DNA of 64,000 nucleotides, taken from positions 25,296,001 to 25,360,000 of the forward strand of contig CM075985.1 of assembly GCA_038087875.1 (NCBI GenBank). Direction: 5' to 3'. The notes under the pieces are model-generated. The model was not told where the DNA came from. It saw nothing but the letters and a program-made list of their open reading frames with translations, and did no database searches. How positions within the stretch are numbered: position 1 is the stretch's first letter; each line of letters begins with the position of its first letter. Shown here piece after piece: positions 1 to 64,000 of this stretch. Source of the stretch: Malacoraja senta. Lineage: Eukaryota. Both the position numbers and the translations under genes were made by a program.

Positions 1-139
1 TATTTTCTTCGTGAGAAACTACATTTTTGGAATAAAGCAATTAACAAATATTCCTGAAGAGGGTGCTATATAGAGCTTCACTAAACAAAGCACAGTCCTA
101 AAGGAAAAGCTAACAAGATTGATAGATGATGTTACTAAC

Positions 140-181
140 CTGATGTAATGCTGGTGATGGTCTCTGTTGTTGGTGTCGTTT
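140..181 (-). CDS. Micro-exon type A, 42 nt, consensus ETTPTTETTTSITS (this copy ETTPTTETITSITS)
   Basis: Minus strand ttttttttcactag|AAACGACA...ACATCAG|gttagt. 18 copies starting (+ coordinate) at 140, 3866, 7601, 11327, 17491, 21215, 24925, 29519, 33247, 36960, 40655, 42969, 46682, 50377, 52691, 56404, 60117, 63812. Confidence 0.88.
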
Positions 182-3100
182 CTAGTGAAAAAAAAGAATG
201 CTGTATTCAAGTGGGGCAGCCAAGAGGAATTGGTACGCAGTTATAAAGCCATCAACAGGAATTCATGAGCTGGCATATTTTATGAAAACGTTTTACTAGT
301 TGTCACTTTCTTCATCAGTCAATAAAGCATGCGGCCATAAAATATGGCGGAATTGATTTTTCCTCGTCTTTGAGAAATTGCAGGTGATCAGGCATTTAGT
401 AAGATTGAGTTGGCACAGATGTGCAGCTGGTAGAGCTGCAGCCTCATAGTGTTAGAGATTTGTATTCTATCCTGACCTCGGTTGCTGTCTATGCTGGGAT
501 TGCACGTTGTCCTTTTCACTGCCTGTGATGCCCCAAGTTTTTAACAGAGGAATATACTGACCTGATGTTGTGGTGGTCCCAGATGTTGATGTAGTTGTTT
601 CTAGTGAAATAAAAAAAATGTTATGTTCCACTGAGACAAACAAGAGGAATTGTTATGCAGTTTAGAATCCTTCAACAGGAATTTATCAACTGGCACCTTT
701 TAATAAAACATTTTACACTCGATATTTCCTTATCAGTGAATAAAGCGTGCGGCCATACAATGCGGCTGCATTACTTTTTCCTTGTCAATCAGCAGCTGAA
801 TATTTCAGGGCCATCACAAACAATTTCAATTTCTTAATGTACCAACTTCAGATTTTGTGGAAGCTCAGCAAGTATTCCAAGAACTACTGATCAGAAATTT
901 AGAACATAAGGAGCGGTAAAGTGCCACAGCTGGTGCAACTCCTACCTCACAGCACCAGAGACTTCAGATTGATTTGTTCCATGGGTGTTGTGTGCATGGA
1001 GATTACATATACTCCCTGTTATGTGTGCCTTTCCTACAAGTGTCAGAAATATATTGTCACTAACCTGATGTAGTACTGGTAGTGGTCTCAGTTGATGATG
1101 TAGTTGTTGGTGTTTCTAGTGAAAGAAAATAATGCAATATTCAACCAAGACAGCCAAGAGGAATTGGTATACAGCTAACTATTGGTAGTCAGGAAACCAT
1201 CAGCAGGAATTCATATGCTGGCACACTTTATTAAAATGTTTAACAGATGGCATTTTTGTTCTTCATAAAATAAAATTGTAGGGCAAAACATACTTTTGAT
1301 CAATCAGCAGCTGTCTATTTCTGTGCCATCACAAATAATCCTAAGCTATCTATACACCAGTTCCGGATTTCCTGGAAGATCAACCGTCTTCCAAAGACCG
1401 CAAGGTCTACTTAATACCATAATTTCTAATAGTATGGAATGTGTGTACTATGGGTAAGCATGTCTGTTCATATGTCCCATTGATACACGATTCTCAACTT
1501 GCATAAAATGTGTTCATATTAATCATGGTTTTGTTTTTTGCTATGGAATGTCCGAAGAAATAGAGAAGCAGAAAACACCAACACATATCCTCCACAAATC
1601 TGAACTATTTTGAAATTGTGTCATAATTTGGTACAATTGTTATGAGCCAAACATTGACATCTTAACGTGTATATTTTCACAATTTATGCCAATAATGTGA
1701 GCAAAGATGCAAGAAGTAAGTCACAGAGCTGATGTTAGAAATGTTGTTTCATTGTCTTTGATTTGCCAATGTTTATGGAAAGTGGTTTGACTCACCTGTT
1801 GTGGAACTGGAGGTGGACTCAGTTGTACCAGTTGTCAAATATGTTGTTGGTGTTGTTCCTTGAGAGCAAATAGAAAAGCATTTACAAATTGAATTGCAAG
1901 AGTCACCAATCAATTTCAGTACGATACTGCACATTTTCCTGAGACTGGGCTGAATTTTAACAATGTTCATTGTTCGTGCCTAAGCAAAGGACATTTAGAA
2001 GTTAACCAAATTTTGCTTCGTCATTTATCAAGGACCGAAATTATGAAAAGACATTGTGATTTTTCAAAGAAAGTTCTGAACTCCTTTATTGATCCATTTT
2101 GGAAAAATCATTGAGCAGAAATAAAACTGTTTAACAGCGTTGCCATGACCAAAAACTCCCGGAATAGTGGAAGAGGCGAAGGGAAGAGACCTTTTCTATA
2201 AAAGTGAAAATCCTTATCCATGTCAACTGAAAAGTGCCAGCCTCAATGCTCTTTTTAAAATTATTTAGGCAACCAGCACCAAAAGGCCACCTTAATATGG
2301 TAGAGGCTTCTATATTTTCGTGGTGAGAAACTACATTTTTTGAATAAAGGAATGAACAAATATTCCTGAAGAGGGTGCTGTGTAGAACTTCACGAAACAA
2401 AGCACAGTCCTAAAGGAAAAGCTAACAAGATTGATAGATGATGTTACTAACCTGATGTAGTGCTGGTGGTGGTCTCAGTTGTTGGTGTCGTTTCTAGTGA
2501 AAGAAAGAATGCTGTATTCAAGTGGAGCAGCCAAGAGGAATTGGTACACGGTTATAAAGCCATCAACAGCAATTCATGAGCTGGCACATTTTATGAAAGT
2601 GTTTTAATATGTAGATTGGTTACTTCTTAAGAATATATGCAAAGATAAACTGCTCAGCAACAACAGACTGTGTCCCCCGCGGCCTCTCCACGGCGTTCAG
2701 CGCCCAGCTCGCCTATTTCACCACCTCAACTCGGTGGGTCTCCGGTGATGGCCCCGGTCACTTCCCCGGTCACTTCCTCGTCATTTCACCAGTGAATTGA
2801 ATAAAGCATGCGGCCATACTATACGGCTGCATTACTTTTTCCTTGTCAATCAGCAGCTGAATATTTCAGGGCCATCATAAACAATTTCAATTTCTTAATG
2901 TACCAACTTCAGATTTTGTGGAAGCTCAGCAAGTATTCTAAGAACTACTGATCAGAAATTTAGAACATAAGGAGCGGTAAAGTGCCACAGCTAGTGCAAC
3001 TCCAACCTCACAGCACCAGAGAATTCAGATTGATTTGTTCCACAGGTGTTGTGTGCATGGAGATTACATGTATTCCTGTTGTGTGTGCCTTTCCTACAAG

Positions 3101-6100
3101 TGTCAGAAATATATTGTCACTAACCTGATGTTGTACTGGTTGTGGTCTCAGTTGTTGATGTAGTTGTTGGTGTTTCTACTGAAAGAAAATAATGCAATAT
3201 TCAACCAAGGCAGCTAAGAGGAATTGGTATACACCTAACTATTGGTAGTCAGGAAACCATTAGCAGGAATTCATATGCTGGCACACTTTATTAAAATGTT
3301 TAACAGATGGCATTTTTGTTCTTCGTAGAATAAAATGGCAGGCCAAATTATATCTGATCAATCAGCAGCTGAATATTTCTGTGCCATCACAAATAAACCT
3401 GTTCTCTCTATATACCAGTTGCAGATTTCCTGGAAGATCAACCGTCTTCCAAATACCGCAAGGTCTACTTAATACCATATTTTCTAATACCATTATTCGT
3501 TGATCCATTTTTGAAAAATCTTTGAGCTGAAACAAAACTGTTTAACAGCGTTGCCATGACCAAAAACTCCCGGAATAGTGGAAGAGGCAAAGGGAAGAGA
3601 CCTTTTCTATAAAAGTGAAAATCCTTATCCATATCTACTGTAAGGTGCCAGACTCAATTCACTTTTTAAATTATTATTGCAGGCAATCAGCACCAAAAGG
3701 CCTCCTTAATTCGGTAGTTGTTTCTATATTTTCTTGGTGAGAAACTACATTTTTGGAATAAATCAATGAACAAATATTCCTGAAGAGGGTGCTATATAGA
3801 GCTTCACTAAACAAAGCACAGTCCTAAAGGAAAAGCTAACAAGATTGATAGATGATGTTACTAACCTGATGTAATGCTGGTGGTGGTCTCTGTTGTTGGT
3901 GTCGTTTCTAGTGAATAAAAAGAATGCTGTATTCAAGTGGGGCAGCCAAGAGGAATTGGTACGCAGTTATAAAGCCATCAACAGGAATTCATGAGCTGGC
4001 ATATTTTATGAAAACGTTTTACTAGTTGTCACTTTCTTCATCAGTCAATAAAGCATGCGGCCATACTATATGGCTGCATTGATTTTTCCTCGTCTTTCAG
4101 AAATTGCAGCTGATCAGGCATTTAGTAAGATTGAGTTGGCACAGATGTGCAGCTGGTACAGCTGCAGCCTCATAGTGTTAGAGATTAGTATTCTATCCTG
4201 ACCTCGGTTGCTGTCTATGCTGGGATTGCACGTTCTCCTTTTCACTGCCTGTGATCCCCCAAGTTTTTAACAGAGGATGATACTGACCTGATGTTGTGGT
4301 GGTCCCAGATGTTGATGTAGTTGTTTCTAGTGAAATAAAAAAAAATGTTATGTTCCACTGAGACAAACAAGAGGAATTGTTGTGCAGTTTAGAATCCTTC
4401 AACAGGAATTTATCAACTGGCACCTTTTAATAAAACATTTTACACTTGATATTTCCTTATCAGTGAATAAAGCGTGCGGCCATACAATGCGGCTGCATTA
4501 CTTTTTCCTTGTCAATCAGCAGCTGAATATGTCAGGGCCATCACAAACAATTTCAATTTCTTAATGTACCAACTTCAGATTTTGTGGAAGCTCAGCAAGT
4601 ATTCCAAGAACTACTGATCAGAAATTTAGAACATAAGGAGCGGTAAAGTGCCACAGCTGGTGCAACTCCTACCTCACAGCACCAGAGACTTCAGATTGAT
4701 TTGTTCCATGGGTGTGTGTGCATGGAGATTAAATGTACTCCTGTTATGTGTGCCTTTCCTACAAGTGTCAGAAATATATTGTCACTAACCTGATGTAGTA
4801 CTGGTAGTGGTCTCAGTTGATGATGTAGTTGTTGGTGTTTCTAGTGAAAGAAAATAATGCAATATTCAACCAAGACAGCCAAGAGGAATTGGTATACAGC
4901 TAACTATTGGTAGTCAGGAAACCATCAGCAGGAATTCATATGCTGGCACACTTTATTAAAATGTTTAACAGATGGCATTTTTGTTCTTCATAGAATAAAA
5001 TTGTAGGGCAAAACATACTTTTGATCAATCAGCAGCTGAATATTTCTGTGCCATCACAAATGATCCTGTGCTATCTATACACCAGTTGCGGATTTCCTGG
5101 AAGATCATCCGTCTTCCAAAGACCGCAAGGTCTACTTAATACCTTAATTTCTAATAGTATGGAATGTGTGTCCTATGGGTAAGCATGTCTGTTCATATGT
5201 CCCATTGATACACGATTCACAACTTGCATAAAATGTGTTCATATTAATCATGGTTTTGTTTTTTGCTACGGAATGTCGGAAGAAATAGAGAAGCAGAAAA
5301 CACCAACACGTATCCTCCACAAATCTGAACTATTTTGAAATTGTGTCATAATTTGGTACAATTGTTATGAGCCAAACATTGACATCCTAACGTGTATATT
5401 TGCACAATTTATGCCAATAATGTGAGCAAAGATGCAAGAAGTAAGTCACAGAGCTGATGTTAGAAATGTTGTTTCATTGTCTTTGATTTGCCAGTGTTTA
5501 TGGAAAGTGGTTTGACTCACCTGTTGTGGAACTGGAGGTGGACTCAGTTGTACCAGTTGTCAAAGATGTTGTTGGTGTTGTTCCTTGAGAGCAAATAGAA
5601 AAGCATTTACAAATTGAATTGCAAGAGTCACCAATCAATTTCAGTACGATACTGCACATTTTCCTGAGACTGGGCTGAATTTTAACAATGTTCATTGTTC
5701 GTGCCTGAGCAAAGGACATTTAGAAGTTAACCAAATTTTGCTTCGTCATTTATCAAGGACCGAAATTATTAAAAGACATTGTGATTTTTCAAAGAAAGTT
5801 CTGAACTCCTTTATTGATCAATTTTGGAAAAATCATTGAGCAGAAACAAAACTGTTTAACAGCGTTGCCATGATAAAAAACTCCCGGAATAGTGGAAGAG
5901 GCGAAGGGAAGAGACCTTTTCTATAAAAGTGAAAATCCTTATCCATGTCAACTGAAAAGGGCCAGCCTCAATGCTCTTTTTAAAATTATTTTGGCAACCA
6001 GGACCAAAAGGCCACCTTAATATGGTTGAGGCTTCTATATTTTCGTGGTGGGAAACTACATTTTTCGTATAAAGGAATGAACAAATATTCCTGAAGAGGG

Positions 6101-9100
6101 TGCTGTGTAGAACTTCACTAAACAAAGCACAGTCCTAAAGGAAAAGCTAACAAGATTGATAGATGATGTTACTAACCTGATGTAGTGCTGGTGGTGGTCT
6201 CAGTTGTTGGTGTCGTTTCTAGTGAAAGAAAGAATGCTGTATTCAAGTGGAGCAGCCAAGAGGAATTGGTACACAGTTATAAAGCCATCAACAGCAATTC
6301 ATGAGCTGGCACAATTTATGAAAGTGTTTTAATATGTAGATTGGTTACTTCTTAATAATATATGCAAAGATAAACTGCTCAGCAACAACAGACTGTGTCC
6401 CCCGCAGCCTCTCCACGGCGTTCAGCGCCCAGCTCGCCTATTTCACCACCTCAACTCGGTGGGTCTCCGGTGATGGCCCCGGTCAATTCCCCGGTCACTT
6501 CCCCGTCATTTCACCAGTGAATTGAATAAAGCATGCGGCCATACTATACGGCTGCATTACTTTTTCCTTGTCAATCAGCAGCTGAATATTTCAGGGCCAT
6601 CATAAAGTATAAAGAATTTCAATTTCTTAATGTACCAACTTCAGATTTTGTGGAAGCTCAGCAAGTATTCTAAGAACTACTGATCAGAAATTTAGAACAT
6701 AAGGAGCGGTAAAGTGCCACAGCTGGTGCAATTCCTACCTCACAGCACCAGAGAATTCAGATTGATTTGTTCCACAGGTGTTGTGTGCATGGAGATTACA
6801 TGTACTCCTGTTGTGTGTGCCTTTCCTACAAGTGTCAGAAATATATTGTCACTAACCTGATGTAGTACTGGTTGTGGTCTCAGTTGTTGATGTAGTTGTT
6901 GGTGTTTCTACTGAAAGAAAATAATGCAATATTCAACCAAGGCAGCCAAGAGGAATTGGTATACACCTAACTATTGGTAGTCAGGAAACCATCAGCAGGA
7001 ATTCATATGCTGGCACACTTTATTAAAATGTTTAACAGATGGCATTTTTGTTCTTCGTAAAATAAAATGGCAGGCCAAATTATATCTGATCAATCAGCAG
7101 CTGAATATGTCTGTGCCTTCACAAATAAACATGTTCTCACTATATACCAGTTGCAGATTTCCTGGAACATCAACCGTCTTCCAAATACCACAAGGTCTAC
7201 TTAATACCATATTTTCTAATACCATTATTCGTTGATTAACTTTAAAAAAAAAATCTTTGAGCTGAAACAAAACTGTTTAACAGCGTTGCCATGACCAAAA
7301 ACTCCCGGAATAGTGGAAGAGGCGAAGGGAAGAGACCTTTTCTATAAAAGTGAAAATCCTTATCCATATCTACTGTAAGGTGCCAGACTCAATTCACTTT
7401 TTAAATTATTATTGCAGGCAATCAGCACCAAAAGGCCTCCTTAATTCGGTAGTTGTTTCTATATTTTCTTGGTGAGAAACTACATTTTTGGAATAAAGCA
7501 ATGAACAAATATTCCTGAAGAGGGTGCTATATAGAGCTTCACTAAACAAAGCACAGTCCTAAAGGAAAAGCTAACAAGATTGATAGATGATGTTACTAAC
7601 CTGATGTAATGCTGGTGGTGGTCTCTGTTGTTGGTGTCGTTTCTAGTGAAAAAAAAGAATGCTGTATTCAAGTGGGGCAGCCAAGAGGAATTGGTACGCA
7701 GTTATAAAGCCCTCAACAGGAATTCATGAGCTGGCATATTTTATGAAAACGTTTTACTAGTTGTCACTTTCTTCATCAGTCAATAAAGCATGCGGCCATA
7801 CTATATGGCTGCATTGATTTTTTCCTCATCTTTCAGATATTGCAGCTGATCAGGCATTTAGTAAGATTGAGTTGGCACAGATGTGCAGCTGGTAGAGCTG
7901 CAGCCTCATAGTGTTAGAGATTTGTATTCTATCCTGACCTCGGTTGCTGTCTATGCTGGGATTGCACGTTCCCCTTTTCACTGCCTGTGATCCCCCAAGT
8001 TTTTAACAGAGGATGATACTGACCTGATGTTGTGGTGGTCCCAGATGTTGATGTAGTTGTTTCTAGTGAAATAAAAACATGTTACGTTCCACTGAGACAA
8101 ACAAGAGGAATTGTTATGCAGTTTAGAATCCTTCAACAGGAACTTATCAACTGGCACCTTTTAATAAAACATTTTACACTTGATATTTCCTTATCAGTGA
8201 ATAAAGCGTGCGGCCATACAATGCGGCTGCATTACTTTTTCCTTGTCAATCAGCAGCTGAATATGTCAGGGCCATCACAAACTATTTCAATTTCTTAATG
8301 TACCAACTTCAGATTTTGTGGAAGCTCAGCAAGTATTCCAAGAACTAATGATCAGAAATTTAGAACATAAGGAGCGGTAAAGTGCCACAGCTGGTGCAAC
8401 TCCTACCTCACAGCACCAGAGACTTCAGATTGATTTGTTCCATGGGTGTTGTGTGCATGGAGATTACATGTACTCCCTGTTATGTGTGCCTTTCCTACAA
8501 GTGTCAGAAATATATTGTCACTAACCTGATGTAGTACTGGTAGTGGTCTCAGTTGATGATGTAGTTGTTGGTGTTTCTAGTGAAAGAAAATAATGCAATA
8601 TGCAACCAAGACAGCCAAGAGGAATTGGTATACAGCTAACTATTGGTAGTCAGGAAACCATCAGCAGGAATTCATATGCTGGCACACTTTATTAAAATGT
8701 TTAACGGATGGCATTTTTGTTCTTCATAGAATAAAATTGGAGGGCAAAACATATTTTTGATCAATCAGCAGCTGAATATTTCTGTGCCATCACAAATAAT
8801 CCTGTGCTATCTATACACCAGTTGCGGATTTCCTGGAAGATCAACCATCTTCCAAAGACCGCAAGGTCTACTTAATACCATAATATCTAATAGTATGGAA
8901 TGTGTGCACTATGGGTAAGCATGTCTGTTCATATGTCCCATTGATACATGATTCTCAACTTGCATAAAATGTGTTCATATTAATCATGGTTTTGTTTTTA
9001 GCTACGGAATGTCCGAAGAAATAGAGAAGCAGAAAACACCAACACATATCCTCCACAAATCTGAACTATTTTGAAATTGTGTCATAATTTGGTACAATTG

Positions 9101-12100
9101 TTATGAGCCAAACATTGACATCTTAACGTGTATATTTGCACAATTTATGCCAATAACGTAAGCAAAGATGCAAGAAGTAAGTCACAGAGCTGATGTTAGA
9201 AATGTTGTTTCATTGTCTTTGATTTGCCAATGTTTATGGAAAGTGGTTTGACTCACCTGTTGTGGAACTGGAGGTGGACTCAGTTGTACCAGTTGTCAAA
9301 GATGTTGTTGGTGTTGTTCCTTGAGAGCAAATAGAAAAGCATTTACAAATTGAATTGCAAGAGTCACCAATCAATTTCAGTACGATACTGCACATTTTCC
9401 TGAGACTGGGCTGAATTTTAACAATGTTCATTGTTCGTGCCTAAGCAAAGGACATTTAGAAGTTCACCAAATTTTGCTTCGTCATTTATCAAGGACCGAA
9501 ATTATGAAAAGACATTGTGATTTTTCAAAGAAAGTTCAGAACTCCTTTATTGATCCATTTTGGAAAAATCATTGAGCAGAAACAAAACTGTTTAACAGCG
9601 TTGCCATGACCAAAAACTCCCGGAATAGTGGAAGAGGCAAAGGGAAGAGACCTTTTCTATAAAAGTGAAAATCCTTATCCATGTCAACTGAAAAGTGCCA
9701 GCCTCAATGCTCTTTTTAAAATTATTTAGGCAACCTGCACCAAAACGCCACTTTAATATGGTAGAGGCTTCTATATTTTCGTGGTGAGAAACTACATTTT
9801 TTGAATAAAGGAATGAACAAATATTCCTGAAGAGGGTGCTGTGTAGAACTTCACTAAACAAAGCACAGTCCTAAAGGAAAAGCTAACAAGATTGATAGAT
9901 GATGTTACTAACCTGATGTAGTGCTGGTGGTGGTCTCAGTTGTTGGTGTCGTTTCTAGTGAAAGAAAGAATGCTGTATTCAAGTGGAGCAGCCAAGAGGA
10001 ATTGGTACACAGTTATAAAGCCATGAACAGCAATTCATGAGCTGGCACATTTTATGAAAGTGTTTTAATATGTAGATTGGTTATTTCTTAATAATATATG
10101 CAAAGATAAACTGCTCAGCAACAACAGACTGTGTCCCCCGCGGCCTCTCCACGGCGTTCAGCGCCCAGCTCGCCTATTTCACCACCTCAACTCGGTGGGT
10201 CTCCGGTGATGGCCCCGGTCACTTCCCCGGTCACTTCCCCATCATTTCACCAGTGAATTGAATAAAGCATGCGGCCATACTATACGGCTGCATTACTTTT
10301 TCCTTGTCAATCAGCAGCTGAATATTTCAGGGCCATCATAAACAATTTCAATTTCTTAATGTACCAACTTCAGATTTTGTGGAAGCTCAGAAAGTATTCT
10401 AAGAACTACTGATCAGAAATTTAGAACATAAGGAGCGGTAAAGTGCCACAGCTGGTGCAACTCCTACCTCACAGCACCAGAGAATTCAGATTGATTTGTT
10501 CCACAGGTGTTGTGTGCATGGAGATTACATGTACTCCTGTTGTGTGTGCCTTTCCTACAAGTGTCTGAAATATATTGTCACTAACCTGATGTAGTACTGG
10601 TTGTGGTCTCAGTTGTTGATGTAGTTGTTGGTGTTTCTACTGAAAGAAAATAATGCAATATTGAACCAAGGCAGCCAAGAGGAATTGGTATACACCTAAC
10701 TATTGGTAGTCAGGAAACCATCAGCAGGAATTCATATGCTGGCACACTTTATTAAAATGTTTAACAGATGGCATTTTTGTTCTTCGTAGAATAAAATGGC
10801 AGGCCAAATTATATCTGATCAATCAGCAGCTGAATATTTCTGTGCCATCACAAATAAACCTGTTCTCTCTATATACCAGTTGCAGATTTCCTGGAAGATC
10901 AACCGTCTTCCAAATACCGCAAGGTCTACTTAATACCATATTTTCTAATACCATTATTCGTTGATTCATTTTTGAAAAATCTTTGAGCTGAAACAAAACT
11001 GTTTAACAGCGTTGCCATGACCAAAAACTCCCGGAATAGTGGAAGAGGCGAAGGGAAGAGACCTTTTCTATAAAAGTGAAAATCCTTATCCATATCTACT
11101 GTAAGGTGCCAGACTCAATTCACTTTTTAAATTATTATTGCAGGCAATCAGCACCAAAAGGCCTCCTTAATTCGGTAGTTGTTTCTATATTTTCTTGGTG
11201 AGAAACCACATTTTTGGAATAAAGCAATGAACAAATATTCCTGAAGAGGGTGCTATATAGAGCTTCACTAAACAAAGCACAGTCCTAAAGGAAAAGCTAA
11301 CAAGATTGATAGATGATGTTACTAACCTGATGTAATGCTGGTGGTGGTCTCTGTTGTTGGTGTCGTTTCTAGTGAAAAAAAAGAATGCTGTATTCAAGTG
11401 GGGCAGCCAAGAGGAATTGGTACGCAGTTATAAAGCCATCAACAGGAAATTCATGAGCTGGCATATTTTATGAAAACGTTTTACTAGTTGTCACTTTCTT
11501 CATCAGTCAATAAAGCATGCGGCCATACTATATGGCTGCATTGATTTTTCCTCGTCTTTCAGAAATTGCAGGCGATCAGGCATTTAGTAAGATTGAGTTG
11601 GCACAGATGTGCAGCTGGTAGAGCTGCAGCCTCATAGTGTTAGAGATTTGTATTCTATCCTGACCTCGGTTGCTGTCTATGCTGGGATTGCACGTTCTCC
11701 TTTTCACTGCCTGTGATCCCCCAAGTTTTTAACAGAGGATGATACTGACCTGATGTTGTGGTGGTCCCAGATGTTGATGTAGTTGTTTCTAGTGAAATAC
11801 AAACAAATGTTATGTTCCACTGAGACAAACAAGAGGAATTGTTATGCAGTTTAGAATCCTTCAACAGGAATTTATCAACTGGCACCTTTTAATAAAACAT
11901 TTTACACTTGATATTTCCTTATCAGTGAATAAAGCGTGCGGCCATACAATGCGGCTGCATTACTTTTTCCTTGTCAATCAGCAGCTGAATATGTCAGGGC
12001 CATCACAAACAATTTCAATTTCTTAATGTACCAACTTCAGATTTTGTGGAAGCTCAGCAAGTATTCCAAGAACTACTGATCAGGAATTTATAACATAAGG

Positions 12101-15100
12101 AGCGGTAAAGTGCCACAGCTGGTGCAACTCCTACCTCACAGCACCAGAGACTTCAGATTGATTTGTTCCATGGGTGTTGTGTGCATGGAGATTACATGTA
12201 CTCCCTGTTATGTGTGCCGTTCCTACAAGTGTCAGAAATATATTGTCACTAACCTGATGCAGTACTGGTAGTGGTCTCAGTTGATGATGTAGTTGTTGGT
12301 GTTTCTAGTGAAAGAAAATAATGCAATATTCAACCAAGACAGCCAAGAGGAATTGGTATACAGCTAACTATTGGTAGTCAGGAAACCATCAGCAGGAATT
12401 CATATGCTGGCACACTTTATTAAAATGTTTAACAGATGGTATTTTTGTTCTGCATAGAATAAAATTGTAGGGCAAAACATACTTTTGATCAATCAGCAGC
12501 TGAATATTTCTGTGCGATCACAAATAATCTTGTGCTATCTATACACCAGTTGCGGATTTCCTGGAAGATCAACCGTCTTCCAAAGACCGCAAGGTCTACT
12601 TAATACCTTAATTTCTAATAGTATGGAATGTGTGTACTATGGGTAAGCATGTCTGTTCATATGTCCCATTGATACATGATTCTCAACTTGCATAAAATGT
12701 GTTCATATTAATCATGGTTTTGTTTTTTGCTACGGAATGTCCGAAGAAATAGAGAAGCAGAAAACACCAACACATATCCTCCACAAATCTGAACTATTTT
12801 GAAATTGTGTCATAATTTGGTACAATTGTTATGAGCCAAACATTGACATCTTAACGTGTATATTTGCACAATTTATGCCAATAATGTAAGCAAAGATGCA
12901 AGAAGTAAGTCACAGAGCTGATGTTAGAAATGTTGTTTCATTGTCTTTGATTTGCCAATGTTTATGGAAAGTGGTTTGACTCACCTGTTGTGGAACTGGA
13001 GGTGGACTCAGTTGTACCAGTTGTCAAAGATGTTGTTGGTGTTGATCCTTGAGAGCAAATAGAAAAGCATTTACAAATTGAATTGCAAGAGTCACCAATC
13101 AATTTCAGTACGATACTGCACATTTTCCTGAGACTGGGCTGAATTTTAACAATGTTCATTGTTCGTGCCTAAGCAAAGGACATTTAGAAGTTAACCAAAT
13201 TTTGCTTCGTCATTTATCAAGGACCGAAATTATGAAAAGACATTGTGATTTTTCAAAGAAAGTTCTGAACTCCTTTATTGATCCATTTTTGAAAAATCTT
13301 TGAGCTGAAACAAAACTGTTTAACAGCGTTGCCATGACCAAAAACTCCCGGAATAGTGGAAGAGGCGAAGGGAAGAGACCTTTTCTATAAAAGTGAAAAT
13401 CCTTATCCATGTCAACTGAAAAGTGCCAGCCTCTATGCTCTTTTTAAAATTATTTAGGCAACCAGCACCAAAAGGCCACCTTAATATGGTAGAGGCTTCT
13501 ATATTTTCGTGGTGAGAAACTACATTTTTTGAATAAAGGAATGAACAAATATTCCTGAAGAGGGTGCTGTGTAGAACTTCACTAAACAAAGCACAGTCCT
13601 AAAGGAAAAGCTAACAAGATTGATAGATGATGTTACTAACCTGATGTGGTGCTGGTGGTGGTCTCAGTTGTTGGTGTCGTTTCTAGTGAAAGAAAGAATG
13701 CTGTATTCAAGTGGAGCAGCCAAGAGGAATTGGTACACAGTTATAAAGCCATCAACAGCAATTCATGAGCTGGCACATTTTATGAAAGTGTTTTAATATG
13801 TAGACTGGTTACTTCTTAATAATATATGCAAAGATAAACTGCTCAGCAACAACAGACTGTGTCCCCCGCGGCCTCTCCACGGCGTTCAGCGCCCAGCTCG
13901 CCTATTTCACCACCTCAACTCGGTGGGTCTCCGGTGATGGCCCCGGTCACTTCCCCGTCATTTCACCAGTGAATTGAATAAAGCATGCGGCCATACTATA
14001 CGGCTGCATTACTTTTTCCTCGTCTTTCAGAAATTGCAGGCGATCAGGCATTTAGTAAGATTGAGTTGGCACAGATGTGCAGCTGGTAGAGCTGCAGCCT
14101 CATAGTGTTAGAGATTTGTATTCTATCCTGACCTCGGTTGCTGTCTATGCTGGGATTGCACGTTCTCCTTTTCACTGCCTGTGATCCCCCAAGTTTTTAA
14201 CAGAGGATGATACTGACCTGATGTTGTGGTGGTCCCAGATGTTGATGTAGTTGTTTCTAGTGAAATAAAAAAATGTTATGTTCCACTGAGACAAACAAGA
14301 GGAATTGTTATGCAGTTTAGAATCCTTCAACAGGAATTTATCAACTGGCACCTTTTAATAAAACATTTTACACTTGATATTTCATTATCAGTGAATAAAG
14401 CGTGCGGCCATACAATGCGGCTGCATTACTTTTTCCTTGTCAATCAGCAGCTGAATATGTCAGGGCCATCACAAACAATTTCAATTTCTTAATGTACCAA
14501 CTTCAGATTTTGTGGAAGCTCAGCAAGTATTCCAAGAACTACTGATCAGAAATTTAGAACATAAGGAGTGGTAAAGTGCCACAGCTGGTGCAACTCCTAC
14601 CTCACAGCACCAGACACTTCAGATTGATTTGTTCCATGGGTGTTGTGTGCATGGAGATTACATGTACTCCCTGTTATGTGTGCCTTTCCTACAAGTGTCA
14701 GAAATATATTGTCACTAACCTGATGTAGTACTGGTAGTGGTCTCAGTTGATGATGTAGTTGTTGGTGTTTCTAGTGAAAGAAAATAATGCAATATTTAAC
14801 CAAGACAGCCAAGAGGAATTGGTATACAGCTAACTATTGGTAGTCAGGAAACCATCAGTAGGAATTCAGGTGCTGGCACACTTTATTAAAATGTTTAACA
14901 GATGGCATTTTTCTTCTTCATAGAATAAAATTGTAGGGCAAAACATACTTTTGATCAATCAGCAGCTGAATATTTCTGTGCCATCACAAATAATCCTGTG
15001 CTATCTATACACCAGTTGCGGATTTCCTGGAAGATCAACCGTCTTCCAAAGACCGCAAGGTCTACTTAATACCATAATTTCTAATAGTATGCAATGTGTG

Positions 15101-18100
15101 TACTATGGGTAAGCACGTCTGTTCATATGTCCCATCGATACATGATTCTCAACTTGCATAAAATGTGTTCAAATTAATCATGGTTTTGTTTTTTGCTACG
15201 GAATGTCCGAAGAAATAGAGAAGCAGAAAACACCAACACATATCCTCCACAAATCTGAACTATTTTGAAATTGTGTCATAATTTGGTACAATTGTTATGA
15301 GCCAAACATTGACATCTTAACGTGTATATTTGCACAATTTATGCCAATAATGTAAGCAAAGATGCAAGAAGTAAGTCACAGAGCTGATGTTAGAAATGTT
15401 GTTTCATTGTCTTTGATTTGCCAATGTTTATGGAAAGTGGTTTGACTCACCTGTTGTGGAACTGGAGGTGGACTCAGTTGTACCAGTTGTCAAAGATGTT
15501 GTTGGTGTTGTTCCTTGAGAGCAAATAGAAAAGCATTTACAAATTGAATTGCAAGAGTCACCAATCAATTTCAGTACGATACTGCACATTTTCCTGAGAC
15601 TGGGCTGAATTTTAACAATGTTCATTGTTTGTGCCTAAGCAAAGGACATTTAGAAGTTAACCAAATTTTGCTTCGTCATTTATCAAGGACCGAAATTATG
15701 AAAAGACATTGTGATTTTTCAAAGAAAGTTCTGAACTCCTTTATTGATCAATTTTGGAAAAATCATTGAGCAGAAACAAAACTGTTTAACAGCGTTGCCA
15801 TGACCAAAAACTCCCGGAATAGTGGAAGAGGCGAAGGGAAGAGACCTTTTCTATAAAAGTGCCAGCCTCTATGCTATTTTTAAAATTATTTAGGCAACCA
15901 GCACCAAAAGGCCACCTTAATATGGTAGAGGCTTCTATATTTTCGTGGTGAGAAACTACATTTTTTGAATAAAGGAATGAACAAATATTCCTGAAGAGGG
16001 TGCTGTGTAGACCTTCACTAAACAAAGCACATTCCTAAAGGAAAAGCTAACAAGATTGATAGATGATGTTACTAACCTGATGTAGTGCTGGTGGTGGTCT
16101 CAGTTGTTGGTGTCGTTTCTAGTGAAAGAAAGAATGCTGTATTCAAGTGGAGCAGCCAAGAGGAATTGGTACACGGTTATAAAGCCATCAACAGCAATTC
16201 ATGAGCTGGCACATTTAATGAAAGTGTTTTAATATGTAGATTGGTTACTTCTTAATAATATATGCAAAGATAAACTGCTCAGCAACAACAGACTGTGTCC
16301 CCCGCGGCCTCTCCACGGCGTTCAGCGCCCAGCTCGCCTATTTCACCACCTCAACTCGGTGGGTCTCCGGTGATGGCCCCGGTCACTTCCCCGGTCACTT
16401 CCCTGTCATTTCACCAGTGAATTGAATAAAGCATGCGGCCATACTATACGGCTGCATTACTTTTTCCTTGTCAATCAGCAGCTGAATATTTCAGGGCCAT
16501 CATAAACAATTTCAATTTCTTAATGTACCAACTTCAGATTTTGTGGAAGCTCAGAAAGTATTCTAAGAACTACTGATCAGAAATTTAGAAAATAAGGAGC
16601 GGTAAAGTGCCACAGCTGGTGCAACTCCTACCTCACAGCACCAGAGAATTCAGATTGATTTGTTCCACAGGTGTTGTGTGCATGGAGATTACATGTACTC
16701 CTGTTGTGTGTGCCTTTCCTACAAGTGTCTGAAATATATTGTCACTAACCTGATGTAGTACTGGTTGTGGTCTCAGTTGTTGATGTAGTTGTTGGTGTTT
16801 CTACTGAAAGAAAATAATGCAATATTCAACCAAGGCAGCCAAGAGGAATTGGTATACACCTAACAATTGGTAGTCAGGAAACCATCAGCAGGAATTCATA
16901 TGCTGGCACACTTTATTAAAATGTTTAACAGATGGAATTTTTGTTCTTCGTAGAATAAAATGGCAGGCCAAATTATATCTGATCAATCAGCAGCTGAATA
17001 TTTCTGTGCCATCACAAATAAACCTGTTCTCTCTATATACCAGTTGCAGATTTCCTGGAAGATCAACCGTCTTCCAAATACCGCAAGGTCTACTTAATAC
17101 CATATTTTCTAATACCATTATTCGTTGATCCATTTTTGAAAAATCTTTGAGCTGAAACAAAACTGTTTAACAGCGTTGCCATGACCAAAAACTCCCGGAA
17201 TAGTGGAAGAGGCGAAGGGAAGAGACCTTTTCTATAAAAGTGAAAATCCTTATCCATATCTACTGTAAGGTGCCAGACTCAATTCACTTTTTAAATTATT
17301 ATTGCAGGCAATCAGCACCAAAAGGCCTCCTTAATTCGGTAGTTGTTTCTATATTTTCTTGGTGAGAAACTACATTTTTGGAATAAAGCAATGAACAAAT
17401 ATTCCTGAAGAGGGTGCTATATAGAGCTTCACTAAACAAAGTACAGTCCTAAAGGAAAAGCTAACAAGATTGATAGATGATGTTACTAACCTGATGTAAT
17501 GCTGGTGGTGGTCTCTGTTGTTGGTGTCGTGTCTAGTGAAAAAAAAGAATGCTGTATTCAAGTGGGGCAGCCAAGAGGAATTGGTACGCAGTTATAAAGC
17601 CATCAACAGGAATTCATGAGCTGGCATATTTTATGAAAACGTTTTACTAGTTGTCACTTTCTTCATCAGTCAATAAAGCATGCGGCCATACTATATGGCT
17701 GCATTGATTTTTCCTCGTCTTTCAGAAATTGCAGCTGATCAGGCATTTAGTAAGATTGAGTTGGCACAGATGTGCAGCTGGTAGAGCTGCAGCCTCATAG
17801 TGTTAGAGATTTGTATTCTATCCTGACCTCGGTTGCTGTCTATGCTGGGATTGCACGTTCCCCTTTTCACTGCCTGTGATCCCCCAAGTTTTTAACAGAG
17901 GATAATACTGACCTGATGTTGTGGTGGTCCCAGATGTTGATGTAATTTTTTCTAGTGAAATAAAAAAATGTTATGTTCCACTGAGACAAAGAAGAGGAAT
18001 TGTTATGCAGTTTAGAATCCTTCAACAGGAATTTATCAACTGGCACCTTTTAATAAAACATTTTACACTTGATATTTCCTTATCAGTGAATAAAGCGTGC

Positions 18101-21100
18101 GGCCATACAATGCGGCTGCATTACTTTTTCCTTGTCAATCAGCAGCTGAATATGTCAGGGCCATCACAAACAATTTCAATTTCTTAATGTACCAACTTCA
18201 GATTTTGTGGAAGCTCAGCAAGTATTCCAAGAACTACTGATCAGAAATTTAGAACATAAGGAGCGGTAAAGTGCCACAGCTGGTGCAACTCCTACCTCAC
18301 AGCACCAGAGACTTCAGATTGATTTGTTCCATGGGTGTTGTGTGCATGGAGATTACATGTACTCCTGTTATGTGTGCCTTTCCTACAAGTGTCAGAAATA
18401 TATTGTCACTAACCTGATGTAGTACTGGTAGTGGTCTCAGTTGATGATGTAGTTGTTGGTGTTTCTAGTGAAAGAAAATAATGCAATATTCAACCAAGAC
18501 AGCCAAGAGGAATTGGTATACAGCTAACTATTGGTAGTCAGGAAACCATCAGCAGGAATTCATATGCTGGCACACTTTATTAAAATGTTTAACAGATGGC
18601 ATTTTTGTTCTTCATAGAATAAAATTGTAGGGCAAAACATACTTTTGATCAATCAGCAGCTGAATATTTCTGTGCCATCACAAATAATCCTGTGCTATCT
18701 ATACACCAGTTGCAGATTTCCTGGAAGATCAACCGTCTTCCAAAGACCGCAAGGTCTACTTAATACCATAATTTCTAATAGTATGGAATGTGTGTACTAT
18801 GGGTAAGCATGTCTGTTCATATGTCCCATTGATACATGATTCTCAACTTGCATAAAATGTGTTCATATTAATCATGGTTTTGTTTTTTGCTACGGAATGT
18901 CCGAAGAAATAGAGAAGCAGAAAACACCAACACATATCCTCCACAAATCTGAACTATTTTGAAATTGTGTCATAATATGGTACAATTGTTATCAGCCAAA
19001 CATTGACATCTTAACGTGTATATTTGCACAATTTATGCCAATAATGTAAGCAAAGATGCAAGAAGTAAGTCACAGAGCTGATGTTAGAAATGTTGTTTCA
19101 TTGTCTTTGATTTGCCAATGTTTATGGAAAGTGGTTTGACTCACCTGTTGTGGAACTGGAGGTGGACTCAGTTGTACCAGTTGTCAAAGATGTTGTTGGT
19201 GTTGTTCCTTGAGAGCAAATAGAAAAGTATTTACAAATTGAATTGCAAGAGTCACCAATCAATTTCAGTACGATACTGCACATTTTCCTGAGACTGGGCT
19301 GAATTTTAACAATGTTCATTGTTCGTGCCTAAGCAAAGGACATTTAGAAGTTAACCAAATTTTGCTTCGTCATTTATCAAGGACCGAAATAATGAAAAGA
19401 CATTGTGATTTTTCAAAGAAAGTTCTGAACTCCTTTCTTGATCCATTTTGGAAAAATCATTGAGCAGAAACAAAACTGTTTAACAGCGTTGCCATGACCA
19501 AAAACTCCCGGTATAGTGGAAGAGGCGAAGGGAAGAGACCTTTTCTATAAAAGTGAAAATCCTTATCCATGTCAACTGAAACGTGTCAGCCTCAATGCTC
19601 TTTTTAAAATTATTTAGGCAACCAGCACCAAAAGGCCACCTTAATATGGTAGAGGCTTCTATATTTTCCTGGTGAGAAACTACATTTTTTGAATAAAGGA
19701 ATGAACAAATATTCCTGAAGAGGGTGCTGTGTAGAAGTTCACTAAACAAAGCACAGTCCTAAAGGAAAAGCTAACAAGATTGATAGATGATGTTACTAAC
19801 CTGATGTAGTGCTGGTGGTGGTCTCAGTTGTTGGTGTCGTTTCTAGTGAAAGAAAGAATGCTGTATTCAAGTGGAGCAGCCAAGAGGAATTGGTACACAG
19901 TTATAAAGCCATCAACAGCAATTCATGAGCTGGCACATTTTATGAAAGTGTTTTAATATGTAGATTGGTTACTTCTTAATAATATATGCAAAGATAAACT
20001 GCTCAGCAACAACAGACTGTGTCCCCCGCGGCCTCTCCACGGCGTTTAGCGCCCAGCTCGCCTATTTCACCACCTCAACTCGGTGGGTCTCCGGTGATGG
20101 CCCCGGTCACTTCCCCGGTCACTTCCCCGTCATTTCACCAGTGAATTGTATAAAGCATGCGGCCATACTATACGGCTGCATTACTTTTTCCTTGTCAATC
20201 AGCAGCTGAATATTTCAGGGCCATCATAAACAATTTCAATTTCTTAATGTACCAACTTCAGATTTTGTGGAAGCTCAGCAAGTATTCTAAGAACTACTGA
20301 TCAGAAATTTAGAACATAAGGAGCGGTAAAGTGCCACAGCTGGTGCAACTCCTACCTCACAGCACCAGAGAATTCAGATTGATTTGTTCCACAGGTGTTG
20401 TGTGCATGGAGATTACATGTACTCCTGTTGTGTGTGCCTTTCCTACAAGTGTCAGAAATATATTGTCACTAACCTGATGTAGTACTGGTTGTGGTCTCAG
20501 TTGTTGATGTAGTTGTTGGTGTTTCTACTGAAAGAAAATAATGCAATATTCAACCAAGGCAGCTAAGAGGAATTGGTATACACCTAACTATTGGTAGTCA
20601 GGAAACCATCAGCAGGAATTCATATGCTGGCACACTTTAGTAAAATGTTTAACATATGGCATTTTTGTTCTTCCTAGAATAAAATGGCAGGCCAAATTAT
20701 ATCTGATCAATCAGCAGCTGAATATTTCTGTGCCATCACAAATAAACCTGTTCTCTCTATATACCAGTTGCAGATTTCCTGGAAGATCAACCGTCTTCCA
20801 AATACCACAAGGTCTACTTAATACCATATTTTCTAATACCATTATTCGTTGATCCATTTTTGAAGAATCTTTGAGCTGAAACAAAACTGTTTAACAGCGT
20901 TGACATGACCAAAAACTCCCGGAATAGTGGCAGAGGCGAAGGGAAGAGACCTTTTCTATAAAAGTGAAAATCCATATCCATATCTACTGTAAGGTGCCAG
21001 ACTGAATTTACTTTTTAAATTATTATTGCAGGCAATCAGCACCAAAAGGCCTCCTTAATTCGGTAGTTGTTTCTATATTTTCTTGGTGAGAAACTACATT

Positions 21101-24100
21101 TTTGGAATAAAGCAATGAACAAATATTCCTGACGAGGGTGCTATATAGAGCTTCACTAAACAAAGCACAGTCCTAAAGGAAAAGCTAACAAGATTGATAG
21201 ATGATGTTACTAACCTGATGTAATGCTGGGGATGGTCTCTGTTGTTGGTGTCGTTTCTAGTGAAAAAAAAGAATGCTGTATTCAAGTGGGGCAGCCAAGA
21301 GGAATTGGTACGCAGTTATAAAGCCATCAACAGGAATTCATGAACTGGCATATTTTATGAAAACGTTTTACTAGTTGTCACTTTCTTCATCAGTCAATAA
21401 AGCATGTGGCCATAATATATGGCGGCATTGATTTTTCCTCGTCTTTCAGAAATTGCAGGTGATCAGGCATTTAGTAAGATTGAGTTGGCACAGATGTGCA
21501 GCTGGTAGAGCTGCAGCCTCATAGTGTTAGAGATTTGTATTCTATCCTGACCTCGGTTGCTGTCTATGCTGGGATTGCACGTTCTCCTTTTCACTGCCTG
21601 TGATGCCCCAAGTTTTTAACAGAGGATGATACTGACCTGATGTTGTGGTGGTCCCAGATGTTGATGTAGTTGTTTCTAGTGAATTAAAAAAAATGTTATG
21701 TTCCACTGAGACAAACAAGAGGAATTGTTATGCAGTTTAGAATCCTTCAACAGGAATTTATTAACTGGCACCTTTTAATAAAACATTTTACACTTGATAT
21801 TTCCTTATCAGTGAATAAAGCGTGCGGCCATTACTTTTTCCTTGTCAATCAGCAGCTGAATATGTCAGGGCCATCACAAACAATTTCAATTTCTTAATGT
21901 ACCAACTTCAGATTTTTTGGAAGCTCAGCAAGTATTCCAAGAACTACTGATCAGAAATTTAGAATATAAGGAGCGGTAAAGTGCCACAGCTGGTGCAACT
22001 CCTACCTCACAGCACCAGAGACTTCAGATTGATTTGTTCCATGGGTGTTGTGTGCATGGAGATTAAATGTACTCCTGTTATGTGTGCCTTTCCTACAAGT
22101 GTCAGAAATATATTGTCACTAACCTGATGTAGTACTGGTAGTGGTCTCAGTTGATGATGTAGTTGTTGGTGTTTCTAGTGAAAGAAAATAATGCAATATT
22201 CAACCAAGACAGCCAAGAGGAATTGGTATACAGCTAACTATTGGTAGTCAGGAAACCATCAGCAGGAATTCATATGCTGGCACACTTTATTAAAATGTTT
22301 AACAGAAGGCATTTTTGTTCTTCATAGAATAAAATTGTAGGGCAAAACATACTTTTGATCAATCAGCAGCTGAATATTTCTGTGCCATCACAAATAATCC
22401 TGTGCTATCTGTACACCAGTTGCGGATTTCCTGGAAGATCAACCGTCTTCCAAAGACCGCAAGGTCTACTTAATACCATAATTTCTAATAGTATGGAATG
22501 TGTGTACTATGGGTAAGCATGTCTGTTCATATGTCCCATTGATACATGATTCTCAACTTGCATAAAATGTGTTCATATTAATCATGGTTTTGTTTTTTGC
22601 TACGGAATGTCCGAAGAAATAGAGAAGCAGAAAACACCAACACGTATCCTCCACAAATCTGAACTATTTTGAAATTGTGTCATAATTTGGTCCAATTGTT
22701 ATGGGTCAAACATTGACATCTTAACGTGTATATTTGCACAATTTATGCCAATAATGTAAGCAAAGATGCAAGAAGTAAGTCACAGAGCTGATGTTAGAAA
22801 TGTTGTTTCATTGTCTTTGATTTGCCAATGTTTATGGAAAGTGGTTTGACTCACCTGTTGTGGAACTGGAGGTGGACTCAGTTTTACCAGTTGTCAAAGA
22901 TGTTGTTGGTGTTGTTCCTTGAGAGCAAATAGAAAAGCATTTACAAATTGAATTGCAAGAGTCACCAATCAATTTCAGTACGATACTGCACATTTTCCTG
23001 AGACTGGGCTGAATTTTAACAATGTTCATTGTTCGTGCCTAAGCAAAGGACATTTAGAAGTTAACCAAATATTGCTTCGTCATTTATCAAGGACCGAAAT
23101 TATGAAAAGATATTGTGATTTTTCAAAGAAAGTTCTGAACACCTTTATTGAACCATTTTGGAAAAATCATTGAGCAGAAACAAAACTGTTTAACAGCGTT
23201 GCCATGACCAAAAAATCCCAGAATAGTGGAAGAGGCGAAGGGAAGAGACCTTTTCTATAAAAGTGAAAATCCTTATCCATGTCAACTGAAAAGTGCCAGC
23301 CTCAATGCTCTTTTTAGAATTATTTAGGCAACCAGCACCAAAAGGCCACCTTAATATGGTAGAGGCTTCTATATTTTCGTGGTGAGAAACTACATTTTTT
23401 TAATAAAGCAATGAACAAATATTCCTGAAGAGGGTGCTGTGTAGAACTTCAATAAACAAAGCACAGTCCTAAAGGAAAAGCTAACAAGATTGATAGATGA
23501 TGTTACTAACCTGATGTAGTGCTGGTGGTGGTCTCAGTTGTTGGTGTCGTTTCTAGTGAAAGAAAGAATGCTGTATTCAAGTGGAGCAGCCAAGAGGAAT
23601 TGGTACACAGTTATAAAGCCATCAACAGCAATTCATGAGCTGGCACATTTTATGAAAGTGTTTTAATATGTAGATTGGTTACTTCTTAATAATATATGCA
23701 AAGATAAACTGCTCAGCAACAACAGACTGTGTCCCCCGCGGCCTCTCCACGGCGTTCAGCGCCCAGCTCGCCTATTTCACCACCTCAACTCGGTGGGTCT
23801 CTGGTGATGGCCCCGGTCACTTCCCCGGTCACTTCCCCGTCGTTTCACCAGTGAATTGAATAAAGCATGCGGCCATACTATACGGCTGCATTACTTTTTC
23901 CTTGTCAATCAGCAGCTGAATATTTCAGGGCCATCATAAACAATTTCAATTTCTTAATGTACCAACTTCAGATTTTGTGGAAGCTCAGTAAGTATTCTAA
24001 GAACTACTGATCAGAAATTTAGAACATAAGGAGCGGTAAAGTGCCACAGCTGGTGCAACTCCTACCTCACAGCACCAGATAATTCAGATTGATTTGTTCC

Positions 24101-27100
24101 ACAGGTGTTGTGTGCATGGAGATTACATGTACTCCTGTTGTGTGTGCCTTTCCTACAAGTGTCTGAAATATATTGTCACTAACCTGCTGTAGTACTGGTT
24201 GTGGTCTCAGTTGTTGATGTAGTTGTTGGTGTTTCTACTGAAAGAAAATAATGCAATATTCAACCAAGGCAGCCAAGAGGAATTGGTATACACCTAACTA
24301 TTGGTAGTCAGGAAACCATCAGCAGGAATTCATATGCTGGCACACTTTATTAAAATGCTTATCAGATGGCATTTTTGTTCTTCGTAGAATAAAATGGCAG
24401 GCCAAATTATATCTGATCAATCAGCAGCTGAATATTTCTGTGCCATCACAAAAAAACCTGTTCTCTCTATATACCAGTTGCAGATTTCCTGGAAGATCAA
24501 CCGTCTTCCAAATACCGCAAGGTCTACTTAATACCATATTTTCTAATACCATTATTCGTTGATCCTTTTTTGAAAAATCTTTGAGCTGAAACAAAACTGT
24601 TTAACAGCGTTGCCATGACCAAAAACTCCCGGAATAGTGGAAGAGGCGAAGGGAAGAGACCTTTTCTATAAAAGTGAAAATCCTTATCCATATCTACTGT
24701 AAGGTGCCAGACTCAATTCACTTTTTAAATTATTATTGCAGGCAATCAGCACCAAAAGGCCTCCTTAATTCGGTAGTTGTTTCTATATTTTCTTGGTGAG
24801 AAACTACATTTTTGGAATAAAGCAATGAACAAATATTCCTGAAGAGGGTACTATATAGAGCTTCACTAAACAAAGCACAGTCCTAAAGGAAAAGCTAACA
24901 AGATTGATAGATGATGTTACTAACCTGATGTAATGCTGGTGGTGGTCTCTGTTGTTGGTGTCGTTTCTAGTGAAAAAAAAGAATGCTGTATTCAAGTGGG
25001 GCAGCCAAGAGGAATTGATACGCAGTTATAAAGCCATCAACAGGAATTCATGAGCTGGCATATTTTATGAAAACGTTTTACTAGTTGTCACTTTCTTCAT
25101 CAGTCAATAAAGCATGCGGCCATACTCTATGGCTGCATTGATTTTTCCTCGTCTTTCAGAAATTGCAGCTGATCAGGCATTTAGTAAGATTGAGTTGGCA
25201 CAGATGTGCAGCTGGCACAGCTGCAGCCTCATAGTGTTAGAGATTAGTATTCTATCCTGACCTCGGTTGCTGTCTATGCTGGGATTGCACGTTCTCCTTT
25301 TCACTGCCTGTGATCCCCCAAGTTTTTAACAGAGGATGATACTGACCTGATGTTGTGGTGGTCCCAGATGTTGATGTAGTTGTTTCTAGTGAAATACAAA
25401 AAAATGTTATGTTCCACTGAGACAAACAAGAGGAATTGTTATGCAGTTTAGAATCCTTCAACAGGAATTTATCAACTGGCACCTTTTAATAAAACATTTT
25501 ACACTTGATATTTCCTTATCAGTGAATAAAGCGTGCGGCCATACAATGCGGCTGCATTACTTTTTCCTTGTCAATCAGCAGCTGAATATGTCAGTGCCAT
25601 CACAAACAATTTCAATTTCTTAATGTACCAACTTCAGATTTTGTGGAAGCTCAGCAAGTATTCCAAGAACTACTGATCAGAAATTTAGAACATAAGGAGC
25701 GGTAAAGTGCCACAGCTGGTGCAACTCCTACCTCACAGCACCAGAGACTTCAGATTGATTTGTTCCATGGGTGTTGTGTGCATGGAGATTAAATGTACTC
25801 CTGTTATGTGTGCCTTTCCTACAAGTGTCAGAAATATATTGTCACTAACCTGATGTAGTACTGGTAGTGGTCTCAGTTGATGATGTAGTTGTTGGTGTTT
25901 CTAGTGAAAGAAAATAATGCAATATTCAACCAAGACAGCCAAGAGGAATTGGTATACAGCTAATTATTGGTAGTCAGGAAACCATCAGCAGGAATTCATA
26001 TGCTGGCACACTTTATTAAAATGTTTAACAGATGGCATTTTTGTTCTTCATAGAATAAAATTGTAGGGCAAAACATACTTTTGATCAATCAGCAGCTGAA
26101 TATTTCTGTGCCATCACAAATGATCCTGTGCTATCTATACACCAGTTGCGGATTTCCTGGAAGATGATCCGTCTTCCAAAGACCGCAAGGTCTACTTAAT
26201 ACCATAATTTCTAATAGTATGGAATGTGTGTACTATGGGTAAGCATGTCTGTTCATATGTCCCATTGATACATGATTCTCAACTTGCATAAAATGTGTTC
26301 ATATTAATCATGGTTTTGTTTTTTGCTACGGAATGTCGGAAGAAATAGAGAAGCAGAAAACACCAACACATATCCTCCACAAATCTGAACTATTTTGAAA
26401 TTGTGTCATAATTTGGTACAATTGTTATGTGCCAAACATTGACATCCTAACGTGTATATTTGCACAATTTATGCCAATAATGTAAGCAAAGATGCAAGAA
26501 GTAAGTCACAGAGCTGATGTTAGAAATGTTGTTTCATTGTCTTTGATTTGCCAGTGTTTATGGAAAGTGGTTTGACTCACCTGTTGTGGAACGGGAGGTG
26601 GACTCAGTTGTACCAGTTGTCAAAGATGTTGTTGGTGTTGTTCCTTGAGAGCAAATAGAAAAGCATTTACAAATTGAATTGCAAGAGTCACCAATCAATT
26701 TCAGTACGATACTGCACATTTTCCTGAGACTGGGCTGAATTTTAACAATGTTCATTGTTCGTGCCTAAGCAAAGGACATTTAGAAGTTAACCAAATTTTG
26801 CTTCGTCATTTATCAAGGACCGAAATTATGAAAAGACATTGTGATTTTTCAAAGAAAGTTCTGAACTCCTTTATTGATCCATTTTGGAAAAATCATTGAG
26901 CAGAAACAAAACTGTTTAACAGCGTTGCCATGACCAAAAACTCCCGGAATAGTGGAAGAGGGAAAGGGAAGAGACCTTTTCTATAAAAGTGAAAATCCTT
27001 ATCCATGTCAACTGAAAAGTGCCACCCTCAATGCTCTTTTTAAAATTATTTAGGCAACCAGGACCAAAAGGCCACCTTAATATGGTTGAGGCTTCTATAT

Positions 27101-30100
27101 TTTCGTGGTGAGAAACTACATTTTTCGTATAAAGGAATGAACAAATATTCCTGAAGAGGGTGCTGCGTAGAACTTCACTAAACAAAGCACAGTCCTAAAG
27201 GAAAAGCTAACAAGATTGATAGATGATGTTACTAACCCGATGTAGTGCTGGTGGTGGTCTCAGTTGTTGGTGTCGTTTCTAGTGAAAGAAAGAATGCTGT
27301 ATTCAAGTGGAGCAGCCAAGAGGAATTGGTACACAGTTATAAAGCCATCAACAGCAATTCATGAGCTGGCACATTTTATGAAAGTGTTTTAATATGTAGA
27401 TTGGTTACTTCTTAATAATATATGCAAAGATAAACTGCTCAGCAACAACAGACTGTGTCCCCCGCAGCCTCTCCACGGCGTTCAGCGCCCAGCTCGCCTA
27501 TTTCACCACCTCAACTCGGTGGGTCTCCGGTGATGGCCCCGGTCAATTCCCCGGTCACTTCCCCGTCATTTCACCAGTGAATTGAATAAAGCATGCGGCC
27601 ATACTATACGGCTGCATTACTTTTTCCTTGTCAATCAGCAGCTGAATATTTCAGGGCCATCATAAACAATTTCAATTTCTTAATGTACCAACTTCAGATT
27701 TTGTGGAAGCTCAGCAAGTATTCTAAGAACTACTGATCAGAAATTTAGAACATAAGGAGCGGTAAAGTGCCACAGCTGGTGCAACTCCTACCTCACAGCA
27801 CCAGAGACTTCAGATTGATTTGTTCCACAGGTGTTGTGTGCATGGAGATTACATGTACTCCTGTTGTGTGTGCCTTTCCTACAAGTGTCTGAAATATATT
27901 GTCACTAACCTGATGTAGTACTGGTTGTGGTCTCAGTTGTTGATGTAGTTGTTGGTGTTTCTACTGAAAGAAAATAATGCAATATTCAACCAAGGCAGCC
28001 AAGAGGAATTGGTATACACCTAACTATTGGTAGTCAGGAAACCATCAGCAGGAATTCATATGCTGGCACACTTAATTAAAATGTTTAACAGATGCATTTT
28101 TGTACTTCATAGAATAAAATTGTAGGGCAAAATATACTTTTGATCAATCAGCAGCTGAATATTTCTGTGCCACGCATAATCCTGTTCTATCTACACACCA
28201 GTTGCAGATTTCATAGAAACATAGAAAATAGGTGCAGGAGTAGGCCATTCGGCCTTTCGAGCATGCACCACCATTCAATATGATCATGGCTCATCATCCA
28301 ACTCAGTATCCTGTACCTGCTTTCTCTCCATACCCCCTGATCCCTTTAGCCACAAGGGCCACATCTAACTCCCTCTTAAATATAGCCAATGAACTGGCCT
28401 CATCTAACTTCTGTGGCAGAGAATTCCAGAGTTTCACCACTCCCTGTGTGAAAAATTTCCTGGAAGATCAACCGTCTTCCAAAGGCCACAAGGTCTACTT
28501 AATACCATAATTTCTAATAGTATGGAATGTGTGTACTATGGGTAAGCATGTCTGTTCATATGTCCCATTGATACATGATTCTCAACTTGCATGAAATGTG
28601 TTCATCTTAATCATGGTTTTGTAGTTTGCTACGGAATGTCCGAAGAAATTGAGAAGCAGTAAACACCAACTCACATCCTCCACAAATCTGAATTATTTTG
28701 AAATTGTGTCATAATTTGGTAAAACTGTTATGTCAAACATTGACAGCTTAACATGTATATTTGCACAATTTATGCCAATATTGTAAGCAAAGATGCAAGA
28801 AGTAAGTCACAGAGCTGATGTTAGAAATGTTGTCTCATTGAAAGTGTTTTGACTCACCTGTTGTGGAACTGGTGGTGGACTCAGTTGTACCATTTATCAA
28901 ATATGTTGTTGGTGTTGTTCCTGAAGAGCAAATAGAAACGCATTTACAAATTGAATTGCGAGTGTCACCAATCAATTTCAGTAAGACACTGCACATTTTC
29001 CTGAGACTGGGCTGAATTTTAACAATGTTCATTGATCGTGCCTAAGCAGAGGACATTTTGAAGTTAACCAAATTTTGCTTAGTCATTTATCAAATGGACC
29101 GAAATTATGAAAAGACATTGTGATTTGTCAAAGAAAGTTCTAAACTCCTTCGTTGATCCATTTTGGAAAAATCATTGAGCAGAAACAAAACTGTTTAACA
29201 GCGTTGGCATGACCAAAAACTCCCGGAATAGTGGAAGAGGCGAAGGGAAAAGACCTTTTCTATAAAAGTGAAAATCCTTATCCATATCTACTGTAAGGTG
29301 CCAGACTCAATTCTCTTTTTAAATTATTATTGCAGGCAATCAGCACCAAAAGGCCTCCTTAATTCGGTAGTTGTTTCTATATTCTCTTGGTGAGAAACTA
29401 CATTTTTAGAATAAAGCAATGAACAAATATTCCTGAAGAGGGTGCTATATAGAGCTTCACTAAACAAAGCACAGTCCTAAAGGAAAAGCTAACAAGATTG
29501 ATAGATGATGTTACTAACCTGATGTAATGCTGGTGGTGGTCTCTGTTGTTGGTGTCGTTTCTAGTGGGAAAAAAAGAATGCTGTATTCAAGTGGGGCAGC
29601 CAAGAGGAATTGGTACGCAGTTATAAAGCCATCAACAGGAATTTATGAGCTGGCATATTTTATGAAAACGTTTTACTAGTTGTCACTTTCTTCATCAGTC
29701 AATAAAGCATGCGGCCATACTATATGGCTGCATTGATTTTTCCTCGTCTTTCAGAAATTGCAGGTGATCAGGCATTTAGTAAGATTGAGTTGGCACAGAT
29801 GTGCAGCTGGTAGAGCTGCAGCCTCACAGTGTTAGAGATTTGTATTCTATCCTGACCTCGGTTGCTGTCTATGCTGGGATTGCACGTTCTCCTTTTCACT
29901 GCCTGTGATCCCCCAATTTTTTAACAGAGGATGATACTGACCTGATGTTGTGGTGGTCCCAGATGTTGATGTAGTTGTTTCTAGTGAAATAAAAAAATGT
30001 TATGTTCCACTGAGACAAACAAGAGGAATTGTTATGCAGTTTAGAATCCTTCAACAGGAATTTATCAACTGGCTCCTTTTAATAAAACATTTTACACTTG

Positions 30101-33100
30101 ATATTTCCTTATCAGTGAATAAAGCGTGCGGCCATACAATGTGGCTGCATTACTTTTTCCTTGTCAATCAGCAGCTGAATATGTCAGGGCCATCACAAAC
30201 AATTTCAATTTCTTAATGTACCAACTTCAGATTTTGTGGAAGCTCAGCAAGTATTCCAAGAACTACTGATCAGAAATTTAGAACATAAGGAGCGGTAAAG
30301 TGCCACAGCTGGTGCAACTCCTACCTTACAGCACCAGAGACTTCAGATTGATTTGTTCCACAGGTGTTGTGTGCATGGAGATTACATGTACTCCCTGTTA
30401 TGTGTGCCGTTCCTACAAGTGTCAGAAATATATTGTCACTAACCTGATGTAGTACTGGTAGTGGTCTCAGTTGATGATGTAGTTGTTGGTGTTTCTAGCG
30501 AAAGAAAATAATGCAATATTCAACCAAGACAGCCAAGAGGAATTGGTATACAGCTAACTATTGGTAGTCAGGAAACCATCAGCAGGAATTCATATGCTGG
30601 CACACTTTATTAAAATGTTTAACAGATAGTATTTTTGTTCTTCATAGAATAAAATTGTAGGGCAAAACATACTTTTGTTCAATCAGCAGCTGAATATTTC
30701 TGTGCCATCACAAATAATCCTGTGCTATCTATACACCATTTGCGGATTTCCTGGAAGATCAACCGTCTTCCAAAGACCGCAAGGTCTACTTAATACCATA
30801 ATTTCTAATAGTATGGAATGTGTGTACTATGGGTAAGCATGTCTGTTCATATGTCCCATTGATACATGATTCTCAACTTGCATAAAATGTGTTCATATTA
30901 ATCATGGTTTTGTTTTTTGCTACGGAATGTCCGAAGAAATAGAGAAGCAGAAAACACCAACACATATCCTCCACAAATCTGAACTATTTTGAAATTGTGT
31001 CATAATTTGGTACAATTGTTATGAGCCAAACATTGACATCTTAACGTGTATATTTGCACTATTTATGCCAATAATGTAAGCAAAGATGCAAGAAGTAAGT
31101 CACAGAGCTGATGTTAGAAATGTTGTTTCATTGTCTTTGATTTGCCAATGTTTATTGAAAGTGGTTTAACTCACCTGTTGTGGAACTGGAGGTGGACTCA
31201 GTTGTACCAGTTGTCAAAGATGTTATTGGTGTTGTTCCTTGAGAGCAAATAGAAAAGCATTTACAAATTGAATTGCAAGAGTCACCAATCAATTTCAGTA
31301 CGATACTGCACATTTTCCTGAGACTGGGCTGAATTTTAACAATGTTCATTGTTCGTGCCTAAGCAAAGGACATTTAGAAGTTAACCAAATTTTGCTTCGT
31401 CATTTATCAAGCACCGAAATTATGAAAAGGCATTGTGATTTTTCAAAGAAAGTTCTGAACTCCTTTATTGATCCATTTTGGAAAAATCATTGAGCAGAAA
31501 CAAAACTGTTTAACAGCGTTGCCATGACCAAAAACTCCCGGAATAGTGGAAGAGGCGAAGGGAAGAGACCTTTTCTATAAAAGTGAAAATCCTTATCCAT
31601 GTCAACTGAAACGTGCCAGCCTCAATGCTCTTTTTAATATTATTTAGGCAACCAGCACCAAAAGGCCACCTTAATATGGTAGAGGCTTCTATATTTTCGT
31701 GGTGAGAAACTACATTTTTTGAATAAAGGAATGAACAAATATTCCTGAAGAGGGTGCTGTGTAGAACTTCAATAAACAAAGCACAGTCCTAAAGGAAAAG
31801 CTAACAAGATTGATAGATGATGTTACTAACCTGATGTAGTGCTGGTGGTGGTCTCAGTTGTTGGTGTCGTTTCTAGTGAAAGAAAGAATGCTGTATTCAA
31901 GTGGAGCAGCCAAGAGGAATTGGTACACAGTTATAAAGCCATCAACAGCAATTCATGAGCTGGCACATTTAATGAAAGTGTTTTAATATGTAGATTGGTT
32001 ACTTCTTAATAATATATGCAAAGATAAACTGCTCAGCAACAACAGACAGTGTCCCCCGCGGCCTCTCCACGGCGTTCAGCGCCCAGCTCGCCTATTTCAC
32101 CACCTCAACTCGGTGGGTCTCCGGTGATGGCCCCGGTCACTTCCCCGGTCACTTCCCCGTCATTTCACCAGTGAATTGAATAAAGCATGCGGCCATACTG
32201 TACGGCTGCATTTCTTTTTCCTTGTCAATCAGCAGCTGAATATTTCAGGGCCATCATAAACAATTTCAATTTCTTAATGTAACAACTTCAGATTTTGTGG
32301 AAGCTCAGCAAGTATTCTAAGAACTATTGATCAGAAATTTAGAACATAAGGAGCGGTAAAGTGCCACAGCTGGTGCAACTCCTACCTCACAGCACCAGAG
32401 AATTCAGTTGATTTGTTCCACAGGTGTTGTGTGCATGGAGATTACATGTACTCCTGTTGTGTGTGCCTTTCCTACAAGTGTCTGAAATATATTGTCACTA
32501 ACCTGCTGTAGTACTGGTTGTGGTCTCAGTTGTTGATGTAGTTGTTGGTGTTTCTACTGAAAGAAAATAATGCAATATTCAACCAAGGCAGCCAAGAGGA
32601 ATTGGTATACACCTAACTATTGGTAGTCAGGAAACCATCAGCAGGAATTCATATGCTGGCACACTTTATTAAAATGTTTAACAGATGGCATTTTTGTTCT
32701 TCGTAAAATAAAATGGCAGGCCAAATTATATCTGATCAATCAGCAGCTGAATATTTCTGTGCCTTCACAAATAAACATGTTCTCACTATATACCAGTTGC
32801 AGATTTCCTGGAACATCAACCGTCTTCCAAATACCGCAAGGTCTACTTAATACCATATTTTCTAATACCATTATTCGTTGATTAACTTTAAAAAAAAAAT
32901 CTTTGAGCTGAAACAAAACTGTTTAACAGCGTTGCCATGACCAAAAACTCCCGGAATAGTGGAAGAGGCGAAGGGAAGAGACCTTTTCTATAAAAGTGAA
33001 AATCCTTATCCATGTCTACTGAAAGGTGCCAGACTCAATTCACTTTTTAAATTATTATTGCAGGCAATCAGCACCAAAAGGCCTCCTTAATTCGGTAGTT

Positions 33101-36100
33101 GTTTCTATATTTTCTTGGTGAGAAACTACATTTTTGGAATAAAGCAATGAACAAATATTCCTGAAGAGGGTGCTGTGTAGAACTTCACTAAACAAAGCAC
33201 AGTCCTAAAGGAAAAGCTAACAAGATTGATAGATGATGTTACTAACCTGATGTAGTGCTGGTGGTGGTCTCAGTTGTTGGTGTCGTTTCTAGTGAAAAAA
33301 AAGAATGCTGTATTCAAGTGGGGCAGCCAAGAGGAATTGGTACGCAGTTATAAAGCCATCAACAGGAATTCATGAGCTGGCAAATTTTATGAAAACGTTT
33401 TACTAGTTGTCACTTTCTTCATCAGTCAATAAAGCATGCGGCCATACTATATGGCTGCATTGATTTTTCCTCGTCTTTCAGAAATTGCAGCTGATCAGGC
33501 ATTTAGTAAGATTTAGTTGGCACAGATGTGCAGCTGGTAGAGCTGCAGCCTCATAGTGTTAGAGATTTGTATTCTATCCTGACCTCGGTTGCTGTCTATG
33601 CTGGGATTGCACGTTCTCCTTTTCACTGCCTGTGATCCCCCAAGTTTTTAACAGAGGATGATACTGACCTGATGTTGTGGTGGTCCCAGATGTTGATGTA
33701 GTTGTTTCTAGTGAAATAAAAAAATGTTATGTTCCACTGAGACAAACAAGAGGAATTGTTATGCAGTTTAGAATCCTTCAACAGGAATTTATCAACTGGC
33801 ACCTTTTAATAAAACATTTTACACATGATATTTCCTTATCAGTGAATAAAGCATGCGGCCATACAATGCGGCTGCATTACTTTTTCCTTGTCAATCAGCA
33901 GCTGAATATGTCAGGGCCATCACAAACAATTTCAATTTCTTAATGTACCAACTTCAGATTTTGTGGAAGCTCAGCAAGTATTCCAAGAACTACTGAACAG
34001 AAATTTAGAACATAAGGAGCGGTAAAGTGCCACAGCTGGTGCAACTCCTACCTCACAGCACCAGAGACTTCAGATTGATTTGTTCCATGGGTGTTGTGTG
34101 CATGGAGATTACATGTACTCCCTGTTATGTGTGCCTTTCCTACAAGTGTCAGAAATATATTGTCACTAACCTGATGTAGTACTGGTAGTGGTCTCAGTTG
34201 TTGATGTAGTTGTTGGTGTTTCTAGTGAAAGAAAATAATGCAATATTCAACCAAGACAGCCAAGAGGAATTGGTATAGAGCTAATTATTGGTAGTCAGGA
34301 AACCATCAGCAGGAATTCATATGCTGGCACACATTATTAAAATGTTTAACAGATGGCATTTTTGTTCTTCATAGAATAAAATTGTAGGGCAAAACATACT
34401 TTTGATCAATCAGCAGCTGAATATTTCTGTGCCATCACAAATAATCCTGAGCTATCTATATACCAGTTGCGGATTTCCTGGAAGATCAACCGTCTTCCAA
34501 AGACCGCAAGGTCTACTTAATACCATAATTTCTAATAGTATGGAATGTGTGTACTATGGGTAAGCATGTCTGTTCATATGTCCCATTGATACATGATTCT
34601 CAACTTGCATAAAATGTGTTCATATTAATCATGGTTTTGTTTTTTGCTACGGAATGTCCGAAGAAATAGAGAAGCAGAAAACACCAACACATATCCTCCA
34701 CAAATCTGAACTATTTTGAAATTGTGTCATAATTTGGTACAATTGTTATGAGCCAAACATTGACATCTTAACGTGTATATTTGCACAATTTATGCCAATA
34801 ATGTGAGCAAAGATGCAAGAAGTAAGTCACAGAGCTGATGTTAGAAATGTTGTTTCATTGTCTTTGATTTGCCAATGTTTATGGAAAGTGGTTTCACTCA
34901 CCTGTTGTGGAACTGGAGGTAGACTCAGTTGTACCAGTTGTCAAAGATGTTGTTGGTGTTGTTCCTAAAGAGCAAATAGAAAAGCATTTACAAATTGAAT
35001 TGCAAGAGTCACCAATCAATTTCAGTACGATACTGCACATTTTCCTGAGACTGGGCTGAATTTTAACAATGTTCATTGTTCGTGCCTAAGCAAAGGACAT
35101 TTAGAAGTTAACCATATTTTGCTTCGTCATTGATCAAGGACCGAAATTATGAAAAGACATTGTGATTCTTCAAAGAAAGTTCTGAACTCCTTTATTGATC
35201 TATTTTGGAAAAATCATTGAGCAGAAACAAAACTGTTTAACAGCGTTGCCATGACCAAAAACTCCCGGAATAGTGGAAGAGGCGAAGGGAAGAGACCTTT
35301 TCTATAAAAGTGAAAATCCTTATCCATGTCAACTGAAAAGTGCCAGCCTCTATGCTCTTTTTAAAATTATTTAGGCAACCAGCACCAAAAGGCCACCTTA
35401 ATATGGTAGAGGCTTCTATATTTCCGTGGTGAGAAACTACATTTTTTGAATAAAGGAATGAACAAATATTCCTGAAGAGGGTGCTGTGTAGAACTTCACT
35501 AAACAAAGCACAGTCCTAAAGGAAAAGCTAACAAGATTGATAGATAATGTTACTAACCTGATGTGGTGCTGGTGGTGGTCTCAGTTGTTGGTGTCGTTTC
35601 TAGTGAAAGAAAGAATGCTGTATTCAAGTGGAGCAGCCAAGAGGAATTGGTACACAGTTATAAAGCCATCAACAGCAATTCATGAGCTGGCACATTTTAT
35701 GAAAGTGTTTTAATATGTAGACTGGTTACTTCTTAATAATATATGCAAAGATAAACTGCTCAGCAACAACAGACTGTGTCCCCCGCGGCCTCTCCACGGC
35801 GTTCAGCGCCCAGCTCGCCTATTTCACCACCTCAACTCGGTGGGTCTCCGGTGATGGCCCCGGTCACTTCCCCGTCATTTCACCAGTGAATTGAATAAAG
35901 CATGCGGCCATACTATACGGCTGCATTACTTTTTCCTTGTCAATCAGCAGCTGAATATTTCAGGGCCATCATAAACAATTTCAATTTTTTAATGTACCAA
36001 CTTCAGATTTTGTGGAAGCTCAGCAAGTATTCTAAGAACTACTGATCAGAAATTTAGAACATAAGGAGCGGTAAAGTGCCACAGCTGGTGCAACTCCTAC

Positions 36101-39100
36101 CTCGCAGCACCAGAGAATTCAGATTGATTTGTTCCACAGGTGTTGTGTGCATGGAGGTTACATGTACTCCTGTTGTGTGTGCCTTTCCTACAAGTGTCTG
36201 AAATATATTGTCACTAACCTGATGTAGTACTGGTTGTGGTCTCAGTTGTTGATGTAGTTGTTGGTGTTTCTACTGAAAGAAAATAATGCAATATTCAACC
36301 AAGGCAGCCAAGAGAAATTGGTATACACCTAACTATTGGTAGTCAGGAAACCATCAGCAGGAATTCATATGCTGGCACACTTTATTAAAATGTTTAACAG
36401 ATGGCATTTTTGTTCTTCGTAGAATAAAATGGCAGGCCAAATTATATCTGATCAATCAGCAGCTGAATATTTCTGTGCCATCACAAATAAACCTGTTCTC
36501 TCTATATACCAGTTGCAGATTTCCTGGAAGATCAACCGTCTTCCAAATACTGCAAGGTCTACTTAATACCATATTTTCTAATACCATTATTCGTTGATCC
36601 ATTTTTGAAAAATCTTTGAGCTGAAACAAAACTGTTTAACAGCGTTGCCATGACCAAAAACTCCCGGAATAGTGGAAGAGGCGAAGGGAAGAGACCTTTT
36701 CTATAAAAGTGAAAATCCTTATCGATGTCTACTGAAAGGTGCCAGACTCAATTCACTTTTTAAATTATTATTGCAGGCAATCAGCACCAAAAGGCCTCCT
36801 TAATTCGGTAGTTGTTTCTATACTTTCTTGGTGAGAAACTACATTTTTGGAATAAAGCAATGAACAAATATTCCTGAAGAGGGTGCTGTGTAGAACTTCA
36901 CTAAACAAAGCACAGTCCTAAAGGAAAAGCTAACAAGATTGATAGATGATGTTACTAACCTGATGTAGTGCTGGTGGTGGTCTCAGTTGTTGGTGTCGTT
37001 TCTAGTGAAAAAAAAGAATGCTGTATTCAAGTGGGGCAGCCAAGAGGAATTGGTACGCAGTTATAAAGCCATCAACAGGAATTCATGAGCTGGCATATTT
37101 TATGAAAACGTTTTACTAGTTGTCACTTTCTTCATCAGTCAATAAAGCATGCGGCCATACTATATGGCTGCATTGATTTTTCCTCGTCTTTCAGAAATTG
37201 CAGCTGATCAGGCCTTTAGTAAGATTTAGTTGGCACAGATGTGCAGCTGGTAGAGCTGCAGCCTCATAGTGTTAGAGATTTGTATTCTATCCTGACCTCG
37301 GTTGCTGTCTATGCTGGGATTGCACGTTCTCCTTTTCACTGCCTGTGATCCCCCAAGTTTTTAACAGAGGATGATACTGACCTGATGTTGTGGTGGTCCC
37401 AGATGTTGATGTAGTTGTTTCTAGTGAAATAAAAAAATGTTATGTTCCACTGAGACAAACAAGAGGAATTGTTATGCAGTTTAGAATCCTTCAACAGGAA
37501 TTTATCAACTGGCACCTTTTAATAAAACATTTTACACATGATATTTCCTTATCAGTGAATAAAGCATGCGGCCATACAATGCGGCTGCATTACTTTTTCC
37601 TTGTCAATCAGCAGCTGAATATGTCAGGGCCATCACAAACAATTTCAATTTCTTAATGTACCAACTTCAGATTTTGTGGAAGCTCAGCAAGTATTCCAAG
37701 AACTACTGAACAGAAATTTAGAACATAAGGAGCGGTAAAGTGCCACAGCTGGTGCAACTCCTACCTCACAGCACCAGAGACTTCAGATTGATTTGTTCCA
37801 TGGGTGTTGTGTGCATGGAGATTACATGTACTCCCTGTTATGTGTGCCTTTCCTACAAGTGTCAGAAATATATTGTCACTAACCTGATGTAGTACTGGTA
37901 GTGGTCTCAGTTGTTGATGTAGTTGTTGGTGTTTCTAGTGAAAGAAAATAATGCAATATTCAACCAAGACAGCCAAGAGGAATTGGTATACAGCTAATTA
38001 TTGGTAGTCAGGAAACCATCAGCAGGAATTCATATGCTGGCACACATTATTAAAATGTTTAACAGATGGCATTTTTGTTCTTCATAGAATAAAATTGTAG
38101 GGCAAAACATACTTTTGATCAATCAGCAGCTGAATATTTCTGTGCCATCACAAATAATCCTGAGCTATCTATATACCAGTTGCGGATTTCCTGGAAGATC
38201 AACCGTCTTCCAAAGACTGCAAGGTCTACTTAATACCATAATTTCTAATAGTATGGAATGTGTGTACTATGGGTAAGCATGTCTGTTCATATGTCCCATT
38301 GATACATGATTCTCAACTTGCATAAAATGTGTTCATATTAATCATGGTTTTGTTTTTTGCTACGGAATGTCCGAAGAAATAGAGAAGCAGAAAACACCAA
38401 CACATATCCTCCACAAATCTGAACTATTTTGAAATTGTGTCATAATTTGGTACAATTGTTATGAGCCAAACATTGACATCTTAACGTGTATATTTGCACA
38501 ATTTATGCCAATAATGTGAGCAAAGATGCAAGAAGTAAGTCACAGAGCTGATGTTAGAAATGTTGTTTCATTGTCTTTGATTTGCCAATGTTTATGGAAA
38601 GTGGTTTGACTCACCTGTTGTGGAACTGGAGGTGGACTCAGTTGTACCAGTTGTCAAAGATGTTGTTGGTGTTGTTCCTTGAGAGCAAATAGAAAAGCAT
38701 TTACAAATTGAATTGCAAGAGTCACCAATCAATTTCAGTACGATACTGCACATTTTCCTGAGACTGGGCTGAATTTTAACAATGTTCATTGTTTGTGCCT
38801 AAGCAAAGGACATTTAGAAGTTAACCAAATTTTGCTTCGTCATTTATCAAGGACCGAAATTATGAAAAGACATTGTGATTTTTCAAAGAAAGTTCTGAAC
38901 TCCTTTATTGATCCATTTTGGAAAAATCATTGAGCAGAAACAAAACTGTTTAACAGCGTTGCCATGACCAAAAACTCCCGAAATAGTGGAAGAGGCGAAG
39001 GGAAGAGACCTTTTCTATAAAAGTGCCAGCCTCTATGCTATTTTTAAAATTATTTAGGCAACCAGCACCAAAAGGCCACCTTAATATGGTAGAGGCTTCT

Positions 39101-42100
39101 ATATTTTCGTGGTGAGAAACTACATTTTTTGAATAAAGGAATGAACAAATATTCCTGAAGAGGGTGCTGTGTAGACCTTCACTAAACAAAGCACAGTCCT
39201 AAAGGAAAAGCTAACAAGATTGATAGATGATGTTACTAACCTGATGTAGTGCTGGTGGTGGTCTCAGTTGTTGGTGTCGTTTCTAGTGAAAGAAAGAATG
39301 CTGTATTCAAGTGGAGCAGCCAAGAGGAATTGGTACACGGTTATAAAGCCATCAACAGCAATTCATGAGCTGGCACATTTAATGAAAGTGTTTTAATATG
39401 TAGATTGGTTACTTCTTAATAATATATGCAAAGATAAACTGCTCAGCAACAACAGACTGTGTCCCCCGCGGCCTCTCCACGGCGTTCAGCGCCCAGCTCG
39501 CCTATTTCACCACCTCAACTCGGTGGGTCTCCGGTGATGGCCCCGGTCACTTCCCCGGTCACTTCCCTGTCATTTCACCAGTGAATTGAATAAAGCATGC
39601 GGCCATACTATACGGCTGCATTACTTTTTCCTTGTCAATCAGCAGCTGAATATTTCAGGGCCATCATAAACAATTTCAATTTCTTAATGTACCAACTTCA
39701 GATTTTGTGGAAGCTCAGCAAGTATTCTAAGAACTACTGATCAGAAATTTAGAACATAAGGAGCGGTAAAGTGCCACAGCTGGTGCAACTCCTACCTCAC
39801 AGCACCAGAGAATTCAGATTGATTTGTTCCACAGGTGTTGTGTGCATGGAGATTACATGTACTCCTGTTGTGTGTGCCTTTCCTACAAGTGTCTGAAATA
39901 TATTGTCACTAACCTGATGTAGTACTGGTTGTGGTCTCAGTTGTTGATGTAGTTGTTGGTGTTTCTACTGAAAGAAAATAATGCAATATTCAACCAAGGC
40001 AGCCAAGAGGAATTGGTATACACCTAACAATTGGTAGTCAGGAAAACATCAGCAGGAATTCATATGCTGGCACACTTTATTAAAATGTTTAACAGATGGA
40101 ATTTTTGTTCTTCGTAGAATAAAATGGCAGGCCAAATTATATCTGATCAATCAGCAGCTGAATATTTCTGTGCCATCACAAATAAACCTGTTCTCTCTAT
40201 ATACCAGTTGCAGATTTCCTGGAAGATCAACCGTCTTCCAAATACCGCAAGGTCTACTTAATACCATATTTTCTAATACCATTATTCGTTGATCCATTTT
40301 TGAAAAATCTTTGAGCTGAAACAAAACTGTTTAACAGCGTTGCCATGACCAAAAACTCCCGGAATAGTGGAAGAGGCGAAGGGAAGAGACCTTTTCTATA
40401 AAAGTGAAAATCCTTATCCATATCTACTGTAAGGTGCCAGACTCAATTCACTTTTTAAATTATTATTGCAGGCAATCAGCACCAAAAGGCCTCCTTAATT
40501 CGGTAGTTGTTTCTATATTTTCTTGGTGAGAAACTACATTTTTGGAATAAAGCAATGAACAAATATTCCTGAAGAGGGTGCTATATAGAGCTTCACTAAA
40601 CAAAGCACAGTCCTAAAGGAAAAGCTAACAAGATTGATAGATGATGTTACTAACCTGATGTAATGCTGGTGGTGGTCTCTGTTGTTGGTGTCGTTTCTAG
40701 TGAAAAAAAAGAATGCTGTATTCAAGTGGGGCAGCCAAGAGGAATTGGTACGCAGTTATAAAGCCATCAACAGGAATTCATGAGCTGGCATATTTTATGA
40801 AAACGTTTTACTAGTTGTCACTTTCTTCATCAGTCAATAAAGCATGCGGCCATACTATATGGCTGCATTGATTTTTCCTCGTCTTTCAGAAATTGCAGCT
40901 GATCAGGCATTTAGTAAGATTGAGTTGGCACAGATGTGCAGCTGGTAGAGCTGCAGCCTCATAGTGTTAGAGATTTGTATTCTATCCTGACCTCGGTTGC
41001 TGTCTATGCTGGGATTGCACGTTCCCCTTTTCACTGCCTGTGATCCCCCAAGTTTTTAACAGAGGATAATACTGACCTGATGTTGTGGTGGTCCCAGATG
41101 TTGATGTAGTTGTTTCTAGTGAAATAAAAAAATGTTATGTTCCACTGAGACAAAGAAGAGGAATTGTTATGCAGTTTAGAATCCTTCAACAGGAATTTAT
41201 CAACTGGCACCTTTTAATAAAACATTTTACACTTGATATTTCCTTATCAGTGAATAAAGCGTGCGGCCATACAATGCGGCTGCATTACTTTTTCCTTGTC
41301 AATCAGCAGCTGAATATGTCAGGGCCATCACAAACAATTTCAATTTCTTAATGTACCAACTTCCGATTTTGTGGAAGCTCAGCAAGTATTACAAGAACTA
41401 CTGATCAGAAATTTAGAACATAAGGAGCGGTAAAGTGCCACAGCTGGTGCAACTCCTACCTCACAGCACCAGAGACTTCAGATTGATTTGTTCCATGGGT
41501 GTTGTGTGCATGGAGATTACATGTACTCCCTGTTATGTGTGCCTTTCCTACAAGTGTCAGAAATATATTGTCACTAACCTGATGTAGTACTGGTAGTGGT
41601 CTCAGTTGATGATGTAGTTGTTGGTGTTTCTAGTGAAAGAAAATAATGCAATATTCAACCAAGACAGCCAAGAGGAATTGGTATACAGCTAACTATTGGT
41701 AGTCAGGAAACCATCAGCAGGAATTCATATGCTGGCACACTTTATTAAAATGTTTAACAGATGGTATTTTTGTTCTTCATAGAATAAAATTGTAGGGCAA
41801 AACATACTTTTGATCAATCAGCAGCTGAATATTTCTGTGCGATCACAAATAATCTTGTGCTATCTATACACCAGTTGCGGATTTCCTGGAAGATCAACCG
41901 TCTTCCAAAGACCGCAAGGTCTACTTAATACCTTAATTTCTAATAGTATGGAATGTGTGTACTATGGGTAAGCATGTCTGTTCATATGTCCCATTGATAC
42001 ATGATTCTCAACTTGCATAAAATGTGTTCATATTAATCATGGTTTTGTTTTTTGCTACGGAATGTCTGAAGAAATAGAGAAGCAGAAAACACCAACACAT

Positions 42101-45100
42101 ATCCTCCACAAATCTGAACTATTTTGAAATTGTGTCATAATTTGGTACAATTGTTATGAGCCAAACATTGTCATCTTAACGTGTATATTTGCACAATTTA
42201 TGCCAATAATGTAAGCAAAGATGCAAGAAGTAAGTCACAGAGCTGATGTTAGAAATGTTGTTTCATTGTCTTTGATTTGCCAATGTTTATGGAAAGTGGT
42301 TTGACTCACCTGTTGTGGAACTGGAGGTGGACTCAGTTGTACCAGTTGTCAAAGATGTTGTTGGTGTTGATCCTTGAGAGCAAATAGAAAAGCATTTACA
42401 AATTGAATTGCAAGAGTCACCAATCAATTTCAGTACGATACTGCACATTTTCCTGAGACTGGGCTGAATTTTAACAATGTTCATTGTTCGTGCCTAAGCA
42501 AAGGACATTTAGAAGTTAACCAAATTTTGCTTCGTCATTTATCAAGGACCGAAATTATGAAAAGACATTGTGATTTTTCAAAGAAAGTTCTGAACTCCTT
42601 TATTGATCCATTTTTGAAAAATCTTTGAGCTGAAACAAAACTGTTTAACAGCGTTGCCATGACCAAAAACTCCCGGAATAGTGGAAGAGGCGAAGGGAAG
42701 AGACCTTTTCTATAAAAGTGAAAATCCTTATCCATGTCTACTGAAAGGTGCCAGACTCAATTCACTTTTTAAATTATTATTGCAGGCAATCAGCACCAAA
42801 AGGCCTCCTTAATTCGGTAGTTGTTTCTATATTTTCTTGGTGAGAAACTACATTTTTGGAATAAAGCAATGAACAAATATTCCTGAAGAGGGTGCTGTGT
42901 AGAACTTCACTAAACAAAGCACAGTCCTAAAGGAAAAGCTAACAAGATTGATAGATGATGTTACTAACCTGATGTAGTGCTGGTGGTGGTCTCAGTTGTT
43001 GGTGTCGTTTCTAGTGAAAAAAAAGAATGCTGTATTCAAGTGGGGCAGCCAAGAGGAATTGGTACGCAGTTATAAAGCCATCAACAGGAATTCATGAGCT
43101 GGCAAATTTTATGAAAACGTTTTACTAGTTGTCACTTTCTTCATCAGTCAATAAAGCATGCGGCCATACTATATGGCTGCATTGATTTTTCCTCGTCTTT
43201 CAGAAATTGCAGCTGATCAGGCATTTAGTAAGATTTAGTTGGCACAGATGTGCAGCTGGTAGAGCTGCAGCCTCATAGTGTTAGAGATTTGTATTCTATC
43301 CTGACCTCGGTTGCTGTCTATGCTGGGATTGCACGTTCTCCTTTTCACTGCCTGTGATCCCCCAAGTTTTTAACAGAGGATGATACTGACCTGATGTTGT
43401 GGTGGTCCCAGATGTTGATGTAGTTGTTTCTAGTGAAATAAAAAAATGTTATGTTCCACTGAGACAAACAAGAGGAATTGTTATGCAGTTTAGAATCCTT
43501 CAACAGGAATTTATCAACTGGCACCTTTTAATAAAACATTTTACACATGATATTTCCTTATCAGTGAATAAAGCATGCGGCCATACAATGCGGCTGCATT
43601 ACTTTTTCCTTGTCAATCAGCAGCTGAATATGTCAGGGCCATCACAAACAATTTCAATTTCTTAATGTACCAACTTCAGATTTTGTGGAAGCTCAGCAAG
43701 TATTCCAAGAACTACTGAACAGAAATTTAGAACATAAGGAGCGGTAAAGTGCCACAGCTGGTGCAACTCCTACCTCACAGCACCAGAGACTTCAGATTGA
43801 TTTGTTCCATGGGTGTTGTGTGCATGGAGATTACATGTACTCCCTGTTATGTGTGCCTTTCCTACAAGTGTCAGAAATATATTGTCACTAACCTGATGTA
43901 GTACTGGTAGTGGTCTCAGTTGTTGATGTAGTTGTTGGTGTTTCTAGTGAAAGAAAATAATGCAATATTCAACCAAGACAGCCAAGAGGAATTGGTATAG
44001 AGCTAATTATTGGTAGTCAGGAAACCATCAGCAGGAATTCATATGCTGGCACACATTATTAAAATGTTTAACAGATGGCATTTTTGTTCTTCATAGAATA
44101 AAATTGTAGGGCAAAACATACTTTTGATCAATCAGCAGCTGAATATTTCTGTGCCATCACAAATAATCCTGAGCTATCTATATACCAGTTGCGGATTTCC
44201 TGGAAGATCAACCGTCTTCCAAAGACCGCAAGGTCTACTTAATACCATAATTTCTAATAGTATGGAATGTGTGTACTATGGGTAAGCATGTCTGTTCATA
44301 TGTCCCATTGATACATGATTCTCAACTTGCATAAAATGTGTTCATATTAATCATGGTTTTGTTTTTTGCTACGGAATGTCCGAAGAAATAGAGAAGCAGA
44401 AAACACCAACACATATCCTCCACAAATCTGAACTATTTTGAAATTGTGTCATAATTTGGTACAATTGTTATGAGCCAAACATTGACATCTTAACGTGTAT
44501 ATTTGCACAATTTATGCCAATAATGTCAGCAAAGATGCAAGAAGTAAGTCACAGAGCTGATGTTAGAAATGTTGTTTCATTGTCTTTGATTTGCCAATGT
44601 TTATGGAAAGTGGTTTCACTCACCTGTTGTGGAACTGGAGGTAGACTCAGTTGTACCAGTTGTCAAAGATGTTGTTGGTGTTGTTCCTAAAGAGCAAATA
44701 GAAAAGCATTTACAAATTGAATTGCAAGAGTCACCAATCAATTTCAGTACGATACTGCACATTTTCCTGAGACTGGGCTGAATTTTAACAATGTTCATTG
44801 TTCGTGCCTAAGCAAAGGACATTTAGAAGTTAACCATATTTTGCTTCGTCATTGATCAAGGACCGAAATTATGAAAAGACATTGTGATTCTTAAAAGAAA
44901 GTTCTGAACTCCTTTATTGATCTATTTTGGAAAAATCATTGAGCAGAAACAAAACTGTTTAACAGCGTTGCCATGACCAAAAACTCCCGGAATAGTGGAA
45001 GAGGCGAAGGGAAGAGACCTTTTCTATAAAAGTGAAAATCCTTATCCATGTCAACTGAAAAGTGCCAGCCTCTATGCTCTTTTTAAAATTATTTAGGCAA

Positions 45101-48100
45101 CCAGCACCAAAAGGCCACCTTAATATGGTAGAGGCTTCTATATTTCCGTGGTGAGAAACTACATTTTTTGAATAAAGGAATGAACAAATATTCCTGAAGA
45201 GGGTGCTGTGTAGAACTTCACTAAACAAAGCACAGTCCTAAAGGAAAAGCTAACAAGATTGATAGATAATGTTACTAACCTGATGTGGTGCTGGTGGTGG
45301 TCTCAGTTGTTGGTGTCGTTTCTAGTGAAAGAAAGAATGCTGTATTCAAGTGGAGCAGCCAAGAGGAATTGGTACACAGTTATAAAGCCATCAACAGCAA
45401 TTCATGAGCTGGCACATTTTATGAAAGTGTTTTAATATGTAGACTGGTTACTTCTTAATAATATATGCAAAGATAAACTGCTCAGCAACAACAGACTGTG
45501 TCCCCCGCGGCCTCTCCACGGCGTTCAGCGCCCAGCTCGCCTATTTCACCACCTCAACTCGGTGGGTCTCCGGTGATGGCCCCGGTCACTTCCCCGTCAT
45601 TTCACCAGTGAATTGAATAAAGCATGCGGCCATACTATACGGCTGCATTACTTTTTCCTTGTCAATCAGCAGCTGAATATTTCAGGGCCATCATAAACAA
45701 TTTCAATTTTTTAATGTACCAACTTCAGATTTTGTGGAAGCTCAGCAAGTATTCTAAGAACTACTGATCAGAAATTTAGAACATAAGGAGCGGTAAAGTG
45801 CCACAGCTGGTGCAACTCCTACCTCGCAGCACCAGAGAATTCAGATTGATTTGTTCCACAGGTGTTGTGTGCATGGAGGTTACATGTACTCCTGTTGTGT
45901 GTGCCTTTCCTACAAGTGTCTGAAATATATTGTCACTAACCTGATGTAGTACTGGTTGTGGTCTCAGTTGTTGATGTAGTTGTTGGTGTTTCTACTGAAA
46001 GAAAATAATGCAATATTCAACCAAGGCAGCCAAGAGAAATTGGTATACACCTAACTATTGGTAGTCAGGAAACCATCAGCAGGAATTCATATGCTGGCAC
46101 ACTTTATTAAAATGTTTAACAGATGGCATTTTTGTTCTTCGTAGAATAAAATGGCAGGCCAAATTATATCTGATCAATCAGCAGCTGAATATTTCTGTGC
46201 CATCACAAATAAACCTGTTCTCTCTATATACCAGTTGCAGATTTCCTGGAAGATCAACCGTCTTCCAAATACTGCAAGGTCTACTTAATACCATATTTTC
46301 TAATACCATTATTCGTTGATCCATTTTTGAAAAATCTTTGAGCTGAAACAAAACTGTTTAACAGCGTTGCCATGACCAAAAACTCCCGGAATAGTGGAAG
46401 AGGCGAAGGGAAGAGACCTTTTCTATAAAAGTGAAAATCCTTATCCATGTCTACTGAAAGGTGCCAGACTCAATTCACTTTTTAAATTATTATTGCAGGC
46501 AATCAGCACCAAAAGGCCTCCTTAATTCGGTAGTTGTTTCTATATTTTCTTGGTGAGAAACTACATTTTTGGAATAAAGCAATGAACAAATATTCCTGAA
46601 GAGGGTGCTGTGTAGAACTTCACTAAACAAAGCACAGTCCTAAAGGAAAAGCTAACAAGATTGATAGATGATGTTACTAACCTGATGTAGTGCTGGTGGT
46701 GGTCTCAGTTGTTGGTGTCGTTTCTAGTGAAAAAAAAGAATGCTGTATTCAAGTGGGGCAGCCAAGAGGAATTGGTACGCAGTTATAAAGCCATCAACAG
46801 GAATTCATGAGCTGGCATATTTTATGAAAACGTTTTACTAGTTGTCACTTTCTTCATCAGTCAATAAAGCATGCGGCCATACTATATGGCTGCATTGATT
46901 TTTCCTCGTCTTTCAGAAATTGCAGCTGATCAGGCCTTTAGTAAGATTTAGTTGGCACAGATGTGCAGCTGGTAGAGCTGCAGCCTCATAGTGTTAGAGA
47001 TTTGTATTCTATCCTGACCTCGGTTGCTGTCTATGCTGGGATTGCACGTTCTCCTTTTCACTGCCTGTGATCCCCCAAGTTTTTAACAGAGGATGATACT
47101 GACCTGATGTTGTGGTGGTCCCAGATGTTGATGTAGTTGTTTCTAGTGAAATAAAAAAATGTTATGTTCCACTGAGACAAACAAGAGGAATTGTTATGCA
47201 GTTTAGAATCCTTCAACAGGAATTTATCAACTGGCACCTTTTAATAAAACATTTTACACATGATATTTCCTTATCAGTGAATAAAGCATGCGGCCATACA
47301 ATGCGGCTGCATTACTTTTTCCTTGTCAATCAGCAGCTGAATATGTCAGGGCCATCACAAACAATTTCAATTTCTTAATGTACCAACTTCAGATTTTGTG
47401 GAAGCTCAGCAAGTATTCCAAGAACTACTGAACAGAAATTTAGAACATAAGGAGCGGTAAAGTGCCACAGCTGGTGCAACTCCTACCTCACAGCACCAGA
47501 GACTTCAGATTGATTTGTTCCATGGGTGTTGTGTGCATGGAGATTACATGTACTCCCTGTTATGTGTGCCTTTCCTACAAGTGTCAGAAATATATTGTCA
47601 CTAACCTGATGTAGTACTGGTAGTGGTCTCAGTTGTTGATGTAGTTGTTGGTGTTTCTAGTGAAAGAAAATAATGCAATATTCAACCAAGACAGCCAAGA
47701 GGAATTGGTATACAGCTAATTATTGGTAGTCAGGAAACCATCAGCAGGAATTCATATGCTGGCACACATTATTAAAATGTTTAACAGATGGCATTTTTGT
47801 TCTTCATAGAATAAAATTGTAGGGCAAAACATACTTTTGATCAATCAGCAGCTGAATATTTCTGTGCCATCACAAATAATCCTGAGCTATCTATATACCA
47901 GTTGCGGATTTCCTGGAAGATCAACCGTCTTCCAAAGACCGCAAGGTCTACTTAATACCATAATTTCTAATAGTATGGAATGTGTGTACTATGGGTAAGC
48001 ATGTCTGTTCATATGTCCCATTGATACATGATTCTCAACTTGCATAAAATGTGTTCATATTAATCATGGTTTTGTTTTTTGCTACGGAATGTCCGAAGAA

Positions 48101-51100
48101 ATAGAGAAGCAGAAAACACCAACACATATCCTCCACAAATCTGAACTATTTTGAAATTGTGTCATAATTTGGTACAATTGTTATGAGCCAAACATTGACA
48201 TCTTAACGTGTATATTTGCACAATTTATGCCAATAATGTGAGCAAAGATGCAAGAAGTAAGTCACAGAGCTGATGTTAGAAATGTTGTTTCATTGTCTTT
48301 GATTTGCCAATGTTTATGGAAAGTGGTTTGACTCACCTGTTGTGGAACTGGAGGTGGACTCAGTTGTACCAGTTGTCAAAGATGTTGTTGGTGTTGTTCC
48401 TTGAGAGCAAATAGAAAAGCATTTACAAATTGAATTGCAAGAGTCACCAATCAATTTCAGTACGATACTGCACATTTTCCTGAGACTGGGCTGAATTTTA
48501 ACAATGTTCATTGTTTGTGCCTAAGCAAAGGACATTTAGAAGTTAACCAAATTTTGCTTCGTCATTTATCAAGGACCGAAATTATGAAAAGACATTGTGA
48601 TTTTTCAAAGAAAGTTCTGAACTCCTTTATTGATCCATTTTGGAAAAATCATTGAGCAGAAACAAAACTGTTTAACAGCGTTGCCATGACCAAAAACTCC
48701 CGAAATAGTGGAAGAGGCGAAGGGAAGAGACCTTTTCTATAAAAGTGCCAGCCTCTATGCTATTTTTAAAATTATTTAGGCAACCAGCACCAAAAGGCCA
48801 CCTTAATATGGTAGAGGCTTCTATATTTTCGTGGTGAGAAACTACATTTTTTGAATAAAGGAATGAACAAATATTCCTGAAGAGGGTGCTGTGTAGACCT
48901 TCACTAAACAAAGCACAGTCCTAAAGGAAAAGCTAACAAGATTGATAGATGATGTTACTAACCTGATGTAGTGCTGGTGGTGGTCTCAGTTGTTGGTGTC
49001 GTTTCTAGTGAAAGAAAGAATGCTGTATTCAAGTGGAGCAGCCAAGAGGAATTGGTACACGGTTATAAAGCCATCAACAGCAATTCATGAGCTGGCACAT
49101 TTAATGAAAGTGTTTTAATATGTAGATTGGTTACTTCTTAATAATATATGCAAAGATAAACTGCTCAGCAACAACAGACTGTGTCCCCCGCGGCCTCTCC
49201 ACGGCGTTCAGCGCCCAGCTCGCCTATTTCACCACCTCAACTCGGTGGGTCTCCGGTGATGGCCCCGGTCACTTCCCCGGTCACTTCCCTGTCATTTCAC
49301 CAGTGAATTGAATAAAGCATGCGGCCATACTATACGGCTGCATTACTTTTTCCTTGTCAATCAGCAGCTGAATATTTCAGGGCCATCATAAACAATTTCA
49401 ATTTCTTAATGTACCAACTTCAGATTTTGTGGAAGCTCAGCAAGTATTCTAAGAACTACTGATCAGAAATTTAGAACATAAGGAGCGGTAAAGTGCCACA
49501 GCTGGTGCAACTCCTACCTCACAGCACCAGAGAATTCAGATTGATTTGTTCCACAGGTGTTGTGTGCATGGAGATTACATGTACTCCTGTTGTGTGTGCC
49601 TTTCCTACAAGTGTCTGAAATATATTGTCACTAACCTGATGTAGTACTGGTTGTGGTCTCAGTTGTTGATGTAGTTGTTGGTGTTTCTACTGAAAGAAAA
49701 TAATGCAATATTCAACCAAGGCAGCCAAGAGGAATTGGTATACACCTAACAATTGGTAGTCAGGAAAACATCAGCAGGAATTCATATGCTGGCACACTTT
49801 ATTAAAATGTTTAACAGATGGAATTTTTGTTCTTCGTAGAATAAAATGGCAGGCCAAATTATATCTGATCAATCAGCAGCTGAATATTTCTGTGCCATCA
49901 CAAATAAACCTGTTCTCTCTATATACCAGTTGCAGATTTCCTGGAAGATCAACCGTCTTCCAAATACCGCAAGGTCTACTTAATACCATATTTTCTAATA
50001 CCATTATTCGTTGATCCATTTTTGAAAAATCTTTGAGCTGAAACAAAACTGTTTAACAGCGTTGCCATGACCAAAAACTCCCGGAATAGTGGAAGAGGCG
50101 AAGGGAAGAGACCTTTTCTATAAAAGTGAAAATCCTTATCCATATCTACTGTAAGGTGCCAGACTCAATTCACTTTTTAAATTATTATTGCAGGCAATCA
50201 GCACCAAAAGGCCTCCTTAATTCGGTAGTTGTTTCTATATTTTCTTGGTGAGAAACTACATTTTTGGAATAAAGCAATGAACAAATATTCCTGAAGAGGG
50301 TGCTATATAGAGCTTCACTAAACAAAGCACAGTCCTAAAGGAAAAGCTAACAAGATTGATAGATGATGTTACTAACCTGATGTAATGCTGGTGGTGGTCT
50401 CTGTTGTTGGTGTCGTTTCTAGTGAAAAAAAAGAATGCTGTATTCAAGTGGGGCAGCCAAGAGGAATTGGTACGCAGTTATAAAGCCATCAACAGGAATT
50501 CATGAGCTGGCATATTTTATGAAAACGTTTTACTAGTTGTCACTTTCTTCATCAGTCAATAAAGCATGCGGCCATACTATATGGCTGCATTGATTTTTCC
50601 TCGTCTTTCAGAAATTGCAGCTGATCAGGCATTTAGTAAGATTGAGTTGGCACAGATGTGCAGCTGGTAGAGCTGCAGCCTCATAGTGTTAGAGATTTGT
50701 ATTCTATCCTGACCTCGGTTGCTGTCTATGCTGGGATTGCACGTTCCCCTTTTCACTGCCTGTGATCCCCCAAGTTTTTAACAGAGGATAATACTGACCT
50801 GATGTTGTGGTGGTCCCAGATGTTGATGTAGTTGTTTCTAGTGAAATAAAAAAATGTTATGTTCCACTGAGACAAAGAAGAGGAATTGTTATGCAGTTTA
50901 GAATCCTTCAACAGGAATTTATCAACTGGCACCTTTTAATAAAACATTTTACACTTGATATTTCCTTATCAGTGAATAAAGCGTGCGGCCATACAATGCG
51001 GCTGCATTACTTTTTCCTTGTCAATCAGCAGCTGAATATGTCAGGGCCATCACAAACAATTTCAATTTCTTAATGTACCAACTTCCGATTTTGTGGAAGC

Positions 51101-54100
51101 TCAGCAAGTATTACAAGAACTACTGATCAGAAATTTAGAACATAAGGAGCGGTAAAGTGCCACAGCTGGTGCAACTCCTACCTCACAGCACCAGAGACTT
51201 CAGATTGATTTGTTCCATGGGTGTTGTGTGCATGGAGATTACATGTACTCCCTGTTATGTGTGCCTTTCCTACAAGTGTCAGAAATATATTGTCACTAAC
51301 CTGATGTAGTACTGGTAGTGGTCTCAGTTGATGATGTAGTTGTTGGTGTTTCTAGTGAAAGAAAATAATGCAATATTCAACCAAGACAGCCAAGAGGAAT
51401 TGGTATACAGCTAACTATTGGTAGTCAGGAAACCATCAGCAGGAATTCATATGCTGGCACACTTTATTAAAATGTTTAACAGATGGTATTTTTGTTCTTC
51501 ATAGAATAAAATTGTAGGGCAAAACATACTTTTGATCAATCAGCAGCTGAATATTTCTGTGCGATCACAAATAATCTTGTGCTATCTATACACCAGTTGC
51601 GGATTTCCTGGAAGATCAACCGTCTTCCAAAGACCGCAAGGTCTACTTAATACCTTAATTTCTAATAGTATGGAATGTGTGTACTATGGGTAAGCATGTC
51701 TGTTCATATGTCCCATTGATACATGATTCTCAACTTGCATAAAATGTGTTCATATTAATCATGGTTTTGTTTTTTGCTACGGAATGTCTGAAGAAATAGA
51801 GAAGCAGAAAACACCAACACATATCCTCCACAAATCTGAACTATTTTGAAATTGTGTCATAATTTGGTACAATTGTTATGAGCCAAACATTGTCATCTTA
51901 ACGTGTATATTTGCACAATTTATGCCAATAATGTAAGCAAAGATGCAAGAAGTAAGTCACAGAGCTGATGTTAGAAATGTTGTTTCATTGTCTTTGATTT
52001 GCCAATGTTTATGGAAAGTGGTTTGACTCACCTGTTGTGGAACTGGAGGTGGACTCAGTTGTACCAGTTGTCAAAGATGTTGTTGGTGTTGATCCTTGAG
52101 AGCAAATAGAAAAGCATTTACAAATTGAATTGCAAGAGTCACCAATCAATTTCAGTACGATACTGCACATTTTCCTGAGACTGGGCTGAATTTTAACAAT
52201 GTTCATTGTTCGTGCCTAAGCAAAGGACATTTAGAAGTTAACCAAATTTTGCTTCGTCATTTATCAAGGACCGAAATTATGAAAAGACATTGTGATTTTT
52301 CAAAGAAAGTTCTGAACTCCTTTATTGATCCATTTTTGAAAAATCTTTGAGCTGAAACAAAACTGTTTAACAGCGTTGCCATGACCAAAAACTCCCGGAA
52401 TAGTGGAAGAGGCGAAGGGAAGAGACCTTTTCTATAAAAGTGAAAATCCTTATCCATGTCTACTGAAAGGTGCCAGACTCAATTCACTTTTTAAATTATT
52501 ATTGCAGGCAATCAGCACCAAAAGGCCTCCTTAATTCGGTAGTTGTTTCTATATTTTCTTGGTGAGAAACTACATTTTTGGAATAAAGCAATGAACAAAT
52601 ATTCCTGAAGAGGGTGCTGTGTAGAACTTCACTAAACAAAGCACAGTCCTAAAGGAAAAGCTAACAAGATTGATAGATGATGTTACTAACCTGATGTAGT
52701 GCTGGTGGTGGTCTCAGTTGTTGGTGTCGTTTCTAGTGAAAAAAAAGAATGCTGTATTCAAGTGGGGCAGCCAAGAGGAATTGGTACGCAGTTATAAAGC
52801 CATCAACAGGAATTCATGAGCTGGCAAATTTTATGAAAACGTTTTACTAGTTGTCACTTTCTTCATCAGTCAATAAAGCATGCGGCCATACTATATGGCT
52901 GCATTGATTTTTCCTCGTCTTTCAGAAATTGCAGCTGATCAGGCATTTAGTAAGATTTAGTTGGCACAGATGTGCAGCTGGTAGAGCTGCAGCCTCATAG
53001 TGTTAGAGATTTGTATTCTATCCTGACCTCGGTTGCTGTCTATGCTGGGATTGCACGTTCTCCTTTTCACTGCCTGTGATCCCCCAAGTTTTTAACAGAG
53101 GATGATACTGACCTGATGTTGTGGTGGTCCCAGATGTTGATGTAGTTGTTTCTAGTGAAATAAAAAAATGTTATGTTCCACTGAGACAAACAAGAGGAAT
53201 TGTTATGCAGTTTAGAATCCTTCAACAGGAATTTATCAACTGGCACCTTTTAATAAAACATTTTACACATGATATTTCCTTATCAGTGAATAAAGCATGC
53301 GGCCATACAATGCGGCTGCATTACTTTTTCCTTGTCAATCAGCAGCTGAATATGTCAGGGCCATCACAAACAATTTCAATTTCTTAATGTACCAACTTCA
53401 GATTTTGTGGAAGCTCAGCAAGTATTCCAAGAACTACTGAACAGAAATTTAGAACATAAGGAGCGGTAAAGTGCCACAGCTGGTGCAACTCCTACCTCAC
53501 AGCACCAGAGACTTCAGATTGATTTGTTCCATGGGTGTTGTGTGCATGGAGATTACATGTACTCCCTGTTATGTGTGCCTTTCCTACAAGTGTCAGAAAT
53601 ATATTGTCACTAACCTGATGTAGTACTGGTAGTGGTCTCAGTTGTTGATGTAGTTGTTGGTGTTTCTAGTGAAAGAAAATAATGCAATATTCAACCAAGA
53701 CAGCCAAGAGGAATTGGTATAGAGCTAATTATTGGTAGTCAGGAAACCATCAGCAGGAATTCATATGCTGGCACACATTATTAAAATGTTTAACAGATGG
53801 CATTTTTGTTCTTCATAGAATAAAATTGTAGGGCAAAACATACTTTTGATCAATCAGCAGCTGAATATTTCTGTGCCATCACAAATAATCCTGAGCTATC
53901 TATATACCAGTTGCGGATTTCCTGGAAGATCAACCGTCTTCCAAAGACCGCAAGGTCTACTTAATACCATAATTTCTAATAGTATGGAATGTGTGTACTA
54001 TGGGTAAGCATGTCTGTTCATATGTCCCATTGATACATGATTCTCAACTTGCATAAAATGTGTTCATATTAATCATGGTTTTGTTTTTTGCTACGGAATG

Positions 54101-57100
54101 TCCGAAGAAATAGAGAAGCAGAAAACACCAACACATATCCTCCACAAATCTGAACTGTTTTGAAATTGTGTCATAATTTGGTACAATTGTTATGAGCCAA
54201 ACATTGACATCTTAACGTGTATATTTGCACAATTTATGCCAATAATGTGAGCAAAGATGCAAGAAGTAAGTCACAGAGCTGATGTTAGAAATGTTGTTTC
54301 ATTGTCTTTGATTTGCCAATGTTTATGGAAAGTGGTTTCACTCACCTGTTGTGGAACTGGAGGTAGACTCAGTTGTACCAGTTGTCAAAGATGTTGTTGG
54401 TGTTGTTCCTAAAGAGCAAATAGAAAAGCATTTACAAATTGAATTGCAAGAGTCACCAATCAATTTCAGTACGATACTGCACATTTTCCTGAGACTGGGC
54501 TGAATTTTAACAATGTTCATTGTTCGTGCCTAAGCAAAGGACATTTAGAAGTTAACCATATTTTGCTTCGTCATTGATCAAGGACCGAAATTATGAAAAG
54601 ACATTGTGATTCTTCAAAGAAAGTTCTGAACTCCTTTATTGATCTATTTTGGAAAAATCATTGAGCAGAAACAAAACTGTTTAACAGCGTTGCCATGACC
54701 AAAAACTCCCGGAATAGTGGAAGAGGCGAAGGGAAGAGACCTTTTCTATAAAAGTGAAAATCCTTATCCATGTCAACTGAAAAGTGCCAGCCTCTATGCT
54801 CTTTTTAAAATTATTTAGGCAACCAGCACCAAAAGGCCACCTTAATATGGTAGAGGCTTCTATATTTCCGTGGTGAGAAACTACATTTTTTGAATAAAGG
54901 AATGAACAAATATTCCTGAAGAGGGTGCTGTGTAGAACTTCACTAAACAAAGCACAGTCCTAAAGGAAAAGCTAACAAGATTGATAGATAATGTTACTAA
55001 CCTGATGTGGTGCTGGTGGTGGTCTCAGTTGTTGGTGTCGTTTCTAGTGAAAGAAAGAATGCTGTATTCAAGTGGAGCAGCCAAGAGGAATTGGTACACA
55101 GTTATAAAGCCATCAACAGCAATTCATGAGCTGGCACATTTTATGAAAGTGTTTTAATATGTAGACTGGTTACTTCTTAATAATATATGCAAAGATAAAC
55201 TGCTCAGCAACAACAGACTGTGTCCCCCGCGGCCTCTCCACGGCGTTCAGCGCCCAGCTCGCCTATTTCACCACCTCAACTCGGTGGGTCTCCGGTGATG
55301 GCCCCGGTCACTTCCCCGTCATTTCACCAGTGAATTGAATAAAGCATGCGGCCATACTATACGGCTGCATTACTTTTTCCTTGTCAATCAGCAGCTGAAT
55401 ATTTCAGGGCCATCATAAACAATTTCAATTTTTTAATGTACCAACTTCAGATTTTGTGGAAGCTCAGCAAGTATTCTAAGAACTACTGATCAGAAATTTA
55501 GAACATAAGGAGCGGTAAAGTGCCACAGCTGGTGCAACTCCTACCTCGCAGCACCAGAGAATTCAGATTGATTTGTTCCACAGGTGTTGTGTGCATGGAG
55601 GTTACATGTACTCCTGTTGTGTGTGCCTTTCCTACAAGTGTCTGAAATATATTGTCACTAACCTGATGTAGTACTGGTTGTGGTCTCAGTTGTTGATGTA
55701 GTTGTTGGTGTTTCTACTGAAAGAAAATAATGCAATATTCAACCAAGGCAGCCAAGAGAAATTGGTATACACCTAACTATTGGTAGTCAGGAAACCATCA
55801 GCAGGAATTCATATGCTGGCACACTTTATTAAAATGTTTAACAGATGGCATTTTTGTTCTTCGTAGAATAAAATGGCAGGCCAAATTATATCTGATCAAT
55901 CAGCAGCTGAATATTTCTGTGCCATCACAAATAAACCTGTTCTCTCTATATACCAGTTGCAGATTTCCTGGAAGATCAACCGTCTTCCAAATACTGCAAG
56001 GTCTACTTAATACCATATTTTCTAATACCATTATTCGTTGATCCATTTTTGAAAAATCTTTGAGCTGAAACAAAACTGTTTAACAGCGTTGCCATGACCA
56101 AAAACTCCCGGAATAGTGGAAGAGGCGAAGGGAAGAGACCTTTTCTATAAAAGTGAAAATCCTTATCCATGTCTACTGAAAGGTGCCAGACTCAATTCAC
56201 TTTTTAAATTATTATTGCAGGCAATCAGCACCAAAAGGCCTCCTTAATTCGGTAGTTGTTTCTATATTTTCTTGGTGAGAAACTACATTTTTGGAATAAA
56301 GCAATGAACAAATATTCCTGAAGAGGGTGCTGTGTAGAACTTCACTAAACAAAGCACAGTCCTAAAGGAAAAGCTAACAAGATTGATAGATGATGTTACT
56401 AACCTGATGTAGTGCTGGTGGTGGTCTCAGTTGTTGGTGTCGTTTCTAGTGAAAAAAAAGAATGCTGTATTCAAGTGGGGCAGCCAAGAGGAATTGGTAC
56501 GCAGTTATAAAGCCATCAACAGGAATTCATGAGCTGGCATATTTTATGAAAACGTTTTACTAGTTGTCACTTTCTTCATCAGTCAATAAAGCATGCGGCC
56601 ATACTATATGGCTGCATTGATTTTTCCTCGTCTTTCAGAAATTGCAGCTGATCAGGCCTTTAGTAAGATTTAGTTGGCACAGATGTGCAGCTGGTAGAGC
56701 TGCAGCCTCATAGTGTTAGAGATTTGTATTCTATCCTGACCTCGGTTGCTGTCTATGCTGGGATTGCACGTTCTCCTTTTCACTGCCTGTGATCCCCCAA
56801 GTTTTTAACAGAGGATGATACTGACCTGATGTTGTGGTGGTCCCAGATGTTGATGTAGTTGTTTCTAGTGAAATAAAAAAATGTTATGTTCCACTGAGAC
56901 AAACAAGAGGAATTGTTATGCAGTTTAGAATCCTTCAACAGGAATTTATCAACTGGCACCTTTTAATAAAACATTTTACACATGATATTTCCTTATCAGT
57001 GAATAAAGCATGCGGCCATACAATGCGGCTGCATTACTTTTTCCTTGTCAATCAGCAGCTGAATATGTCAGGGCCATCACAAACAATTTCAATTTCTTAA

Positions 57101-60100
57101 TGTACCAACTTCAGATTTTGTGGAAGCTCAGCAAGTATTCCAAGAACTACTGAACAGAAATTTAGAACATAAGGAGCGGTAAAGTGCCACAGCTGGTGCA
57201 ACTCCTACCTCACAGCACCAGAGACTTCAGATTGATTTGTTCCATGGGTGTTGTGTGCATGGAGATTACATGTACTCCCTGTTATGTGTGCCTTTCCTAC
57301 AAGTGTCAGAAATATATTGTCACTAACCTGATGTAGTACTGGTAGTGGTCTCAGTTGTTGATGTAGTTGTTGGTGTTTCTAGTGAAAGAAAATAATGCAA
57401 TATTCAACCAAGACAGCCAAGAGGAATTGGTATACAGCTAATTATTGGTAGTCAGGAAACCATCAGCAGGAATTCATATGCTGGCACACATTATTAAAAT
57501 GTTTAACAGATGGCATTTTTGTTCTTCATAGAATAAAATTGTAGGGCAAAACATACTTTTGATCAATCAGCAGCTGAATATTTCTGTGCCATCACAAATA
57601 ATCCTGAGCTATCTATATACCAGTTGCGGATTTCCTGGAAGATCAACCGTCTTCCAAAGACCGCAAGGTCTACTTAATACCATAATTTCTAATAGTATGG
57701 AATGTGTGTACTATGGGTAAGCATGTCTGTTCATATGTCCCATTGATACATGATTCTCAACTTGCATAAAATGTGTTCATATTAATCATGGTTTTGTTTT
57801 TTGCTACGGAATGTCCGAAGAAATAGAGAAGCAGAAAACACCAACACATATCCTCCACAAATCTGAACTATTTTGAAATTGTGTCATGATTTGGTACAAT
57901 TGTTATGAGCCAAACATTGACATCTTAACGTGTATATTTGCACAATTTATGCCAATAATGTGAGCAAAGATGCAAGAAGTAAGTCACAGAGCTGATGTTA
58001 GAAATGTTGTTTCATTGTCTTTGATTTGCCAATGTTTATGGAAAGTGGTTTCACTCACCTGTTGTGGAACTGGAGGTGGACTCAGTTGTACCAGTTGTCA
58101 AAGATGTTGTTGGTGTTGTTCCTAAAGAGCAAATAGAAAAGCATTTACAAATTGAATTGCAAGAGTCACCAATCAATTTCAGTACGATACTGCACATTTT
58201 CCTGAGACTGGGCTGAATTTTAACAATGTTCATTGTTCGTGCCTAAGCAAAGGACATTTAGAAGTTAACCATATTTTGCTTCGTCATTGATCAAGGACCG
58301 AAATTATGAAAAGACATTGTGATTCTTCAAAGAAAGTTCTGAACTCCTTTATTGATCTATTTTGGAAAAATCATTGAGCAGAAACAAAACTGTTTAACAG
58401 CGTTGCCATGACCAAAAACTCCCGGAATAGTGGAAGAGGCGAAGGGAAGAGACCTTTTCTATAAAAGTGAAAATCCTTATCCATGTCAACTGAAAAGTGC
58501 CAGCCTCTATGCTCTTTTTAAAATTATTTAGGCAACCAGCACCAAAAGGCCACCTTAATATGGTAGAGGCTTCTATATTTTCGTGGTGAGAAACTACATT
58601 TTTTGAATAAAGGAATGAACAAATATTCCTGAAGAGGGTGCTGTGTAGAACTTCACTAAACAAAGCACAGTCCTAAAGGAAAAGCTAACAAGATTGATAG
58701 ATAATGTTACTAACCTGATGTGGTGCTGGTGGTGGTCTCAGTTGTTGGTGTCGTTTCTAGTGAAAGAAAGAATGCTGTATTCAAGTGGAGCAGCCAAGAG
58801 GAATTGGTACACAGTTATAAAGCCATCAACAGCAATTCATGAGCTGGCACATTTTATGAAAGTGTTTTAATATGTAGACTGGTTACTTCTTAATAATATA
58901 TGCAAAGATAAACTGCTCAGCAACAACAGACTGTGTCCCCCGCGGCCTCTCCACGGCGTTCAGCGCCCAGCTCGCCTATTTCACCACCTCAACTCGGTGG
59001 GTCTCCGGTGATGGCCCCGGTCACTTCCCCGTCATTTCACCAGTGAATTGAATAAAGCATGCGGCCATACTATACGGCTGCATTACTTTTTCCTTGTCAA
59101 TCAGCAGCTGAATATTTCAGGGCCATCATAAACAATTTCAATTTTTTAATGTACCAACTTCAGATTTTGTGGAAGCTCAGCAAGTATTCTAAGAACTACT
59201 GATCAGAAATTTAGAACATAAGGAGCGGTAAAGTGCCACAGCTGGTGCAACTCCTACCTCGCACCACCAGAGAATTCAGATTGATTTGTTCCACAGGTGT
59301 TGTGTGCATGGAGGTTACATGTACTCCTGTTGTGTGTGCCTTTCCTACAAGTGTCTGAAATATATTGTCACTAACCTGATGTAGTACTGGTTGTGGTCTC
59401 AGTTGTTGATGTAGTTGTTGGTGTTTCTACTGAAAGAAAATAATGCAATATTCAACCAAGGCAGCCAAGAGAAATTGGTATACACCTAACTATTGGTAGT
59501 CAGGAAACCATCAGCAGGAATTCATATGCTGGCACACTTTATTAAAATGTTTAACAGATGGCATTTTTGTTCTTCGTAGAATAAAATGGCAGGCCAAATT
59601 ATATCTGATCAATCAGCAGCTGAATATTTCTGTGCCATCACAAATAAACCTGTTCTCTCTATATACCAGTTGCAGATTTCCTGGAAGATCAACCGTCTTC
59701 CAAATACTGCAAGGTCTACTTAATACCATATTTTCTAATACCATTATTCGTTGATCCATTTTTGAAAAATCTTTGAGCTGAAACAAAACTGTTTAACAGC
59801 GTTGCCATGACCAAAAACTCCCGGAATAGTGGAAGAGGCGAAGGGAAGAGACCTTTTCTATAAAAGTGAAAATCCTGATCCATGTCTACTGAAAGGTGCC
59901 AGACTCAATTCACTTTTTAAATTATTATTGCAGGCAATCAGCACCAAAAGGCCTCCTTAATTCGGTAGTTGTTTCTATATTTTCTTGGTGAGAAACTACA
60001 TTTTTGGAATAAAGCAATGAACAAATATTCCTGAAGAGGGTGCTATATAGAGCTTCACTAAACAAAGCACAGTCCTAAAGGAAAAGCTAACAAGATTGAT

Positions 60101-63100
60101 AGATGATGTTACTAACCTGATGTAGTGCTGGTGGTGGTCTCTGTTGTTGGTGTTGTTTCTAGTGAAAGAAAAGATTGCTGTATTGAAGTGGGGCAGCCAA
60201 TAGGAATTGGTACACAGTTATAAAGCCATCAACAGGAATTCATGAGCTGGCATATTTTATGAAAACGTTTTACTAGTTGTCACTTTCTTCATCAGTCAAT
60301 AAAGCATGCGGCCATACTATATGGCTGCATTGATTTTTCCTCGTCTTTCAGAAATTGCAGGCGATCAGGCATTTAGTAAGATTGAGTTGGCACAGATGTG
60401 CAGCTGGTAGAGCTGCAGCCTCATAGTGTTAGAGATTTGTATTCTATCCTGACCTCGGTTGCTGTCTATGCTGGGATTGCACGTTCTCCTTTTCACTGCC
60501 TGTGATCCCCCAAGTTTTTAACAGAGGATGATACTGACCTGATGTTGTGGTGGTCCCAGATGTTGATGTAGTTGTTTCTAGTGAAATAAAAAAATGTTAT
60601 GTTCCACTGAGACAAACAAGAGGAATTGTTATGCAGTTTAGAATCCTTCAACAGGAATTTATCAACTGGCACCTTTTAATAAAACATTTTACACTTGATA
60701 TTTCCTTATCAGTGAATAAAGCGTGCGGCCATACAATGCTGCTGCATTACTTTTTCCTTGTCAATCAGCAGCTGAATATGTCAGGGCCATCACAAACAAT
60801 TTCAATTTCTTAATGTACCAACTTCAGATTTTGTGGAAGCTCAGCAAGTATTCCAAGAACTACTGATCAGAAATTTAGAACATAAGGAGTGGTAAAGTGC
60901 CACAGCTGGTGCAACTCCTACCTCACAGCACCAGAGACTTCAGATTGATTTGTTCCATGGGTGTTGTGTGCATGGAGATTACATGTACTCCCTGTTATGT
61001 GTGCCTTTCCTACAAGTGTCAGAAATATATTGTCACTAACCTGATGTAGTACTGGTAGTGGTCTCAGTTGATGATGTAGTTGTTGGTGTTTCTAGTGAAA
61101 GAAAATAATGCAATATTTAACCAAGACAGCCAAGAGGAATTGGTATACAGCTAACTATTGGTAGTCAGGAAACCATCAGTAGGAATTCAGGTGCTGGCAC
61201 ACTTTATTAAAATGTTTAACAGATGGCATTTTTCTTCTTCATAGAATAAAATTGTAGGGCAAAACATACATTTGATCAATCAGCAGCTGAATATTTCTGT
61301 GCCATCACAAATAATCCTGTGCTATCTATACACCAGTTGCGGATTTCCTGGAAGATCAACCGTCTTCCAAAGACCGCAAGGTCTACTTAATACCATAATT
61401 TCTAATAGTATGCAATGTGTGTACTATGGGTAAGCACGTCTGTTCATATGTCCCATCGATACATGATTCTCAACTTGCATAAAATGTGTTCAAATTAATC
61501 ATGGTTTTGTTTTATGCTACGGAATGTCCGAAGAAATAGAGAAGCAGAAAACACCAACACATATCCTCCACAAATCTGAACTATTTTGAAATTGTGTCAT
61601 AATTTGGTACAATTGTTATGAGCCAAACATTGACATCTTAACGTGTATATTTGCACAATTTATGCCAATAATGTAAGCAAAGATGCAAGAAGTAAGTCAC
61701 AGAGCTGATGTTAGAAATGTTGTTTCATTGTCTTTGATTTGCCAATGTTTATGGAAAGTGGTTTGACTCACCTGTTGTGGAACTGGAGGTGGACTCAGTT
61801 GTACCAGTTGTCAAAGATGTTGTTGGTGTTGTTCCTTGAGAGCAAATAGAAAAGCATTTACAAATTGAATTGCAAGAGTCACCAATCAATTTCAGTACGA
61901 TACTGCACATTTTCCTGAGACTGGGCTGAATTTTAACAATGTTCATTGTTTGTGCCTAAGCAAAGGACATTTAGAAGTTAACCAAATTTTGCTTCGTCAT
62001 TTATCAAGGACCGAAATTATGAAAAGACATTGTGATTTTTCAAAGAAAGTTCTGAACTCCTTTATTGATCCATTTTGGAAAAATCATTGAGCACAAACAA
62101 AACTGTTTAACAGCGTTGCCATGACCAAAAACTCCCGAAATAGTGGAAGAGGCGAAGGGAAGAGACCTTTTCTATAAAAGTGCCAGCCTCTATGCTATTT
62201 TTAAAATTATTTAGGCAACCAGCACCAAAAGGCCACCTTAATATGGTAGAGGCTTCTATATTTTCGTGGTGAGAAACTACATTTTTTGAATAAAGGAATG
62301 AACAAATATTCCTGAAGAGGGTGCTGTGTAGACCTTCACTAAACAAAGCACAGTCCTAAAGGAAAAGCTAACAAGATTGATAGATGATGTTACTAACCTG
62401 ATGTAGTGCTGGTGGTGGTCTCAGTTGTTGGTGTCGTTTCTAGTGAAAGAAAGAATGCTGTATTCAAGTGGAGCAGCCAAGAGGAATTGGTACACGGTTA
62501 TAAAGCCATCAACAGCAATTCATGAGCTGGCACATTTAATGAAAGTGTTTTAATATGTAGATTGGTTACTTCTTAATAATATATGCAAAGATAAACTGCT
62601 CAGCAACAACAGACTGTGTCCCCCGCGGCCTCTCCACGGCGTTCAGCGCCCAGCTCGCCTATTTCACCACCTCAACTCGGTGGGTCTCCGGTGATGGCCC
62701 CGGTCACTTCCCCGGTCACTTCCCTGTCATTTCACCAGTGAATTGAATAAAGCATGCGGCCATACTATACGGCTGCATTACTTTTTCCTTGTCAATCAGC
62801 AGCTGAATATTTCAGGGCCATCATAAACAATTTCAATTTCTTAATGTACCAACTTCAGATTTTGTGGAAGCTCAGCAAGTATTCTAAGAACTACTGATCA
62901 GAAATTTAGAACATAAGGAGCGGTAAAGTGCCACAGCTGGTGCAACTCCTACCTCACAGCACCAGAGAATTCAGATTGATTTGTTCCACAGGTGTTGTGT
63001 GCATGGAGATTACATGTACTCCTGTTGTGTGTGCCTTTCCTACAAGTGTCTGAAATATATTGTCACTAACCTGATGTAGTACTGGTTGTGGTCTCAGTTG

Positions 63101-63853
63101 TTGATGTAGTTGTTGGTGTTTCTACTGAAAGAAAATAATGCAATATTCAACCAAGGCAGCCAAGAGGAATTGGTATACACCTAACAATTGGTAGTCAGGA
63201 AAACATCAGCAGGAATTCATATGCTGGCACACTTTATTAAAATGTTTAACAGATGGCATTTTTGTTCTTCGTAGAATAAAATGGCAGGCCAAATTATATC
63301 TGATCAATCAGCAGCTGAATATTTCTGTGCCATCACAAATAAACCTGTTCTCTCTATATACCAGTTGCAGATTTCCTGGAAGATCAACCGTCTTCCAAAT
63401 ACCGCAAGGTCTACTTAATACCATATTTTCTAATACCATTATTCGTTGATCCATTTTTGAAAAATCTTTGAGCTGAAACAAAACTGTTTAACAGCGTTGC
63501 CATGACCAAAAACTCCCGGAATAGTGGAAGAGGCGAAGGGAAGAGACCTTTTCTATAAAAGTGAAAATCCTTATCCATATCTACTGTAAGGTGCCAGACT
63601 CAATTCACTTTTTAAATTATTATTGCAGGCAATCAGCACCAAAAGGCCTCCTTAATTCGGTAGTTGTTTCTATATTTTCTTGGTGAGAAACTACATTTTT
63701 GGAATAAAGCAATGAACAAATATTCCTGAAGAGGGTGCTATATAGAGCTTCACTAAACAAAGCACAGTCCTAAAGGAAAAGCTAACAAGATTGATAGATG
63801 ATGTTACTAACCTGATGTAATGCTGGTGGTGGTCTCTGTTGTTGGTGTCGTTT
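140..63853 (-). CDS. Internal part of a multi-exon mucin-like (Thr/Ser-rich PTS domain) gene; 104 phase-1 micro-exons, ~5,010 nt, ~1,670 aa in this window; both ends outside the window
   Basis: Every exon has canonical AG/GT ends on the minus strand, a length divisible by 3, and ends in G so that junction codons are GAA or GGA (GAC once). I saw no stop codon or indel in any exon copy, while introns carry many indels. Composition of the 96-aa unit: T57 S19 E10 P5 G3 L1 I1. Confidence 0.9.
410..520 (+). mobile_element. Degenerate tRNA-derived SINE 5' relic (HE1-like), repeated in every A-B intron
   Basis: tggcacagatgtgcagctggtagagctgcagcctcatagtgttagaga...tatcctgacctcggttgctgtctatg...ttgcacgttctcc resembles the A-box/B-box head of shark/ray SINEs; recognised from memory, not aligned. 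Confidence 0.65.
562..600 (-). CDS. Micro-exon type B, 39 nt, ETTTSTSGTTTTS
   Basis: Minus strand tttttttatttcactag|AAACAACT...ACATCAG|gtcagt. 18 copies at 562, 4288, 8024, 11750, 14218, 17913, 21637, 25347, 29942, 33669, 37382, 41077, 43391, 47104, 50799, 53113, 56826, 60539. Confidence 0.88.
911..1035 (+). mobile_element. Second degenerate tRNA-derived SINE relic (HE1-like), in every B-C intron, with a paralogous copy in every E-F intron (e.g. 2972-3095)
   Basis: gagcggtaaagtgccacagctggtgcaactcctacctcacagcaccagagacttcagattgat...gggtgttgtgtgcatggagattacatgtactccctgt resembles the same SINE head; heavily CpG-decayed. Confidence 0.6.
1065..1115 (-). CDS. Micro-exon type C, 51 nt, ETPTTTSSTETTTSTTS
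   Basis: Minus strand ttttctttcactag|AAACACCA...ACATCAG|gttagt. 18 copies at 1065, 4790, 8526, 12254, 14720, 18414, 22124, 25850, 30444, 34171, 37884, 41579, 43893, 47606, 51301, 53615, 57328, 61041. Confidence 0.88.
1796..1858 (-). CDS. Micro-exon type D, 63 nt, consensus GTTPTTSLTTGTTESTSSSTT (this copy has Y for the first S)
   Basis: Minus strand ttttctatttgctctcaag|GAACAACA...ACAACAG|gtgagt; the peptide is visible inside the 65-aa ORFs. Copies at 1796, 5521, 9257, 12985, 15451, 19145, 22855, 26581, 31175, 34902, 38615, 42310, 44624, 48337, 52032, 54346, 58059, 61772, plus a divergent copy at 28858. Confidence 0.9.
2452..2493 (-). CDS. Micro-exon type E (paralog of A), 42 nt, ETTPTTETTTSTTS
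   Basis: Minus strand ttctttctttcactag|AAACGACA...ACATCAG|gttagt. 16 copies at 2452, 6177, 9913, 13641, 16077, 19801, 23511, 27237, 31831, 35558, 39241, 45280, 48963, 55002, 58715, 62398. Confidence 0.88.
2610..2795. other. Insert with a GC/CpG-rich core in the E-F intron, containing a 12-bp mini-repeat (CCCCGGTCACTT x1-2)
   Basis: Replaces about 25 bp of the paralogous A-B intron. Two 12-mer copies in most units; one copy at ~13940, 35860, 45580, 55300, 59015. Confidence 0.75.
3125..3175 (-). CDS. Micro-exon type F (paralog of C), 51 nt (54 nt if the upstream CAG is used), ETPTTTSTTETTTSTTS
   Basis: Minus strand ttttctttcagtag|AAACACCA...ACATCAG|gttagt. 15 copies at 3125, 6857, 10586, 16750, 20474, 24184, 27910, 32503, 36219, 39914, 45941, 49636, 55663, 59376, 63071. 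Confidence 0.86.
28213..28454 (-). mobile_element. 5'-truncated CR1-clade LINE (elasmobranch HER1-like) 3' end, intronic, single copy
   Basis: Absent from all other units at the site gcag-atttc-ctggaag. Flanked by ATTTC direct repeats (28208-28212 and 28455-28459). Minus strand encodes FTQGVVKLWNSLPQKLDEASSLAIFKRELDVALVAKGIRGYGEKAGTGY*, resembling the CR1 ORF2 C-terminus, and ends in a TTTCTATG-type 8-mer tail. Confidence 0.9.
28858..28920 (-). CDS. Divergent micro-exon D', 63 nt, GTTPTTYLINGTTESTTSSTT
   Basis: Minus strand tttctatttgctcttcag|GAACAACA...ACAACAG|gtgagt; same length and phase as D; single copy in the window. Confidence 0.85.
32900..58040. repeat. Higher-order repeat, period 9,722 bp (3713+3695+2314), about 2.6 copies
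   Basis: Exact 9,722-bp offsets: ORFs 33677/43399/53121, 37390/47112/56834 and 41085/50807, with shared diagnostic variants. Confidence 0.95.
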
Positions 63854-64000
63854 CTAGTGAAAAAAAAGAATGCTGTATTCAAGTGGGGCAGCCAAGAGGA
63901 ATTGGTACGCAGTTATAAAGCCATCAACAGGAATTCATGAGCTGGCATATTTTATGAAAACGTTTTACTAGTTGTCACTTTCTTCATCAGTCAATAAAGC

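What the first reader, a model, noticed from the sequence alone, without database searches (positions are those of the whole stretch)
140..63853. Hidden giant micro-exon mucin-like gene: a 'macrosatellite' that is 104 symmetric phase-1 coding exons
Seen in sequence: six exon types per unit with AG/GT ends, lengths divisible by 3, the same phase, and a joined frame of about 79% Thr+Ser with regularly spaced Glu and no Cys. Established: the PTS domains of MUC2, MUC5AC and MUC5B lie mainly in one huge exon, whereas multi-exon PTS coding is known for MUC19-type and frog integumentary (FIM) mucins. Inference: this is the O-glycosylated domain of a very large elasmobranch mucin or mucin-like protein, grown by amplifying exon+intron blocks. 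ORF finders miss it, and repeat masking and short-read annotation are likely to miss it too.
Basis: partly seen in the sequence, partly recalled or inferred. Interest (0 to 1): 0.92.

Follow-up and report, generated by a model that had tools for sequence, protein, structure and literature searches.

The report
Skate mucin core built from micro-exons
This 64-kb repeat in a skate genome looks like the sugar-carrying middle of a giant mucus protein gene, encoded by 104 tiny in-frame exons instead of one huge exon; the layout is rare but has precedent, and expression was not shown.

Summary
The window is a macrosatellite with a unit of about 3.7 kb. Its minus strand carries 104 short blocks of six types (39, 42, 42, 51/54, 51 and 63 nt). 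Every block has an AG acceptor and a GT donor, a length divisible by 3, and phase 1.

Joined, the blocks give 1,685 residues with no stop: Thr 59%, Ser 19%, Glu 10%, Pro 5%, no Cys. The other two frames have dozens of stops.

All 103 strong donor sites on the minus strand sit at block ends. The plus strand has none.

The six types are old paralogues. Upstream introns are only 72-77% identical, yet all types keep the splice signals, and every in-exon length difference is a multiple of 3.

The best reading is a real multi-exon PTS (mucin) domain, grown by duplication of exon-plus-intron blocks. Confidence is about 0.75.

Not shown: transcription, splicing, or the flanking domains. Protein searches found nothing, and I think HMMER cannot see this composition. 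Recent copies show no extra constraint on exons.

The scan noted this same array on the overlapping neighbour windows and similar arrays elsewhere on this chromosome. Untested first-stage notes place a D3 assembly upstream and a VWC plus cystine knot downstream.

Multi-exon PTS coding is already published for chicken and zebrafish Muc13, so this is a new variant of a known kind.

The parts
140..63853 (-). Whole array inside the window: 104 phase-1 micro-exons (5,055 nt, 7.9% of the window) separated by introns of 380-690 nt. It runs off both window ends.
   Evidence: The full coordinate list by exon type is in notebook entry 3.
56446..60158 (-). One canonical 3,713-nt unit: A-B-C-D-E-F plus the F-to-A intron. 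It encodes 97 aa (96 if exon B uses its inner acceptor).
60117..60158 (-). Exon type A, 42 nt, peptide ETTPTTETTTS(T/I)TS. Acceptor cactAG, donor CAG|GTTAGT.
59376..59429 (-). Exon type B, 54 nt (VETPTTTSTTETTTSTTS). It has a tandem CAG/TAG acceptor, so it would be 51 nt if the inner TAG is used.
58715..58756 (-). Exon type C, 42 nt, peptide ETTPTTETTTSTTS. It is a younger paralogue of A: 92% identity over 525 nt, flanks included.
58059..58121 (-). Exon type D, 63 nt, peptide GTTPTTSLTTGTTESTSSSTT. Donor CAG|GTGAGT matches the consensus at 9 of 9 positions.
57328..57378 (-). Exon type E, 51 nt, peptide ETPTTTS(S/T)TETTTSTTS. It is a younger paralogue of B: 94% identity over 695 nt.
56826..56864 (-). 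Exon type F, 39 nt, peptide ETTTSTSGTTTTS. Donor CAG|GTCAGT.
50419..52732 (-). Short four-exon unit A-D-E-F (2,314 nt). A second copy lies at 40697-43010 and is 0.0% different over its D-E-F part.
40697..50418 (-). One 9,722-nt higher-order repeat: two six-exon units plus one four-exon unit. Neighbouring copies differ by 0-0.4%, against 1.5-2.2% for other units.
24967..29560 (-). Aberrant unit A-D'-B-C-D-E-F. The A-D'-B part aligns to a canonical C-D-E at only 90.9% identity.
28858..28920 (-). Relic exon D' (63 nt, peptide GTTPTTYLINGTTESTTSSTT). Splice sites are intact, but four differences from D are all non-synonymous, and three of them remove a Thr or Ser.
11369..13682 (-). Four-exon unit C-D-E-F, which lacks A and B.
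27237..27278 (-). The only exon with a changed splice-signal base: a type C exon with donor CGG|GTTAGT instead of CAG|GTTAGT. The change is silent (TCA to TCG).
21215..21256 (-). The most altered type A exon (ETTPTTETIPSITS). Splice sites are intact. It is the 104th exon, missed by my first Thr/Ser filter.

Best explanation
The window lies wholly inside the central Thr/Ser-rich (PTS, mucin-type) region of one very large gene on the minus strand.

Shown by the sequence:
- There are 104 exons of 39-63 nt, of six types.
- Each has a pyrimidine-rich YAG acceptor and a CAG|GTNAGT donor.
- All are in phase 1, and the introns are 380-690 nt.
- Joined in order they read through as 1,685 residues: 59% Thr, 19% Ser, 10% Glu, 5% Pro, no Cys, 170 acidic (Glu+Asp) against only about 3 basic residues.
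- About 40% of the Glu (68 of 170) comes from the split junction codon G|AA. That spacing is therefore tied to the splice-site consensus itself.

Shown about the array's growth, which went in layers:
1. One ancestral exon-plus-upstream-intron block gave the lineages A, B, F and D.
2. A four-exon unit A-D-B-F duplicated, lost one D and one F, and became the six-exon unit of about 3.7 kb.
3. That unit amplified, and a 9.7-kb higher-order repeat arose most recently.

Inferred:
- The exons are spliced together and translated.
- The product is densely O-glycosylated, forming the extended, negatively charged bottle-brush part of a secreted mucin.
- Because every exon is symmetric, unequal crossing-over or exon skipping changes the protein's length without breaking the frame.

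From untested notes only: the gene is of the MUC19/FIM-B.1 type (D assemblies, then PTS, then VWC plus cystine knot).
For: Exon structure: 104 of 104 blocks keep AG and GT, a 3n length and phase 1. The joined frame has no stop, while the other two frames have 36 and 75 stops.

Splice sites: all 103 minus-strand donors matching at least 8 of 9 positions of MAG|GTRAGT are exon donors, and the plus strand has none in 64 kb. Across the 104 copies, the AG, the GT and donor positions +3 to +6 show 0 deviations from the type consensus in 832 site-copies. Neighbouring intron shows about 2%.

Old paralogues A, B and F:
- Exon identity is 81-90%, upstream intron 72-77%, downstream intron about 50%.
- Splice signals are kept in all types, including the more distant D.
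- In-exon gaps are 9, 3+6, 6+6 and 12 nt, all multiples of 3. Intron gaps are 2, 2 and 14 nt.

Recent copies: 13 indel events in introns, 9 of them not 3n, and none in exons.

Nothing else is coded here. The longest ORF is 89 aa, and there are no Pfam, Rfam or tRNA hits.

Precedent: chicken Muc13 has at least 12 exons, each encoding one 20-aa PTS repeat, with EST support; zebrafish Muc13 is similar. Little skate skin mucus carries mucin-type O-glycans.

Leads, not evidence: first-stage notes place a D3 assembly 39 kb beyond the window end (5' on the minus strand) and a VWC plus cystine knot 43 kb before its start (3').
Against: No transcript or protein evidence. Three searches returned nothing:
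- phmmer with the D-exon ORF against 1.84 billion representatives.
- A joined 65-aa C-D-E-F peptide against the 5.8-billion-protein set.
- An 89-aa intron ORF, used to look for related loci.
I expect the first two to be nearly blind, because HMMER corrects for biased composition and one tool also filters by length.

Among recent copies the exons are no less variable than the introns: 22 of 291 variable columns against 268 of 3,434. About 14 of the 22 exon variants change the amino acid, which is near the neutral expectation. Any constraint on the exact peptide is therefore weak.

Five of the six exon types have T or C at donor position +3, which is suboptimal.

The copies are not independent, so the formal statistics are modest. 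My rough estimate is about 3.4 disabling changes expected in recent copies against 0 seen (P about 0.03), and (1/3)^4 for the four old 3n indels.

I could not read the flanking domain exons myself.
Confidence: 0.75

Rival explanations
1. The exons are real and spliced, but the gene is not a MUC19-type gel-forming mucin. It could be a membrane mucin (SEA/TM type, like Muc13) or another secreted Thr-rich glycoprotein.
For: Nothing in the window identifies the gene family. The only published multi-exon PTS precedent I could read is the membrane mucin Muc13. The tandem repeat of human MUC19 lies in one exon of about 12 kb.
Against: Untested first-stage notes describe a D3 assembly upstream and a VWC plus cystine knot downstream, on the matching sides for a minus-strand gene. 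Elephant shark is reported to have three Muc19 paralogues.
Confidence: 0.1
2. The array is structurally intact but silent or dying. It would be a recently amplified part of a mucin gene or pseudogene whose exons are no longer used, or mostly skipped, and too young to have decayed.
For: Units differ by only 0-2.2%. Exon and intron diversity are equal, and changes are near neutral. The relic D' exon has lost three Thr/Ser residues. No homologue or transcript was found.
Against: The much older paralogous types, with 23-28% intron divergence, still keep frame, phase, splice signals and Thr/Ser content. No stop, frameshift or lost AG/GT occurs in 104 exons.
Confidence: 0.1
3. It is a non-coding macrosatellite whose AC-rich blocks only look like exons. 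One chance arrangement would have been copied many times.
For: All six types descend from one ancestral block, so the number of independent observations is small. AC-rich triplet-like DNA favours 3n slippage.
Against: - Homology between the old types ends just after the donor consensus.
- The invariant positions are exactly AG, CAG|GT and +4 to +6, while +3 and the flanks vary.
- Only the Thr frame is open, and it is the frame that the phases maintain.
- Every strong donor in 64 kb sits at a block end.
Confidence: 0.04

Closest known systems
Chicken and zebrafish Muc13 multi-exon PTS domain (Lang, Hansson and Samuelsson 2006, PMC1552070)
   Same: The PTS domain is split into many small exons, each encoding one nearly identical Thr/Ser-rich repeat. 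Those authors already proposed that the layout may be ancestral and may allow length control by splicing.
   Different: Muc13 is a membrane mucin (SEA, TM) with at least 12 exons of one 20-aa type. Here there are 104 exons in the window alone, of six types and lengths (13-21 aa), arranged in a 3.7-kb six-exon super-unit with a 9.7-kb higher-order repeat. The gene is probably a secreted mucin. The chicken case has EST support and this one has none yet.
Human MUC19, and MUC2, MUC5AC, MUC5B and MUC6
   Same: Huge Thr/Ser-rich, Cys-poor, tandemly repeated central domains that vary in length by unequal recombination. If the neighbouring-window notes are right, this gene shares the MUC19 architecture.
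   Different: In the human genes the repeat lies in one very large exon: about 12 kb with a 30-bp unit in MUC19, and 'one big exon' for the others. Here the repeating unit is exon plus intron, and only 8% of the array is coding. Pro is low (5%) and Glu is high (10%).
Xenopus integumentary mucins FIM-B.1 and FIM-C.1
   Same: Skin mucins of a lower vertebrate with Thr-rich modular repeats. [quoted passage not shown] Frog Muc19 is expressed in skin. From my own memory, not checked here: FIM-B.1 repeats also contain Glu.
   Different: The gene structures of the FIMs were not available to me. No sequence similarity was tested or expected.
Cassette-exon repeat genes: tropoelastin and the titin PEVK region (from general knowledge, not checked here)
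   Same: Long runs of short, same-phase exons encode low-complexity repeats, so that skipping or duplicating any exon keeps the frame. Super-repeat blocks of several exons are duplicated together.
   Different: They are unrelated proteins with different composition and function. This is an analogy of gene architecture only.

Membership tests
Mucin PTS (Pro/Thr/Ser-rich tandem-repeat) domain | Very high Thr+Ser(+Pro) content, few or no Cys or aromatic residues | tested here: met
   Thr 58.6%, Ser 19.3%, Pro 5.2%, Cys 0 over 1,685 joined residues
Mucin PTS (Pro/Thr/Ser-rich tandem-repeat) domain | Tandem-repeat organisation | tested here: met
   A 97-aa repeat encoded by 3.7-kb units, about 18 units in the window
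Mucin PTS (Pro/Thr/Ser-rich tandem-repeat) domain | Dense O-GalNAc glycosylation of the product | not testable with these tools
   This needs protein chemistry. Skate skin mucus does contain core 1 and core 2 O-glycans, but they are not linked to this gene.
Mucin PTS (Pro/Thr/Ser-rich tandem-repeat) domain | Part of an expressed secreted or membrane protein (signal peptide, spliced mRNA) | tested here: inconclusive
   Searches for spliced products found nothing but were nearly blind. The window holds no terminal exons.
MUC19 / FIM-B.1-type gel-forming mucin | Three N-terminal VWD-C8-TIL assemblies (D1, D2, D'D3) | not testable with these tools
   This lies outside the window. An untested first-stage note reports a MUC19-type D3 39 kb beyond the window end.
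MUC19 / FIM-B.1-type gel-forming mucin | C-terminal VWC plus cystine knot, with no D4 assembly | not testable with these tools
   This lies outside the window. An untested first-stage note reports such a C-terminus 43 kb before the window start.
MUC19 / FIM-B.1-type gel-forming mucin | Conserved synteny of the MUC19 locus | not testable with these tools
   No flanking genes are visible from the window.
MUC19 / FIM-B.1-type gel-forming mucin | Central repeat in one large exon, as in human MUC19. This is a feature of the mammalian gene, not of the protein family. | tested here: not met
   Here the repeat is split into 39-63-nt exons, whereas human MUC19 has one exon of about 12 kb.
Multi-exon PTS organisation (Muc13 type of gene layout) | Each small exon encodes one PTS repeat, and the exons are mutually in frame | tested here: met
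   All 104 exons are 3n and phase 1-1, and each encodes one 13-21-aa Thr-rich repeat.
Multi-exon PTS organisation (Muc13 type of gene layout) | cDNA or EST proof of splicing | tested here: inconclusive
   No matching products were found. No transcript data can be reached with these tools.

The most novel reading that the evidence does not exclude
The micro-exon macrosatellite is the ancestral way of encoding MUC19-type mucin cores, and the skate uses it as a splicing cassette. Weak GTTAGT and GTCAGT donors, a tandem CAG/TAG acceptor and conserved intronic motifs would let tissues include different subsets of the more than 100 symmetric exons. That would tune mucin length and charge within one animal, something single-exon mammalian mucins can only vary between alleles.
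Probability: 0.2. Interest if true: 0.7.

Novelty: new variant of a known kind. Interest (0 to 1): 0.5.

Why it matters
Mucin cores are usually described as single giant exons whose length changes only by recombination between alleles. If this array is expressed, it shows the other solution at an extreme scale: more than 100 exons in 64 kb, with the array continuing beyond both window ends.

- **Length by two routes.** A mucin core made of symmetric micro-exons can change length by unequal crossing-over of exon-plus-intron blocks and, in principle, by exon skipping.
- **Annotation.** ORF finders, repeat masking and short-read assembly would all tend to hide such genes. Mucin inventories of cartilaginous fishes may therefore be incomplete.
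- **A dated example of growth.** The layered duplications give a clean record of how a repeat protein grows: one block, then a four-exon unit, then a six-exon unit, then a 9.7-kb higher-order repeat.
- **Splice sites shaping the protein.** The junction codon G|AA shows how splice-site consensus can fix a regularly spaced acidic residue in a protein.

Tried and rejected
**Searches that found nothing**
- phmmer with a 30-aa ORF covering exon D against 1.84 billion representatives: 0 hits.
- A joined 65-aa C-D-E-F peptide against the 5.8-billion-protein set, looking for spliced fragments of 36-114 aa. There were 4,538 word-sharing candidates, and none reached E <= 0.01. I think HMMER's correction for biased composition removes nearly all score from Thr-rich matches. 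The length filter also shuts out a giant annotated protein. These blanks therefore say little.
- An 89-aa intron ORF, used as a handle to fetch the same locus from other assemblies or species: only 1 candidate, not significant. No cross-species comparison was possible.
- I did not send a longer joined peptide. It would have had to be typed, the tool would still have been composition-blind, and the representative search accepts only the window's own contiguous sequence.

**Test for purifying selection among recent copies**
- Exon and intron have the same density of variable columns, 7.6% against 7.8%.
- A to C, B to E and D to D' exon divergence is only slightly below flank divergence. I tallied this by hand from the consensus exons and the and 56 alignments: about 5% against 8%, not significant.
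- I therefore dropped recent-copy diversity as evidence.

**Other features looked for**
- Rfam at gathering thresholds and a tRNA scan of the whole window found nothing.
- Pfam on the five longest or oddest ORFs found nothing.
- A plus-strand gene was rejected: the plus strand has no strong donor and no ORF above 88 aa.

**Paper not reached**
Zhu et al. 2011 on human MUC19 exon structure is not held in the library. My recollection that human MUC19 also has many small Ser/Thr-rich exons could not be checked and is not used.


Full report
**What is in the window**

The 64-kb window has no N and an even GC content of about 0.38. A 16-mer spacing histogram peaks at 3713, 3695 and 3726 nt, with lesser peaks at 2314 and 9722 nt. 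The whole window is therefore a macrosatellite with a unit of about 3.7 kb. Tandem Repeats Finder, limited to periods of 500 or less, reports only a small 12-nt minisatellite inside one intron.

**The exon-like blocks**

Translating the minus strand and looking for Thr/Ser-rich stretches gave short blocks that recur in a fixed order. Each block is bounded by AG and GT.

| Type | Copies | Length (nt) |
|---|---|---|
| A | 18 | 42 |
| B | 15 | 54 (51 with the inner acceptor) |
| C | 16 | 42 |
| D | 19 | 63 |
| E | 18 | 51 |
| F | 18 | 39 |

- The order is ABCDEF, with three A-D-E-F units, one C-D-E-F unit and one A-D'-B-C-D-E-F unit.
- Every block is a multiple of 3 and in phase 1.
- Acceptors are cactAG (69), tttcAG (15), ctcaAG (14), ctttAG (4) and two single variants, each behind a pyrimidine-rich tract.
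- Donors are CAG|GTTAGT (66), CAG|GTCAGT (18) and CAG|GTGAGT (19), plus one CGG|GTTAGT.
- Introns are 380-690 nt, and exons make up 7.9% of the DNA.

**The joined reading frame**

Spliced in order, the blocks give 1,685 residues with no stop codon: Thr 58.6%, Ser 19.3%, Glu 10.1%, Pro 5.2%, Gly 3.3%, no Cys. The 103-block version had 169 acidic against 3 basic residues, and the 104-block set has 170 Glu. In that earlier version the other two frames of the same joined sequence had 36 and 75 stops.

The junction codon is G|AA (Glu) 68 times, G|GA (Gly) 19 times, G|TA (Val) 15 times and G|AC once. So about 40% of the regularly spaced Glu residues are written across splice junctions. They are tied to the consensus G at the exon end and the A-rich exon start.

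**Is it more than copied chance?**

The copies are not independent, so I looked at three time depths.

*(a) Recent copies.* Units differ by 0-2.2%.
- Exons are no less variable than introns: 22 of 291 variable columns against 268 of 3,434.
- About 14 of the 22 exon variants change the amino acid, close to the neutral expectation.
- However, AG, GT and donor positions +3 to +6 show 0 deviations in 832 site-copies, and the last three exon bases show 1 in 312. Nearby intron shows about 2%.
- Introns have 13 indel events, 9 of them not multiples of 3, and exons have none.
- My rough tally is about 3.4 disabling events expected against 0 seen (P about 0.03).

*(b) Middle depth.* A resembles C at 92% and B resembles E at 94%, flanks included. 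The A-to-B intron equals the start of the C-to-D intron joined to the end of the D-to-E intron. The B-to-C intron equals the start of E-to-F joined to the end of F-to-A. The six-exon unit therefore arose from a duplicated four-exon unit A-D-B-F that lost one D and one F. One unit, at 24967-29560, still keeps the otherwise lost D'.

*(c) Deep.* All six types are homologous.
- For A, B and F, about 150-190 nt of upstream intron is homologous too, at 72-77% identity. D's upstream intron aligns only weakly, at about 45-48%.
- Exon identity is 81-90%.
- Downstream intron is unrelated beyond the donor consensus, at about 50% identity.
- Across these old lineages AG, CAG|GT and +4 to +6 are invariant, while +3 and the flanks vary.
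- In-exon length differences are 9, 3+6, 6+6 and 12 nt, all multiples of 3. Internal gaps in the aligned upstream intron (A, B, F) are 2, 2 and 14 nt.
- Thr/Ser content is kept in every lineage.

This long-term retention of frame, phase and splice signals is the strongest internal evidence that these are working exons.

**A whole-window control**

Scoring every GT against MAG|GTRAGT gives 103 sites with at least 8 of 9 matches on the minus strand. All 103 are the donors of catalogued exons. The plus strand has none.

Nothing else is encoded here:
- The longest ORF on either strand is 89 aa.
- Five intron ORFs have no Pfam match.
- There are no Rfam families or tRNAs.

**What I could not show**

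The window lies entirely inside the array, so I saw no signal peptide, VWD, cystine-knot, SEA or TM exons. I tried three ways to reach outside evidence:
- phmmer with a D-exon ORF.
- A joined 65-aa peptide, to catch spliced fragments.
- An intron ORF, to fetch related loci.

All returned nothing. I judge the first two nearly blind, because HMMER discounts biased composition and one tool restricts target length. The third shows only that the collection holds no matching ORF calls. Splicing and expression therefore remain inferred.

**Context from the scan (leads only, untested by me)**

The genome is a skate's. First-stage notes describe:
- The same micro-exon array on the two overlapping neighbour windows.
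- A 3.72-kb, 96-aa unit 35 kb before this window.
- A MUC19-type D3 assembly 39 kb beyond the window end.
- A VWC plus cystine knot without D4, 43 kb before the window start.
- Similar arrays 141-184 kb before and 215 kb beyond the window.

The D3 and cystine-knot positions fit a minus-strand gene of roughly 140-150 kb. None of these notes has a follow-up.

**Comparison with what is known**

- The 30-bp repeat of human MUC19 lies in a coding exon of about 12 kb, reported to lack introns in the longest isoform.
- The published precedent for the present layout is Muc13 of chicken, with at least 12 exons each encoding a 20-aa repeat and EST support, and of zebrafish. Its authors already suggested that the layout might be ancestral and might allow length control by splicing.
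- Frog FIM-C.1 is described as highly polymorphic through alternative splicing.
- Elephant shark has three Muc19 paralogues, and frog Muc19 is a skin mucin.
- Skate skin mucus carries mucin-type O-glycans.
- By analogy from general knowledge, tropoelastin and the titin PEVK region also use long runs of same-phase cassette exons.

**Verdict**

The structural interpretation, a multi-exon PTS domain grown by exon-plus-intron amplification, is well supported. The mucin identity and expression are plausible but unproven.

It is a new variant of a known kind. What is new is the scale, the six-type super-unit with a higher-order repeat, and probably the gel-forming context. What is not new is the principle. 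I give it an interest score of 0.5.

Noticed in passing
window 33289-60158 (minus strand): A 9.7-kb higher-order repeat: two six-exon units plus one four-exon unit. Equivalent units differ by 0-0.4%, and the two A-D-E-F units are identical over D-E-F. Other units differ by 1.5-2.2%. This points to very recent amplification, or possibly to an assembly effect.
   Followed up: partly
all 15 type B exons, e.g. window 59376-59429 (-): A tandem CAG|TAG acceptor of the NAGNAG type. The outer site adds a Val codon (54 nt) and the inner site gives 51 nt, as in the paralogous type E, which has only cacTAG.
   Followed up: partly
upstream introns of A, B and F types, e.g. window 60198-60209 and 60233-60240 (-): Two intronic motifs are invariant between the old paralogues: CAATTCCTCTTG at -51 to -40 and AATTCCTG at -82 to -75 from the acceptor. 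The surrounding intron is only about 74% identical. They may be splicing-control or branch-region elements.
   Followed up: partly
window 2640-2800 (+), and at least 10 further units (e.g. 6477-6523, 10213-10240, 62698-62724): A GC-rich insert of about 170 nt in the B-to-C intron, with no counterpart at the matching place in the paralogous F-to-A intron. It carries a 12-nt minisatellite, CCCCGGTCACTT, in 2-4 copies. Its origin is unknown, and it has no Pfam or Rfam match.
   Followed up: partly
window 410-520 (+), and the same place in every F-to-A intron: A degenerate stretch that looks to me like a tRNA-derived SINE of cartilaginous fishes (judged by eye and from memory). It caused the false 'SSTSCTSVPT' hits in my Thr/Ser scan. 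ARAGORN and Rfam do not call it.
   Followed up: no
window 27964-28857 (-), inside the relic unit: The D'-to-B intron holds a stretch of about 236 nt (roughly window 28218-28454) with no match in a canonical unit. A 76-aa plus-strand ORF there (28280-28510) has no Pfam hit. It may be an inserted element or an old intron sequence lost elsewhere.
   Followed up: partly
type A exons, e.g. 63812-63853 versus 60117-60158 (-): Type A exons carry a common Thr/Ile difference (ACT or ATT; 11 copies with Ile, 7 with Thr), and type E exons carry a Ser/Thr difference (11 against 6). These mark unit subfamilies along the array.
   Followed up: partly

What the first reader, a model, noticed from the sequence alone, without database searches (positions are those of the whole stretch)
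140..63853. All exons are interchangeable cassettes: capacity for combinatorial splicing and length polydispersity
Every exon is phase 1-1 and a multiple of 3, so any subset can be skipped without frameshift, and the junction codon is still E, G or D. Donors are mostly non-optimal (GTTAGT, GTCAGT) and most D acceptors are the weaker AAG. Inference: one gene could make a ladder of glycoprotein lengths, as described for Xenopus FIM mucins and Schistosoma micro-exon genes.
Basis: inference. Interest (0 to 1): 0.7.

Follow-up and report, generated by a model that had tools for sequence, protein, structure and literature searches.

The report
Mucin core written as 104 micro-exons
The window is the sugar-carrying middle of a fish mucus-protein gene, split into 104 tiny exons that all keep the reading frame; any of them could be skipped harmlessly, but nothing available shows that the animal does this, and the idea is already published for other mucins.

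Summary
The minus strand carries 104 Thr/Ser-rich micro-exons of 39, 42, 51 or 63 nt. Every one ends in G and starts with AA, GA or AC, so all are phase 1-1 and the junction codon is Glu, Gly or Asp. Donors are GTTAGT (67), GTCAGT (18) and GTGAGT (19). D-exon acceptors are AAG in 14 of 19 copies.

The interpretation, combinatorial splicing that gives a ladder of lengths, could not be tested. No RNA run holds this stretch. The two runs that do hold it behave as unspliced DNA. Protein searches recovered no transcript or gene model.

Sequence alone favours ordinary adjacent splicing:
- Equal phase is a precondition for copying exon-plus-intron blocks, not a sign of regulation.
- Donors match the consensus at 8 or 9 of 9 positions.
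- The array already varies in length at the DNA level, through four short or rearranged units and a 9.7-kb block repeated at 99.8% identity.

All 15 B exons have a tandem CAGTAG acceptor, which could give a 54-nt form with a Val junction codon.

Length control by splicing of multi-exon mucin domains was proposed in 2006 for chicken Muc13. This scan reached the same verdict on neighbouring arrays of this genome. The case is a new member of a known kind and of modest interest.

The parts
140..63853 (-). Array of 104 phase 1-1 micro-exons with their introns (380-897 nt). In the direction of transcription the exon order is ABCDEF x14, three short four-exon units, one ADBCDEF unit and a final A.
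   Evidence: full coordinate table
60117..60158 (-). Representative A exon: 42 nt, acceptor CACTAG, donor CAG|GTTAGT
59376..59426 (-). Representative B exon: 51 nt. It has a tandem CAGTAG acceptor, and use of the upstream CAG would give 54 nt (start 59429).
58715..58756 (-). Representative C exon: 42 nt, a paralogue of A (93% identical over about 500 nt, introns included)
58059..58121 (-). Representative D exon: 63 nt, donor GTGAGT. This copy has a TAG acceptor. 14 of the 19 D copies have AAG.
57328..57378 (-). Representative E exon: 51 nt, a paralogue of B (95% identical over about 690 nt), with a single CACTAG acceptor
56826..56864 (-). Representative F exon: 39 nt, donor GTCAGT
50799..52732 (-). 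Short four-exon unit A-D-E-F. Its A-D intron is A-like for the first 280 nt and C-like beyond that. A second copy lies at 41077-43010.
11750..13682 (-). Short unit whose first exon is C-type on both sides (F-C-D-E-F). The preceding F-C intron is 535 nt.
27910..29560 (-). Irregular unit A-D'-B. The divergent D' exon lies at 28858-28920 and has a CAG acceptor. The D'-B intron is 897 nt.
32881..58469 (.). About 2.6 copies of a 9,722-bp higher-order block (two six-exon units plus one short unit), 99.8% identical with no indels

Best explanation
The window is part of the O-glycosylated (PTS) core of a secreted mucin gene on the minus strand. The core grew by tandem duplication of exon-plus-intron blocks, not by expansion inside one large exon. 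One ancestral micro-exon with about 150 nt of upstream intron gave rise to six exon types. These now repeat as a 3.7-kb six-exon unit encoding 96 residues, and recently as a 9.7-kb higher-order block. Only phase-symmetric exons can be multiplied this way without breaking the frame. The uniform 1-1 phase is therefore a record of how the array was built. I infer that each donor is normally spliced to the next acceptor downstream, giving one long Thr/Ser/Glu-rich polypeptide. Length variation would then arise mainly at the DNA level through unequal recombination between near-identical units. Occasional in-frame skipping would be tolerated as noise, because no premature stop results. With a hundred or more near-identical introns, even a skip rate of 1% per exon would alter most transcripts, but by only about 1% of their length. 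Shown here: the exon structure, phases, splice motifs, composition, paralogy and DNA-level heterogeneity. Inferred: expression, adjacent splicing and the source of length variation.
For: Searches show 104 exons, all of the same phase, with intact AG and GT sites and no in-frame stop. One search gives a composition of Thr 59%, Ser 19.5%, Glu 10% and Pro 5%. It also gives donor scores of 87.5 (GTTAGT, GTCAGT) and 98.9 (GTGAGT) on a Shapiro-Senapathy-type scale, using a matrix I recalled from memory. One search shows that all six exon types align, together with about 150 nt of upstream intron. One search shows that exon types differ by in-frame indels of 3n. Minimum substitutions are 11 at third, 9 at first and 4 at second codon positions, and most of the first-position changes swap ACN and TCN (Thr and Ser). 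Searches show that A-D, F-C and D-B adjacencies already exist in the DNA. Searches show units 97.7-100% identical and a 9,722-bp block at 99.8%, which points to recent DNA-level expansion. One search finds no inverted repeats within a unit that could loop out exons. Earlier scan notes, not tested here, place a MUC19-type D3 assembly about 39 kb upstream and a VWC plus cystine-knot end about 43 kb downstream.
Against: No RNA evidence of any kind was obtained. Expression and splice-site use are therefore inferred. 85 of 104 donors have a pyrimidine at +3, and 14 of 19 D exons use an AAG acceptor. Both are uncommon in vertebrates and could lower inclusion. Exons of 39-63 nt are short for exon definition. 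About 150 nt of upstream intron is kept at roughly 78-80% identity between old paralogues while the downstream intron is not. That pattern could reflect splicing control rather than just the limits of the ancestral duplicated piece. Among the young copies, exons are not measurably more conserved than introns (diversity 0.0137 against 0.0166; 6 synonymous against 18 non-synonymous variable sites). Frog FIM-C.1 is reported as highly polymorphic through alternative splicing (PMC7177656).
Confidence: 0.6

Rival explanations
1. Frequent or regulated cassette skipping. The weak features (+3 pyrimidine donors, AAG acceptors on D exons, very short exons) make inclusion probabilistic or tissue-dependent. 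One gene then yields a ladder of mucin lengths and repeat compositions.
For: All exons are symmetric and any junction gives Glu, Gly or Asp. AAG acceptors occur on 14 of 19 D exons and +3 pyrimidines on 85 of 104 donors. The upstream intron of about 150 nt is conserved between old paralogues. There are published precedents or proposals: chicken Muc13 (PMC1552070) and FIM-C.1 (PMC7177656).
Against: No transcript data were available. Donors match consensus at 8 or 9 of 9 positions and are the same in every copy, so there is no graded set of strengths on which choice could act. No intron pairing elements were found. Symmetric phase is required by the duplication history in any case.
Confidence: 0.2
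2. Subtle heterogeneity only. Splicing is adjacent, but the tandem CAGTAG acceptor of the B exons is used at both AGs, so transcripts differ by a 3-nt Val codon at up to 15 places in this window.
For: All 15 B exons have CAGTAG, while 17 of the 18 paralogous E exons have CACTAG and one has CGCTAG. From general knowledge of NAGNAG acceptors, an upstream CAG is usually used at least as well as a downstream TAG.
Against: No RNA was available to show which AG is used. This reading is compatible with the best explanation and does not exclude it.
Confidence: 0.12
3. The array, or part of it, is not expressed as assembled. It could be a decaying or silent paralogue, or the copy number and order could be assembly artefacts of a near-identical tandem repeat.
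For: Blocks are 99.8-100% identical. Exons show no excess conservation over introns among copies. No transcript or gene model was recovered.
Against: No stop, frameshift or lost splice site occurs in 104 exons. Old paralogous exon types keep frame and Thr/Ser coding while their downstream introns have diverged beyond alignment. Independent DNA runs hold the unit sequence.
Confidence: 0.08

Closest known systems
Chicken and zebrafish Muc13 mucin domain encoded by multiple exons (Lang, Hansson, Samuelsson 2006, PMC1552070)
   Same: Each exon encodes one repeat of the PTS domain and the exons are nearly identical. The authors explicitly propose that PTS length could be set by splicing of mucin-domain exons within one individual.
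   Different: Muc13 is a membrane mucin with at least 12 repeats of 20 residues. Here there are six exon types of 13-21 residues and 104 exons in this window alone, arranged in 3.7-kb and 9.7-kb higher-order DNA repeats. By earlier scan notes, not tested here, the gene is a secreted MUC19-type mucin.
[quoted passage not shown]
   Same: They are skin mucins with Thr-rich repeats. [quoted passage not shown]
   Different: The FIM data are cDNA and Northern observations. Their repeat exon structure was not available to me. No transcript data exist here, so only the potential is shared.
Mammalian gel-forming mucins (MUC2, MUC5AC, MUC5B, MUC6)
   Same: They have a Thr/Ser/Pro-rich tandem-repeat core, and its length varies through DNA-level repeat number.
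   Different: In these mucins the PTS domain is one large exon (PMC9712336, PMC13345508). Here it is split into micro-exons with introns of 380-897 nt.
Schistosoma micro-exon genes (MEGs)
   Same: They have short symmetric exons (3-81 bp), and skipping them keeps the frame (bioRxiv 10.1101/2023.06.21.545858).
   Different: MEGs are small secreted proteins of flatworms with non-repetitive micro-exons and documented variant transcripts. They are unrelated in sequence, size and origin. This array is a tandem duplication of one exon family.
Titin PEVK and nebulin repeat exons (from general knowledge)
   Same: They are long runs of duplicated symmetric exons in a giant structural protein, where in-frame skipping tunes length.
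   Different: Those cases have extensive transcript evidence and tissue-specific regulation. None is available here.

Membership tests
Mucin PTS (mucin) domain | A long region dominated by Thr, Ser and Pro, usually as tandem repeats | tested here: met
   Thr 59%, Ser 19.5% and Pro 5% over 1,670 codons counted exon by exon. The coding unit repeats every 96 residues.
Gel-forming mucin of MUC19 type | Three N-terminal VWD-C8-TIL assemblies, a C-terminal VWC plus cystine knot, and no D4 assembly (PMC4948705) | not testable with these tools
   These domains lie outside the window. Only unchecked earlier scan notes place them about 39 kb upstream and 43 kb downstream.
Multi-exon PTS domain (chicken Muc13 type) | [quoted passage not shown] | tested here: met
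   Six exon types, each a Thr-rich repeat bounded by AG and GT, in 104 copies.
Multi-exon PTS domain (chicken Muc13 type) | Transcript support for the exon boundaries | tested here: inconclusive
   No RNA run holds the stretch. The contigs laid on it are unspliced. No transcript-derived protein was found.
Alternatively spliced cassette array (FIM-type polydispersity, titin PEVK type) | Several transcript lengths or non-adjacent exon junctions within one individual | not testable with these tools
   No RNA data were available.
Alternatively spliced cassette array | Exons symmetric in phase, so skipping stays in frame | tested here: met
   104 of 104 exons are phase 1-1 and multiples of 3.
Schistosoma micro-exon genes | A small secreted protein assembled from many different symmetric micro-exons, restricted to flatworms | tested here: not met
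   The exon sizes fit, at 39-63 nt. However, the exons are near-identical tandem duplicates within a giant repeat array in a vertebrate-type locus. This is a resemblance in principle only.
NAGNAG tandem acceptor | Two AG dinucleotides 3 nt apart at the intron end | tested here: met
   CAGTAG in 15 of 15 B exons. Use of both sites was not tested.

The most novel reading that the evidence does not exclude
The animal uses this array as a tunable cassette library. Tissue- or condition-dependent inclusion of micro-exons, for example the AAG-acceptor D exons, would set the length and Glu/Thr pattern of a secreted gel mucin, and so the properties of its mucus, from a single gene.
Probability: 0.1. 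Interest if true: 0.6.

Novelty: new member of a known kind. Interest (0 to 1): 0.27.

Why it matters
Most textbook mucins carry their glycosylated core in one huge exon, and its length changes only between alleles. A core written as hundreds of frame-neutral micro-exons could in principle change length within one animal. It would therefore be a good system for asking whether mucin length is regulated. The idea has been in print for other mucins since 2006. What this window adds is a very large and very regular example, plus a list of pitfalls for testing it. It provides no evidence that the mechanism operates.

Tried and rejected
1. RNA evidence. The look-up of sequencing runs with kind 'rna' on window 56500-62480 listed only two runs of unrecorded kind. 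Read laying showed contigs that cover introns and no joints at exon borders, so the runs behave as DNA. Both tools are now at their caps.

2. Word-index protein search with the 68-residue stop-free stretch around a D exon found no candidate.

3. The full-library HMMER search with the same stretch gave two hits, P0001 and P0002. Both are unrelated repetitive proteins. Thr-rich low-complexity sequence is penalised by the filters, so this blank says little.

4. A Pfam scan of four exon-containing stretches found nothing meaningful.

5. An Rfam scan of one unit found nothing.

6. A search for inverted repeats within a unit found none.

7. I looked for selection among the copies. The units are too young (97.7-100% identical) to separate exons from introns.

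8. I did not build or search a joined spliced protein model. Exons were handled one by one and by reference.

9. The human MUC19 cloning paper (PMC3175562) is not held.

Full report
WHAT IS THERE

The window has no N and no short-period tandem repeat. It is built from long-period repeats with dominant spacings of about 3,713, 3,695, 2,314 and 9,722 bp.

Translating the minus strand shows Thr/Ser/Pro-rich stretches about every 400-750 bp. Each stretch is bounded by a pyrimidine tract plus AG upstream and by GT downstream.

A pattern search, relaxed for two variant copies, gives 104 exon candidates.

There are six exon types:

| Type | Length (nt) | Copies |
|---|---|---|
| A | 42 | 19 |
| B | 51 | 15 |
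| C | 42 | 15 |
| D | 63 | 19 |
| E | 51 | 18 |
| F | 39 | 18 |

CHECK OF THE OBSERVATION

- Every exon length is a multiple of 3.
- Every exon ends in G.
- Exons start with AA (84), GA (19) or AC (1). All exons are therefore phase 1-1, and joining any two gives GAA, GGA or GAC.
- Donors are GTTAGT (67), GTCAGT (18) and GTGAGT (19).
- Positions -3 to -1 read CAG in 103 exons and CGG in one (window 27237-27278).
- D acceptors are AAG (14), TAG (4) and CAG (1).

Two qualifications follow.

First, all 15 B exons have a tandem acceptor CAGTAG, while 17 of the 18 paralogous E exons have CACTAG and one has CGCTAG. If the upstream CAG is used, the B exon is 54 nt and its junction codon is GTA (Val) followed by Glu. 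From general knowledge of NAGNAG sites this is at least as likely as use of the TAG. Phase is unchanged, but the list 'E, G or D' would be incomplete.

Second, the donors deviate from consensus only at +3. On a Shapiro-Senapathy-type scale they score 87.5 (GTTAGT, GTCAGT) and 98.9 (GTGAGT). I recalled that matrix from memory, so the numbers are approximate. The donors are unusual but not weak.

IS IT MORE THAN CHANCE?

The 104 cases are not independent. Aligning one copy of each type shows that all six share the exon and about 150 nt of upstream intron, while the downstream intron diverges within about 10-20 nt.

- A and C are 93% identical over about 500 nt.
- B and E are 95% identical over about 690 nt.
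- A-type and B-type are 78-80% identical over about 200-230 nt.

The independent evidence is therefore as follows:
- four length classes, each a multiple of 3;
- splice sites retained in all six types;
- differences between types that are in-frame indels, third-position changes, or first-position ACN/TCN (Thr/Ser) swaps.

That pattern fits a coding Thr-rich frame. Counted exon by exon, the 1,670 codons are Thr 59%, Ser 19.5%, Glu 10%, Pro 5% and Gly 3.4%. This is a typical acidic mucin (PTS) domain.

Copies of the 3.7-kb unit are 97.7-100% identical. At that age exons and introns cannot be told apart by conservation. Diversity is 0.0137 in exons against 0.0166 in introns. Of 24 variable exon sites, 6 are synonymous. 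Exon columns contain no gaps, against 233 gap columns in introns. These figures are too weak to count as a test.

ARRAY ARCHITECTURE

In the direction of transcription the exon order is ABCDEF x3, ADEF, ABCDEF x2, ADEF, ABCDEF x3, ADBCDEF, ABCDEF x3, a short unit, ABCDEF x3, and a final A.

- **Short units at 50799-52732 and 41077-43010.** The first exon is A-like upstream and for 280 nt downstream, then C-like.
- **Short unit at 11750-13682.** It starts with a C-type exon after a 535-nt F-C intron.
- **Unit at 27910-29560.** It holds a divergent D' exon with a CAG acceptor, followed directly by B.

Whether the short units are deletions by unequal recombination or older forms cannot be decided from this pattern alone. 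Either way, A-D, F-C and D-B adjacencies exist in the DNA.

Window 32881-58469 is about 2.6 copies of a 9,722-bp block at 99.8% identity with no indels. DNA-level expansion is therefore recent. The exact copy number also rests on the assembly of a near-perfect repeat.

TEST OF THE INTERPRETATION

The claim needs RNA.

- The look-up of sequencing runs on window 56500-62480 returned no RNA holder. It listed two runs of unrecorded kind from one study, each holding half of the sampled words.
- Laid on the stretch, their contigs cover introns and exons alike. None of the reported joints falls on an exon border. The runs behave as DNA and say nothing about splicing.
- I looked for transcript-derived or annotated proteins using the 68-residue stop-free stretch around a D exon. 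The word search found no candidate.
- The full-library search returned two unrelated repetitive proteins.
- Pfam, Rfam and an inverted-repeat search added nothing.
- Exons were treated singly and by reference.

WHAT THE SEQUENCE ALONE SUGGESTS

Symmetric phase is a precondition for multiplying exon-plus-intron blocks inside a coding region. It records how the array grew and is not evidence for regulated skipping.

Splice signals are the same in every copy of a type and are near consensus. There is no graded series of strengths on which a choice could act.

Some features could lower inclusion:
- the +3 pyrimidine in 85 donors;
- AAG acceptors on 14 D exons;
- exon lengths of 39-63 nt;
- possibly the conserved upstream intron segment, although this may simply mark the limits of the ancestral duplicated piece.

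My inference is that splicing is mainly adjacent. Length variation would come chiefly from DNA-level changes in unit number. A background of in-frame skipping would be tolerated because it creates no premature stop. With a hundred or more such introns, even 1% skipping per exon would touch most transcripts while changing length by only about 1%. That would not produce a visible ladder.

COMPARISON WITH WHAT IS KNOWN

- Lang and colleagues (PMC1552070) described the chicken Muc13 PTS domain as encoded by multiple near-identical exons, one repeat each. They noted the same for zebrafish Muc13. They stated that PTS length might be varied within one individual by regulating the splicing of mucin-domain exons.
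- Mammalian gel-forming mucins carry the domain in one large exon (PMC9712336; PMC13345508).
- Schistosome micro-exon genes share only the principle of short symmetric exons.

Earlier notes of this scan, which I did not test, call the genome a skate's. They place a MUC19-type D3 assembly about 39 kb beyond the window's end and a VWC plus cystine-knot end about 43 kb before its start. That would make this window the middle of a PTS array of roughly 146 kb. Follow-ups on neighbouring arrays reached the same verdict: the design is real and already known, and mix-and-match splicing is not shown.

VERDICT

The proposed junction test needs the caveats listed under next steps. This is a new and very large member of a known kind, and its interest is modest.

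Noticed in passing
window 59427-59432 and the equivalent site of all 15 B exons: A tandem CAGTAG (NAGNAG) acceptor is fixed in every B exon. 17 of the 18 paralogous E exons have CACTAG and one has CGCTAG. It could add or drop one Val codon per B exon.
   Followed up: partly
window 32881-58469: A 9,722-bp higher-order block (two six-exon units plus one four-exon unit) is repeated about 2.6 times at 99.8% identity with no indels. It is either a very recent duplication or an assembly risk.
   Followed up: partly
window 2640-2800 and the same place in other B-C introns, for example near 59014: A G+C-rich insert sits in the B-C intron and contains a 12-bp motif (CCCCGGTCACTT). The DNA runs show an extra copy of the motif in part of the depth, so it behaves as a small minisatellite inside the intron.
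   Followed up: no
window 28858-28920: A divergent D' exon (Tyr, Ile and Asn in place of Ser, Thr and Thr) is the only D copy with a CAG acceptor. It sits in the irregular A-D'-B unit, and an 897-nt intron follows it.
   Followed up: partly
window 400-540 and 900-1020, repeated in every unit: Two intron segments on the plus strand look like tRNA-derived SINE fragments of the kind I recall from cartilaginous fish. Rfam gave no hit at gathering score on one unit.
   Followed up: partly
window 27237-27278 and 17491-17532: Two single variant exons. One C exon has a synonymous A-to-G change that turns the donor context from CAG|GT to CGG|GT. One A exon starts with AC, which gives the only Asp junction codon.
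   Followed up: yes
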